Source of the DNA: Rhizaria sp. SCN 62-66
Lineage: Eukaryota
NCBI GenBank assembly: GCA_001724265.1
Contig: MEDY01000013.1
Span: 1 to 64,000, forward strand
Length of the DNA stretch: 64,000 nt
Reading direction: 5' to 3'
A model generated the notes under the pieces. The model made no database searches. It worked only from the letters and a program-made list of their open reading frames with translations, and was not told the origin of the DNA. How positions within the stretch are numbered: the first letter of the stretch is position 1; each line of letters starts with the position of its first letter. The position numbers and the translations under genes are program-made. Of this stretch, positions 1 to 64,000 are shown piece by piece.

Positions 1-712
1 AAAAATCTGTTTCATTTAACGGATGTTTGGCAAAGTTGTATGGATATTTAAAACCGCCCCTTCCAGGCGCGTTTTTGCGTTTTTCATAAACCTCTACATT
101 AGGGGTAATATTAAAATAAGACATGATATACAGATAACATTTTCCCCCCAGCTATGCACGCCGAATCGACATTTTGTCTTGTTCAGCAATTCTCAAACCT
201 TGTTTATTGATTCGACACATTTCGGTCACTCAAGGACTCGGAAGGAGAGATGATGACGGAGCATCGTTGCGGAGTGTAAGAAATAAACAAAAGAGCGAAG
301 ATCATATGATAGTCATACTAAATGAGGCGCTATTCTGTGGCAGTGGCAACTTGAGTCACGAAACGGCGCAAAGAGATGTTTAACTGAACTGGTGCGAAGT
401 TCACGCAACACGAAAACAAAGGTACGCACGTATTGGACGCGAGCATAAAGGAGACGAAGTAAAAATGAGCGGAACTTAAGAAACGTATAAACACATCAAC
501 TTACACATCAACGTCAACAGAAAAAATAAGCACTAAGAGTCGATAAGCATCGTCACAACCCATGTATGACGACATTGGATTCATTATTATAAACATTATA
601 AACATTGCCAATTGACAAACAAATGATGATGCGCATGCATAAGCAGCACGCATGCATATGAGTGAGCTGGACTTTTCACATGGTTAGTATGACTGTCACC
701 GTGGTGTACTGC

Positions 713-3025
713 TTACGGGAGAGCATTCCCACCGGTGACGTCCTCGACTTCGTCGCCGAACTGCGCGTACCTGCCGTTGCCGCCAGCCGCAACAGCGCCG
801 CCGCGGTCGTTGCCGTGACCGTAGCGTGCGCGGACGGCGCTGTCAGTCATTTCAACGGCATATGCGCCGGAGCTGCTGACGTTGCCCTCCGCCTTCTCAC
901 TATTGAGCACTGCGGCATTGTCCGCGCCTCCGTGGGCGATGACGCCGCTCGTGTAGTAGCGTTTGCCGTATGTGTGGAAGCAGAAGAGCGTCACGCCACA
1001 CGCGCCCAGCAGACCAGTAATAACGTACATCATACTCACAGGGCCGGAGGGGAGGTCGAATGACGCACCGACAATCATGGGCACGATTGCCTCCGATAGA
1101 CTGACGGCGACGACGATGAACGATAACACGGTGCCCGAGAGCTTGATGTAGCGCTCAAGCCACATGACGCAGGCGCCGTAGAGCGAGGACATGCAGAGGC
1201 CGAGCAGACCCGAGCAGACCCAGAGCAGCGTGACAGAGTCCGCGAAGATGGAGATGATGACCATGACAAAGGTGGCGGCGGAGACGTTGAAGATGACAAG
1301 GTTACCAGGGACGATGTAGATGGACAGGGGCACAGCCAGGACGTGTCCAATGGCGAACAGGCCCCAAAACACGGACGACAACAGCGACGCTTCGTGGTCG
1401 TCCAAGAAGCCGCGCTTGTTGGCGTAGGGCGCGAGGAAGTTGCCGAAGCTCGTCTCACTGCCGACGTAGAAGAACAGCAATGCGGCCATGAAACTCAGCA
1501 GCAGGAACGGGTTGCCCGAAAAGCCGGCGTGCGGCACAACCCACGAGGTGTTAAGCCGCGCGCAGAAGTTAAGCCGCCGGCAGCAGTTGGGGTCGCCGCC
1601 GACCTGGGCGGGGAGCTCGCTGTCACTGACGACGACACCACCGGTTGCAGCGTTGTTGGCATTCTGCGTCGCGTCGATATCGGTGCCAACCAAAGGAGGC
1701 AGGTTGACGTTTGAATCACCATTTGCATTGCGATCAGCGGTGTTGGTGGCAGCAGCAGCCTCGGCATCAGCAGCAGCGGAATCATCAGTCTTGGTGTCGT
1801 CGTCAGGCGGCGTGATGCTGGTGCAGCCTGGCACGGCCGGATCGTACAGGGGTACCAAGTGTTCCGGGATGCCGATGGAGGCGGCGGCGACCGCGCGCTC
1901 CGAGTCCTGGATGCAGAACTTGTGAGGGCCAAACGGGCCGCGGCCGCGGAAGACGATGAAGATGTTGATGAGAGAGAAGATGATCATGGTGATGGCCATG
2001 CTGTAGAAGCCCCAGCGGTACAGAGTCGACACCAACGGCTCGCCATCGGGCTCGACCTCGGTCAAGAAAAACGAGATCACGATAGGCGCAAGGAAAGAAC
2101 CGATGGCAAACCCGGTGTGCAACGCCTGCATCATGGGCTCGCCGTAGCGGCCGCACACGCGGATGAGCAGCACCTGCGACAGGTTGTCGAGGCATCCCAT
2201 CCAGAAAGCGCAGAGCCCCGAGGCGACGACAAGCCCGAACAGACTGCCCGCCGCCGGGTACAGCAGCGTCGAGAGCCCGTTGATTGCGATGTTGAAGCTC
2301 ATCGCGATCTGCGCGCGGCGCGGGCCCAGGCGGTCGACGAGCTGGCCGCCCGCGATGGAGCCCAGGAAGAAGCCTAGTGCGCGGCCCGTGTACGTGAGCG
2401 AGAGCGATGACGTCGAGGTGGTGCCAACCTGGCGGCCCAGGACCAGCATCGTGGGGCCAATCAGAGACACCGACATACCCACAGTGCCGTAGGCGAGCGC
2501 GTAGCCGCCCAGGGCGTCCCAGTAGCGGAAGAAAATGTGCTTGGTGACGTTGTGCGAGTACACGCGGTCCGTCGTCGTGTCGATCGTCGACATGACACCC
2601 GCCAGCGCGGCGTTAATGTCGCCCGCAGAGAGCAGCGCGGCCTCTTCGGGCGTGAAGCGCATCGATGCCACAGCTGAGGCTGATGAGGCGTCAGAGTCGG
2701 CGGCGGAAGCCCTGCCAGGGTCATCACTGCCGTCAGGGCTGGTCTGGGCGTTCAGAGCACCTCCGTCCTGCTTAGCCGCGACATCGTTTGCTGCAGTGCT
2801 TTGCGCCAGGTAGCTGCTAATGTGGCTTGAGTAGCGCTGGACTGGCGGGGCAGCCGCACTGGTGCGCGCGTTGTTGTTATTGGAAGAGTCCAAGTCAACA
2901 TCGCTCAAATAAGGGGCGTGGTGCTGCCGGTTCGTGGGTGCAATGTCGTTGTACGCATTGGCGCTGCCGTTGTCATAGGCGGTGGCTGAGGGATAGCCCT
3001 GTATGTCATGAGGGTCGTAAGGCAT
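713..3025 (-). CDS. Major facilitator superfamily transporter (MFSD4/FucP-like), 770 aa, intronless
   Basis: Two blocks of about 6 hydrophobic helices separated by a long loop. It has a motif-A-like GGQLVDRLGPRR and FFYVGSETSFGNFLAPYA, resembling the MFSD4/FucP family. Runs ATG to TAA. Confidence 0.85.
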   Translation of the reverse strand: MPYDPHDIQGYPSATAYDNGSANAYNDIAPTNRQHHAPYLSDVDLDSSNNNNARTSAAAPPVQRYSSHISSYLAQSTAANDVAAKQDGGALNAQTSPDGSDDPGRASAADSDASSASAVASMRFTPEEAALLSAGDINAALAGVMSTIDTTTDRVYSHNVTKHIFFRYWDALGGYALAYGTVGMSVSLIGPTMLVLGRQVGTTSTSSLSLTYTGRALGFFLGSIAGGQLVDRLGPRRAQIAMSFNIAINGLSTLLYPAAGSLFGLVVASGLCAFWMGCLDNLSQVLLIRVCGRYGEPMMQALHTGFAIGSFLAPIVISFFLTEVEPDGEPLVSTLYRWGFYSMAITMIIFSLINIFIVFRGRGPFGPHKFCIQDSERAVAAASIGIPEHLVPLYDPAVPGCTSITPPDDDTKTDDSAAADAEAAAATNTADRNANGDSNVNLPPLVGTDIDATQNANNAATGGVVVSDSELPAQVGGDPNCCRRLNFCARLNTSWVVPHAGFSGNPFLLLSFMAALLFFYVGSETSFGNFLAPYANKRGFLDDHEASLLSSVFWGLFAIGHVLAVPLSIYIVPGNLVIFNVSAATFVMVIISIFADSVTLLWVCSGLLGLCMSSLYGACVMWLERYIKLSGTVLSFIVVAVSLSEAIVPMIVGASFDLPSGPVSMMYVITGLLGACGVTLFCFHTYGKRYYTSGVIAHGGADNAAVLNSEKAEGNVSSSGAYAVEMTDSAVRARYGHGNDRGGAVAAGGNGRYAQFGDEVEDVTGGNALP

Positions 3026-3522
3026 TTTGGCTCAAATGGCGGAGCTAGGGACAGTGCAGTGGGTGCAGTGCCGGTCCATAGAGGGGCGGTTCAGGAGCCC
3101 GACGCTAACAAGTTGGATTACACGCATAGAGTCCATAAGTTAGAGGGATAAATTATCTAATATGCCTAAAGAAAGATATCGTTTATAAAAGTAACAGTAG
3201 CATGCCTATTTACGTAGTTGGTATGCCAGAGTTCACATACTCCGCAATCAGCTCAGAATTTTTATAAACGCGAAGATGACAGGAGATGCATTAACGAAAA
3301 GCTGATTATGGTAAGCTTGAGTGTAGCATTGGTGTTGATGTCGACATCGGGAAATATGACTTTATAATGACGGCAACTCACTATTTTTGAGTAATATGCA
3401 TATGCATTGCCGAAATGATCACATAAGAATAAATATTCGTCACAAAAACAAACTTTGTGACTCAGCTCACTTCACAAACTTTTTCACACTCACAAGTTCA
3501 CATATTGCAATTGCGTGCTCAC

Positions 3523-4686
3523 TTACGCACGCGCATTCTTCTAAATACTCATCTTGAGCTCTTCCAGCTCCTTCTGCGCGTCGGCCACTCGTGCCTCAGC
3601 CTCGCGCACGCGCGTGCTCGCGTCGCTGCGGATCGTCTCGACCATAGTAGCGTGGAACACCTTGTTCTTCTCCACCCGCGCGTCCGCCTCCTTCTTATAC
3701 TCGGCGATGCGCCCCTCGGCGTCCGCGGCCCGCGCCTCAGTCTCCGCGAGCCGGGCGTCGGCCGCGCTCTTGGCCGCCTCGCTCAGCAGCGCCTGCTGCG
3801 TCGCCGTGGCGTGCGCGGCGGTCATCTCGCGCAGCTCCGTCCTGAGCTCCAGCAGCATGTACACGAACATGCCACCTAGCGCGAGGATCACCATGGCGTT
3901 CGTGTACTGACTGCGAAGGTACTTCTTGTGGCTCACAGTCCGCGCCTCATTGTGACCGTAGCTGTGTTGACCGTGACTATGGTGGCTGTGGTGGCCGTGG
4001 TGAGTCTGGTGACCGTGGTGACTGTGGTGGGCCTTCGTCCGGGCCATGTGTTGGGCCTTGCCTGCGATTGCGCTGAGCACATGAGCGCCCGCGCTGCTGC
4101 TGCTGTTGTTATTGGTATTGCTGCTCAGATGAGTCGTTGCAGAGGCAAAGCGACGCGGGTCGAAGCCGTTGGGGGCCACTGAGACAAACCCAGCAGAGTT
4201 CTCAGTCAAAACGCGTGCTGAGACAGTGGTCGCAGTTGCAGTGGCAGACGCTGACGCTGTTGACACAGGAGCCACAGTTGCAGTAGTGAGAGAGCGGACC
4301 GAGGGGGGCGCAACGCTAGAGTTGACCGCAAAGAGCCAGTAGAGAGTTGGACCATTCTGTGACGCCGATGCAGATATGGCTGACGTAGCTGTTGACATAT
4401 TCGAGCGCAGGGTGTTGACAACAGTCAAATGGTTGTTGTTGTGACAGGAGGGGGCCGGAAACTGGCTGGGAACGCTAGAGGTGCTTGTAACAACCGTGCG
4501 AGTGTTGACCACGCCACTGCCAGATACACCGTGTGTGTACAGCAGTGCAGGCGAGGTCAGAGGCGAGAATGACCTCACTGAGGACGCCGAGAAGAGGCGC
4601 GAGGGACTGATACTACGGCCCAACGACTGGCGCGGTAGTATGCCCACAAGCTTGCTGGATAGCTTACGAGCCGTTGAGAAGCTCAT
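3523..4686 (-). CDS. Probable mitochondrion-targeted single-pass membrane protein with His-rich segment and C-terminal coiled coil (387 aa if TAG at 3541-3543 is sense)
   Basis: ATG at 4686 starts an S/R-rich, acid-free presequence-like N-terminus (MSFSTARKLSSKLVGILPRQSLGRS). It also has an HHSHHGHQTHHGHH tract, a TM segment YTNAMVILALGGMFVYML and an A/E/K/R heptad region. The TAG is followed by 5 codons and then TAA (3523-3525). Confidence 0.65.
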
Positions 4687-5447
4687 AGCTGGTCCAGTTC
4701 TGTTATGGTAGGTGTGTGGGACACAGACAAGTGAGAATGGAGGGGCGGTTGTGAGGTTTCGTTGGCTGATGGATCTAGGGATTGAGTTTGTGATGATGTA
4801 ACAGCAAGCACACAAATAATTAACATAAAGCCACTAATACCACAGCAGCCCAAGCAAAAAAGGGGACATTCGAACGTGTTTTGGTCTTATACCTCATGAA
4901 AACTGAAATTCGGAGAAGGCAGCTAGAGCAAAGCGAAAGCAGAGTGCGTAGTACCGCAAACTCAACTATAGACACGAAATAGACTATATGAACACTGCGG
5001 CTAAATATATAATGTAGCATAAGACGTTTGATAATAGGATAATAATGTTTCAAATAAGGTTGACGACTAGCTGTGGATATATTTGACGTTCGATTCGGCA
5101 GTCCGTTGCAGCGACTGTCAGCTCGGACTTCCAAGTTCACCACCAATTGGAAATTGACGCACTTTTTGACACTTTTCAAGCAAATACACGCTGAGCGCAA
5201 GGTGGTTAGTGAATAAAATACGGCACATACAATTAAAGACTGGGATGATATATTATTTTGGTGGTATTTGTCATTGTGGGACTTAACTGTATTGTGTAGA
5301 CGGCTCATTATGTATCACGTGTCCGTTTTTCAAGCTTGCAAAATCGACTCAATGTCAGTCGTGTCATCAACTAGTTATCGTAAAATGTATGATTCACTTG
5401 CGCGAATCAATCTTATGTAGCTGTAGTTTGCCATATCTCACGAGTAT

Positions 5448-8400
5448 TTACCCCTGCCATGACTGAACACTGTCCACATCAGTCAAATCTTCGATGCCAT
5501 GAGCTTCTCCAGCGCGGTTGTTCACCGTGGCGACAGTGGTAGTCCGATCACGATAGGCGATCGCATGAGCATTCATTGCAATAGCGCTGGTCGCCGTATT
5601 CTTAATGCTCAGTGTGTCGCGGTGCGCGGTGTCGTCAGTGATGTAGTGCGCTGAGATTCGCAGCGACGGCGCCAGCGATGAGCCATACGACGACGAGTCA
5701 TCGACCACAGCAGGCGAGGTCGCCTCACCAGCGTGTCCATGCCCGCGAGCAGCGGTTCCGTCACTGTTGAGACTCACAACCGAGGCGCGATCACTGTTAT
5801 TATCATAGCGGTCACCACCATTGTTGGCACCATCGTCATCACTCTCAGAGTGTCCGTTCGCACCCGCGTCAGTGACGAACGAGTTGTTGTTCTTCGACTT
5901 TACCTTACTCAAACTATCAGCGTGAAAGCTCGTGTTGTTGTGATTGCTGCTAAAACTAGTGTTGAGTGACGCTTCGCCTTGCTCCCGCGCACGCGAGGCC
6001 CACCGCTGCATCTTTTGTACTTCGCGCCGCGCTTTCGCCAGCGCTTCGGCTGCGAGGGCACGCGCGCGGTCGGGGGAAGTGAGGCCGTTAGAGCTAGACG
6101 TGAGGCCGCCAGAGTAGTGTGCAACACCGCGTTCCGAAGACGGCTGCGTCGCTGCAACTGTGTTTGTCGTCACAGGAGCGTGAGCAGCGGATGTGTTATG
6201 CGGAGAAGTTGCTTTGTCGCTGTTTGCATGAACTGCGACGCCGACGCTGGCTGCAAGTCCCGGAACAGCTGGTGCCACAGGAGCAGTATCGCGAAGAGCA
6301 GCATTGTTTGCGTTTGAAACTGCCGAAGTCGTAAGCGCAGTAGCCGCATTAAGGCTAGCGCTGTCGTTGGCTGCCTCAGTGTTCGCGCGAGCGTTGCCGC
6401 TGGCACTGTTAACGATGTTGTGCGGCGAGCTAATGACTGACCATGCTGGTGAAGGCGTTGTCGGCAAAGCAAACAGGACGCCGTTCATCAGCCGACTGCC
6501 AACAGCGATATTCGCTGCCGTCGCGTCAACAACAACTTCTGCGTCATCGTGGGCTGTGCCGTTGCTTTGAGTCGCTGCAGTGAGTCTCCCGGTCGTTGCG
6601 ACAACAGCAGCGGCGACCTCTTGCACACGGCTAACCTTCTCAGCACTGCGACCGACTTTGCTTGACTGAGAAGATGTCGCATCAGCTGCGTCAGCGTCCA
6701 CAGCGGTCACAGCCCCATTGGCGGGGCGGTTTTTGCTCGCGGTGTCAGTGGTATCTGCCACTTGAGGCAAAGGAGGCGGTGACTCTGTGAAAGGAACAGA
6801 AACGAGCGACTCGGACTCGTTTGACTTCACCTCAACACTCGCGCCAAGAGCGGCGCTTGCGGTAGTTTTTTGCGTCGTATTGACAGTGGGCACGGTTGCT
6901 ACTGTTAGCTCCGGGGCACCAGCACTCTGCGCTCGGTAGCGGTGTGTGAAGTGACTGTGAGCAGCAGAGAGACCCCCGCCAGCGGGACCGGCAGCAACTG
7001 ATAACTGACTATACGCACTTGTCTGGCTCTGAGACGACGAGTTTGTGTTCGTGGTGGCACTGCTCATTGCGGCCATGCGTTGGCCTTGAGCCAGCGCAAG
7101 AGCACGCGACAAAACATCATTGGCTGCGGCAGCCGAACTCTTCACGCTATGCGTGCTGGCAGCGGAGCGCGGTGCATTGCCAGCAGCACCGACCCCAACG
7201 GTGAAACCTGTCGCAGGCAAGGGAGGCCGACCCAGCTTTGCAGTGTTGGTGCTGCTGCTACTTGCACGTTGCGCGTCGTTCGGCAATGCTGAGGACAGTG
7301 TTGCCGCTGCTGACGAGGGCCGCTTTAAGTTCAGCCGCGACCGGGTTTGCGCAAGCGCAGTTTCAATCTTGGGTGACAAGGGACTCTTCAACAAACTCTG
7401 ATCACGCCCAGTATCACCTGTAGTCGCGTGACCGTGAGCAGCGTGCGCATCTCCAACACGAGAGTTGACTGATGAGGGCGAGAGTGTCAGAGTTGGCGTG
7501 GGGGTCACAGACGCCTTGATGTTTGTGATCATATCCTTCAAAGACGGCCTCCTGCGAGCAGTGTAGCTGTTGTGTGAAGAGACAGTTTCATCGACGCTTT
7601 GGCTGTCGATGTTGTCAGCAAGCCCTGATGGCCGCACAGGCGTCTCGAACAGCGATGACTTGTGTACACCGGAAGAAGCCGTAACATCAGCGACATGGGC
7701 ACTGTTGTCCAACGAGTTTGGAGTACTCTCGACGCCAGTGCTCGCGGTAACATTCAAGGCAGGCGCGGCAGGAAGCGCGGTTCGAGAGACTGCGGTAATC
7801 AACCGGGGCGCTGTGAGCGCTCGCACTTGTTCTGCAAGAGAGAGCTTTGCAGACAAACTTTGCCTCGACCCTGCAGCAGGCTGTGGAGCAACACTCGCAC
7901 TGATGTTCTGACTAACGGCGTCAATGTTACTGTTTTGTACGGCGGCAGAGCTGACTCTGACATCAGAGGCAACATGTTTCTCAGCGCCAGTGTTGCGCAA
8001 ACGCTGCACCATTGAACGCAAAGACTCACGAGGAGCAGTTTCAGGAACGGCGCCCCAGCTACTATTCGTACCATTGCTGCTGATGTTAGAAGCACTTGCG
8101 GCGGGGTTTGTAATGCTCGTACGATACGTGCTGACCATCTCACTCAAACTCACACGCGCAGGCTTGACTACGGTCTGAGAAAGTGAGACGCGCTTAGCTT
8201 TCAGCTGATCATGCTGCTGCTGTTGCACCTTGACAGGAGAGGCTACCTAAACTGGGGAGCGCATATGTTGCCGTTGCTGCCCAGCTTTAGGATTGAGAGA
8301 GCCAATGCCCTTATTCGGACTCAATGCCGACCTAGACGGAGCATTGGGACGGTTCAGCAAACGCTTCAGCGGAGACTGAGGCGGCGAAGCAATTGCAGCT

Positions 8401-9643
8401 GCCAGCAGTGCGTGCGCCGCAATCTCCATCGTTGCGTCCTGTAAGCTTAGGCTACTCGCTTGTTGCTGAGGCAGTGGCTGCTGCTGCTGCTGCTGCTGTT
8501 GTTGTTCTTGGTGTTGTTGTTGCTGCTGCTGCTGAAGCATGAGTTGATCTTTGAGTTGTTGCTGCTGCTGCGCAACAAGACTCGTCAGCTGAGAAACCGC
8601 ATCGGCCAGGCTGGCAAGCTCTTGGTTCTGACTGGCGGACACGTTGTTCGCGCTCTGACCACTTGCGGTAACGCTCTGCTGAACGTCGTTGCGCGGAGTA
8701 ATCCCGTCGGTTTGGCTTGTGCCGGTGTTCGTGCCCATGCCGAAGCTCATGTTAGAAACTGTGTTGGGATGAGCCGCGTGAATTGGACTCACGGCTGAGT
8801 CCTGCGTCGCTGACCCGACTGAAGGCACGACTGTGATGGTTGGAGCCTGACTCGTAAACGTGGCAACATTGTCAGCGCAGGAGCCTGTTGAAGGAGACTC
8901 AACCGTTGCCACAGGCACAGTGAACGCAAGCGTGCGCTCAACTTGCAGCACCGTATTGTCATCGTCAACTTCACCACGCTTCTTGTGAGCATGTTGCTGC
9001 CCACGGTCACGGATATCAGTCACCTCACCGGCACTTTGCTCATGACTGCTGTGCTGTCTGCCACTCGCGGTCGCCGTCGCGCGGGGAGACACAATGCGGT
9101 TCACTGAGTCAGCACTCTTGTTCAAACCACCCATGTTGCCGGTCGTCGTGGTTTGGGAAGGAATGGTCGTGTGAGCAGACTTCTCGTCATCGCTATCAGC
9201 AAAACAGCCGTTTTCATTCGCGCTCAATGCTGCAGCATTGGTATACACAAGCTGGCGTTGATCGCGCTCACTGCGTTCACGGTCACGAATTGCTTTCTTT
9301 GCACCTTTCGCATCTGCCTTTGCTTTGGCTTTGGCTTCAGCCCGCTTCTAAGCAGCAATAGCCTCAACGTTAGCAGACGCTGCCGCTGCAGCAGAGTCAG
9401 CAGCCATGAGGGCGACAGAGGCGACGCCAAGAGAACCCGCTGGAAGCGTCGACGCGGCTCGCAAGCGTTGTGGCATAGCGCGGGCGTAGTCCAGTCCAGT
9501 CACGTACTCGTCGACAAGTGAGCGCAGCATACGCTGGCGCTCCGTCACTCCGCGTTCGACACCGAAGACACGGGCGGTACCGCTGTGCGAGTCGCGGGCT
9601 GCGTTCGTACCCGTATGTGGATCGTTTAAGAACGAAGCATTGC

Positions 9644-9719
<76 letters not shown>

Positions 9720-11423
9720 ATGATTATTATTTGCGTGTGCGGCGGCGATTACAACGGCAGACGAGGCGTGCGCGCGCGTGCCAGTCTTTTTAGTCCGACG
9801 TTTACTGTCGTTCGTTGCATTCACTGTATTGCCACCCGGGACATTGCCATTGCTGACGGCGAGACCCTTGTCGTGACTGATGACAGGAGTGGTAATGTTA
9901 TTCGGAAAGCGGTCACTATCATCGTCGCTGCCGTCGCTGAAGAAGTCCGAGTCTAAGTCACTCGTGCTTGAGTCAGACGCACTGAAATCGTCAGGCTTTG
10001 GCCCCTGAGACCAGACAGCAGCACCTTTGGACAGATAGTTCGTCTGAGATTGAGTCGCAGCAAACATCCCTGAGCCGGCGACACTGGCGACGATGTCAGC
10101 GCCGTCGTAACCACTGACGTCGTTCTCGTCGTCGTCGGATCCGTTGGCCGTCACTGCTGTGCCGTACGCAACGTAGCGGCCTGCGCTCGCCCTTGCGCCG
10201 GGATCAGGGCCAAACAAGTCGGTGAGGTCGTTGTCGGCCCATACACGTGCGCGCTCAGTCGCAATCACCTTCTGCAGCCGATAGTCGTCGTCCACACTGC
10301 CATTCGCGGTGTTGTGACCGTGGGCAGGAGAGCGCAACATATCCGAGGCGCGCTTAAGCCGCCTCTCGCGCTTGCTCAGCTCCGCATCAAGTGCACCACC
10401 AGTGGCACCAATCACCGCAGAAACAGCGCGATTGGCCTTCGCAGCAGCAGATGCCGCGGTCGAGGCCGACAGCGAGGCGGACGCGATGAGGGCGCCGGCA
10501 ACACGAGCACTCACAGCGGACGCGGCCAGCGGCGCAGATGCTGCGGAAGAGGAACTTACCGACGCGGCAAAGCGAGACGCGGAAGCAAGCGGAGTCAGGT
10601 GTTGTTGAAGTGTCCGGCTTGAATGTGCGGCAGTGATGCGACTTGACTTCTCGGCGTCGCGCAACGCGAGGCGGCTCAATGGCGACAAGTCGCGCATTGA
10701 CGACGATGAAAGCGACATTGCATGCGCTGTCACATGCTGAGCAGTTGGATTGTGTGGGCGTTGCTGCTGCAAAGGAGCTACTTGCTATTGTTGTTGATGG
10801 TGCTGCTTATGGTCGTGTTGCTGTGGATAGGGCGTGACTGCCAGCAGTGACCGCGGGTGAACAGTCTGCGTGAAGTCCTCACTGTCAACACCAACAGCGC
10901 CACCCCGAGCGCTATCGCCGCTGCCATGGACGCTCGGTGGTTGCGACTGCGCCCGCTGCGACTGTGGTGTTGACCGCGACAACTGCGCCTGTTGTGAGCC
11001 GTGTGTCTGCGATGATTGAGACTGTGGCAAGGGAGTCAGAAACGAGGATGCGGGCCTCGCAGCTGGTCCATGCATCGGCGTTGCAGGAACAGCTCCGTCG
11101 GTCACTGTTGCAGAGCCTGTCGTGCGAACAACCGCCGGGTCGTGAGTGTTGCTCGGCTTTCCATTGCCGATGGATATCGCGTGGGTGGGCTCGACAGAGC
11201 CAGATACAGGGGAAAGCGCAGGTGCAAGAGCTGGATCAAAACCAACAGGCAAGGCCACGCTCACTGCCGGTGTGCTAAGAGACGGCGGCGCGCGGGAACG
11301 AGGACGTGCACGCAGCAGAGGCTTGGCTGAGTAAGACATAGACGCAGAGGTTGTGGGGGCGGGTGCAAGAGTTTCGCGCCGCGCCTGGGGACCATGACGG
11401 GCAGAAGTGACACTCCCACTCAT
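5448..11423 (-). CDS. Large low-complexity/disordered protein of unknown function (1991 aa, three internal TAG codons)
   Basis: Four ORF-track fragments (10785-11423, 9348-10772, 8247-9248, 5448-8228) share one frame and are separated only by single TAG codons. Composition is uniformly S/A/T/Q/N-rich across the junctions. Ends in TAA. Confidence 0.75.
9645..9719 (-). repeat. (AAC)25 microsatellite encoding poly-Asn
   Basis: Perfect (GTT)n run on the + strand, in frame in the 1991-aa gene. Confidence 0.95.
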
Positions 11424-12032
11424 TCTATAAAATTAAATTGGAATTGATGTTTAGTGAGTCTTATGAATTTCAAAATAGATACTTGCTTGGTACAAATAAA
11501 CAGGCTGGAGTTGAAGGCGACTGACAACGACACTGCAACGGACCTCTCTCGGTAGGCGGCCTGAATGTAGTTGTCCAAGTTAGCATTGATACTACCATTT
11601 AGGTGAAACGACATTTTGCAGTCGATGCAAGCTGTGTCAGATTTAGTTCAGCAAATTGAATGCAGGTCGATTGACGATCAAAATCGGGAGTTCCTTTGGA
11701 AACAAAGCGGCCCTCCTCTTGCCTCGCCGACGACGTTTCACCCAACGAATGATTACTTTCAAGTTTATTTATAATCGTTGTCGGGCTATGCTGTCATCTG
11801 AAATTGATACACCGTAACCAAACATTAATGATTTACATGTATCTAAACTTTCCTTATTCATGGCATTCTTTTGTTGCTTAGTACAGACCTTTCCCGCAGC
11901 CTTACTCCCCTCCACGGTCTTTTTGTATTGCAATTGCTGAGGAACGCACACTCTAAAAGGAAGCTAGGGCATCACGAAGAGCCAGCACCCAGGGTATTCT
12001 ACCCGTGGAGAAAGTGTTTCTTAACTAAAGCC

Positions 12033-15000
12033 ATGCTTTCGCCATTCCGGACTCTTTTGAATAAGAATGTGACTCAGAAGTTGCACTCTTACCGGACGAG
12101 CTTCATTGAGATACTCTTGCCTTTAATCTTAATATTCTTTATTGGGCTCTTAAAGACCACGATTTATGACTCATTCCAATTTGATTATGTTGCTTCAAAG
12201 CCGATTGTTGGTCATTTGGATGCAAACTACGCTATGTACAACACATTGTCTCAGACTGACAGGTATGACTTCCTGTTCTGCTTTGTCGGTTCTGATGATG
12301 GTTGGGAGGCTTTTCAGTCATTTTTAACTTCACCCACGAAACCGTTGCCCCCGAATCCTGTTCAAGCCTCTCATGTACATCGGTTTAACTCCCGTGAAGA
12401 CATGCTTGCGTACAACTCAGGCCGGTATAGTATGAAGCCGTTTCTCGTTGGCGTGGTGGAGACGATTACAACGACGCCCAACAAAAAGAAGCTGGTTGCA
12501 TCTTTCGGCGAAGCCACAGAGAGCGCACCAAACACCGCTTCTGCTGTTGGAGATGATGGCGTGTTAATGACGTACAACTATGACTTGTATCAGGATAGTT
12601 CAGTGTCATACCGCTATCACCGCGACGATTTGTACGATATGTCGCAGCGGACCTGGCACACGGATTCGTACATCGTTACGGGGCCGTATGCGGTCATGCA
12701 GGGTATTCAGGCGCATTTACTGCGCAAACACGGCGCTGTGACACTCGAAGCTGTCAACGCCACCCGCAGTGACGGGTCGAGTGATTATGCCAACCGTCGT
12801 GGGAATAGCTCCGCGAGTGCGACTGGTGCTAGTAATCAGCTCAGCATTCTCTCTGTGTCGAAGACGTTTTCATATCACCTTGCCTCTGGAGCGCTTCCCA
12901 AAGGCACTGGCACCAGCTATCTCCGCAACGCCGACACTGTAGTCGCCATTTCGATCTCTATTGCGCTGCTTATCCCGTTTCTTGTTCTGGTCTCATTATT
13001 GGTTGCTGAAAAAGAGACGAAAATGGTTGAAATGCTTCGAATTTCAGGCATCACGTTGCCTCAAATTGCTTTCTCCTGGGCGTGCTATTATGCAGTCGCA
13101 GTGGTCTTCCTTGCTCTTTCAGCGTCGTTTATCTTGAGCTTTATGTTGATTCAAGACACATCAATGATTCTAATTTTTATCACTCTTGTTCTTTGTCTCT
13201 TTAACATGCTCGCAATCTGCATTCTTTTTTCGTCGCTGTTCACATCAACGCGTTCCGCTCAGCTCGTGCTGGCACTCACCCTCGCGCTTTCAATCGCGCT
13301 TATTTCCGCGATCGAATCTGCAAGGACGCGCAATAGCGACACGGACATCACTGACTCGGTCACCGGTTTGCTCGCGTTGTCGTTTGCGCCGACTGGAATG
13401 AAGTTTGCGATTTCATGGCTGATTTACATGAATCGCGTTACCGTGTCGTCGGTCACTCCGTCGGATGCTGACGTGTATATGGACGGGTATTCTTTGACCG
13501 TAAGTTATACGGCGCTGTTGGTGGGAACAGCCGTTTTTTCAATTGTTGGGTTTTATATCAATGCTGTCGAAGCGGCGATGAATGATGGTCACAGCTTATA
13601 CTCCGCAATGCTATTTCCACTGACATCAGTTTTCTCCTGTTTCAGCTGCAAAAACAAGAAGTCGAAGTGTCACAAGAGTGTTGGATTGAAGCAACGTTTC
13701 TCACGCAAATCAACTGTTACTCACGTTACGAGTGACGCTTACAATCACAAGTTGAATGCGTCTGGTGACGATGGGTCTTTTGACGATGATGATGACTGTG
13801 GCGACGACGAGCGCGACCTGTATGCGCAGCCTGCACAGTATCATCGGTGTGCGATTATTGAACACAATCCGTCCAATCTGAACAATGGTAACAGCGAAAA
13901 TAGTAGCCTTACCTCGGAAAGCAGTTGTGTTCGCATAGAGGAGGACAACGAGATCTTGCGTATCCGCAACTTACGCAAAGTATACATGCCTTCAAATGTC
14001 ACCGCAGTGAAGAGACTTAACCTAGATATCCACCGAGGTGAGCTCTTTGCATTGCTTGGGCATAACGGTGCCGGTAAAAGCACGATTCTAAACTCATTGA
14101 CTGGGTTTTGTAAGCCGACACTGGGTAGCGCGAGGATTGACGGCGTCGATGTCCGTATTTGTCGCGATACTGTTACGGACGCATCAAACAACAATATTTG
14201 TTGTGCAACTGTACGAAATTTCTTCAGTAGTGCTGCAGTGGGCCGCTCCCGTTCAAACGCCCCAGCACTTGGCATGTGCCCCCAAGTGGACATCCTGTAC
14301 CCCGACATGACTCCACGCGACCACTTCACTCTTTTCGCAAGGCTACGTGGTGTGCCCGTCAAGCGCGTCCACAAAGAAGTCGATCGCTGGCTTGCTGCTC
14401 TCAACCTACTCGAACTTGCTGACACTCGTGCTGCCGCTGCTGCTGCTGCTTTAGCTGCATCCGCCGCTGCTGCAGCAAACACGACATCACCCATAGCGCA
14501 CACGAAGGCCACTGAAAGCCCACGTTTAAGTTACACACAGGGCAACAAGGGCACTCGCGGTCGTGTTCTCGCAGATGCCCCCGTCAGCACGCTGTCGGGC
14601 GGGCAGCGGCGGTGCGTGTCGCTGGGCATCGCGTTGATCGGCGACCCGAAGCTGGTGATCCTGGACGAGCCGACGGCGGGACTGGACGTCGCGGCGCAGG
14701 CCTCGGTGCGCGCGCTGCTGCAGGAGCAGCGCAGGCACCGCGCGATCCTGCTCACGACGCACTCGATGGAGGAGGCAGAGATATGCGACCGCATCGGCAT
14801 CCTTGCCAACGGCTCGCTGCAGACCGTAGGCTCGAGTCTGTTCCTCAAGCGCACGTTCGGCGCAGGGTACACGCTGACGGTCATGAGGACACCTGAAGAA
14901 ACTCTGACTGAGACAGCCGCGCGTGGCAAGAATGCTGTTGCTGCCGCGGCTGCTGCGCTTGCTGTGCTGGAGCCGACTGCTGCTGAACTGGCTGTGCAGG

Positions 15001-18000
15001 AGGTGACTCGAGTGCGACTGACATTGTCAGGGCGCCGTATTGAACGCGCGCTAACGTCTGCGATGCCTAATCTTGTCACGCTATCTGATTTCGGTGGCGA
15101 GATGACATTTGCGATTCCAACCGAGGCTGCTCCGCATCTGTCTGAGTTTCTAGAACTTATTGAACGCGACAGGGTTGCTTTGTGCATTGAGTCGTTTGCT
15201 GTTTCCGCAACACCGCTTTCAGATGTTTTTTTCACAGTCGCGAACGCTTCTGTGGTTGATGATGACGCTCCCAATGATGTGGTTTTGATTCCGACGGTTC
15301 AAATTAAGACATGCGATTTCGCTACAGATAAGATCACCACGAAGATTAAGGTTAACAACAGCACCATTACAACAGGAAACGTATGTAACCTCGGAGGAAC
15401 GAACACCCATAGGAATATTAATTTTGATCCTACCTAGCCCTTAAACGAACGCGTTAAAGCAATGCTACGCGCATCTGGAAGCGACAACGCTGACGATGGT
15501 GCCGACATCAACGGATTTTATCCAAGTAACGAGGACCTGTGGCAAGATGATTTTGCTGGACGCCGTCTTTACGGCAAGTCGTTATTCTGCTCGATCTTCC
15601 GCGCGCTTTACTACAAACGCGCTCTGATCGCAAGGCGCGATTTTGGCTCAACCTGTTCACAGACAATCGTTCCAATCATTGCTGTCATAGCGTTTTTAGC
15701 TGCAATTTTGTTCGCTGCTATGCCAATCTCAAGCTCACGTGCTCGTGTTGAGTTTTCACTTCAAAATACCTATGGCAGCAAAGATGTACTACCAAAGCTC
15801 CCGCGCTTCTCAATGCCCATGTTCCATGGCACGACTGAAGACGACATTACTAAACTCCGAGAAGATTTCCTGCTGCTGAGTGACGTAAATGCTCATGCTA
15901 TACGTCCGTCTGCCGGTTTGATTGATCCTTCACTTTGTAACTCAACGGATGCATATAATGATGCCTTTAACACTATGTTCGCGACCTACACCGAGTTTCA
16001 GTTTTCGTATGCCGTCGGTCAGTTCTGTCACGCCAGCAATCTTTATCCAAACGTGTCGGTTCCCCAGTTTGGCTTAAACACTTCTCGTACGACAAAGACT
16101 GTCAATTCTATTGCCACAACAAATAGCAAAGCCGGGGTAAGTGTTGTTCACTCTATGTTGTTTGTCAACTCGTCAGTTGCGCTTGCACTCCAGATTGCGA
16201 CGACTGGTCTTGCCAATGCTATGCTTGTTGGTGCTCACCGCCGCCAGTCTGATGCTCTGTCCCCCGGCGAAGCGAAACCTCCACTGGCTCAACTTACTGT
16301 CAGTCACAATATTGTCGGCATCAGCTCTAGTTGGTTCTCGCTTGTTGACTTATTTAATGCATATGTGTATATTGTCAATCTTGTCACTGTAGCAATGATT
16401 GTCCTCGCATCGACTTTTGGCCACGTCATTGTTTTAGAGCGACTGAACTCCTCCAAACAACTGCAGTTGGTATCAGGCGCATCGGCATGGTCGTACTGGA
16501 TTGCGCATGCAGCGTGGGATCTCACAGTCTCACTTTTTGTTTCTGTTCCATGTATTATTGTTTTTTGTTTGATGCTTACGGGCACTGTCAAGACGGTGTT
16601 GCTTGTGATTGTCTCTTTTCTTCTCACAACCATGTCTTCGATTGTGCTAGCTTATTGTGTGGCATTATTTGCTCAGACTCCAAGCAAATGCCAGATATAT
16701 CTGTATGGTATTCACGCCATTTCAACCATTATGTCCGCTGCAATTCTTGTCGTCTTGCTTTTCTCCTCCAATGGATCTGACTTGTTCTCAACGATCGTGA
16801 CGTATGTGTGCTACGTTTTGTACATCTTGCTCTTGTGCACTTCTCCTATGGCATCATTTATTGCATTCATTTATATTTGCATTGGAAACTTGTCATTTGT
16901 ATTGTCATCTACTGCAATGTACGTGTTATTATTTGGTAGCTTCGTTTGTCTGCTGTTTTACTCTGGTCTTCTAATTATTTTCGAGAAACGGACTCGTCAG
17001 GTACGTGCTACTCTAATTTACATTGAAGTACATGTATTATGATATTGTCTGACTTGTAGACTTGTTTTGTGAGGGCGCTATAATAATATTGTTCACTTAA
17101 CTCTATATCATATTTCCGATCACTCAATTCTTTGTTCATGAACTTCACTGCACACTCAGGGATCTGCGGACTTTATCTCTTGCTCCCGACCCCCCGCCGA
17201 GCTCATTAACCCGACGCGCTCCGAACACCAACCGGTGAACGAAGACCCAGATGTCGCTGCAGAGCGCGAGGTAGTGCTCAACGGCGAGCGTGAGAACGCG
17301 ATGTACTACCCCGTGGTGTGCTACGGGCTGCGCAAAGTGTTTCCGCCGCGCCGCTTCCCGCCCGCGCCCGCGCACGTGGCCGTCAGCGACCTGCACTTGG
17401 CTGTCGCCAAGGGCGAGTGCTTTGGCTTGCTGGGATCTAACGGCGCCGGCAAGACGAGCGTGCTGCAGATGCTCACGGGAGGAATGCTGCCTACCTCAGG
17501 CGCTGCCACTGTCAGCGGCTTTGATATCCAAACTGATTCTGCGGACGTCGCTACTGTCGTCGGTTACTGCCCGCAGTTTGACGCCTTTGTGCCACAGCTC
17601 ACAGGCCGCGAGAATTTGGAGTTTTTCGCTCGCCTACGGGGCTTGTCTGGTGAACAGACTAATCTGTACGTGGCTGAGCTGCTGCTTCACCTCACGCTCG
17701 AAGGCTGCGCGGACCGCCCCGCCCAGACATACTCCGGCGGCAACAAACGCAAGCTCTCGGTGGGCATCGCGCTTATTGGTAACCCGCCGATCGTGATCCT
17801 GGACGAACCTTCGACCGGCGTGGACCCGCAGGCGCGGCGCTCGATGTGGCGCCTCATCTCGTCCACGATGGCGCACCGCTCTGTGATCCTAACCACGCAC
17901 TCGATGGAAGAAGCAGAGGCACTGTGTGATCGCGTGTCTATCATGCATGCAGGCACGCTGCAGTGTGTCGGACGCACTGCGTACTTGAAGAACAAGTTTG

Positions 18001-18614
18001 GTGGCGGGTTTCTTATCACGATGTCGAGTGCGAGCACTGACGTGCTTGATAAGGCTACGTTGTTGCTTCAAGAGCATTTCCCCAAGGCTGTCGTGAAAGG
18101 TAAGCGCGGAGTTACAATCAAGGTGTTCCTCCATAGCATCTTAGCTGATACTGTTGCGACACAAGCATTGCACACTGTTATAACTTCACCACAGGCGCAT
18201 GTTACCTCCCATGTGAACGACAGTCACTGTCATGACCGAGATGCCGCTGATGTGTCGGCTGCGTCTGTGTTTGGAGTACTTGAACAAGTCAAGAGTCTGA
18301 CCGGGATCGAGACATATTCGGTTGCTACTTCTACGCTAGAAGATGTATTTCTGCGTATTGTCGCTCCGCAGTACGCGTTGTCTAGCCCTGAAAGCAACGT
18401 GAACAATGTTCACAGTAACACAGATAGTGTCAGTGACAATGATAGCTCTGGTGTCTCAGTCAGCCGGGAAGCAGCATTTAATTCTCGATCAACTACACTG
18501 ACGTCTGCCGCACCAACGCAAGCTATGAACTCTGCGCATTGTTCGCGTCGTAGCGCCCCTGTGAGTGGCATCAGCAAGACAAATGCTCTCGAAGAACCAC
18601 TGCTGCCACAGTAA
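12033..18614 (+). CDS. ABCA: Full-size ABCA-subfamily ABC transporter (TMD-NBD-TMD-NBD, about 2140 aa); exons 12033-17000 and 17160-18614; one internal TAG
   Basis: NBD1 has GHNGAGKS, LSGGQRR, ILDEPTAGLD and TTHSMEEAE. NBD2 has GSNGAGKT, YSGGNKRKLS and LDEPSTGVDP. ABCA-typical TMD motifs include VAEKETKMVEMLRISG and ERLNSSKQLQLVSG. The halves are in frame across TAG 15435-15437. Phase-0 intron 17001-17159 (GTACGT...CAG). Ends in TAA. Confidence 0.9.
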
Positions 18615-19672
18615 GCATTCCAATTTTTCTCGCGCGTGTTAGTCCACCATGCACACATTTTGTTGAACGTGTTATCTAGCTATACATAAATATGCACCAC
18701 AAATACCATAAATCAACCTATTTTCTATTCGAGCTGATATACATTGCGCTGTCGCTGTAATGTCGAGGTTTATATCTTGCACTTAAGCTGCTCACGGTCA
18801 CTTGACCGGCGCTTTGTGGCCACAAAGGGAGAACCGAGCGACGTAGCAGCAAATAAATTTCTCTCTAGCGCATAGCTTCCTCGATATCATGGCCATTTAC
18901 ACGCACGACATACTTAACACGTCATTTCATATTTGGATTATTTATTGAGACTCCCTCAGACTTCTGGAACAACCGGTTTCTGAGCTTGATTTCCGGTCCT
19001 CACTTTGACTCGTCTTTCTTGCCTCCGTCTTTCCTTGCGCCTTCATAGCCTTCTCCACAAGCCTCCTCGATCAGAGCAGTCTTGCCCCACACATCGCCAA
19101 CCCACTTAACTGTTCCGTTTTGCGGTTCGAGTCATCCGGTGTTTCGCTACGCGTCCGCGTTTGTGTGTCGTGAGTGTTCTATCGTTGCTGTCCCTGTGAG
19201 TCGTCGCTCGTGCCGAAGTTTCTTGTGTTGATTGTTGTGTTGTGGCGTGTGTGTGTCGTATCATACTCATCCCTCTTCCAGCGATCTCTCATTTCTCTTT
19301 GTCCCTAGCTCTACATCACAACTTAAGCAACCTTTGACGCTCCTACGCGTTTGGATCGGAACAAAGCCAGCCTCACTCCACCCGCACCTTTCGTCCCCCT
19401 AAGACACACTGTACCCTTCAGCCCCCGCCGCTCGCGCCAGTCCCACTGCCGCCTCAGCCACTCCCCGTCCCCACAACTCTAGCGTTATCGACTTTTACGA
19501 TAACGGTGACGAAAGCAGCAACCTGGACCTCGACGCCCACGACTCAGGCTCGTCACACATCCACCGACCTCTCGCTACCAAGACCACCATAAACCCCGCC
19601 ACCGCCGCGTCCACCGCTGCTGACCCCGACACCGACCCGCTCTCCGCGCTGGCCTTTGATAGTATCCGCATC

Positions 19673-20578
19673 ATGGACCCCGCTGACTGGCAAAACGTGG
19701 CCAACGACGTCGCCTCCACCATCCGCAAGCTCGAGCAGCGCGTCGCCGGACTCGCCACGGGCGCCGCGGGCGCCAACATCGACAAAGAGCGCCGTCAGAT
19801 CAAGCAGAAGATCCCCGGTGTCCGCCAGGATCTGGACAACCTCGACATCGCCGTCGATGAGTACCGCCGTGCCCCAGCGCGCAAGACGGGCTTGACTGAG
19901 CGCGACGTGCAGACGCGCGCGCAGGCCGTGTCGAACATGCGCCAGCAGCTCCGCAAGGTCGAGACCGCCATCACGGGCTCGGCCGGGGCCGCCGCCGACG
20001 CCGCGGGCACGCGCGCTGCGCTGTTCCAGGTATGTACTACAAGGGTTACTTTACAACCTAGTTGTCGCTCCAAGAGCACTCGACACTCTTAAAATTATTT
20101 GGCCGCAAAGTCGATGTCACTATAATATGCAATATTTTAATCCATATTTTATCTGTATTTTGCAACGCTTTCATAGGACTACGCGCCCCCGACAATGAAC
20201 AAGCCGATGGAGGACACGGCCGAGACCGAATTCCTGTCCAACCAAGCGCTGCTGCAGGAGACAAAGCGTCAGACCGAGGAAGAGGACGAGGCGCTCGGGC
20301 AGATCGAGCAGGGCCTGGGCACACTCAAGGGCATCGGTCTGCAGCAGCGCAAGCAGCTGATCAAGCAGGACGGGCTTCTGTCCGAGATGCGCGACGTTAT
20401 GGACAGCACCGATGTGCGGCTTCAGGGCAACATCAAGCGCGTGGACAAGATTGACGAGGGCGCCAAGGGCGGCTGCTGCGCGATTCTCATCATTGTGTTC
20501 TTTATCGGACTCATCGTGTCGCTGCTCGCCAGCGACTGGATCTGCGTCCTCCTTCCCAACACCACCAAGCGCTGCTAA
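19673..20578 (+). CDS. Qc-SNARE (syntaxin-6/8, SYP5-like), 252 aa; exons 19673-20029 and 20177-20578
   Basis: N-terminal helical bundle, then a SNARE heptad EDEALGQIEQGLGTLKGIG...KQDGLLSEMRDVMDSTDVRL with zero-layer Q, then a C-terminal TM segment. Phase-0 intron GTATGT...TAG. Ends in TAA. Confidence 0.85.
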
Positions 20579-20993
20579 ATGCAACGGTAACAATGCTAGA
20601 TGCTAGATTCTAGATGCGTTTTTACAACGCTATGAGCTGCGTATTGGTATGTCTTTGTTTCAGTTTATGTTGATTGAGGTTTAGGTCGTTTATGGTGTGT
20701 TTGAGAAGGGCGTGCTTGGCGGGGCCGGGTGGGAGCGTGCTCTGGAGCTTGACGTGGCGCAACAATGACCTCTAAGTATGTCTAATTTGTTCTCTGTAAC
20801 AGTGTCTTTTTGTAACAATGTTCAATAAAGTATGGGATAATAACGTATGTATCATTGCTTTTATTAATTGATACTTTAATATCTCTATATAGACATAGAC
20901 TGTGAGCTTATAGGTCATCATGGCTGTGTTTTGTAACATGATTCACGTTCACGCAGTTGAAGGCACCGTCATCAAACGGAACTTATGCGTGAC

Positions 20994-23900
20994 TTAAAGC
21001 ATGCGTGGGTTCATCGGTTTGGCCCTATTGCGCAGCGGCATTCCGTCCTCGCCCACTTCATCGTCGCCATTCCCCTCACGAGCGTCTTCGACAGGCCGCG
21101 CGACAGTCGTGAACACAGCGGTTTCCTCGTCGTCATCAGCGGCGTCCGCGCTGTTCTTACTCGCACTCATATCGCCAGTGTTCGTGGTGCCGGCGGGGTC
21201 GTTACTAGAAGCGCTAGACATCGCAGCCATGACCCAGATATCGGAGCGGATCTTGGGGAGACTCATCGTCGAAAGCGCGAGAAAGTGCCATTGCTCGCTG
21301 AAAAACGATAGAAACGCAGGCGCAACCACAAACCCATTCTGACTCGCAGCAGAGACAACGTTAAGTTGTTGTGAGCTAGCGATACGCAGCGGCGCCGCCG
21401 CGAGAGTGAGGCCAGGAATCGGCGCCAGTCCGTTGGCCATTGCCGGTAGGATTGGCACTGCACCAGCGCCGACAACTGCCGTGTTGACACTGCGCGCATT
21501 GGTGTTGCTCGCGGCAGGAGAGGGCGCTGCTGAGGCAGCGGCGGCGGCGGCAACTGCGGCGGCGGCTGAGAAGGCAACGCCAGTAGCAGCAACAGTGCCG
21601 CGCGGGGGCGGCTTATGGGCGTTGCTGCCAACGGGGGGCACGGCGCCGCAGCTAAGTAGCTCGCTGACTAAGTACCGCAGAGACCGCGGCAGCGCGTGGA
21701 ACATGTAAGGGTTAAGGTGGCCCATAGACTTGGAGTTCGCGCACTTAGACGGAGACTTAGTGAGGCGCGTAAGTGCGGCCACGTAGGCGCCCTTAAGCCC
21801 AGTCGCCCACGTCTCGGTGCGCCGCGCATCAGCAGCAACAGCTGACCCGCCCAGAGCAGAATCGCAGTCAGTGACTGTGAGCTGCTCGGCGGGAGTGACC
21901 GTGGGCGCAGTAAGCTCGCCGCGAATGGTCCACAGACCAGCGGCAACGCGGCGCCACAGCATCAACAGCGGAGTCCGTGCAGCAGAGGAGATCAGCACGC
22001 TTTCGGCAGTCGCACCAGCGGTGGTCACGGTGACCAAGCCGCCCGCAGGCTTCGCAGCTGCACTCACAGCGCTAGCGTCAGGATCCATGAACGCACCGGT
22101 GGTAGATTCGGCTGACTCAGGCTTCGCATCGCCCTCTGCCGCCTCAGTCTCAGGTCCAGCCTCGCTCTTTGCAGTCGCAGTTGCATCGCCAGTCTTGCTA
22201 GATCCAGCGGTTGCATTAGGACGGGCAGTGGGCGGATGGCGCGAGCGGATCAGCTGCGACAACGGGTCGACACACGACCGGTGATGCGCCAACAGCGCAA
22301 GCACGAGCGGCCGCGCGCGCGCCGCGCTGGCCAACACCATCGCGACGGTATTCGTATCGCTGCTGCAGATGTCGATCGTGTTGGGGACGGCACGGATGAC
22401 GGCCGAGTTCTTGAGGATCGCCGCCGAGCCCCACACACAGTCGCCGAACACCTCAGGGCAGCGGGTTAACGCGTGTGCAGCTGCGTGCTCACAGTCACCT
22501 GCAACATGATCACAGTCGCTCACAGAGGAGCAGGACGAGTTTTGACCACGAGTGTGACCAGTCTTGCTGCTGGCACTCTCGTTTAAGAGAAGTTCACCCT
22601 TGGCAACGAGATCGAGGAGCGTGTTCATCGTGACCGCGTTCGTCTCGGCAGTGACCGTGGTCGCTGGCATCACGGTCGCGACTGCAAAGCCGATCGCGCG
22701 CATCATTGTGATGCACGTGGCCGTGAGCAGATCGCCGACAAGCTGGGCAGTAGCGGGAGGCAGCTCAGTCGCAGCAGACGCGGCCTGACTTTGATCACGG
22801 CCGCCGAGATACGCAGTGTACAGCGACTGCGCGAGTGCAATGCGCGTGCTGTCAAAGCTCGAGACAGTGGCCAGCTCAGCGTCCGTCGCAGTGGCCACAT
22901 CGGCTGGTGTCTGCGTGAACTGTGAGATCTGAGCACAGCCGTCAGCAATGCTGCTGACGGCGCTAGACGCCGTGAGACTCGTGGCCGATGCAAGGACAAC
23001 GGGGTTGTAGGTCCATTCAGAGCCTTGAGGCATGGGACCGAAGAAGGGCACCGGGAGCGACATTTCAGCGAGCTTGGCGGCCTGCGCCACTGCCGCGGTC
23101 TCCGCAAGAGGCAGGAGAACCGGGATGGCGACACTGTCATCGCGGTAGTGTTCCGTGGCCGCGGCAGTCGCAGCGTCGGGCTTCTTATTGGCGAGGCTGT
23201 CAGCGAGTGCGGATGCAGTCGCAGTGTACTGGTCGCGAGCCGCGGCGACAACCTCAGCGGTGGTCGCGAACGTGAGCGCGCTCGCAGTGGCCTCCACCAG
23301 GCCGGCGTTGCGCATCACATCCGTCGCACTCTCATTAGTACACGTAGTCGTGATGTGGTGAGGGACACAAGACTTATACGCCGCTTGCAAGAAGGTAAGC
23401 CGCGTCTCAATACTCGCACTTGCAGGGACCTCGGTGCACGAGTTAGTCTTGGATTCTGCGTCAACACAAGATCCAGTCGCGCTAGCCATAGGGGGAACAT
23501 GAACAGTCTGAGCTGCAGTGGTCTTGAAGATGTCCAGGATAACAGTGCTGAGAATGCCCGAGACACGTTCCCAGACTTGCGGGTGACTGGACAGAACACA
23601 CAGAGAATCAGTCAAAACATCAAAGTGAGAAAAACATGGCTTTAGGTTCGCAAATGCAAATGGGTTTGACTTCATCGGACAATACATACATAACAATGAC
23701 AGTATTTACGAATAAATGCAATCAAGCAAGTTGATATGGCTGCTACAAACGTACCGAACGTTGACGCCCGAGAGCAGGGAGCCCACGGTCAGCAGCGAGC
23801 CCAGCGGGTCACGCGAGTCGTGTGCAGTGCTTACATCGCCAAACGCGTCCAAGCAGCCTTCTTCAGTCGCATCCGCGCAATCGTCCTGCCCATCACTCTC

Positions 23901-24818
23901 ATCCTCCAAAGCGCCAGCGTTGACACCTGAAGTAGTTTGCTTAGGAGCACCCGAGTTGTTCTTGGCAGCTTCAGCGGACTCGGCCGAACTCACCGCATCC
24001 ACTCCCGCAGAGGCTGCGGCGGAGGCGGGGGCGGGGGCGCTGGCAGAGGCGGCGGCAGAGATCAGCGCCGGCTGCGACATGAGCGTCTCTGCCAGCATCA
24101 GCAGCGCGTCTGGGTCCGTCGGGTCCCTCTCCAGCACCGTCAGCAGCATCGGCGCCGCCACGAACGGCCGCCCCTGGCGGAGCACAGTGCGCGAGAGCAC
24201 GTCCAGCGCAAACTGCATGTACTGCGACCCCGCGCGCTTCTGCGCGGGCGCGGTGAGCATGGCGTAGACGACGCCGTCGGCGACGGCGGCAGCGTGGGTG
24301 TACCGGCCGGCTGCGTAGAGCCACTGGGCGCGGTGCGAGGAGGTCTCGTCGTAGGTCTGGAAGTCACGGGCAAGGTGCCGGAACAGCGTGCGTGGGGGAG
24401 GAATGACAAGGGGGAACGCGCGGCGGACGCGGAAGGATGCCAGCGCGCCGGGAGGTACTGAGGCGACGGTGTTGCTGTCGGCGGAAGAGGAGTCGCTCTC
24501 TTCGGCCGAGTGCCTCCAAAACCACTGTACGCAATAAAAGGAAAGCAAAATGTAGCGAAGTTGCGGATGTACTTATTAGACAGAGTGAATCATGGTTGAG
24601 CACAATGACACCAAATTTAGGTATAAACCCCGTGACATATAGGATGATTAGTGTTTGTGGCGTACGTTGGGGTAGACTAGGTTGGCCTCAAGAGGGTGCG
24701 GACCGTTAGTAATCGAGTCGATGAAGGCATCGTGGCGCTGCTGCATCGCCTCGGAAAGACCACCCTCGGGGATGATAGGCCGCGCAGTTGTGGGCGGCGT
24801 AGGCGCAGTGCCGTACAT
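20994..24818 (-). CDS. Ala-rich protein with a TPR-like N-terminal segment (about 1171 aa); exons 24818-24666, 24524-23755, 23586-20994
   Basis: Introns 24665-24525 (GTACGC...CAG, phase 0) and 23754-23587 (GTACGT...CAG, phase 2) join three ORF fragments in frame. TPR-like helices: ALDVLSRTVLRQGRPFVAAPMLLTVLERDPTDPDALLMLAETL. Ends in TAA. Confidence 0.65.
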
Positions 24819-25329
24819 CTGTGCTCTGAGTTGGCTCGTAAGCGCTGTGTGGTCATAGTGCCGCAAGGTGTCAAACGAAGGGTTTATTGAGACTTCATGA
24901 AACGAAAAATTGGGATATAATTTGATACACAAAACGAATAAGCGTTTAACAAGTCTTAATGGTGGTTGACGAATGTGTGTGATGCAAGAATGTTTTGAAG
25001 TTCGGGGCTTCGGAACGACTGTGAGCGGCTTTGCTGGTGGAGAGATGAGTCAACAAGTCTTTTCGGGAAAGTTACATTACGCTTGACACAACCTTCAAAT
25101 GGTCATCTGTTTGAAATATTGTGCGTTTGTATGAGTTCTTGCCATTCTCTGTTTATTCGAAGCTCTGCAGGCCTTGGTATCATCCCCGATGGACCCTAAG
25201 TCCGTGGCTCCCTTCGCGACCACAAAAGAGCCGTTCGACATTTCCGTCATTACCCCTCCAGAACGTCCCACCAACGTGTATGTCGAGATCCAACATCATC
25301 CCGCTGCTACAAGCGCTACATAATTACCA

Positions 25330-26250
25330 CTCTTGACACTTCGATGCTCATTAGCTGGTTTCATTGTTGTCATCGAGGCCAAAGAGATCAGAGACGTTGC
25401 GCGAACCCTTCGACGCAAGGGGAACAGCTAACCATTATTTTGCATCCGTTAGCTTGCAAATATCGCCGTTAGTAACATTCGCGCAGCGTCATCTTCAACA
25501 CAAAAACGCCGCATAATCACCACAAGCACCACCATCCTCTGTAGGATCGCCTCTCTCGCACCACAACTCTCCGTCTCTTCACTTCCGTTTGATGACCCCC
25601 TCCATGTCTTTTCAACTGTCGTGAGAAGGAAGACGATGATCGCTTGTTGCGAGAGCGGTGTTATTCCCCCATTGATGTACTGCTGTCACTGTCGTCATTC
25701 CTTGCCACAGGTCTTTTTGTGTTGTTTCCCTCTTTCACTCTCTCTCTCTCCTAGCGCCAAGCACTGCTCACCTGAGGCAGCTTTCGCTACAGACGAAATG
25801 CGCGGCTCGGACAGTTTCGCAGACTGAACCCCGCGCTATTTTACCTCAGCGCCACAGCACTCTCTCACTGATGTGAACCTATTCTTAAGCCATTTCAGCT
25901 CTGATTTGCTTGACCTAAATTCAAATCAAGAGTCTTGAGTGTTGTCTTCGTTTTCTACTTTGCGTGCTGCAATCGTTCGCCTCTAAAGAGGTGTTTCAGC
26001 GTGTGTGTTTTGTACCCCTGTATATGTCTTGTCAACCCGCCGTATTATTGCTCTTCCATACGTGCTCTATTTAAGCGACAACTGATTGTGTTTTCAACAG
26101 CAACGACTACTTACATGCAACTGTAAGTGCCGTTGCTCTCTACATAGTCGCTTATTCTAGCACTTACTGAAAGGTACGGCCACGACAAGGCAATAGCTAC
26201 GAAACACACACCATAGCACGCATCGGCGCAAACAAGATGCGTAACAACAA
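25330..26250 (+). ncRNA. Candidate multi-domain structured RNA in the leader / possible 5'-UTR intron of DBP2
   Basis: Several nested stems found by eye, e.g. 25393-25405/25478-25490 (13 bp), 25496-25506/25714-25724 (11 bp), 26001-26014/26198-26211 (14 bp). G-U pairs favour the + strand. No credible ORF. Confidence 0.4.
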
Positions 26251-26615
26251 CAACAACAACAACAACAGTGGCGTGAACAACGACACGAAGCGTCTGTGAC
26301 TGGTGCCACATAACGCACAGGGATTGTTTACGAGAGAACAGATAATGGATTTGAAATGCACTATTTGTCGCTGAGGCGCAAGTGGCCACGCTTTCATTCA
26401 CAACTCATGGCAGCAGCGAAGATGACAGCGACCGATTTACGACGAAACATGAGCTCAGAGAGAGACCTCACAACAACCACACTTGAGCAACTATGGGGGC
26501 ACATCACAATCTACTTTCGACATTCTTTGTGCAAATAGTGACCTCGTATATTTTCTCTTAATTTCACTCACATTTAGCTCCTTTTCATTCCGTCTACTTA
26601 CATTTCCCCACTTAG

Positions 26616-29200
<2,585 letters not shown>

Positions 29201-29931
29201 GCTCAACACCGGTTTTAGGTGTGGTGCGTGTGAGTAAGTGAGTGCGCCAACCCAGTGAAGTTGCACTGCACGGGCCGACGGACGAGGTATAATATATTAA
29301 TACAAGCGAAGTTGTGATGAGATTTTTTAAAAGCATACAAAAACGAGTTTTTCTATCCACAACTTGATTTGATCGGGTCAATCTGAGGATATTACGACCC
29401 ATATATTTTGTTTACATGCGTGCGCGCCTAAGCATTTTTGTACTTGTGGATGTTGTACAGTTCATATCATCGTTACCAACAACGCGAAAAAGTTCAGAGA
29501 ATATTCGATGTGGCGTTGTAACATAAAATCAATTCTTTATTTCTTGAATTTTGATTTAAATGAGCGAAGATACAAAAGCTTTGGGCGCGTGGCCACCTTA
29601 CTCCGGAGATGTGTTGTCATCGGGGTTCCTGGCCCGAAAAAATGTTGACTGACGGTCAGCGCGTGCAGCCACAGGGAGAAGGAGGCCAATTGGAGGTCTT
29701 CTAAACGCATGTCGTGTGAGTTTTCTCGTATAAAACTGGAATTTTATTAAAGCCCTTTGCGTAGATAATAATAATATTTGCATTATATGTTTGCCGACGA
29801 TGTTTAGCACGTCAAACACGTCCAGATTCATTCCTTGCTACACCTTGGCTTCCCTCTCACCCCACGTATTTTCATATCCCTCTCCTCACGTCGCTGCTCT
29901 TTCTTATTCGCTGATCGCTTGCTGCAGAGGC

Positions 29932-32900
29932 ATGTCCGCGCCCCCGCCGCCCCCGCCGGGCCTTGACATGGACTTCGGCCCCGCTGTCCCGGCCGCCGCG
30001 CCCAAGCCCGGTGGCTTGCTCGCTGGCATTCAAGGCTTCAACAAGGGCGGTCTTAAGAAGGCCACCACAGTCGACAAGTCCGGCCCCCTTACCGCCGCAG
30101 GCGCTAATTCTGGTGGCGGTGGCGGTGGGTCCTCCTCCTCCGCGTCCTCCGCGCCCTCCGGTGGTCCCCCCGGCCTCGCAGCCGCCCTCGCTGCCCGTCG
30201 CGCTGCTGCTGGCGGCGGTGGCGGCGGCGCTGCTGCTGCTGCTCCGGCGCCGATGACCCGCGGCCCCCCGCCCGCTGCCGCCGCTGCCGGTGGTCCCCCG
30301 CGCTTTGGCGCCCCCGCTGCCGCCGGTCCTGGCGCTGGTGCTGGCGCTGGCGGCCCCCCGCGCTTTGGCGGCCCTGCTGGCGGACCGCCCCCCATGCAGC
30401 AACAAAGCGCCGCCGCGGCTCCCCCGCGATTCGGCGGCGCTGGCGGTCCTCCGCCTCCGATGCAGCAGCAGAGCGCGCCCCCACCCGCGTTCTCCCGCCC
30501 TCCGCCGCCCGCGGCCGCCCCCGCTGCAGCCAGCGCGGGAACTGGGGGCCCGCCGCCGCCGCCGATGATGGACATGGACTTCGGCGCCCCTGCGCCCCCC
30601 GTGGCCGCAGCCTCGCGCCCGCCCGCCCCCGGCGGCGGCGGCGGCGGCCTCCTCGCTGGCATCCAGGGCTTCAACAAGGGCGGCCTTAAGAAGGCTGTCA
30701 CCGTCGACAAGTCGGCCCCCATCACCGCTGCCTCCGGCCCTGCGGGCGCCGCCTCCGGCTCCGGCGCTGGCGCCACTCCATCCGGCGGCCCCCCCGGCCT
30801 CGCCGCGGCTCTGGCTGCCCGCCGCGCTGGCGCTGGCTCTGGCGCAAGTAACCCCCCGCCCGCCGCTGCGTCCTCAGCGCCCAAGTGGGGCTCGCCGTCT
30901 CCTGCCCCCGCGGCCGCTGCCACGCCCGCGCCCGCCAAGTCCTGGGGCACTCCTTCCCCTGCCCCGGCCTCCGCTGCCGCCGCGCCGGCGCCCCGCCAGT
31001 GGGGCAACAACAACACACCCGCGCCTGCCCCCGCTGCGGCGGCCGGCCCGCCCGCGTTCGCCGGCGCCAACCGCGGCCCACCACCGATGTCGCCGCCCGC
31101 GGCCTCGGCACCCCCGCCCGCGCCGGCGATGGCCGCCGCCGCCAGAGCGCCGCCGCCCGCATTCACTCCCCCCGCGGCCGCCGCGGCCGCCGCGAGTGGC
31201 CCTCCGCCTGCGCCCGCGTTTGACTTCGGCCCCCCGGCTCCGGCCCCCGCAGCCGCTGCCCCTGCCCCCTCTGGCGGCGGCGGCGGCGGCCTCCTGGCCG
31301 GTATCCAGGGCTTCAACAAGGGCGGCCTGAAGAAGGCCGTCACGGTTGACAAGTCCGCTCCCATCACCAGCAACAACGCCAGCGCCGCCAGCAGCTCCAG
31401 CACCAGCGCCAGCTCAGGTGGCGGGCCCCCCGGCCTCGCCGCCGCGCTTGCAGCCCGCCGCGCCGGCGCTGGCGCTGGCGCTGGAAGCTCACCTGCTTTC
31501 ACTCCTGCGCCCGCGCCCGCGCTTGTGACTGCATCTCCCGGCTTTGGTGCCCGCCCGGCGCCGCCGTCCTTCACGCCTAGCACGCCCGTGTCTTCCGCGA
31601 ACACCGCATCCGCGCCCCCGCCCGCTTTCTCTCCTCCCATGCCCGCCGCCGCTGCTGCGCCTGCACCCGCGCCCGCGGTGCGCGGCCCCCCGCCCGTGAT
31701 GCCGCCTCACCCGACCCCCGCCGCCATGGCCGCCGCCCACGCTAACCAGCCTCCCCCCGCGGGTCCCGCGGGTCCGCCTCCGGCGGTGCCGCCGCGCCGG
31801 CCGTCGACGCTCAACAGCGCGCCCCCCACGATGCCGCCGCCGCCGGCCGCGCTCATCTCGTCGCCACCTCAGTCCGCCGCGCCGTCCCCCTTCGTCTCCC
31901 CTCAGCAACAGAGCGCGGGTGCCGGAGGAGCGCGCCCGCCGCCGCCGATGTTCTCGTCGCCTCCCCAGTCGACCACCAACGCTGCTGGTGCCGGAATCGG
32001 TGCGCGCCCCGGTGGTTTCGGCTCTCCGCCGCCGCCGATGGGCTCGACGCCGGCCTCCGCAGCCCCCACGCCGAGCGCCGCCGGCGCCGCTGCGGGCCCT
32101 GCGGCCGCGTTCGGTTACCGCCCCGCCACGCCGGCCTCGCGCCCGCTCTTCGCCAACAACGCCGGTGCTGGCGCTGGGGCGAGTCCGGCGATGTCCCCGC
32201 TCGTGTCCCCCGCGGCGACCAACGCCAACACGGCCGCCTCGGCCACGGCCGCGTCCGCCGCTGCGCTCGGCGCGCTGACGCTGCCGAACAAGCCCCCCGC
32301 GGTGGCATCGTCCAAGTACTGGGTGGCGGAGCTGCTGGTGGATCACATCATCATGAAAATTAACGACGGTCGCTCGCCCGTTGAATCGATCTTCTCTGAG
32401 CCCGGGTACAAGCCCCAGGTCGACGCCCTTTTCGCCTTCGTCAACCCGGACTCGACGATCCCCGGCGCGCCCAACGCGGTCCACGCGTCCGCCATCCGCG
32501 CCCAGCTGACGACCAAGTACTTGGACGAGTACAGCACGCTGGCCATCGCCGATGTTGTCAAGAAGTGGCTCGGCGCCGCGGCGCCCATCTTCGCCGAGTC
32601 GGCCTTTTCGGACGCGGCGCGCGTGGCCAACGGCGGCGACAAGGTCTCCGGCCTCGCCGGGCTGATCTCGCGGCTCGAGATGCCCGCGCAGGCCATTCTG
32701 GCGCAGATCATGCGCATGTGCCTGGCCATCACGCAGGCCGAGGCGCGCACTAAGATCTCCCGCGCGCGCCTCGCGCACGTGCTTGGCCCGGCCGTGTTCC
32801 GCTCGCCCATGGACATCGACGCGCTCAAGAACGTCAAGAACGTCAACTCGTTGCTCGAGGACATGATTGCAAACGCCAGTACACTGTGCGCCGCCGGGGC

Positions 32901-33003
32901 GCAGGCCCTCAACGGCGGCGTCGCGGTAGGGGCAGGCGCGGGCGGGGCGCCGCAGATGCCCGGCGGCGCGCCGCCACGCATGATGATGGGGGGACGCTAC
33001 TAA
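29932..33003 (+). CDS. Proline-rich WIP/verprolin-like protein with three WH2-like repeats and a C-terminal RhoGAP-like domain (1023 aa)
   Basis: Three copies of LLAGIQGFNKGGLKKAxTVDKSxP (WH2-type LKKA/T motif) among poly-Pro tracts. The C-terminal ESIFSEPG...IADVVKKWL...PIF...KISRARLAHVLGPAVFRS matches RhoGAP fold spacing. ATG at 29932 follows a pyrimidine tract and CAG. Ends in TAA. Confidence 0.75.
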   Translation: MSAPPPPPPGLDMDFGPAVPAAAPKPGGLLAGIQGFNKGGLKKATTVDKSGPLTAAGANSGGGGGGSSSSASSAPSGGPPGLAAALAARRAAAGGGGGGAAAAAPAPMTRGPPPAAAAAGGPPRFGAPAAAGPGAGAGAGGPPRFGGPAGGPPPMQQQSAAAAPPRFGGAGGPPPPMQQQSAPPPAFSRPPPPAAAPAAASAGTGGPPPPPMMDMDFGAPAPPVAAASRPPAPGGGGGGLLAGIQGFNKGGLKKAVTVDKSAPITAASGPAGAASGSGAGATPSGGPPGLAAALAARRAGAGSGASNPPPAAASSAPKWGSPSPAPAAAATPAPAKSWGTPSPAPASAAAAPAPRQWGNNNTPAPAPAAAAGPPAFAGANRGPPPMSPPAASAPPPAPAMAAAARAPPPAFTPPAAAAAAASGPPPAPAFDFGPPAPAPAAAAPAPSGGGGGGLLAGIQGFNKGGLKKAVTVDKSAPITSNNASAASSSSTSASSGGGPPGLAAALAARRAGAGAGAGSSPAFTPAPAPALVTASPGFGARPAPPSFTPSTPVSSANTASAPPPAFSPPMPAAAAAPAPAPAVRGPPPVMPPHPTPAAMAAAHANQPPPAGPAGPPPAVPPRRPSTLNSAPPTMPPPPAALISSPPQSAAPSPFVSPQQQSAGAGGARPPPPMFSSPPQSTTNAAGAGIGARPGGFGSPPPPMGSTPASAAPTPSAAGAAAGPAAAFGYRPATPASRPLFANNAGAGAGASPAMSPLVSPAATNANTAASATAASAAALGALTLPNKPPAVASSKYWVAELLVDHIIMKINDGRSPVESIFSEPGYKPQVDALFAFVNPDSTIPGAPNAVHASAIRAQLTTKYLDEYSTLAIADVVKKWLGAAAPIFAESAFSDAARVANGGDKVSGLAGLISRLEMPAQAILAQIMRMCLAITQAEARTKISRARLAHVLGPAVFRSPMDIDALKNVKNVNSLLEDMIANASTLCAAGAQALNGGVAVGAGAGGAPQMPGGAPPRMMMGGRY

Positions 33004-33412
33004 GAAAGTCATTAAATAGCAGGCAGTGGCTTTCACGTAAGTTCCGAAAGTGATTCAACTTGAGAGAGAGTAGTCGTCGAGGTGTTGCACATTTTTTGCT
33101 TCAGTCATCAACAGAATCAAACATTTTTATCCGGAAAAAAAAATAAGCCGAGGAGAGTGCTGACTTTTTTCGCTTTTGTTTCAAGAGAGCAGGAGGAAAA
33201 CGAGACCGCAGCAAGAACCAAAGCCCTATCAGACCAATTTTTACACAAGTATACCTTTTCATTTTCTTTTTGTCATACCAAATGATCATTGTTCAAGACT
33301 CTTATTATGCTATAAAGTAGTGATCAGAGGGTTGTTACGAAAGTATGCTCTTCAAATCATTACGCCACAATAATACAAAACAAAACTAAAACTAAAATCT
33401 CCAAAAACTTCG

Positions 33413-33585
33413 AGTCCAGTTGTAAAGGATCCGCGGCCGGCCGCGATTGGCACGCTAAGGGATCTTGTTCGGAATTAAGCCCTCCACTTAGCTGGATACA
33501 AATGTCATGAGGTTAGCTTCAGGTGTACATGCTCACTTTTGAGGACTGTTTGCGAGGCTAGCGGGCGCTGGTGTGTGCCACAGAT
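33413..33585 (+). ncRNA. Candidate box H/ACA-like RNA
   Basis: GC-richer island between convergent 3' ends with the layout hairpin (33415-33496), ATACAA (ANANNA, 33496-33501), second hairpin (33512-33562 core), ACA at 33580-33582. Confidence 0.3.
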
Positions 33586-33726
33586 GTTTCAAAAAGCGGT
33601 TTTCTATGTATTAAATATCCGAATTTAAATATAAGAATTTAAAGAATACATGTACTTGTGGATTCAAATTATTTTGTAATGACGTATCCATATATACAGA
33701 GATCATATGTGTTCTTTGAAGTTGTT

Positions 33727-36700
33727 TTAAGTAAAGATTGACATTGCAGCGTCGCTCCATAGAGCTTCGTCATCAACGTTGTTGCTGCCACCTTGAACAG
33801 TGTGATTAGCCATTGCTGCAGCCGAGCTACTCAGAGTGCTAGACTGCATCTGCAACGCCGCCAAGGCGTTTTTGTGGTACATGTTGCGTTCAGCACGCAC
33901 ATGACCTTCTTCCTCCTCTTCCTCCTCCTCGTGCTGACGAGCAAGCGCTCTATTTTGCTGTGTCTGCGCACTATGCTGTGATTTGGCTGCAAAAATTGAG
34001 TAGCGACCCTCAGTCGTCTGTATAATTTGCTTTTGCGGTACCAGTGCGTGGCTCATTTCGCGCGCCTTCTCCGCAGCAGCCTGGAGTGCCATAATTGGAG
34101 CCATCTGTTCCCACAGAAACGCGTCAGCCACCTCCTCGCTGCTACCAGTACCACTCTCCGCATGTGCACTCTTTGCAGCAACTTTAGCCCCGCTGGCAAG
34201 CGCGGCGACGTTGATGTACCTACGATTCGGGACTGGCGGCGGCATGCGAGCACTCTGTGGAGTGACTGGAGCTAGGCTGTGAGGACTCGAAACAATTGCA
34301 CTGTTGTTCGGTGACGCGACGCGTGGCGCGGCGTTTGCTTGATGAGGAGATTCAGCAACATGCTCGTCATCTGTGTTAACAATACGAGCAATTGGTGCAC
34401 TGTTGTCCCCCGTGCTGCGCCGAACAGCGGCTGCAGCTGCGTATGCGTCAAGTACACGCTGTTGCGATGCTGATACGGGCCCCCATGCACTGCTAGCGGG
34501 CGTATGGCTTTGAATAACAACTGGTTGGCTGTACGCAGCACTGACTTGGTTGCTCTTAGCCGAAGATTGCGGAAACCGGTTCATTTGGTTGAAGTGAGTT
34601 GGCGTCTGCGCCTGTGCAGTAGCAGACGGACTTAAGCTTTGGACAGCTGCAGGCTGATGACGATGCGTCTGAGGCTACCAGTGTAGCTAATATTGATTCG
34701 GAACATGTGCTTGTGTAGAGGACATTGACTGCGCAGGTGGACAAGGCTAATACCGTGACTGCAGCTGCGCGTTAGTTAGTGACTGGAACGGTGCCTGCGT
34801 CCCTGACTGCAACGCTGCTTGTGGCCGCAAAGCCGGTTGGTTTAGCGACAAAGCCGGTGTTGATAATGAGGAAGACAACGACGACGAGTACGCAGAAGGC
34901 GTTGATGCGGGGAATGAAAACACGTCAGAGTAAAATATCTGACTATCCTCGTCCGCAAGTGCAACTGTTAACGGCTTCTTTACGTTGCTCTGCTTTGGGT
35001 TACGACTATTCTTTGCCGCCGAAACTGCAGTCACCGAATTCGCAGTGTTGCGTGCTTCGCGGGGCGCAACCACTAAGTTCTTCTCCCTGGTGGTCCAGTT
35101 CTAGTGTTTTCTCGACAACTTTGAGTGTTCAAAGTCAGTGCCTTGTGTAGAGCGCACAAACTGTATCAGCTGTTCAGTCGTGTCTGAGCGGTTACGATCA
35201 TTATTTTTGGTCGTGTGCAAAAGTGGCGTTGCCAAGGTACTGCTCCGCGTCTCTTTGATTGCCTTATGACTGCTGTTCGAAGGTGAAACGTTGCTCTTGG
35301 AACCCACCACGGCTGCGTTACTCCTCAAATGCTGATTATTGTTGTAGTGTTGTTGCGCGTGATACTTTGATTGTAGCTGTTGTTGCTGCTGCTGTGTCTC
35401 ACGGTTGTAAATAGAGCGCAGAGCAGCCGTGTTGTTAGGAATGGGAGAAATGATTGGTTGTCTATGCTGCAACGGGGCACTGCTCTGCTGCTCTTGCGTG
35501 GGCGTGATCGCTGGAGCAACAGTAGCTGCATTGCTGCCGACACTCATGATCAACGATGGTGGTGCGCGCAGGTTGCTCGCCGTTGAGGTAATCGGCGTAT
35601 TAATATTATACGCCGTGCTAACAGGTGCAGTACTTTGACTCCCACGTACGTTAGGATTGTTGCTAGCCGTGCTGTCACCTACGCCGTAATTTGACTTGCC
35701 CGTCATAGTCATTAAAAGCCCGTTTGTCCAAATGCCAGCCATGCGCTCCCCGTTCGCCATGACCATCACGCCCGATCCCTCGGCCAGATCATTTGCCCAC
35801 AGTCCTTCGTGGCATGTGCCGTCAGGCCAGGTAAAGGCACCCTGTCCGCACCGCATGTTGTTGTGCCAGTAGCCGGTATAACGCGCGCCGTTGGCGTATT
35901 GCATTTCACCAAAACCGCTGCGCACAGTGCTCACAGACATCTGCTGCTGTTGCTGATGGTCTTGACTTGCGTGGCTGTTGTTAATGCTGCTGGACTCGCT
36001 TTGCGACGGTGTATCTTGTTCTGAAGTACGCCGTGTGCGCTTGACGATTACGTTGCCAGTGTAGCACGCGCCGTCAGGCCAGTTAATAGTGATGAAACGG
36101 TGTTCAGCCAAAGGCATAGGTTCACTAACTGAAGGTGTGGATAAATGAATAACTGGAGGAGTCGCGTTCATAGGAGATTGGCAAAGCTCTTGGGCAGCAC
36201 CGCGCGCGTATTGCTGTGACTGTTGCTGTTGTAGAGGATAGTACTATTGGCTCCGCACATATGCGTGCGCATATGTGTGATGGGGTTGTTGCAGCTGTTG
36301 CTGTTGATCATACGCATGTCGCTGCTGCTGACCATACGTGACGCTCTGGCTATGTTGCAACGGCTCCGGACCAAGAGACGGCGAACTCTGCGATTGCAGC
36401 TGTCCGCCGTGCAGTGACTGCGACTGCGAATGCTGCAACTGCGCAGGATGTGACTGGGAAAGCTGCAGCTGTAAGTGCTGCAAATCCGGGACCTAAGCCT
36501 GCGACTGGAGCTGGACATGCGACTAAAACTGACCTTGATCCTGGGCATCAGGCTTCAAATAAAGCCGAGACTGAGGTAATGGTTGCGTGCAAGGCGTTTG
36601 TGAGCGCAGATAATCAAGAGGACTCGGATACTGCCGGTACGAGCTGCTGCTACAATTGCTAGGACTGTTTGAGACAGCGCCAGACAGTATTGCCTTCGCA

Positions 36701-38340
36701 TTAACCGCCGGGGTTTCAAGAGTTGCTGACGGTGATGCAGGCGCCTGTGTTTGTGTCGGTGTTGCTGGTGTTGTGTCAATTGCGCGTGCAAAGAAAAACG
36801 CCGGTGAGTTGGGCATCAGCGGTGAAAGCACGTGTGCTGGAGAATGCGACTTCTTAGGAGCAGTTATCGGTGTAGTGGAAACAGATTGTGACTCATGATG
36901 CTGCGGTGGAGATGTTAAAGACAGTGGTGGCACTGGGAGCGTTTGTACAGATGATGATGACTGAGACTGGGCAATAGAAACAGTGGTTTGAGAATGAGCC
37001 GCATCTGCCGCGGATGTTGGAGAGACAGCAACACTGCTGTCGGCTAGGCTACTGTTCAGCATCACTGAGGTATTTGCGGCCGTCAATGCGATCGGCGATG
37101 GTGCAGCTGATAAAACTGCTGCTGCAGCTTCTCGAGCCGTGGCAGCAGCTGTCTGCAAAGCCGTCGGTATTAATGCGGCTGTGTACGCATCACGGAAGAA
37201 GCTCGCTGACACAGGCTCTGCAGTAAAAATGGGAGCAGAGATAACAAGTCCTGAGTAACTCCGGTAGATGGTTTCGGGATGGCTTGAGACTGTAGCCTCC
37301 GGTAGTGACTCGTTCGCCGGCTTCTCAATGACAGCAGTATTAACGGCGCTCGCATCAGCGGACACAGTCTCACGACGGATAGGTGTCACTGCCGAAGATA
37401 CAGGAACGGTCACCGCTGCTGTGACGACAAACGGGGTCAGAACGGTAGGTACTCCTGGTGGTGCGGACTCTACATGCTCCGCAGCTGTCGACCGGATTGG
37501 TGCCGTGTTTGTCGGCGCTGGCGGTGCAGGACGGCGCCGCAGTGGGAGCGGGGGCGGCTGCTGCTGCTGCTGCTGCTGTTGAGACGGCGTGCGCTGCAGC
37601 AACAGAGCCAATTCCTGCGACTGGCTCTGTTGTGGCTGCGCCTGTTGTAGCAGCACGGGTGCTGTGACGGTCTGAGTTTGCTCATGCGCCTGCTGTTGCT
37701 GTGAGGTGAAGTCAGCGCTCGAAGCTTGTTCGCTATGTTGCTGCTCAGTGAGCTGCTTGCTTGGTAATGCGTGTGCCGCTAATGCTGCCGCTGTGGGAGA
37801 CAGTAAAAGATTCAGACGCCGCTGCTGGCTCGGTTGCGGCAGCGCTGTGTGAAACGTCGGGGCGCACACTGACGGTTCCGGTTGTATCAGATCATCATCA
37901 TCATCGACGCCGTCCTCCAACTCCTGCCCAAGCGTACCTATATCGCTCTTAACACTGGGCTACACGTGAGTGTGCGGACCAGCAACTGGGCTAACCCCAG
38001 CCTCACCGTCTTTGTTAGACTCTGCGTCAGAGTCGTCGGTGTAGTCGCTGCTGAGGGAGATGTCGACTGGAAGATCGTCAAGAATCTCATGGGCATCGTT
38101 GCCTTTTGGTGCGATCGCCTGCTTTGGGGCAACGCTGGCAACGTACTGCGGTTTAGTTGCTGATTTAGGCGGCACTACTGTGATCTTAGTCTCTGATGTT
38201 GAAGTCGCGGCACCTTGATGGCACTGTTTCGGCTGCTGATGTTGCTGATGCTGCGGCTTCTGCTGCTGTGACGGTGTATCAACAACATCGACCGGCTTTG
38301 CAGCACGCTTGGACTTAACTCCAAAGAATGATAGTTTCAT
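33727..38340 (-). CDS. MORN-repeat-containing, Q/S/P-rich protein (1537 aa, eight internal TAG codons), intronless
   Basis: Single frame from ATG 38340 (preceded by an in-frame TAA) to TAA 33727-33729, interrupted only by TAG. MORN repeats at about 35715-36085: GFGEMQYANGARYTGYWHNNMRCGQGAFTWPDGTCHEGLWANDLAEGSGVMVMANGERMAGIW. Confidence 0.8.
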
Positions 38341-39548
38341 TAACAAAGCTTAGCAATGTTGTCAGCGTGTCTTGTGTGTGTGCTATATCGTCAAAGCGTG
38401 CAACTGGTCGAAGAGTGACCAAGGGAGATGTGAAACAAACTCCAGTGTTAACGCACAGAAACGGCCTGCCTAAGTAAAAAGACAAAACAAACAAGTTTTC
38501 AAGTGTGCAATTGTAAGGTTGCCTTGTTCATATTCGAACGCAAATCTTCTATCAGTATCTTTGCTCGCTTTCTTTGCTCTACGATTGCGACGGTCTTCTT
38601 CCACTGGAATGAGTCGTTACTTAGCTCAATACACCGCTCTATAACAAGGTAATGTCAAATATAAATCTGGTACCCAAGGAGTTCAGTACATTCAAGTCTG
38701 TTTCTAACAAATAATGCACATGAAGCTTCTGTTTCATAGAACTACATACAAAATACGTGTGTCGGAGCAGCGGCCACCAGGCCAACCTCAATTCAATGGA
38801 TCGGATTGCGACTGCATCCAAACCTCCGCGGGACAAACCGAAACCAGCGATATATCTTACAAGAGTCTGGCTCGCAGCATGGGCATACATTTTACATTGA
38901 TTCCATGGGAATTCACGCTTTTCAACTCAAATATAGGCATATATTTCTGTATATGTCGTGTTTTGTGACAATGTAACGTCAGAGCCAGTAATCGTGGAAA
39001 AAGCTTTGGCATAACATAGTGTGGATAGAGAAAATAAAATTGTCGTATGTATTTAGGTAGAGTTGTTTTGCTATGAAACAAGCGTTGTTAAGCGCTCGTC
39101 ACTCTTTCGTAAAAGTCCGTATCAGCAGGATACGTGACATTTCCAGGTGTTAAAACCACCGCATTATGAGTTCTTCCCTTAAGCGCGAACGCAAGGGTGC
39201 AATTCTTTGTAAGTAAAAAAAAGAAATTATAGAAATCGTGTCTTTAGAAAACAAATATCCGCGAGTAGCACCGACATGAAGTACTACCACACGTCTCTTC
39301 TTTGAAATTGTGCTATGTTGTGTCTTCTTTTCTCTCTGCAAGCTCTCAACTCCTGACCTAGACTGATATTTTCATAAAACTGTTCTGTTTTATGCCCGCG
39401 GCGGCTGATCTACTCAGCACACATACGCGTTGCACATAAGAACAAAACAACTCCAGTTAGCGGCTCAGCCTTGTCTGTTATATCGGAATCAGCAGCGAGA
39501 AGTCTCCTCTCTCAGAGAGCGGCGCTTTGTGACGTTGACGTCAGACAT

Positions 39549-41255
39549 TTACCGGTACAGCGTGGCGACCACGTTGCGGCGGCCGTCGCGGTTAAACTGC
39601 ACAACCAGCGGCCCCGGAATCTTGCGCACGCAGGCGTTGAACTCCTCCACCGTTGTCACGCTCTGGCCCTGGACCGAGGTGACGAGGTCGTTCTCAGCCA
39701 GGCCGGCGCGCTGCGCGGGGCCGCCGCGGTCGACCTTGGTCACGTACACACCGTTGCCCTCGGTGTGGCGCGTGTGCGTATCCTTGATGTAGAGCCCCAG
39801 CACGGGCACGGACGCGATGGCCGACACGGGCGCGGGGACGCCCGTGGAGCCGTCGGCATTGGCGAGGCGCTTGAACGAGCCAGCGGGGATGATGTTGCTG
39901 GGGTCGGCGTAGCCCGTACGGTCAAACTGAGAGCAGTGCGGATGCGAGATGGGCGTAACGGCGCCCGCGTTAGCGTGCTGGCGGTAGAAGCTGTTGCTGA
40001 CAGTGCCGGAAGGGGTAAAAGGACGCGCGCCGGTCGTGTTGGTCGCGCCGAGGCCGGCGTAAGGGGAGGTGCGTGCGAGGGCGGAGGCGGAGAAAGAGCT
40101 GCCGTACGCCGAGGACGCGTTGGCGGCATGCGCGGCGACGTTAGGCGGGCACGCGGGGCCCGCGGCGCCGCGGGACGTGGGCGCGCGCATGACGCGGGGC
40201 TGGTTGGAGGCGTTGGCAGCGAGCTGGCGCGCGGCCGCGAAGTCAGGCTCGTCGTCGTTGTCGACTTCGGCAACTGCGGGGTGGTCCGGAGCGTAGACCT
40301 CGCCGCCGCGGTTGCGCATGAGGCGCGAGTTGTTGATGCGGCCAAGGTCCGTGGTGGCGGCGATGGAAGGGGGACCGACGGGCACGGGCTGCAGAGCGTA
40401 GTGCTGGACCTCCTCGACCTCGACGACCTTGGTGTCCTCGACCTCGTCGATGCGGTAACCCTCGCACTCAACGATGCGCGACGCGGGGACGTCAACCTCG
40501 GCCCAGTCGTCGACCTCCTGGAACACAGACACGGGCTTCATCACCTTGCGCGTGCGGGTGACGGGGACCTTGAGGGTCGCGCGGTGGATGCCGGCGCGGG
40601 CCTCGGCGATCGCGCGGGGATCCGCGTTGGGAGGCAACGGGGGGTCAGTCAGCACGGTGTACTCCTCCTCAACCTCCTGGAAAGAGGGAACTTCGACCAG
40701 GCGCTTGATTGGCACGCGCTTGCGCACCATGGTGTCCTCGATCTTGTGGGTCGTGGTGGGGACCTTGACCTGGCGCTTGAAGGGCACCTCGACGCGGCGA
40801 ACCGTAGTGCGGGAGAAAGTGTGACCCTACAGATATAAAAACAAAATGAGGAGAAGTAACTAGAGTCAGAATGTAGGCCGGGGAAGTTCAACGTGTTAAA
40901 GATAATGTCATGCGTGGGAAATGCACGAAAGTAGCAATCTGCGTTTCAGTGCCGTTGGGGTAAAGTGAAACGAACCTCGTAAGGATAGGTAGCATCGTTG
41001 TCAGTAGCAGGCTTGGGCGTGGAAACAAGAAGACCGCGGTTGAAAACGTCAGGCAAAGATGCCTCGTGGGGGTTCGACACGAACCGAGTGGTTTGGAAGC
41101 TGTAAAACCGGGGCGAAGAGTAAGTTCGATGTGAGTCGTTGAGCGTTTCATCGAGGACACGGCGGAGCACTCAGTTCACATAGAAGACGTGATGGAAACG
41201 AAAATGTACACTTTTGAAAAATAACAATTTTTCGTATTAATACGTACCCAGACAT
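39549..41255 (-). CDS. V/E/K/P-rich cytoskeletal-type protein with C-terminal PDZ domain (469 aa); exons 41255-41248, 41099-40976, 40826-39549
   Basis: PDZ: VLGLYIKDT...GVYVTKVDRGGPAQRAGLAENDLVTSVQGQSV. The N-terminus has VEVP/VKVP/VPIK repeats. An 8-nt first coding exon (ATG TCT GG|GTACGT) and two introns (41247-41100, 40975-40827) give a continuous frame. Ends in TAA. Confidence 0.75.
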
Positions 41256-41688
41256 TAAGGTTGTCTAGTAATGGCGCTGTAAGCGACAGACAGATAAAGA
41301 AAACTTGCCGTTACTTCATCTCGCCGACCTTGGCTAGCCGTTGGCTCTTCGGTCGTCGGCCACTCTCGCCAAGTCGGTCGGTCCAAATTTGGGCTTGGCC
41401 CAGAAAGTGGTCGGACGTCTGACTGGCGCCTACCAAAAACAGTGCGTATCTCCACTGCTATATCTTCTTTACATGCATTATTTAAGTATAATGAGGTTTG
41501 ACATGCCTCGTGTTTATTGAATCCACGTTCAACCATCTTGACGACGAAAATCTGTATCATCTGGTCATTGATTTAGCTCTCGCGGTGGTTTCTCTCACAA
41601 CACATCTTCCCTCACTCCCACGTGATCTATCTCCGCAGCGCAGCTTTCCTTTCGTCAACAACCCTTTTTTTAGTGCACCTGCAGTTGA

Positions 41689-44600
41689 ATGCTGCCTCGC
41701 CTGCGCGTCGACGACCGGAGCGGTGTCGGTGGCGGCGGCCCGGGGGCGTCCCCGGCCGCAGGCTCGACTCCTTCCTGGGGCTCCCCGACCGCGCTCGCCT
41801 CCGGAGCTGCCTCGGCCCAATCCCAGCGCTTCGTCACTCACCAGACTTCCTTCGCACTCCCCGCAAAGAGCATCGACGCTGTGTTGGCCTGGAACGTCAC
41901 TGTCGCTGCCTTTCTCGCGCAGACCCCTGCCCCCAGCGAGGGCTCCGCAAGCGCCGCCGCCGCTCTGGCGGATATCGCAGACGCCGTCACCGTGCGCCAC
42001 GCCACCCAGCTGCTCATCAACGTTGCGCACCACGACCCGCGCGTGCGCGCTCCTGCTGGCGGTTACTTGCTCGCGCTCGCAACCGCGCTGGCCCCGCGCC
42101 TCGCCCCGTCTCCCGCGGTCGCCAACAAGCTCGTCACAGCGCTGCAGCTGTCGCCCGCTGCCACGCTAACCGCCGCGGACAACGTCGCTGTCGCCGCGTT
42201 CTTTGCCGCGTTCACCCCCGCGCTTGCCCCGGCCGTGCCCGCGCTTGTGTCCGGATTAGAACCCTTTTTCTTCGCCACAGACGCTGCCCCGCGCGATGCC
42301 GCCATCTCAGCGGCTTCCCGTCTCGTCGCCGCCGCGCCGTTATCCTTCGCGACTCCGCAAGCCGCGGCCAGCTCCAGCACGGGCAATAGCGCGGAGGAGT
42401 CCGAGGCGTTATCGCTTGTCTGGAGCCTCTGCTTCCTTCTCGACACGATTGAAGACGCCTCGAGCTCAAACAGCGGCAGCGGCAGCAGATCTGGCTCAAG
42501 CGCAGCATCGTCCACTGCGCTCGTGACCGCCAGCCGCGCCAACGCGCTGCAGGCTCGCATTGCCTCGTCCTCCGCCGGCGCCAGCGCCAGTGCAGGCACC
42601 GGTCTGTCCGCCGTCGCGCTCGCCGCCGCTCTAGCCGCTGCGCCCGCTCAGGCCCGGTCAACGCGTCGCACCGTGCTGTCAGCACTTGCCACACTGGCGC
42701 CTCTGTACACGCGCGTCCCGCTGCTCTTGGCCGCGACGGCGATGTCAGTCGCCAACACGACCACGGCGACGTCTGCGCTGCCAGCCGCCGCCGCAGTCTC
42801 CGCCGCGGCCGCCGCGGGCGCTGCGATGACGGCGCATGTGACCACGCGTGTCGCCGCGCTGCCCGCCGCGACCGACGCCGACGCCGCCGCCGCGCGCGCC
42901 GCGCTGTCTGCTGTCTTCAACTCCGTTGCCGATCTTGCACGCGCTGTTGCCGCGGCCACGGGCGCGGTCAACGGCGGTGACGAGCCCGCCGCGCGGTCCT
43001 ATCTGCGCCCTCTGTTCTCCGCCTTCACTGGCTCTACTAGCTACACCACCGCCGCCGCCGCGAGCAACGCTGCGGCGGCGGGCGTCGAGGCCAAAAGCAC
43101 TGGCCGCGAGCCCGCCCTGTCAGCGCTGATGCGCATCGCAAACGAGACGGTCGCTCGGCACGGCTCTCTTTCCGCGCCGCTGCTCCCGCTGCTCTCAGCC
43201 TCGTCGTCCTCCGCGTCTGCCTCGGCGTCCTCGTCCTCATCAGCCTCCTCGTCGTCCCCCGATCTCCTGGCGTGGGCCCTCGCCACAGCGGTCACCGCGG
43301 CCCACGGCCTGCCCGCCGCGGCGCAGTGCGCGCTGGAGCCCGCTCTCCCGCCGCGGCTCCTGCCCGCGACGGCCTCCGCGCAGCTCCGCGCGCTGGCCAC
43401 ACTGCGGTACGCGCCCCCGGCCGACGTGCGCGAGCTCTTGGCGGTGCTCGTGCAGCATCTGCGCTCTGCCGCGCCGCCCGCGACGCGCCACGCGGCCGCC
43501 GCGGCGCTCGCGGCGCTGCTGCAGGTCGCGCCGACGCTCGCCGCCACAGCGGGGCCCGACAGCGTCGGCGCTGGCGCCGGGGCCGGGGCCGGGGGCGCGT
43601 TCTACTGCGACGCGTCGCTGCTCCCCACGGTTGTCGCGGGGCTGCACGAGCAGCACCCGCCCGCGCGCGCGGCGTACACGGCGACCCTGGAGCACCTCGC
43701 CAGGGCGGACTTGCTGCTCCTCAACCACACGCTCGGGAATGTCAACAACAACAACAACAACAACAACAACAACCCGGGTGCGAGCGCCAGTGGCGTTGCG
43801 AGGGTCTTTGCGGGCGGTTCGCCTGCGCACTTGCTGCTGCTGTTGCGCGCGCTGCGGCGGCGTCTGCAGGGCCCGCCGCCCGCGTCCGCTGGCCCTGAAG
43901 CCGCTGCACTGGCGAACTTGCTCGCCGCCGCTGCCGCCGCCGAGAGCGCGGCACATCGGGGCGCCAGTAACAGCTCTGGGAGTACCGGTTCGCCTCCTGT
44001 GAGCGGCGTGCGCATGGGCACCACAGGTCCGGCGTACGATCACACGGCCCCGACTCCTGCTGCGGCGAGTGCATCAACAGCGATTTCTTCAACACAGGGG
44101 GGAAATAGCAATAATGCTCTCAGTGACGCATCTGCTTCTGCTGCTGCTTCGAGTGGGAGCCACCCGCTTTCGGCTCTGCTCAGCGCTGGCGCACCGCTCC
44201 CGCCCGCGCCGCCCGCGCCCGTGCTGACGACGGCGCCGCTGCTGCTGCTGGCCGCGACCGCCGAAGCTGCCCGCGTCGCCGCACCCGCAGCCGCCGCGCC
44301 CGCCCAGCTGCTCGCGCTGCTCCGCGCCGCCGCCGCCGCCCCGCTGCCGGCGCGCCCGCTGCGGTTGTGGTTGCTGTCACTCTGGGCCCAACGCGCCGCC
44401 GCCGTGCCGGCGCCGCTGCTTCCCGCGCTCATCGACCTCGTCACTGCGCCCGACTCGGCCGCGGGCGCTGCCTCCGTCTCCGGCGGCGGCGGCAGCGGCG
44501 CTGGGCACGGGGCGGAGGCGGGCGCGACGGTGGGCGCGGCGACGGCAGCGGCGTTGGCCGGCGCGACGCAAGCTGCGGCTGTCGCCGTCTTCGCCGCAGT

Positions 44601-47600
44601 GCCCGCCGTTGCCTCGCTCGCTGAGGGTCCGCTGTTAGGACTTGTGCACGTGATCACGGACGCCCTCCAGCCCACGGTCGCCCCTGCCGCCAACCCCTCC
44701 AGTTTCGGCGCCCCCGCTGCGGCGACAGCGACTGTGGGCCGGAAGAGTGCGCGGACCGTCGCCGCGCTGCTGCAGTGCTTATCTCTGCTGCCCCTCGCGC
44801 GGCTGCCGCCGGCGAAGCTGTCACGCCTGCTGGGAGTGCTCGCTGCACACCTCACCTTCTCGCAGGCGCAGCCGCAATCGCAAGCACTGACGAACGCCGG
44901 AACTGGCTCGAGCTCAGTGAGCTCTGCGCTGCCGACCGCCGCTGTGGCTGCAGACGCTGCCGCCACGCGCGCCGCTGTTTTCGCGTTTCTCGCAGTCGCA
45001 GCGCGCTCCCGAGCCTTCCGCGCGCCTCGCGTTTGGGCCCGCGCGTTTGCACTCGCGCTGCTCGGACTCGGCGACCCCGCGCCCCCACCCCGCCCCTCTT
45101 TTATGGCGGCGCCCGCGGCCACCGCTGCTATGGCGATCACTGCGACGGCGACGACCGAGCCCCCCGCCAGTGCCGCAGCGCGCGCCGTGTTAGCGCTGTT
45201 GGCCTTTGCGGCGGACGGCAACCCCCACGGCGGCGCCTTCACGACTCTTGCAGCGCGCTTCAGCACCGCTGGCGGCCTCACGTTGAACGCTAGCAGCGCG
45301 AGTAACCTCGCCGTGAGCACTGGCGCCAGTGCAGCTGCGAGCGTGTTTGCACGCGCCGTGCCGCAAAGCGCGCGTTTTGCCGCCCAATGCGCGCTCGCAG
45401 GCGGTCTGGCCGCAGCGCTCGGTGGCGACACGCTGCATCTCGCGGCCGCCACGGCGCCGATCAGCGCAGCCAGCAGCAGCGCGAGCGCCAACAACGCGCG
45501 CGCCGCGACGGGCAGTGTGAACGCGCTGGTGCCGACGCTGCCGCCGATGGGGCCAGCGGCCGCGGCGGATGCGGCTTACCTTTGGGGCATCGCTGCTGGC
45601 GCGCCCCGTCCCAACTCGACTAACGCCGGCAGCTCCATTGCAAACTTTAGTGCGAGTCCTGTCGCGCCCGCTGCTGCTGAGGACGACGAGGCTGGCCTGG
45701 GCCCGCTGGTTCAGCCCGGCGGCTGCGTTGTGTGGCCGCTGCGCACTCTGGCAGCACTGGTGCGCGACGCCCTCATCCTGCCCGCCGACGCCACCGCGGC
45801 TGCCATCGCCGCCGCCACGGGCACGCTGTCCCCCGCCGCATCTCTGGCCAGCGGCGTCGTCACCGCGCTCGCGCGCCTCCGCGGCCCGCCCACCGCGACG
45901 CCGCTACCGCCGTCGTCCGCGGCCGTCGCCGCGCTGGCGGCGCAACCGCAGTGCCCGCTCTGGACGCCGCTGCTGTTGACGCAGCTCGGCGTGCTCTCGC
46001 ACTCCACCCTGCCGCCTGCGCTGCTGCTCGAGCCCCTGCTTTCCGCCGCTGACGCCGGGATCCGCCGTGCCGCCGCGCTGGCGATGGCGCGGGCCTGCGT
46101 CAGTGGCGCGCGCGTGCATGCGCGCTGCGTCGACAACCTGCTCACGACGACCATGACGCTCGCAGCCGCGGCGGGCGCGCCCCCGTCCTCCGCCTCGGCC
46201 GCCGCGGCTTCCGCAGCGGCCGCGGGCGGCGAGGCCGCGTTCTCGTTGCTGGCGTTGTTGACTCCGCTGACACTACCAGCGCTGCCGGGCACTGTCGCGC
46301 GAAGCTTCGCCGCGCCCGCGCTCGCAGTCGTGCAGTCCGTCTCGGCCGCGCCGGCCACGCGTGTCGCAGCGCTGCGTTTCCTCGAGACGTTACTCCTGAC
46401 ACGCCCCGAGGACTGTTTGCAGTTTGCGCCTATCTTGCGCGATAAGCTGCGCGAGCTCATCGCCTTCACACCGCTGCCGCCTCGCACGCCGCTGTCCTTC
46501 GCGGACTCGCTCTCTGATTCCAACGCTGCCACAAGCAACGCGAACACCTCGACGGATAGCAACAGTCAGGGGTCGACGACCGTCGCTGTCAACTCAAACA
46601 CAGCTGCGAGCAGCCGCGCCCCGGCCCCGTCTGCACATGCGCTGTTCGCGCGCCTCTATGCCCTCACAGCGCACGTCGCCACTGACGCATCCAATGCCGT
46701 GGGCACCGCGGCCGAGGCCGGCGCACGCGCCACGCAGTGGTGGAACGCGATCCGCGGCGACATCCTCGGCGCCGCGGGGGCCGCGCACGACCCTCTGTGG
46801 GCGCAAATTGACCTCCGCCGCGGCGTCGTGCTGCAGCTCGCCGCGATCGACGCCGCCGCCGCGCTCGCCGCGCCGCCGCCCGTGGCCGCCGCCGCCGCGC
46901 GCGCGCTGCTGCCGCTGCTCGCACTCGGCGCCCCGCCCAAGGGCGCCGATGCCGCCGCCGGAGCCGCCATCCGCGCCGCCACGCTGCGCGCGGTGCTGCG
47001 GCTCGCGGCGCGGCTGCCGGCGGCGGACGCGGCGCCGCTGCGCTGGGCGTGTCTGCCCGCGATGGCGGACCCCGCAGTCGCCGTCCGGGAAGCGTTCTGG
47101 GCCTCGTCGCTCGGCGGTTTAAGCTCTTCTGGCTCTGCGGGCTCAGCACAGAACGTAAACGTGAATGGCAGCGGCAGCGGCGAAGACAGCTTTGACGCGT
47201 ATGCAAACGCTCTCAGCTTCAGTCCAGAGTCATCCACCTCTGCAGCGGCGGCGGCTGGAGCTGCGGCCGTAGTCAGCGCCAGCGCCAGTGAGTCGACCGC
47301 GGCGTGGGGCGTGATGTCCGGTGACTTGGGCGCCGGCGCCCGTGCGCTGCGCATTCTCAGCTCTTCCGCGGCCGACGCGTCCACGCCGTGGTTCCTGTCC
47401 CCAGCGACGCTCGCCTCCACCGCCGGCGCTGCGGGTCCCACCGCTGTCAATGCAGCGCGCCTCACATCTTTCGCCGCCGCTGTCCGCGCGCGCGCCGCGA
47501 CCGCACCCACGGTTGACGACGCTCTCTTGCACGCGCTCCGCACCGCTGCCGCGACGCGCATCGGACATTTCCCCGCACAATCGTTCGATGAAGTGCTGTA

Positions 47601-50309
47601 CAGGCTCGGCGCGTGGATGCCGCCCGCACGCGCGCCCTCCGCCGCGGCCGCCGGCGCCGCCGCGCTGGCGCTGGCCGAGTCCGCCGTCGCTGGCCTGCTG
47701 CTGCCGCCCACGCCGCTGCCCGCCGGCGCGCCGTCCCCCGTAGTCGTCGCTGAGGCCGTCGCGCGTGTGCTGCTGGCGCACTCGGCCACGCCCGCCGGCG
47801 CAGCGTCGCCGGCGCAGCGGCCACTTCTTGCCGGCGTCGTGCTCGGTCTGCAGTCGCTGTGTGCCGCGGCGCCACAGCTCCTCGCGCCCGCGCTGCGTCA
47901 CTTCGAGACGATCGAGTCGCTCTCAGAGGGCCACTTGCGCGCGCTCGCAGCCGTGCTCGCCGCGGCCACCACGGGCGCCGCACACGGCCAGCAGCAGCAG
48001 CAGAACGGGCAGTCAGCGAAGCGCAACGCGAGCAACAACGGCGAACTCTCCCCCGCACTCGCGGCCGCGCTGAGCGACGCCCCCACGGCGGCCGCGGTCA
48101 ACTCACTCTCGGCGACGCTGCTGACGACGCTGCAGAACCCCAACGCACCGCTAAGCACCAAGGAGGCCGCTCTGCGCGTCGTCACCGGGCTCGCGCGCGT
48201 TTTGCCGCCCGCTCTTGTCGCCGCCGCGCTGTCGCACGTGTTCGCGCTGCTAGAGACCGTTTCTGACCCCGCGTTCCACTCGCTGTGCTCGTCGCAGCTG
48301 GCCGCGTTGTTTGCCGCGCTCCCGCAAGGCCACCCTCTCGCCGCGGCGCTCGCTGCGGCGCTGCAGCTCGACGCCCAGTCTCCGCGCCCCGCGGCCCGCC
48401 TGCGTGCGCTGACCACGCTTGCCCTGCTGGGCTCGCAAGTGAGCGCGAAGCAACAGCTCACGTGCGCGCTGCGGCTGCTGTGTGACCCCGCGCCCGCGGT
48501 TGCCCAGCTTGCGCTGACGCGCGTGCTGTCAGGCGCGCTGTGCGCGCCGCTGTCGAGCAAGATGGCCGCGGATCTCCGAGAGGCCACGCGCGAAGTCGTC
48601 AATCTCGACCGCGCGAGCGACCAAGACCTGTTGGCGGCATTCGCGCAGCAGCTCGCGGACAGCGACAACGGCCACGGCAACGGCAACACCGGCGACAACG
48701 CGTCCACAGGCGCTGGTGCCAACGCTGGCTCTGTTGACGGAAACGGCGGTGAGAATACGGGCGACGGCGGCCCAGGCTCTCCTGAAGCGTCTAAGTCCCA
48801 GTTGCATCACCAGCAGCAGCAACAGCAACAACAAAGAGAGACCAGCGGCGGCAACAACGCTGGCACTGTCAACGCTGCTGTCGAGTCCTTGCTAGGCCAA
48901 GAGCTGACGGTGCCTCTGCCGAACCCTGACCCGTCCAACGCAGCATACCACGGCTCCTTCCGGTTCCGCCGCATCCTCGCCATCTACGGGCTCCCTGCGG
49001 CCGCTGCCAACGCCGCCGCTGTCGCGCTCGCCGCTACGGCCGCCGCCGCCGCTGCTGCCGACAGCGGCGCTGCCGCCGAGGGCGAGACCGACATTGCGCA
49101 CACGCTCGAAGCCTCGGCTGCGCTGTTTGCGCACTGGCGCAACGGCGGCGGAATCAAGGAAGTCGCTGACGCTAGCAGTAGCGGCACCATTGTCGTTGGT
49201 GGACGTCGCGTTCGCCGCGGCTCCGGCGACACCACGAACGCTTCTCCAAACGCTTCTGACTCGTCCGCCGCCGTCGCCGGTGCTGCCACCGCCGTCGTGC
49301 TGAGCCCGTCGCGCCGCGCCGCGCTGATCGCGGACATCCGCGCCCGCCGCGCCGTGCGCGCCGGCCCCGCCGTCATGTCCGTCGCGGTCGCGCTGCTCGT
49401 CGCCGCCGAGCCCGTCCAGGCGGGCATGCTCGTCGACTCGCTCATGCGCGCACTCAGCGCCGGCACCACAAACGCCTCCTCCAGCGGCGCCAATGCCAGC
49501 GTGGACGGTGGCAGCGGGGGCCCGCGCAGTGCTGCGGGGGGCGCGCGCGGGTCGGCGCACAGCAGCGTTGGCGACGGCAGCAGCAGCCCCCACTCGGCGG
49601 CCGGCACGCCCGGCACTGGCGGTGCTGCTAGCGCCGGAGGACCGCCAGGAAACCGGACGAAGTTCAGGCTCGCGGACCGCCTACACTCTCTCTCAGTTGC
49701 AGGATCTCTGCTCGCGGCGTTCCCCGCGCCTGAGCGCGTCGCCGCCGCGCTCGAGCAGCTGCTGTCGCTCGCTTCCGCACTGCGCACGCGCGCGCACGGG
49801 CTCCGGTCGAGCGCGCTGCTCTCATTGCACGCGCAGCGCACTGTCGCGCCCGCTCTGGACTCGGCGCTCGTGCCGCTGCTCGCCAGCCACGAGGACTACA
49901 CAGCCAGCGAGACCATGCGTTCCGCGCTTTATAACAACGGAACGAGCGCTGCCGGCGCCGCTGCTGGCATGGGCACTACGCCCGCAGTCGCTGCCCTCAC
50001 CGCGCATCAGCAGAGCATCGCCGCGAGTCAAACCACGAGCGATCACCTGGCCGCCGTCACCGCGCTGCAGCTCGCCGTCGTCGCGCGCGTTGGCACGCTC
50101 GCCGTCGCCAAGGCGCGCGTGCTGGAGCCCACGGTGCTGGCGATGACCGCCGAGGCGCTCGCGGGCGGACTGGGCGACACGCACCGAGCCTTACGCCGCG
50201 CGAGCGTCGGGGCGCTGATGGGCCTGATCAAGGCGCGTGTCGCGGCTGCGGGCGGTGCGCCGACGCTGGCGATTGCGGCGGCGCGTGCGGGCTCAGTCGC
50301 CGACAAGTT

Positions 50310-50359
<50 letters not shown>

Positions 50360-50904
50360 CGAGGCAAAGGCAGTCACAACAACAACAACAGCAGCAGCAG
50401 AGCGAAGGTGAGAGTGTGGCGAGCGCGACAGCGCCAGAGACCGCTGCGAACGTACTTGGCCCCGCCGCAAGCGACCCGTTCGTGGTCGCCGCGCAGTCCC
50501 TCCTCAGCTCCACGGTCGCTACGCTCCTGCGGCCTGCTGCGGCCGCGCGGCTGCGGCGCCGGAAGGCCGACTACGCTGCGCTCGCTGGCGCCGCGGTGCC
50601 GTACCACGCGCACGCCGGCGCGCGGCAGGAAGCTCTGCGCGCACTTGTGGCGCTGTGGCGCGATGCGGACTCCGCGGTGGCCGAGACAGCGATTGAGGCG
50701 GTCGCGAAGCTTGTGCAGCAGAGGCAGACGGAGGCGTGCGCGCTTGCCACAAGGGATAACTTCAGCAAGCAATTACCATCACAGCCTCCGCAGCAGCAGC
50801 CGGCGCCGCTGGTGCGGGCGGCGCTGGCGCTGCTGGGAGACACTGGTGTTGCGGAGGAGACCAAAACCAAGCTCCGGGAGTTCATGCAGACGCTCATGGA
50901 GTAA
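41689..50904 (+). CDS. Very large Ala/Leu-rich alpha-solenoid (HEAT/ARM-like) protein of unknown function, 3071 aa, intronless
   Basis: 9.2-kb uninterrupted ORF with GC-rich third positions. HEAT-like ends include ACLPAMADPAVAVREA, LRLLCDPAPAVAQLA, GLGDTHRALRRASVGAL and LWRDADSAVAETAIEAV. Ends in TAA. Confidence 0.75.
50311..50355 (+). repeat. (CAG)15 encoding poly-Gln
   Basis: Perfect trinucleotide run in frame in the 3071-aa gene. Confidence 0.95.
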
Positions 50905-51139
50905 AGAAAGCTTGATACGAACGTATGAACAAGGGTTGAAGAACAAGCGTTAAGCAACAGGCACAACGAAGATAGTCTTGCTCAGGATTGAAACAACGTA
51001 TAAAAGATGTTATTTAGATTGGTGTAAAAAAGTATACAGAATATCATGTTCAAATCATGGCCAATTTTGGGATGCGGATGAAGAGAAACGCAAATTGGTA
51101 GGGATTGTATTACTAGTTGTTTGCTGAAAGCTTTACAGG

Positions 51140-51695
51140 TTATGTCGATGGCACAGCAGTCAATAGGTCCGCAGGTGAGCCAGATGTGTGATGGCCTAAT
51201 AATAGACCACAGTAGCCCAAGTGACAGCCATAAATGGAAAAGTGTACACTCTGTGCCGATGACAAAGGATGGCCAGCAGGAACAAAGAAGAGACGATGGC
51301 AAGTGAGTTTTGTGTTCGATTTAGGTAGATATGTACAACTATGTAAAAGCATATCCAGTCAGCAAATGCGAATGCAATGTCTACAATACAGGGACCTCAA
51401 TACGGCCACACCGCCGCAGCTACAAAAGCAACTGCGACAGTACCACCGTACCTCAGTACCCTGCGTCAGGTCTCAAACTATATAAAGAACATCATCCCGG
51501 AAGATAGTAACAAAAGGGCAAGAGCAACACAGGATGGTGCGTGGCGTACCGTAGAGCGAAGTCAATTCGACCCAACCTGGCTATTGAGGCGCGCAGTGGC
51601 CTTGGAAATCAGGTTAGGACAAGCCCCTCGAGACTTGGTCACGGGGGGGCTAACAGGTATGCTGAAACACAGCTTGCCGGCACTTCTGTCACTCA
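51140..51695 (-). ncRNA. Candidate structured non-coding RNA (tandem hairpins), divergent from the DED1-like gene
   Basis: Hairpins at 51143-51264, 51389-51463, 51493-51536, 51571-51618, 51622-51651 and 51651-51691. Their wobble pairs are G-U only on the minus strand. Confidence 0.4.
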
Positions 51696-52232
51696 TTAAA
51701 GAGTGAACAAATAAAGTGCGACCTTTTACCTTTAGTCCGGAGCGCTATGCGTCGGACAGCGAACATGTATCGCTGAAGGTGAAGATAAACTTTCGCACTT
51801 CGATTGACCAACTCGTCTCGCGGTCGACGGCGGTCGGTCGGTTGGGCACGCACTCTCGATTTTTTGCGAACCGCCTCGCCTTGCAAGAAGAGAAAGATGA
51901 ATCCGTGCCGACTGGACCGACTGCGGCGCACAATCATGGACATTGTCGATCTCGGTGGGCGGATGGTCAATAACGACCAGGGACTTATTGCATTGCCTCT
52001 ACAAGTGAGTTTTTTCAAACTTGTATATTGGACGCGTTGTTTCCCCGTCTGGGGCGTCCCACAGCTCGTCTCTCGCACACTCCTCTCTGACCCGAAACAG
52101 CAGGCACCTCCGCACACTCAAAACACCCCATCCCACCCGCAGCAGTGCTTCTAATCGCATCTAACTCTCACATATTGTACACCTATTGAATCCCACTATC
52201 TGTTTGTTTTATTTCATCGTGTAGCGGTTATC

Positions 52233-55200
52233 ATGGACTATAATAACCAGTACAACAACCAGTACGGCGGCCAGCACAACTCCTACGCCCAGCCTAACTA
52301 CGGTCTGCCCCAGGGCCAGTACAACGCCCAGGCCGGCGCCTACACCAACTTCAACGTTGACCCCGCGCTCTTCGCCACTGCCCAGCAGCCTCAGCAGCAG
52401 CAGCACCACGGCAATAACAACCAGCGCAACAGCCACGGCCACCACGGTCACAACGCCTTCAACGCGATGCACACGCCCGCGACCGTGCTCTCCGGCTTCC
52501 CCATGCCGCAGCAGTACATCGGCGCGCCCGTTCCCGTCATCCCTGCGCCCCAGGCCCAGCAGCACTACCAGGCCCAGCCCCCCGCGCCCTCGGCCATCGC
52601 CGCCGTTGCCAACAACAACAACAACAACAACAACAACGGTCGTGGTAAGCAGCAGCACAACCAGCAGCAGCCCAAGCAGCAGCAGCAGCAGCAGCAGCAG
52701 AACCAGCCTAAGCAACAGCAACAGCAGCAGCAGCCTAAGCAGCAGCAGAACAACCAGCAGCAGCCCAAGCAGCAGCAGCAGCAGCAGCCCAAGCAGCAGC
52801 AGCAGCAGAACCAGCCTAAGCAGCAGCAGCAGCAGCAGAACCAGCAGCAGCCCAAGCAGCAGAACCAGCAGGCCGCCACTGCGAACTCCAACGCCAACAA
52901 CAGCGGTAACGCTGGAAAGAAGGCTGCCCTGCCCAAGGCCGAGCAGGCCCCGAAGGCGGAGGCGGCCGAGATGTCCGCCGCCGAGCGCGCCGAGGCCGTC
53001 GTGGACTCCGCCGCACTCGCTTCTGAGGTCGACAAGACCGTTCAGTGGGCGGACGAGGGCAAGGTCCTCGGCGCCCGCAACGTCGCGTTTGAGAACGCTG
53101 CGTTCGCGAACATGAAGACGGGTATCAACTTCTCGATGTATGACTCCATCAAGGTTGAGGTCCGCGGCACGTTCCCCGGCCTGACCCCGCTTGCGACCTT
53201 CTCGCAGTTCCCCATGCCGCCCTTCATGCGCAACTCGATCACCCTGGCCGGCTACGACGTCCCCACTCCGATCCAGAAGTACTCACTGCCCATCGCTGGC
53301 GCTGGATCGTTGCGCGACATCATGGCGTGCGCGCAGACCGGCTCCGGCAAGACGGTCGCGTTTCTGCTTCCGCTGCTCCAGCGCTACGCTATGGGCCTTA
53401 TCCCCTGGGCACACAAGCGCGGTGACAGCCTCCTTATGGTCAAGGACCCCAAGGGCGGCGCCCTGCACAAGAAGTTTGCCCCGTCGGCGATGATTCTGGC
53501 GCCCACCCGCGAGCTCGCTATCCAGATCGCGGAGGAGGCGGATAAGTTCGGCTACCGCTCTCCGCTCAAGACCGTGCTTGTTTACGGCGGCACCCGCCAG
53601 CAGGGCTCCTCTCTGCTTTCGTGCAAGGTACGATTACATGTAAAAACAAAGCAAAAACATACGAAGCAATGTTAATGAACAATTGATCCTGTGACTTGAG
53701 ACAAATCAACACAGATTTCATGTAAAAATTTAAATTGCCTATTTTTGTATTTGTATTGTTCATATGCTCACATGTCTGGTCTATATTCTCTTCTTTTGTC
53801 GCGATACGAACACAGGCGGATATCCTCATCGCGACCCCCGGCCGTCTGATCGAGTACTATGACCAGCACCTCATCACTCTGTCCCAGGTCCAGTACTTGG
53901 TCGTTGACGAGGCTGACCGCATGCTCGACATGGGTTTCGAGCCCCAGGTCAGCAAGATCGTTTTCAAGTTCGACATGACCAAGGACCGCACTCGCACCGC
54001 CGCCCTCGTCGCTGAGGCCGAGGCCGCCAAGATCAAGGTTTCCCCGCTGTACCGCCAGACGCTCATGTTTTCCGCCACCTTCCCCACCGCGATCCAAAAG
54101 ATGGCGCGTGACTTCCTCGCCTCTGACTTCATGTACCTCGCCGTCGGCGTCGTCGGCGCGACTTCGGAACTCGTGACTCAGACGTTCGCCTACGTCGCCA
54201 CTGAGGACAAGTTCGACCTCCTCGTCAATGAGCTCAAGGAGCGCAACGACCGTACGGTGCTGTTCATGGAGCAGAAGCACAAGTGCAACAAGATGGTTGC
54301 CGCTCTTGCCAAGGAGGGCATCCAGGCCGCCGCCATCCACGGCAACAAGTCTCAGGTACGTATATCGCTACTCTGTTTAACAAAAAGACGTCTCGTGGCA
54401 CTAAATTTGTGTGATTATGTACCATAATATGTATTTATCGCTAATGTATATCATAATTTATATCATACTTTATTTTCGCGTCTTCATACTCACGTATATT
54501 CCGCTAAATGCCTTGCTTGCATTTCTTAGGCGCAACGCGAGGACGCTCTGCGCGCCTTCAAGGCTGACGAAGTCAAGGTCCTGGTCGCCACCGACGTCGC
54601 TGCCCGCGGCCTCGACATCCCTGAAGTCGCCACTGTCGTCAACTTCGACCTCCCCATCGTGTTCGACTCCTATGTCCACCGCATTGGCCGTACTGGCCGC
54701 TGCGGCCACACGGGCACCTCCATCACGTTCCTCAACGAGAACTCGCCTGTCAGCGCGCTCCGCGAGCTCAGGAACGCCCTTCAGGTACGCTTTCTGTCAA
54801 TATAGAATGCGGCTCTTAACAGGTGACCTGTTCTATATATATCTCCAAATAGCACTAAGACTGCTTTTTGATGATCAAATATGACATCTTTGTCTCAATA
54901 CCAACCTGCCTTGTTTTCCTACTGTTTTTCTCATTCTTTTTTTGCGTTGTTTTAATCATTTTGCACAGGACGCCAAGACCACCGCTGTCCCCGACTTCGT
55001 CGACAAGCTCATCGCCCTCAACGGCCGCAACGCGACCGAGAAGCCCCCTCAGCAGGGCCGTGGCGGCCGCGGCACCAAGGTGCATGACCACGAAGGCTTC
55101 GGCCAGCTCTCGACGAAGTTCATGAAGGAGAATGGGATTGAGATCCCCAAGCCGACGGTGATCAACCCGCGCGGCGGCGGCCAGCAGAAGAAGCAGCAGC

Positions 55201-55391
55201 AGGGCCAGGGCCACGGCCACGGCCACGGCCAGCAGCAGCAGCAGCAGGGTCAGAAGCAGCAGCAGCAGGGCCAGGGCAAGGGCCAGGGCCAGGGCCAGGG
55301 CCAGCAGCAGCAGAAGCAGGGCGGACAGCAGCAGCAGCAGCAGAAGCAGCAGCAGCAGGGCCAGGGCCAGCGCGGCGGCAACCGCCGTTAA
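52233..55391 (+). CDS. DED1: DEAD-box RNA helicase of the DED1/DDX3/Vasa group with Q/N-rich tails (870 aa); exons 52233-53627, 53816-54355, 54530-54784, 54969-55391
   Basis: [15 protein letters not shown] (DDX3-type N-terminal extension), [68 protein letters not shown] and [10 protein letters not shown]. Three phase-0 introns. Ends in TAA. Orthologue versus divergent paralogue is not resolved. Confidence 0.85.
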
Positions 55392-55606
55392 AGCCAGCAA
55401 GTGCAGCAGAATTGAACGCAACAAAAACAATACCACGTTGAGTTGCCTGACTGGTTACAACACTTGTACTTGCGTTACGTATACGCATGTGAAGATAATG
55501 TTGTGAAATGGCACGCAAGGTGTGGTTGTTTTGTTGTTTCATTCTCTCTCTCTCTTTATGTTGACTCTGTTTTTTCCTCCTCGTTTCTCATCACGTTTCT
55601 CAACTT

Positions 55607-55894
55607 TACGACGAAAGCTACTCTGAGATGGCATACTTAGCATGACAAGATTAGACGCTTAAATGTAACACAACATCACACAGCATTACTATCGAGCGCA
55701 ATGGACTAGACCTTGGGATCTTATAACTGTGTGTGGGTTTTACATCATAATCACTGCCGTTTGTGATCTAACTGGAGCCGCTGCAGTTACAACTCCTAAG
55801 TCATTCCTTGTTATCTACGTTTCGCTCTGATGTGTGATGTGTCGTATCGTCTAATAGTCTTGCTTCGTTGGTCGCAAGTAGCAATCGTAGTCGT
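55607..55894 (+). ncRNA. Candidate ~285-nt rod-like hairpin downstream of (likely in the 3' UTR of) the DED1-like gene
   Basis: At least eight nested stems centred near 55758, including the perfect 10-bp pair 55673-55682/55831-55840. Confidence 0.4.
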
Positions 55895-56609
55895 TTTCTT
55901 GTTTGAGTAACGCGTGTTGTTGTTGTCGTTGAAATAATCGCGTGTCACTAATTACACATCTAACACTCAATGACAGTAACATGAATGATAGCAACAACAA
56001 AAGCCATAGGACAAAGTGGACTTTCTGTTCTTGTTGCTTTTGAAGCTCTTGTCTGTTGTTAAGTTATCTTGTAATAGTGAGGTGACAGGCGTAGGCTCAT
56101 CCTGTAAAGCGCTAAATTTCTCCTTTTTAGTTCGTCGCTGTTCACCTTTTCGTGTTTAAGTCGCCTCTAAAAAGTGTGTCTCTCTATTGTTTTGGTTTCC
56201 TTTCTTCCTTCTTTCCTTTCCTTTCTTCCCTCTTGATCTATAATACTGTTGCTACATAAAAGTAATCATCTCTACGATATATGCACACGTTATTCAGACA
56301 ATACAACTAAGTTCTCTTTTATGCTAAACTCTTCATAGCTCGGTGCGAGAGATAATAAAAAACACATGTGAGTGTATTAGTGTTATTATGTTACAAAATA
56401 AGATGGCCGTAGCCGCTTGAAAACAGTGCTAGATAACAAATACACGAGTTTACTCGCTAGTCGATCAGTCAGCGAAATCGCAATTGACATTGATAATTAT
56501 AATTAGAAAAGGCTAATATAACCAAACAGTAATTTACTTTCAGGGGTCCCAACCCACTCACTAGTCAGTCAGATCACGGTGTGTGTGATGCTCACAGTCG
56601 CTTCGCAAC

Positions 56610-57741
56610 TCACCCAATAATCGTGGGCGCAGCGGCCGTGCTCAGCACTTCCTGTGCCACCGCCGAAGTTAAGCCGCCACCCGTCCCCGGGACCAAAGTT
56701 AAGCCGCCGCCGTCCCTGTGCTGCAAGTACAGAGCACGCGCGTGCCGGGATAAGGGCCCACCAAAGATCAGCTCAACATGAAGTAGAATGACAAAGCAGA
56801 CAGAAAGTGAGTAAACGACCCGGAAAGTGAGTGAACGGTCAGCCCAGGCAGTGACGCGACGCTGCGGCTTAATCGCACTAGTCGACTGACGCTGCCTCTG
56901 ACTCGGGCTCTGTTGTGACGTGACAGAGATAGAGCTAGAGGTCGAGCTAGAGGTGAAGAGAGAAGTGAAGGGGGTAGTGACAGTGCGGTAAAGCCGCGTC
57001 ACAGGGCACTTGGACACAACGCTGGCTACAGGGCACGCAGCAACACCAGCGCTAGCATCGGCAGCAATCGCAATCCCAGGCACCGCCGGAGTCGTACCAA
57101 CAGAAGCACTCATAGTCGCGTTCGAGCTAGAGCTATTGCCCGTGCCGGTGCCAGCGCCAGCATTATTGTTGTCATCGTTCCCGCTGACGTCGTCCTTATT
57201 GGAGCGCGAGGGAAAGAGGAACGCTGAGACGAACGCGAGCGCAGGCGCCAAGAGCGGTGCGCACGTCGCGAACTCGACGCAACTATCACGCAAAGCACGG
57301 ATGGGGCCAGTGACGGGGCAGCCTGAGCGGACTGAGGGGGCATCGAAGTCCGCGGAGGTGATGATTCCGGGGATGCGAGAGGTCGGAAGCGGGACGGCAG
57401 TGGCGGGGACGTCGACGGAGGCTGTTGTGGCGGCCGCGGTGGCGGCAGCGGCGGCGGCGGCGGCGGCGGCGGTGGAGGTAGCGAAGTCTTCCTCTTCCTG
57501 GGGTAATCAAGTCAGTGCAGGGGAAGAAATTCAGATGTTAGCGTCGAAATAAGAGTGTTTGAGAATAAATGTGAGTATACTATATAGCCTAACGTCAATT
57601 CTTTTGTTACCGCGAGAGATCTACAGGAAGAAAACGCACTTTAGTGGAGGAGGAGTCCCAGCCCCACCACTGGAGAACGAAGAGGAACATGCCTAGGAGC
57701 ACGGCAAAGACCCCAACAACAAGGCGGAATGGACACACCAT
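56610..57741 (-). CDS. Small membrane protein of unknown function (about 329 aa); exons 57741-57640 and 57497-56610
   Basis: Exon 1 encodes the hydrophobic MVCPFRLVVGVFAVLLGMFLFVLQWWGW. Phase-0 intron 57639-57498 (GTGCGT...CAG). Further TM-like segments include VVYSLSVCFVILLHVELIFGG. Ends in TGA, or alternatively splices at GTGAGT. Confidence 0.6.
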
Positions 57742-58947
57742 CAGTGCGTTATTCAACGGCAGCGGCCGCTAGTTTGTGTGAAAGGGGAATGAGGCTTAGC
57801 CGGGTTGGTCTTTTGTTGGCACGCGAAGGGTGTCAGGATGCAGCAACAACTCAAGCTCAATGGCCGACGGCGTCTCTGAAACCTGTGAATTAGGGTATAG
57901 ATAGCGTACGGTGAAATTTTGTTAAAAACATAATGGCCAATATCAATGTATATTTCTGATATCCGAATATTATGGTCAGAGACGGTGACTATCTGAACGA
58001 ACTCGAATTGACCCAAAGTGGCTCGTCTCGGGGCGACGTGGCGGCGCACGCTCCGACACCCTCCGTTGCACTGCCAAGTGAAACCACAACAAAACATACA
58101 CCACGACTTGATAAATTTGGCATGGCGTCTTGTACCAGCCATTGTGCATGAAAATAGTCATTGTTTTTTGACTTTGTGAGACTCTCGCAAGTATATCCCT
58201 TGAAATGTCACGAAATGCACAATGCGAGGGTGTTGTCATCTACCGCAAAGCAAGGTTTTGCAACTGTTAATGACATAGCTGCGCGAAATGGCCCGCATTT
58301 CGGGATACAAGGTTGCGGATTGTTGCGTGAATCTGGGTATTTGTTTGCTATTCTGCTATTAGCCCTTCTATCTAGCTTGTTTTCTCTATTAACCACAAAA
58401 CTCAATGTTGACAAAAATACAGAATATGGCGTAGATACTTTAGGACGGTGTCTATGAGACTCATATTTTGACATAAAACCCAAAGCATGGTATGAGAAAA
58501 CTATGTTTGAATTTGCATAGCTCTTTGAAATAACTCAGTTACAACTCGAACACGTTGTTTTGAGTCGCTCTTGCCAACGTCCAGTGGCGCGAAAGCGAGG
58601 GTCGGGCTCTCGAGTCGTTCGGACGCGTTAGGAAAAGTACAGATGTGACGCGAAAGTCACGTGTTTAACGCATCGTACGGTTTAACGACGCCTACCGTGC
58701 GTTCTGTAAGTCTTCTCTATTTTGGATTTTTCGCTGGTGGATATCTAACTTCACTCTTTCTCGTTAACCTCTAACTCCTTAGACCCGCATCTCACTAACT
58801 CCCCTGAATTACATCCTCTCCTGCGTAACAAAATCGCTTAGAAACACAGCCCAACCAGAGACAGTACGTTTAGTCAGTGGTTGGGTCTATAGACAAACTG
58901 GTTTCGCACTGAAGAACTCACGTCTTGGGTGTCTATTTTAGAAAACC

Positions 58948-60762
58948 ATGGACAACAAGGCTCTTCTAGACCAGCTCATGGGCGAAGGTCGCGACGACGT
59001 GTCCTCGGCGGGCAACAAACTCTCCTTCACCGACTCACAGGCCTGCCGCAACGCCCTCGTTTGGGAATGCTCCCGCAACAACCTCATCAAGATGCGCCGC
59101 GGCCACACCGCGCATCTGACCCCTTGCTCCCTCCGCCATGATCCGTACTTGAAGTCGCAATACGCCTCCGCAATGGCGCAATACCGTGCGCACCGCCTCA
59201 AGGCCGACCCGGCGTGGAACGGCACGGCCGACGGCGACCCCTGGGGCTTTTCTCACGACCTTGAGCGCACACTAGAGCGCGAAATTGCCCGCATCGACAC
59301 CACCATCGCCGAAGTGAAAGCCCGCGCCGACGCCGTTCGCGAGCCCGCTGACTTGGAAGTACCCGCCTACACCGCGCTGTCGACCCAGATTGCTCTCGTG
59401 CAGGGCGACGCCGCGCGGCTGGCGGCCGAGGGGCGCGCCGAGGACTGCGCGCTGATGCTGCAAATGGCGCACGATCTGGACGGGCAGCGCGTCGTCGTCT
59501 TGGCGCAGTTGATCGCGGAGCAGCTTGCGGAGAGCTACGTGCCTCCGCCGCCTGAACTCGTCGCCGCCGCCGCCGCTGCCGCTGAGGCTGCTGCTGCTTC
59601 TGCTGGCGCCACTGCTGCGAGTGGCGATAACAAGGATGCCACGGACAAGTCTGAGACGGCGACTGAAGTGGCTGAGAGCGACAACAAGACGGAGAGCAGC
59701 AGCAAGACTGACGCTGGCATCGCTGTTGCTTCAGGTGACAGTACCGCCAAGTCAGAGTTCCAGGCCAGTGGCTACAACGTCAACAAGGACAAAGACACCA
59801 GCGGCGACTCTGCTACCGCTGGCGAGAATGCTAGCGGTCCCTCTGCGAGTGTCAGCGTAAGTACCTCGCATGCGCCGGCGATCCACCCGTCGCGCCTCAC
59901 TCTCGCCTCTGCCCCCGCCCCGCCTGCCCGCGGCCCCCCGCACCACATCGACCTCGCCGCTCTCGGTGTCGCACAGCCGTTACTGCGTCCCACCATCCAC
60001 GACGCGCCCGCCTCTGCCGCCGAAGTCACGCGCGCCATCGCGGCCGCGCACAAGTTCCGCGCGTGCCCCGTGTGCGGCGCGCTTGCCAGCGTGCACGACG
60101 CGTTGCACCGCGCTGTGGAGCACTTGACCGGGGATCAGCACGCAGTGGCCGTCGCGATGCGGGCTGAGCTGGCGCGGCTGAAGGAAGTTAAGCCGCGCCC
60201 GGCGGGGTATTTCAGGGAGAATCGTCATTTGCTGCCCGCTGAGCTCCCCGGATTTGCGTCGAGCCGCAATAGCTACAGCAGTGGCACAAACTATACTAAC
60301 AGCAGCAGCTCACATATCAACAACAACAACAACAACTATGGCGCTAACAGGGGAGGTGACAGCTACCGTGGCGGCAGCACCGGGGGCCGTGACGCTGACT
60401 GGCGTCGCCGCCGCAGCAGCAGCCGCAGTCCTCCTCGTGGCGGCGGCCACGACCGAGACCGTGACCGTGACCGTGACCGTGACCGTGACCGTGACCGTGA
60501 CCGTGAGCGCTTTGGTGACCGTGACCGTGGCCGTGGCTTCGGTGACCGTGACCGTGAGCGCAGTGACCGTGACCGCAGTGACCGTGGGCGTGGTGGTGGA
60601 TATGGCCGCAGCAGCCGAAGTCGCAGCCGCAGTCCGCCCCGTGGAGGTGGTGGCTACGGCGGCGGTCGAGATAACGATGACGATGATATCTTGGCTAAGA
60701 TGGAGGCTGCGAAGCGCAAGCGGCAGATGGAGAGTAGTTATCGCAATGACCGTCGGTACTAA
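58948..60762 (+). CDS. LUC7: LUC7-family U1 snRNP-associated splicing factor, 604 aa
   Basis: N-terminal ALLDQLMG, ZnF1 CRNALVWEC...PCSLRHD, ZnF2 CPVCGALASVHDALHRAVEHLTGDQH, and an RS/RD-rich C-terminus. Ends in TAA. Confidence 0.85.
   Translation: MDNKALLDQLMGEGRDDVSSAGNKLSFTDSQACRNALVWECSRNNLIKMRRGHTAHLTPCSLRHDPYLKSQYASAMAQYRAHRLKADPAWNGTADGDPWGFSHDLERTLEREIARIDTTIAEVKARADAVREPADLEVPAYTALSTQIALVQGDAARLAAEGRAEDCALMLQMAHDLDGQRVVVLAQLIAEQLAESYVPPPPELVAAAAAAAEAAAASAGATAASGDNKDATDKSETATEVAESDNKTESSSKTDAGIAVASGDSTAKSEFQASGYNVNKDKDTSGDSATAGENASGPSASVSVSTSHAPAIHPSRLTLASAPAPPARGPPHHIDLAALGVAQPLLRPTIHDAPASAAEVTRAIAAAHKFRACPVCGALASVHDALHRAVEHLTGDQHAVAVAMRAELARLKEVKPRPAGYFRENRHLLPAELPGFASSRNSYSSGTNYTNSSSSHINNNNNNYGANRGGDSYRGGSTGGRDADWRRRRSSSRSPPRGGGHDRDRDRDRDRDRDRDRDRERFGDRDRGRGFGDRDRERSDRDRSDRGRGGGYGRSSRSRSRSPPRGGGGYGGGRDNDDDDILAKMEAAKRKRQMESSYRNDRRY
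60451..60504 (+). repeat. (GACCGW)9 hexamer repeat encoding (Asp-Arg)9
   Basis: Tandem hexamer in the LUC7 RS/RD domain. Confidence 0.95.
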
Positions 60763-61154
60763 AAGTCTTAGACATAACTATACGTTACACAGTTTTATTT
60801 ACTCCATACACATTCAATTTGGACGTAACTCCGCTTAAATCTACTCTTGTGCGACCCCGTGCGTTTGTGCGTGCTTGGCAAAATGCATTCGTGGTGAGAT
60901 CCGACCGGACTGAGGTCTGCGTTTGGTATCTCAACTCTAGCCTATATCCCGACGTGCGTTGCGAATGCCGTCAATTTGCGCGGGTGTGCTTTAGTTTGAT
61001 CTTTATTTCTGAAATATTCCTGAGGGAAACCACCACGATCTATTCCACTTTGGACTGCTAGATCTAACTTGCATCACCGACCACTCAAACCCAACTCACG
61101 CCCACTTCGCTTTCTCGCTTTCCCGCGCTCAAACATTATCTTCCGCACATCCAG

Positions 61155-64000
61155 ATGGCGTCTAACGTGGTGATCCCCGTCAAAAGCGAGGCTGACCGCC
61201 GCGAGTACCGCATCCTGACTCTCCCCAACGAGCTGCAAGTCACCCTCTGCTCCGATCCTGAAGCCACGATGGCCGCGGCCGCGATGGACGTTGGCGTCGG
61301 CTCGTTCTCGGACCCGATCGAGGCGCCCGGTCTCGCGCATTTTCTCGAGCACATGCTGTTCCTCGGCACGGAGAAGTACCCCGACGAGAACAGCTACTCG
61401 GCGACTCTGGCCAAGTTCGGCGGCTACTCCAACGCCTGGACCAGCATGGAGAATACCAACTTCTACTTCGAGGTTAACGCCAACAATTTGGACGAGATGC
61501 TCGACCGCTTCGCCCAGTTCTTTATTGCGCCTCTCTTCACCGAGACGGCGACGGACCGCGAGATGAACGCTGTGCACTCGGAACACCAGAAGAACCTCCA
61601 GAACGACTCCTGGCGCGACTTCCAGCTTCTCAAGGCCCTCGTCAACCCCGACCACCCCATGGGCCGTTTCGCCACCGGCGACCTCACCACGCTGCGCGAT
61701 CTCCCCAAGCAGCATGGCATTAACGTCCGCGACCTCCTCATTGCGTTCCATGCCAAGCACTACTCGTCCTCGCTGATGAAGCTCGCCGTCGTTGGCAAGG
61801 AGAGCCTTGACCAGCTTGAGAAGTGGGTTGTCGACCGTTTCTCCCCGGTCAAGCGTATCGCCACCGCCACTCCGCCCGTCTTCAGCGAGGATGTTATCCG
61901 CTCCCCGCACGACACTGCCGCGCTGATCCGCTACGCGCCTGTGAAGGACCTGCGCGCACTCAGCCTCACGTGGCAGATGCCCAGTACCAACGCCGTCTAC
62001 GCCACGCGCCCCGCCGGGTTCATCTCGCACTTGCTGGGCCACGAGGGCGAGGGATCGCTCTTCTCCAAGCTCAAGCGCATGGGGCTCGCCACGTCGCTCA
62101 CTGCGGGGCCGTCGCACACGGCGACGTGCTTCGCGATGTTCTACGTGACGATCCGCCTCACGGAGGCCGGTATGTCCAAGACCGACCAGATCGCGGAAAT
62201 GGTATACGCGTACCTCTCGCTCTTGAGCCAGGCCTCCGACAGCGAGCTTAAGGCCCAGTTTGACGAGTGGGCCGCGATCTCCTCTTTCGCGTTCCGCTTC
62301 AAGTCCAAGGAGTCCGTCTCTGGCTACGCGTCGCAGCTTGCCAACAGCATGCACACTTATGCCCCCGCCGATCTCCTCGCGGGACCCAACGTGCCGACTG
62401 TGTTTGACGTCGCGCTTATCCGCAAGTACCTCGCCTGCTGCACCCCGCGCCGCGCCGTGACCACGTTCGCCGCCAAGGCCCTCGCGAGCGCCGTCAAGTT
62501 CGACAAGACCGAGAAATGGTACGGCACCCAGTACGCTGCCACCCCCATCCCCGAGGCGGTTTACCTTAAGTACGAGTCGCCTTCGGCCGAGGCGTGCGCT
62601 GAGATGCATCTCCCGCGTCCCAACGCCTTCATCCCGACCGACTTTGACATCCGCACCGAGTCATCCCTCGCGCTCGCTCCCCCCGCCGCCTCGGCCACTT
62701 TCTCCGGCGCCGACAACACGTCCGCGCTCGACGCTGTGCTGTTCGCGGCGCTCATGAACCAGCGCGTTGCGCAGTGCTACCGCTACTGCTGCGGCCGCGA
62801 CGCCGCCGCGCACGGCAGCCCCGTGACCGCGGATGATTTCAGTCATGCCGCGTCCACGCTAGTCCCCGCCGCGGACTGCGCTGACCGCTTCAAGTGGTCC
62901 CAGGTTCCGCCGCAGCGCGTCGAAGTGCCTGTGCCCGTCAAGACGATGTTCGACGTCCTGGCGGAGCAGCGCGCCGCTTCGGCCGCCAACAACGCCAGCG
63001 GCGCTGCTTCCCCGGCCGCTGGCGCTGAGGCTGAGGCCGAGGACGATGAGGACGCTGAGGCTGAGGCTGGTGCTGAGGGAGATTCTGCTGACGCCGAGGC
63101 CGAGGCTGCCCCTGCTTCCCCCGTTGCCGCGCCGCTGAGCGACGAGGACAAGGCGCCCGAGCGCGTCGACTCTGTCGTCGTCCCCGTTGAGCTGTGGCAC
63201 AAACTTGACCGCGTGTTCTCTCTGCCCAAGGCCATCGCGTGCCTGCAGCTGTATCTGCCCGAGGCGCACTCCTCCGCCGCGGCCAGTGTGATGACCGTGC
63301 TCTACACGTCCCTGGTCGAGGACTCGCTCAATGAAGTCGTGTACGACGCTGATGTCGCGCAGCTCAGCTTCAACTTCAGCTCCATGTCGCAGGCGCATCC
63401 CGTGATGCTCTCTTTCCGCGGTTACTCTCACAAGCTGCCCGCGTTCATTGACACGGTGCTGCAGCGCCTCAAGACGCTCGTCGTTGATCCCACGCGCTTT
63501 GTCGTCATCAAGGAGCAGATTGCGCGCTCGTATGCCAATCGGTCTAAGGCCGCTGCCTACGAGTCGGCGCGCAGCATGGGCGGGTACGTAACGCACACAA
63601 AACAAACGCATTTATTGCTTCAAATGATGTATAAATGAAAATTGCATGTATAAATATTTGTAAAATGCTTATTTGAAGCACCCCTTGTAAAATTCTCTTG
63701 ATATGTAATCTTTCTCACTTTATCTCTTTTACTTGTTTTTGTTTTGCTTTCAAATCTCTCTAGCTACCTGATGTCTGGTTCATACAACGACAACGAGCTC
63801 GCGGCCGCCCTCGCCCCGATCGACGTCCCGACCCTCCAAGCCTTCGCTGGCCGCCTCATGGCGCGCGGCGCAGTCTCCATGCTTGTCCACGGCAACGCCA
63901 CGCGCGATGAGGCAATCGCTCTCGCCCAGCAAGTGCACAAGACTCTCGACCTCGCGCCCGTCATGCCGCGCGAAATTGCTGAGGAGCGCCAGGCGCAGTT
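61155..64000 (+). CDS. IDE: Insulin-degrading-enzyme-like metallopeptidase (M16A), 3'-truncated by the window; exons 61155-63583 and 63764-end
   Basis: KSEADRREYR...LPNEL, GSFSDP..PGLAHFLEHMLFLGTEKYP (inverted HXXEH zinc motif), REMNAVHSEH, HLLGHEGEGSL, LPRPNAFIPTDF, and MLVHGN in exon 2. Phase-2 intron 63584-63763 (GTACGT...TAG). Confidence 0.92.

Follow-up and report, generated by a model that had tools for sequence, protein, structure and literature searches.

A eukaryotic contig from wastewater and bioreactor metagenomes in which UAG is probably translated as glutamine and UAA signals termination

Does UAG still terminate translation in an organism in which this codon occurs repeatedly inside long open reading frames? 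The stretch of DNA that raises this question, a 64-kb window analysed here over its whole length, belongs to an uncultured eukaryote whose introns are of the GTACG type, and it comes from metagenomes of wastewater and bioreactors. Thirteen TAG codons are in frame (lowest coordinates 3541, 8247, 9348, 10785, 15435, 34675, 34687, 34747, 35101, 36244, 36493, 36523 and 37960); the first-pass annotation had assigned them to four genes on both strands, and on re-examination every coordinate proved to be exact. If TAG is read as sense, the pieces are joined into ORFs of 456, 1994, 1731 and 1540 codons. The coding frame of these four genes (5,639 codons) contains 13 TAG codons but not a single TAA or TGA, as compared to means of 52.2 TAA, 43.6 TAG and 132.8 TGA in the five other frames of the same genes. 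About 185 in-frame TAA and TGA codons would be expected, and the chance of finding none is about e^-185. Thus, TAA and TGA are strictly excluded whereas TAG is merely depleted. We regard it as highly likely that UAG is a sense codon in this organism, and it is very probably so in combination with UAA as a stop; the complete reading, in which UAG is translated, most probably as glutamine, and UAA signals termination, is in our judgement probable. This agrees with the central reading of the first-pass annotation (UAG translated, UAA stop), which is now supported by the continuity of the ORFs through 11 to 13 TAGs with TAA and TGA wholly excluded, by a MORN domain located past four TAGs, by an ABCA architecture and an ABCA paralog that both extend across a TAG, by the same TAGs in the assemblies of three studies, and by TAA at all 13 resolvable gene ends.

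Eleven of the 13 TAGs are firm; they lie on the minus strand, three in the ORF g1 and eight in the MORN gene, and the GC content around them (0.50-0.56) is coding-like. g1 (5448-11432, 1994 codons) encodes a low-complexity protein without a Pfam family; it ends with TAA and contains no internal TAA or TGA, and its TAGs are codons 1062 (8247-8249), 695 (9348-9350) and 216 (10785-10787), the last within a run of Gln codons. The ORF of the MORN-repeat protein (33727-38349, 1540 codons) likewise ends with TAA, is free of internal TAA and TGA, and has TAG as codons 1225 (34675-34677), 1221 (34687-34689), 1201 (34747-34749), 1083 (35101-35103), 702 (36244-36246), 619 (36493-36495), 609 (36523-36525) and 130 (37960-37962). 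Its MORN repeats (Pfam E=5.6e-12, residues ~824-845 and neighbours) are encoded downstream of TAG codons 130, 609, 619 and 702; the production of this domain therefore requires four read-throughs, and beyond the first TAG the frame continues without TAA or TGA for more than 1,400 codons. A full search with residues 560-1540 for orthologs of this protein gave just self-fragments and unrelated MORN proteins. The firm TAGs are limited to two lineage-specific, low-complexity genes.

Two of the TAGs, 3541 and 15435, are ambiguous. The first one (3541-3543, minus strand) belongs to g4 (3523-4686, minus strand, from the likely Met start to TAA), a gene for a coiled-coil/transmembrane protein without a Pfam family, and precedes the TAA at 3523 by six codons; it may be a sense codon or the real stop of g4. 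A fourteenth in-frame TAG, at 4834, precedes the likely start of this gene and is surrounded by AT-rich sequence. The only TAG on the plus strand (15435-15437) is codon 1197 of the ORF of an ABCA-type ABC transporter (11847-18614, TMD1-NBD1-TMD2-NBD2, two exons, TAA end). NBD1 (722-944) precedes this TAG, and TMD2 (1363-1654) as well as NBD2 come after it. The uninterrupted ABCA paralog P0005 (1861 aa) can be aligned before and after it (query 640-1192 and 1210-1630), with the TAG in the gap between the two alignment blocks, i.e. in the unconserved NBD1-TMD2 linker, where it is either sense or the acceptor of a possible mini-intron (15381-15437). It had also been claimed that no gene needs an internal TAA or TGA. 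This holds once introns are allowed but not otherwise, since the ABCA gene is interrupted by a spliceosomal intron of 159 nt (17001-17159, plus strand, GTACGT...CAG), which is AT-rich and carries three in-frame TGAs.

Are the TAGs real? They could be errors of sequencing or assembly, or the genes could be decaying pseudogenes, and it fits such an explanation that the TAG-bearing genes have a lower GC content and low complexity and that two of them are without homologs. For the eight TAGs of the MORN gene, the assembly-error check proposed earlier gave a clear answer: contigs of X1 and X2 cover 8/8 and those of X4 cover 7/8 of them, codon 702 being outside the listed X4 pieces, and there were no differences. 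This comparison took in the MORN-gene TAGs rather than the five at 3541-15435; these contigs come from three studies (2015-2025), and X1 is possibly the window's own source. The letter-for-letter match excludes assembly error for these eight codons. Decay would have to account for 5,639 codons without the expected TAA and TGA; moreover, there are no frameshifts in the TAG-bearing genes, and even under a model with transitions only the probability that 13 of 13 nonsense codons are TAG is 7.7e-4. In addition, the MORN gene is represented among RNA-library contigs (X6), at 33526-33834 and at 34402-34577; X6 also covers 39882-40801. Taken together, artefact or decay is an explanation to which we give hardly any credence.

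Another way to retain the standard code would be a change of the TAGs in the RNA, either by U-to-C editing to CAG or by the removal of short in-frame introns. The organism has introns, the X6 contigs span none of the eight MORN-gene TAGs, and a GTATGT motif, placed so that it and TAG 15435 would bound an in-frame segment of 57 nt, could make this TAG an acceptor. This is the only strict donor among 14 TAGs, at a chance expectation of about two, and for 10 of the 14 TAGs the preceding 300 nt contain no donor-like motif in frame, the loose motif being expected by chance in ~45% of cases. Moreover, the four confirmed introns, the one in the ABCA gene and three in the DDX3-like helicase gene (53629-53815, 54356-54529 and 54787-54969, plus strand), are 159-187 nt long, AT-rich, start with GTACG and contain many stops, unlike the coding-like surroundings of the firm TAGs. 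Site-specific U-to-C editing of nuclear mRNAs is not known as an established system. A change at the RNA level would also leave unexplained why TAG never serves as a terminator, and we consider it very unlikely.

The gene ends provide the counterpart to the in-frame TAGs. All 13 resolvable ends use TAA, and none uses TAG or TGA (P=2.9e-8 under a base-composition null), with most C-termini being placed by ORF ends and AT-rich flanks rather than by homology. On the minus strand, these TAA stops terminate the genes for an MFS transporter (713-715), g4 (3523-3525), g1 (5448-5450), a 903-codon gene (20994-20996) and the MORN gene (33727-33729, spanned by the X6 contig 33526-33834). On the plus strand, they are found in the genes for the ABCA transporter (18612-18614), a gene at 19403-20578 (20576-20578), a DDX5-like helicase (29198-29200), a WH2/RhoGAP protein (33001-33003), a 486-codon gene (40836-40838), a 3071-codon gene (50902-50904), a DDX3-like helicase (55389-55391) and LUC7 (60760-60762). 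Each of the 13 stops is followed by a purine and then by AT-richer sequence. Two ORFs have TGA ends, both of which fall inside introns. That no gene needs TAG as a stop, as had been proposed, is thus borne out. With a GC content of 58% (coding GC3 reaches 0.83), TAA would be the least expected terminator, but it is nonetheless used at all 13 resolvable ends. The absence of TGA terminators in 13 genes is an unusual feature as well.

The use of UAG is sparse and limited to few genes. Within the four genes that use it, UAG makes up ~4% of the Gln-type codons, and in the nine other, GC3-richer ORFs (8,758 codons, 323 Gln codons) there is no TAG at all, with 12.5 expected (P=3.9e-6). This suggests that decoding of UAG may be costly or partial. 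UAG might even have a dual role, as a leaky or context-dependent stop that is possibly read by a near-cognate tRNA-Gln and tolerated in some genes only. In favour of such a role, only 4 of the 13 ORFs contain TAG, TAG 3541 just ahead of a TAA may be a real stop, and the base following TAG is a pyrimidine at 8 of 13 sites (C in 6) as compared to a purine after 13/13 TAA stops (Fisher P=0.0016). The +4 pattern of TAG, however, is that of CAG (C in 6/13 versus 95/200; P=0.77), thus no special context is needed. Moreover, the MORN gene has eight TAGs, and four of these precede the one domain that can be recognised in its product; without efficient decoding, almost no full-length protein would be made. 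GC pressure alone accounts for part of the bias between genes: the share of CAA, 38% in the genes with TAG, is 18% in the ORFs without it. As for dual codon use of the Condylostoma/Blastocrithidia type, there is no clear TAG terminator among the 13 ends, a sample small enough to miss rare dual use and in which TAG 3541 is ambiguous, and TAA is never in frame. A dual or partial role of UAG is improbable in our view, and its scarcity fits the idea that UAG is a synonym of CAG beginning with T, which GC pressure would remove or which better-conserved genes would avoid.

If UAG is a sense codon, which amino acid does it specify? Glutamine is the best-fitting candidate, and we hold this assignment to be quite likely; the earlier inference of Gln is likewise best-fitting by the Q-rich neighbourhood, the spread of TAG over the genes and the +4 base. 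Three comparisons point to Gln, and each of them has its limits. First, the density of Q within 8 or 12 residues of the 11 firm TAGs is 0.20, equal to that around Q residues (0.20-0.22), and it exceeds the density around L (P=0.025-0.027), Y (0.005-0.012), H (0.05-0.11) and K, E, S and W (<=0.002). Within 3 or 5 residues, the density is 0.136, below the 0.24-0.26 for Q and similar to H; in a naive-Bayes ranking of the context, Q comes first at +-5 but fifth at +-3, where H, Y, P and S rank above it. The neighbourhood evidence thus varies with the scale. Second, the spread of TAG over the four genes is best explained by Q (logL -4.16), followed by P (-4.83), H (-5.83), E (-6.11) and L (-9.35), and over the 13 ORFs the values are -13.1 for Q and -22.8 for L. 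Third, the following base resembles that of CAG. It should be kept in mind that, regardless of their meaning, the TAGs could have arisen from CAG codons in disordered, Q-rich regions that tolerate such changes, and that no TAG aligns to a conserved column, in agreement with the earlier remark that none occupies a recognised conserved position.

UAG may accordingly be sense for another amino acid, i.e. Leu, His, Pro, Glu, Ser or Tyr, an unlikely but by no means negligible alternative. Q density does not reject His (P=0.05-0.66), and Pro is close to Q in the gene-spread test; both have codons that are two changes away from TAG. Neither of the two is known as a UAG reassignment. By the Q density within 8 or 12 residues, L (P~0.03), Y (~0.01) and E, K, S and W (<=0.002) are rejected. 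UAG reassignments to Leu, Ser and Glu have all been published, and those listed in PMC11687900 include neither His nor Pro. For Leu, there is also the grouping of the organism with the rhizarian Plasmodiophora in the IDE tree, since UAG stands for Leu in the one rhizarian with a known change of this kind, and Guttulinopsis, a relative of that rhizarian, has nearly only UAA stops (PMC5304391). However, the Leu-rich ABCA exon (199 L) has one TAG as compared to eight in the MORN gene (100 L). TAG is not spread like Leu: the distribution in the four genes is ~180-fold less likely under L than under Q, and so Q-rich a neighbourhood is atypical for L.

Assuming that UAG is translated, most probably as Gln, ribosomes would insert an amino acid at UAG, and UAG would have been lost as a stop. 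By analogy with other UAG-only codes, the decoder would be a tRNA with the anticodon CUA, for which tRNA-Gln CUG is the probable ancestor, and eRF1 might recognise UAG poorly. The 64-kb window contains no tRNA genes of any kind (ARAGORN; Rfam), nor does it encode eRF1. Since the genome is GC-rich (58%), codon capture under AT pressure cannot explain the loss of UAG stops. It is tempting to speculate that the window shows an early stage of a code change in an unplaced GC-rich eukaryote, with UAA as the sole terminator, UAG as a rare sense codon and UGA already dropped as a stop; very sparse, gene-restricted UAG may mark an early or costly stage. We put this forward only tentatively, as a rather doubtful extension. 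In this view, UAG would be restricted to GC-poorer disordered proteins, and UGA, found at 0/13 ends, would not yet have appeared in frame. If it were true, the change would have occurred against GC pressure, and the organism would be a natural one-stop-codon eukaryote with UAG and UGA free or nearly so. Nuclear code changes are rare, and each further independent case tests ideas of stop-codon reassignment. In practice, too, such a code matters, as the proteins of this organism are cut short at TAG by standard gene callers in public catalogues (P0006, P0132, P0283 and P0133); the fragments P0132 and P0283 end at MORN codon 1083.

Several studies of wastewater and bioreactors have recovered the same organism in their metagenomes. 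No close relatives were present in any collection searched, and no further contigs of the organism were found in three collections. In a tree of a single gene, IDE, it falls into a clade (SH-aLRT 98) with Plasmodiophora and other sequences, including one filed under the euglenid Ploeotia vitrea. No ciliates were among the named sequences in the best 120 IDE matches, and the rows of the tree included no fornicate sequence, which places a link to Fornicata outside its reach.

How does this organism compare to known systems? Nuclear codes in which UAG and UAA are uncoupled are a handful only (PMC11687900). The UAG-only codes listed in the first-pass annotation agree with the literature, which adds Scotinosphaera (UAG=Ser) and Protocruzia tuzeti (UAG=Gln) and provides precedents for UAA as the predominant stop (PMC11687900, PMC5304391). 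NCBI translation table 15 (TAG=Gln; TAA and TGA stops) is formally the same code and would translate the genes of the window; it is used by crAss-like phages (PMC9523058), whereas the window is nuclear DNA of a eukaryote and has spliceosomal introns, and the original attribution of this table to Blepharisma has been called an apparent error (PMC5304391). The rhizarian exLh (Sainouroidea; UAG=Leu, UAA and UGA stops 56 : 15; PMC5304391) shares UAG as a sense codon, has with Guttulinopsis a relative that uses almost only UAA, and may be linked to the window organism by the grouping of IDE with Plasmodiophora, a kinship that depends on a single gene tree whose clade also holds the sequence filed as Ploeotia vitrea. 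It differs by its heavy use of UAG (384 in 71 genes) and by the amino acid, Leu being disfavoured here.

Among the phyllopharyngean ciliates, Hartmannula sinica and Trochilia petrani read UAG as Gln and three TARA MAGs read it as Leu, and tRNAs with a CUA anticodon are the proposed decoders (PMC11687900). The likeness concerns the UAG-only change, the preference for UAA stops (87-98% of genes in the ciliates) and the discovery from metagenomic or genomic data alone. In the ciliates, however, 78-91% of the genes carry UAG, which makes up 18-32% of the Gln codons, as compared to 4/13 ORFs and about 4% in those four here, and the GC content reported for the class is 27-54% rather than 58%. In Iotanema spirale (Fornicata; UAG=Gln, UAA and UGA stops; PMC5304391), too, UAG alone is reassigned and never a bona fide stop, UAA predominates (104 UAA : 15 UGA versus 13 : 0 here), and the usage is moderate (204 UAG in 126 genes versus 13 in about 15 genes). 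In Iotanema, an alignment to conserved columns demonstrated Gln, and eRF1 has a change in its GTS motif, whereas here Gln is inferred from neighbourhood and gene spread; moreover, the window organism is GC-rich, has GTACG-type introns, carries TAG in only 4/13 ORFs and shows no TGA stop. Three features of a UAG-only code are found in the window: in-frame UAG in bona fide coding sequence free of in-frame UAA and UGA, firm at 11 of 13 sites; UAA and not UAG as the terminator at 13 ends, with TAG 3541 of g4 as a possible true stop; and TAGs in genomic DNA for the eight codons of the MORN gene. Very probably, this organism thus joins the class of UAG-only codes that includes Iotanema and some phyllopharyngean ciliates.

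The reading frames of four genes suggest that this organism very probably translates UAG as sense; UAA is a stop, the sole one seen in the window, and glutamine would be the most likely meaning of UAG. The first-pass annotation had built the same reading on 13 TAG codons, and all of them were confirmed to lie in frame where it had placed them: one in the gene at 3523-4686 (minus strand; TAG at 3541), three in the 1994-codon gene at 5448-11432 (minus strand; 8247, 9348, 10785), one in an ABCA-type transporter gene at 11847-18614 (plus strand; 15435), and eight in a MORN-repeat gene at 33727-38349 (minus strand; 34675, 34687, 34747, 35101, 36244, 36493, 36523, 37960). If TAG is read as sense, the fragments join into open reading frames of 456, 1994, 1731 and 1540 codons. 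The 5,639 codons of these frames contain 13 TAG but neither TAA nor TGA, whereas the other five frames (about 5,635 codons each) have on average 52.2 TAA, 43.6 TAG and 132.8 TGA. The chance of finding no TAA or TGA in the four frames is about e^-185, and selection has therefore kept them clear of these two stop codons; TAG is tolerated, and its density is about one third of the background. Eleven TAGs, those of the 1994-codon and the MORN genes, are firm. The codon at 3541 is ambiguous: a TAA of the same gene follows only six codons further on, and this TAG may be the true stop. A fourteenth TAG (4834) belongs to an AT-rich region that precedes a probable start codon.

The contig is eukaryotic and nuclear, since it carries four GTACG...YAG spliceosomal introns: one in the ABCA gene (17001-17159) and three in a DDX3-like gene (53629-53815, 54356-54529, 54787-54969). 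All are AT-rich and 159-187 nt long. This raises the possibility that the TAGs are acceptors of small introns. For the TAG at 15435 an in-frame GTATGT 57 nt upstream could indeed serve as the donor, and this codon is ambiguous as well; the putative 57-nt intron would be unlike the four confirmed ones, and a strict donor of this kind precedes one of the 14 TAGs, which is about the chance expectation. As an explanation of all TAGs, mini-introns were rejected: ten of the 14 have no in-frame donor-like motif in the 300 nt upstream. Near the 11 firm TAGs, the GC content is of the coding type (0.50-0.56).

Recognisable protein sequence continues beyond the TAGs. Four of them precede the MORN repeats (E=5.6e-12), the sole recognisable domain of the MORN gene, and in the ABCA gene the order is NBD1, the TAG, and then TMD2 and NBD2. 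P0005, an uninterrupted ABCA paralog of 1861 residues in a public assembly, aligns both before and after this TAG (query 640-1192 and 1210-1630). Public gene catalogues, in turn, cut the proteins of this organism exactly at TAGs: P0006 stops before codon 1197, and P0132 and P0283 before codon 1083. The paralog is located on a 122-kb contig, its overall identity to the ABCA gene is 30-58%, and the intron positions differ; in NBD1, and again where NBD2 begins, identity reaches 100% over about 90 residues. This mosaic suggests gene conversion between the paralogs. The low GC content of the TAG-bearing genes could point to a foreign origin; for the ABCA gene this was rejected, because its GTACGT intron is of the host type and long parts of its sequence are identical in the paralog.

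Two further explanations, assembly errors and gene decay, were considered. We compared positions 33000-41000, with the eight TAGs of the MORN gene, to contigs from three studies, one of which (run X1) may be the source of the window itself. At the TAGs, the agreement was letter for letter in X1 (8/8), X2 (8/8) and X4 (7/8 covered), and errors of assembly thus fail as an explanation for these eight codons. Contigs of a polyA metatranscriptome (X6) comprise the 3' end of the MORN gene, one internal piece and the neighbouring gene, and cover none of the eight TAGs. A pseudogene reading was rejected as well: the lack of TAA and TGA in frame speaks against it, and under a model of nonsense mutations that allows only transitions from CAG, CAA, CGA and TGG, the probability that all 13 nonsense codons are TAG is 7.7e-4. 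The TAG-bearing genes contain no frameshifts.

The gene ends bear on the other half of the proposed code. The claim that no gene needs TAG as its stop holds: all 13 resolvable gene ends, most of them placed by the ends of open reading frames rather than by homology, are TAA (713, 3523, 5448, 18612, 20576, 20994, 29198, 33001, 33727, 40836, 50902, 55389, 60760), and each is followed by AT-richer sequence. The next base is always a purine (A in seven cases, G in six). Under a base-composition null model with a TAA share of 26%, TAA at 13 of 13 ends has P=2.9e-8, and for TAA versus TGA alone P=1.1e-5. Therefore, TAG does not serve as a terminator at these ends, and there is at the least a strong avoidance of TGA: it terminates none of the 13 genes and is never in frame in the four TAG-bearing ones. 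The annotation had also stated that no gene model needs an internal TAA or TGA. This is true once introns are allowed for: the ABCA intron at 17001-17159 contains three in-frame TGA codons, and two long open reading frames run into TGA codons, both inside introns: the TGA at 56610 overlaps a GTGAGT donor, and the frame ending at 63636 leaves an incomplete M16 domain, with the protein continuing in a downstream frame.

As to the amino acid, neither the ABCA nor the MORN homolog searches yielded a conserved alignment column at a TAG, in agreement with the earlier remark that none of them falls at a recognised conserved position. The ABCA codon lies unaligned in a linker gap of the P0005 alignment, and among the seven matches to this region only the paralog spans the site. 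For MORN residues 560-1540, a HMMER search against 1.84 billion representatives gave, among the best 150 of 20,488 matches, only self-fragments and unrelated MORN-repeat proteins. Calculated over ±8 and ±12 residues, the density of Gln around the 11 firm TAGs is 0.20, as compared to 0.20-0.22 around Gln itself; it exceeds that around Leu (P=0.025-0.027), Tyr (0.005-0.012) and Lys, Glu, Ser or Trp (<=0.002), and the comparison with His is borderline (0.05-0.11). The TAG counts per gene (1, 3, 1, 8) fit the Gln content best (logL Q -4.16, P -4.83, H -5.83, E -6.11, L -9.35), as does the spread over all 13 open reading frames (Q -13.1, H -15.3, L -22.8). Moreover, C follows TAG in 6/13 cases, CAG in 95/200 and CAA in 55/122, versus 25% for all codons. 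The proposed assignment to Gln is thus favoured by the wider context, the spread over genes and the 3' base, but not at close range: within ±3 and ±5 residues the Gln density is 0.136, below the 0.24-0.26 around Gln, and a naive-Bayes context model ranks Gln first at ±5 and fifth at ±3. The TAGs may have originated from CAG in tolerant, Gln-rich disordered segments, whatever residue they encode. Provided that UAG is sense, Gln is a likely reading. The base 5' of TAG is T in 7/13 cases as compared to 43/200 for CAG (binomial P=0.011), a bias that may stem from the mutational context, with TC changing to TT, or be accidental. Neither tRNA genes (ARAGORN) nor non-coding RNAs (Rfam, gathering thresholds) were found in the window.

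The use of TAG is sparse and restricted to certain genes. In the four genes, TAG makes up 3.9% of CAG+CAA+TAG, and it is absent from nine other open reading frames (8,758 codons, 323 Gln codons; 12.5 expected, P=3.9e-6). The TAG-bearing genes have a lower GC3 (0.52-0.68 vs 0.62-0.83) and a higher CAA share (38% vs 18%), and the GC-rich paralog P0005 has 1861 codons without interruption. GC pressure against a synonym that starts with T accounts for part of this restriction; for the rest, it may be that conserved or highly expressed genes avoid TAG, or that its decoding is costly.

The window has a GC content of 58%, which varies strongly along the sequence (0.50 to 0.74 in segments of 4 kb). 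Its two strands together carry about 15 protein genes, among them those for an MFS transporter, the ABCA transporter, a WH2/RhoGAP protein, the MORN-repeat protein, two DEAD-box helicases, LUC7, an insulin-degrading-enzyme (IDE, M16) homolog and several long proteins without Pfam family. Adjacent genes differ sharply in GC (0.49 in ABCA exon 1 vs 0.72-0.74 in the 3071-codon and WH2/RhoGAP genes), and the spacers between genes share the AT-richness of the introns. The unbroken 3071-codon frame (41689-50904, plus strand; GC 0.72, GC3 0.81) has neither a Pfam match nor a TAG. As to repeats, about 26 Asn codons follow one another in the 1994-codon gene (9640-9719, minus strand; a TTG repeat on the plus strand), and a DDX5-like helicase has a long N-terminal repeat rich in Gly, Tyr and Ser (26690-27144, plus strand). 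At three places (35376-35395, 35934-35955, 38232-38268), short CAG/CTG-rich stretches recur in numerous further contigs from the same metagenomes, where they show up as joints and loose ends; the genome of this organism seems to be rich in low-complexity coding sequence of the Gln/Leu type.

The ABCA stretch is present, in whole or in part, in eight public runs from five studies, labelled as wastewater, bioreactor, activated sludge or fuel cell. No close relative of the window was found: in metagenome contigs, the ABCA protein had no matches other than remote ABC genes of eukaryotes or bacteria (51 loci, best identity 29%), in genome contigs all matches were bacterial or MAG ABC genes (60 loci), and in viral contigs there were none. 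The DDX3-like exon matches everything at about 45% identity, and the best matches of the IDE homolog (47-50% identity) come from many phyla, with no ciliate among the named ones of the 120 listed. In a quick maximum-likelihood tree of 52 of these 120 (named taxa and the top unnamed matches), it pairs with one NCBI sequence (SH-aLRT 100) inside a clade of ten (SH-aLRT 98), in which names are attached only to the rhizarian Plasmodiophora and to an entry that EukProt lists under the euglenid Ploeotia vitrea. The tree may be taken as a weak hint at a placement in SAR/Rhizaria, and a rhizarian affinity would be only a lead; it matters because exLh, the known rhizarian case, reads UAG as Leu (PMC5304391, in excerpt), which is disfavoured here.

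A word search of an open-access subset of the literature returned no GC-rich wastewater eukaryote with UAG as sense. According to excerpts of two papers, UAG alone is reassigned to Gln in Iotanema spirale (UAA vs UGA ends 104:15; PMC5304391), Protocruzia tuzeti (PMC11687900; PMC5304391), Hartmannula sinica and Trochilia petrani (PMC11687900), to Leu in exLh (56:15; PMC5304391) and a TARA phyllopharyngean clade (PMC11687900), and to Ser in Scotinosphaera (PMC11687900; PMC5304391); in an oligohymenophorean, it is Glu, with UAA as Lys (PMC11687900). UAA is described there as the main terminator in all UAG-only cases, with 87-98% in the ciliates (PMC11687900). The window shares with these codes the in-frame UAG, the absence of UAG ends and the presence of UAA ends, and is very probably a new case of a known, rare kind of code. 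What is noteworthy here is the sparse, gene-restricted TAG in a GC-rich genome together with the absence of TGA terminators: in UAG-only ciliates, again according to the excerpt, UAG occurs in 78-91% of the genes (PMC11687900), as compared to four of 13 open reading frames here.

Follow-up and report, generated by a model that had tools for sequence, protein, structure and literature searches.

A probable UAG-only nuclear code change in an uncultured single-celled eukaryote, with glutamate as the most likely amino acid

Introduction

To our knowledge, UAA and UAG almost always shift meaning jointly in nuclear genetic codes. Codes in which UAG alone has become sense are described for Iotanema spirale (glutamine) and the rhizarian exLh (leucine) (PMC5304391), and for phyllopharyngean ciliates (leucine and glutamine; two with glutamine), Protocruzia tuzeti (glutamine), and Scotinosphaera (serine) (PMC11687900). 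The DNA analysed here (hereafter, the window) is a 64,000-nucleotide stretch of contig MEDY01000013.1 (assembly GCA_001724265.1) from Rhizaria sp. SCN 62-66, an uncultured single-celled eukaryote, and it contains a MORN-repeat gene with eight in-frame TAG codons.

Results

As originally predicted, a 4,614-nt frame on the minus strand of the window (38340..33727) opens with ATG, closes with TAA, spans 1,537 codons, and has eight TAGs inside. Its interior has no TAA, no TGA, and no frameshift over 4.6 kb; the other five frames have 34-69 TAA plus TGA codons each. The gene (33727..38340) looks intronless and has a GC3 of 0.52, Ser/Thr/Pro/Gln/Ala-rich low complexity, and a short MORN block. Its terminal TAA (33727..33729) is followed by AT-rich sequence. 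The TAGs, all read on the minus strand, are codons 127 (37960..37962), 606 (36523..36525), 616 (36493..36495), 699 (36244..36246), 1080 (35101..35103), 1198 (34747..34749), 1218 (34687..34689), and 1222 (34675..34677), the last two being only four codons apart, as had been noted. The MORN domain does lie 3' of four TAGs: the Pfam match (E 5.5e-12; 45.3 bits against a cut-off of 22.5) is best at residues 821-842. Three MORN-like repeats in tandem, at residues ~821-888 (35677..35880, minus strand; first repeat 35815-35880), contain no TAG and make up about 5% of the 1,537-residue low-complexity chain. These tandem repeats constitute the likeness to MORN-repeat proteins (PF02493). Among the best 150 of 23,981 matches (query residues 601-1200), the 149 other proteins essentially cover the repeat block only, with no orthologue beyond it, so that an orthologue cannot be assigned among named MORN proteins. 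If UAG is sense, the gene therefore encodes one largely disordered protein of 1,537 residues with a short MORN block, which, to go by its repeat family, is probably a scaffold or adaptor.

In the public protein set, the MORN gene is present only as a 338-residue piece (P0128) that ends at the fifth TAG (codon 1080). The expectation that standard annotation would yield six ORFs is correct only in the number of longer pieces: there are nine stop-to-stop pieces, six of them of at least 80 codons, and only five with an ATG. Standard gene calling fragments this genome's genes, eRF1 included, and P0128 shows the effect. Contigs of run X2, from another study, are identical to the window over 32940-36189, 36191-36806, and 36806-37426 and include seven of the eight TAGs unchanged, the TAG at 37962 lying outside the pieces among those listed; because the same letters recur in another study's contigs, the TAGs are not an assembly error. 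Short pieces from runs X5 and X8 are likewise identical to the gene, and no diverged strain was seen in them. Contigs from the poly-A RNA library X11 (33526-33834) and from X8 (33723-33966) extend over just the gene's 3' end, and these pieces may be DNA. No RNA piece among those listed spans a TAG of this gene, for which no RNA dataset is listed.

It had been argued that random decay of this gene should also have produced TAA and TGA. The gene has 60 CAA and 101 CAG codons, but the expected TGA from CGA carries little weight, as there are only two CGA codons. Under single-base decay of the gene's own codons, 48-54% of stops would be TAG, so that eight of eight has a probability of 0.003-0.008. 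The bases upstream of the eight TAGs are not T-rich (T 0.12-0.30). Pseudogene decay is very unlikely, and yet, taken alone, the locus is no more than moderate evidence for recoding (0.3-0.8% under decay), and the residue read at TAG cannot be told from it. Its billing as the strongest single-locus evidence does not survive comparison: all eight TAGs are in low-complexity sequence without alignable relatives, and the eRF1 and tRNA(CUA) genes are far more telling.

In-frame TAGs also occur elsewhere in the window. A second long low-complexity gene (5448..11423, minus strand; 1,991 codons) has three, with first bases at 10787, 9350, and 8249, and ends with TAA. An ABCA-type transporter frame (12033..17042, plus strand) has one (15435) in an inter-domain linker. 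Additionally, a gene at 3523..4686 (minus strand) has one (3543) five codons 5' of its TAA, and this TAG may be internal or terminal.

Stop usage was scored downstream of clear coding sequence in a sample of ~0.96 Mb, or ~3% of the genome. After TAG (n=24), coding-like sequence followed in 22 cases, and none was a true gene end. The 58 gene ends scored comprised 34 TAA, 23 TGA, and 1 TAG, and this single TAG is within a motif of a DEAD helicase, with an intron nine codons further on, and hence exonic. Non-coding-like sequence followed 34 of 56 TAA codons, the commonest gene end, and 23 of 32 TGA codons. In-exon candidates for TAA (3 of 56) and TGA (2 of 32) were few. TAG was found inside intact conserved genes at 17 exonic sites in Pfam domains, eRF1 among them. 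Conserved exons that carry a TAG belong to eRF1, kinases, ankyrins, a ubiquitin-conjugating enzyme, and a SUV3-like helicase. The TAG rate was 1.49 per 1,000 codons at GC3 <0.6 and 0.08 at GC3 >=0.8, and ATA and TTA are about equally scarce in high-GC3 genes. Many other TAGs within family matches were intron acceptors (8 of 14, 8 of 15, and all in another four places). Scans of kinesin, AAA, Ras, EF-hand, WD40, dynein AAA_6, ABC_tran, and HSP90 gave no usable exonic TAG, and in ten dynein heavy-chain genes (195 kb read) TAG occurred only in introns or wrong frames. Recoding of TAG, as originally proposed, is supported by this genome-wide stop usage, by the TAG in an eRF1 exon, and by a cognate tRNA(CUA).

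One eRF1 gene was found, two further matches belonging to a pelota-like gene. Its exon is intact and has one in-frame TAG, at a column with Glu in 106, Asp in 10, Val in 1, and Gln in none of 117 homologues. Among 31 metagenome eRF1 loci, 21 are readable at this column, 20 with Glu and one with Gln; locus L245 matches the eRF1 locus exactly, introns included, possibly represents the same material, and was left out as an independent case. Thr32 of the stop-reading loop, present in 117 of 117 homologues, is Ser here, and sequence comparison gives changes at near-invariant columns as T32S, G57S, T58K, L124M, and K130Q, of which T58K is common to the eRF1 of a relative (P0004). Leu69 is unchanged. 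Thr32 makes contact with the UAG codon's G, and Iotanema, another UAG-only organism, has a change at this residue too (PMC5304391); one simulation puts the Thr32 contact on the backbone (PMC5681627). The T32S change retains the hydroxyl. Codon bias in the eRF1 exon is strong (GC3 0.89), and the chance of a TAG in a 435-codon gene of the GC3 >=0.8 class (0.08 per 1,000) is ~3%, for one case that was noticed post hoc.

A pattern search for CUA anticodons (1 tRNA in 5 matches; control 4) found a single gene, G000:C84 (locus L038), with an Rfam tRNA score of 58 bits. Its identity to the organism's own tRNAs is 47/73 for Glu(CTC), 40/73 for Glu(TTC), and 36/73 and 32/73 for Gln; it has acceptor pairs 1-5 in common with the two Glu tRNAs, and its T stem in common with Glu(CTC). 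The tRNA bears U11-A24, U13-G22, A46, a 4-nt variable loop, U35, and A37, which match Glu determinants listed for E. coli (PMC9976931). It does not have C36 and wobble U34, both strong Glu determinants, nor the G2-C71 pair and U73 found in both native Gln tRNAs. The three pattern matches with TTA or TCA anticodons (control 5) were not tRNA-like by eye, in a search that can miss unusual tRNAs.

The identity of the amino acid was assessed at conserved sites, for which 218 automatic candidates were reduced to 55 (best-of-six-frames), then to 30 fragments submitted to Pfam and 17 scored domain sites; TAGs at intron acceptors and frames on the antisense strand were weeded out by inspection ahead of scoring. 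Scoring covered Glu, Gln, Lys, Asp, Ser, Leu, and Tyr. At 10 Pfam sites Glu was best, followed by Gln (-4.1 bits), Lys (-4.3), Asp (-8.4), Ser (-9.6), Leu (-16.7), and Tyr (-17.8). Across all 17 sites Glu exceeded Gln by 5.0 bits, with nine sites favouring Glu, six Gln, and two tied; the sum drops to +2.6 bits without the kinase hinge, and the mean preference is weak. In kinases, five exonic TAG sites, which are shared with the Pfam test, have a mean Glu-minus-Gln score of 1.60 bits, similar to Glu codons (GAG 1.73, CAG -0.66), and five random Gln sites would match this score with P=0.003. The kinase hinge column at TAG has Glu 37, Asp 9, and Gln 0 (n=50). None of the 17 sites places TAG at a conserved Gln column, the best Gln lead being 0.8 bits; a MORN site in L277 favours Gln over Glu by this amount. 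Leucine at conserved Leu columns is not supported, by its score and by the tRNA(CUA) variable loop, which is not of the long-arm type. Uninformative columns were those of a chromodomain, a CaMK site compared with solved structures (Ala, Lys), the ABCA site (Lys in a relative), SUV3 (Asp, Ser), and Ubc6 (Asp, Ser, Glu).

Glu and Gln cannot be told apart by sequence context. Gln makes up 18% of the neighbours of 33 TAGs in long frames, compared with 24% for Gln codons and 5% for Glu codons, and TAG is the centre codon five times in Gln-rich and three times in acidic stretches, at ~1-2% of CAG and GAG there. A ubiquitin-like copy has TAG where the organism's own ubiquitin has Gln. By eye, TAG sites correspond to Gln, Asp, Lys, Val, Leu, or Thr in close paralogues and the nearest relatives, Glu being absent from all of them. 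The original prediction suggested a search for alternation of TAG with CAG or CAA among orthologues, which implied glutamine; instead, the tRNA body and conserved columns point to glutamate. TAG/CAG alternation in the MORN gene would not be decisive, because CAG to TAG changes are expected under either meaning. Judged from these sequence comparisons, glutamate is the most likely amino acid for UAG, an assignment that depends on few strong sites.

Discussion

Overall, it is highly probable that the nuclear code has changed such that UAG specifies glutamate and UAA and UGA are still stops. The tRNA(CUA) would have descended from tRNA-Glu and would be charged by glutamyl-tRNA synthetase, its anticodon is expected to read UAG and not UAA, and the altered eRF1 may compete poorly at UAG. 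TAG stays rare, with a single tRNA gene found for it, and clusters in genes whose codon bias is weak and where constraint is loose, for instance in the MORN gene. Beyond the new code itself, the UAG within eRF1 might be retained as a feedback switch, which is considered rather unlikely: weak eRF1 termination at UAG or scarce tRNA(CUA) would give less full-length eRF1, and the lowered level would hold the balance between reading and stopping. In this extended reading the organism would also represent an extant 'UAG first' stage on the way to the UAR=Glu and PL0344 codes.

It is improbable that UAG is sense but specifies glutamine, with either GlnRS charging the Glu-like tRNA(CUA) or a different CUA tRNA having been missed, as could happen if an unusual D loop escaped the pattern search. 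Such a reading would account for the Gln-rich contexts, including disordered-region TAGs that are mostly among glutamines, for the ubiquitin-like copy, for the lead of Gln at the L277 site, and for three Gln among close paralogues. In E. coli, amber tRNAs with U35 are often charged with Gln or Lys, and those that also have G73 are prone to Gln charging (PMC9976931). However, CAG to TAG is a transition and would explain the Gln contexts under either meaning, whereas the absence of Gln at the kinase hinge (0/50) and the eRF1 column (0/117), the lack of TAG at any conserved Gln column, and the missing G2-C71 and U73 all argue against glutamine.

Ambiguous or incomplete reassignment, in which UAG is read as a Glu/Gln mixture or as Glu with residual termination and TAG is kept rare and at tolerant sites, appears less likely still. 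The fall in TAG rate from low to high GC3, the dynein heavy-chain stretches read with no exonic TAG, the weak mean Pfam preference, and the one tRNA(CUA) gene found are consistent with it, although rarity is equally what an ordinary rare codon would show, ATA and TTA being similarly scarce in high-GC3 genes. Eight TAGs in the MORN frame and one in essential eRF1 demand efficient reading, and no TAG gene end is left among the 58 scored. The standard code, with the MORN gene a decayed pseudogene or its TAGs errors or removed by introns or editing, is scarcely credible. Intron acceptors did explain many TAGs elsewhere, and no full-length relative of the MORN gene was among its best 150 matches, but the TAG-only spectrum and intact frame, the lack of T-rich sequence 5' of the TAGs, the same letters in another study's contigs, the TAGs in conserved exons of eRF1, kinases, ankyrins, and others, and the cognate tRNA(CUA) all contradict it.

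The SSU rRNA is very divergent, with four group I introns, and ubiquitin has an extra Ser-containing start. These features are compatible with accounts in PMC6133090 of the Sainouroidea (Cercozoa), the group of exLh, to which the organism may belong, but searches with eRF1, ABCA, and HSP90 gave no close named relative.

If the preferred reading, UAG as glutamate with UAA as a stop, is true, it would be a new code outside ciliates with both the tRNA and eRF1 in hand, and loss of one stop codon would therefore be directly testable in yeast or in vitro (T32S versus the T32G of Iotanema). This combination was not found described in the literature, in which the UAG-only codes that were found assign Leu, Gln, or Ser. 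The organism shares with those codes a sense UAG, a stop UAA, and the need for a tRNA with a CUA anticodon, and differs in that Glu is most likely, Leu, Ser, and Gln being 16.7, 9.6, and 4-5 bits worse, and in its Glu-like tRNA. Thr32 of eRF1 is Gly in Iotanema and Ser here, and Leu69, unchanged here, is changed in exLh. The pyrrolysine label that ARAGORN gives to tRNA(CUA) is a consequence of reading its anticodon by the bacterial table; tRNA-Pyl has G1-C72, whereas this tRNA combines U1-A72 with a Glu-like body. UAG is also glutamate in peritrich ciliates (UAA and UAG=Glu) and in Blastocrithidia (UAR=Glu or stop, UGA=Trp), but in these both UAR codons have changed, whereas here UAA and UGA end genes (PMC11687900, PMC5304391). 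Similarly, Oligohymenophorea sp. PL0344 (UAG=Glu, UAA=Lys) reads UAG as glutamate with a tRNA-Glu-like tRNA(CUA), of which it has ten genes compared with the one found here; there UAA too is sense and tRNA(UUA) genes are present, whereas here UAA is the commonest stop and no tRNA(UUA) was seen (PMC10553269).

TAG in the MORN gene

The original prediction of one MORN-repeat gene interrupted by TAG alone stands: a single frame from ATG to TAA (38340..33727, minus strand; 1,537 codons) contains eight TAGs, no TAA and no TGA, and the MORN domain (Pfam E 5.5e-12) lies 3' of four TAGs, behind the fourth. The five other frames of this stretch hold 34-69 TAA plus TGA each. If the frame had decayed by single-base changes of its own codons, about half of the resulting stops would be TAG, and the probability of eight TAGs in eight stops is therefore 0.003-0.008; the TAG-only spectrum put forward as evidence of recoding is real, but its weight is only moderate. 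The bases 5' of the TAGs are not T-rich, unlike intron ends in this genome, whose introns are of the GT-AG type. Contigs of X2, a public sequencing run from another study, are identical over seven of the eight TAGs, with zero differences. At least half of the gene's words are present in four runs, and exclusion of the possible source and its study leaves two studies, one labelled wastewater metagenome. All eight TAGs lie outside the MORN repeats and are uninformative on residue identity. Under recoding, this would be an ordinary gene with weak codon bias and a mostly disordered product.

In-frame TAGs also occur in three further window frames. Convergent with the MORN gene is a Pro/Ala/Gly-rich gene (29800-33003; GC ~78%) that has three WH2 motifs and, at its C-terminus, a weak RhoGAP domain. 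An Ala-rich frame of 3,071 codons (41689-50904) has no Pfam match and no TAG. At the PDZ-domain gene (39588-39732 and 40323-40566), X2 contigs come from a second, related organism, and their differences from the gene fall mainly on each third base; they could show which code a close relative uses. The ABCA transporter (12033-18614) consists of two long frames, the second (17301-18614) with the second ATPase domain; its close paralogue L214 (contig C44) has two in-frame TAGs, opposite Val and Asp of the window copy. Each member of a small kinase family (L182, L183 and L184 on contigs C148, C49 and C9; Sel1/TPR-like tail, weak codon bias) has in-frame TAGs, at sites that differ between members and could be used to date TAG gains.

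TAG as a sense codon across the genome

Stop usage was sampled in ~0.96 Mb of fetched DNA, centred on gene-family matches and non-random, by taking stop triplets after 50 clearly coding codons and scoring the downstream sequence for coding likeness. After 24 TAGs the sequence was coding-like in 22 cases, intermediate in one (a poly-Gln tract) and scored as a gene end in one. That single end was rejected, as it falls within a DEAD-helicase motif nine codons 5' of an intron. TAA was followed by non-coding-like sequence in 34 of 56 cases (coding-like in three) and TGA in 23 of 32 (coding-like in two); TAA terminates the ubiquitin-L40, HSP90 and eRF1 genes. TAG is a rare codon: its frequency per 1,000 codons is 1.49 at GC3 < 0.6 (10 frames, where 12 of the 16 TAGs are the window's), 0.29 at GC3 0.6-0.8 and 0.08 at GC3 >= 0.8. 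TAG recoding is real and genome-wide: UAG is almost certainly a sense codon throughout, and retention of the standard code is extremely improbable.

The amino acid inserted

At the single in-frame TAG of the eRF1 gene (L001), in the N domain, 117 homologues have Glu (106), Asp (10) or Val (1, the nearest relative), and 21 readable metagenome loci have Glu (20) or Gln (1). In a profile of 63 of the genome's own kinase rows, the mean preference for Glu over Gln is +1.60 bits at five exonic TAG sites, +1.73 at GAG and -0.66 at CAG; draws of five random Gln sites reach the TAG sum in 0.3% of cases, and draws of five Glu sites stay under it in 45%. One of the five TAG sites is the kinase hinge, a column with Glu 37, Asp 9 and Gln 0 (n=50). 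When seven residues were scored with Pfam at ten TAG sites, Glu ranked top, followed by Gln (-4.1 bits), Lys (-4.3), Asp (-8.4), Ser (-9.6), Leu (-16.7) and Tyr (-17.8). Over 17 TAG sites Glu exceeds Gln by +5.0 bits (Glu 9, Gln 6, tied 2), or +2.6 bits without the kinase hinge.

Several observations count against Glu, however. In long frames, Gln makes up 18% of the residues flanking 33 TAGs (24% around Gln codons, 5% around Glu codons), and close paralogues or relatives at ~10 TAG sites have, by eye, Gln, Asp, Lys, Val, Leu or Thr and never Glu. A diverged ubiquitin-like copy (L238, contig C681:2600-3700) has TAG where the organism's own ubiquitin has Gln; the copy lies in AT-rich DNA, is fused on its downstream side to an unrelated region and may be part of a mobile or viral element. 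We infer that many TAGs derive from CAG by transition at sites tolerating either residue; context would therefore record the origin of TAG, and conserved columns and the tRNA its meaning. On this balance UAG most probably encodes Glu, and Gln, favoured by context and disfavoured by conserved columns, is quite unlikely.

tRNA(CUA) and eRF1

A pattern search for CTA-anticodon tRNAs gave 5 matches (control 4), one of them a true tRNA (L038, contig C84; Rfam 58 bits), without encoded CCA and with a T run downstream, on a contig that also bears a kinase and a kinesin gene. A similar search for TTA or TCA anticodons gave 3 matches (control 5) and, by eye, no tRNA-like fold. Among 20 tRNA types recovered from the genome, the nearest to L038 is tRNA-Glu(CTC) (47/73 positions), followed by Glu(TTC) and Gly(CCC) (40/73 each) and the Gln tRNAs (36/73 and 32/73). 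Acceptor pairs 1-5 are identical to both Glu tRNAs and the T stem to Glu(CTC). L038 has U11-A24, U13-G22, A46, U35 and A37 and no base 47, all among the E. coli Glu determinants (PMC9976931), and is without C36 and U34, likewise determinants there. Amber tRNAs are frequently mischarged there with Gln or Lys (PMC9976931). A mixed or leaky reading of UAG is very unlikely.

The eRF1 is changed at near-invariant columns: T32S (Thr in 117/117 homologues), G57S (117/117), T58K (116/117), L124M (117/117) and K130Q (114/117). Thr32 is described as bonding with the G of UAG, with Gly at that site in Iotanema (PMC5304391); a simulation assigns the contact to the backbone carbonyl (PMC5681627), so that Ser may or may not alter UAG reading. 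P0004, a relative's eRF1 with 84% identity, has T58K and several further changes in common with it and retains Thr32 and Gly57; therefore T32S and G57S may be recent, and the code of that organism may be standard.

Internal TAGs, the lack of TAG gene ends in the sample, the Glu-like tRNA(CUA) and the changed eRF1 are the observed parts of the recoding. The tRNA would be charged by GluRS, its CUA anticodon would decode UAG alone, as in a Tetrahymena result cited in PMC5304391, and eRF1 would have mostly lost its hold on UAG. The TAG-bearing exon of eRF1 has GC3 0.89, and a 435-codon gene of the GC3 >= 0.8 class has a ~3% chance of any TAG. The eRF1 TAG might act as a feedback switch, as the frameshift site does in bacterial RF2 genes. 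A plant eRF1 circuit in which readthrough provides the feedback (PMC5397192) is another parallel. This reading, from a single case spotted post hoc, is unlikely.

Organism and lineage

The source is a eukaryote with a 34.9-Mb assembly of 714 contigs, and about 11 dynein heavy-chain loci suggest a flagellate. Searches with eRF1, the ABCA transporter and HSP90 returned relatives at 84%, 64% and 88% identity, respectively, none of them a close named organism. The SSU rRNA gene (L036 1501-5945, contig C706) is very divergent and AT-rich and spans 4.4 kb with four group I introns (Rfam); an additional unexplained insert at ~2090-2580 may hold a homing-endonuclease remnant. Ubiquitin is encoded by several single-unit genes (L239, L240 and L244 on contigs C3, C182 and C168), unusually divergent, with two extra N-terminal residues, a short tail and a TAA end; tandem polyubiquitin was not seen, although several copies lie at contig ends. 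The divergent SSU and the ubiquitin start fit a candidate long-branch cercozoan, judged from sequence by comparison with PMC6133090.

Comparison with known codes

A nuclear code with UAG as Glu and UAA as a plain stop was not found in the mainly open-access main texts covered, and an earlier report may exist outside them; the present code, with UAA and UGA kept as stops, is probably a new nuclear variant. UAG is Glu together with UAA as Glu in peritrichs (PMC11687900) and Blastocrithidia (PMC5304391, PMC12153298), and alongside UAA as Lys in PL0344 (PMC10553269). UAG-only reassignments listed in PMC11687900 are to Leu in exLh and three ciliates, to Gln in Iotanema, Hartmannula, Trochilia and Protocruzia, and to Ser in Scotinosphaera. 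The Iotanema and exLh codes work alike with the present one, which differs from each in residue and tRNA.
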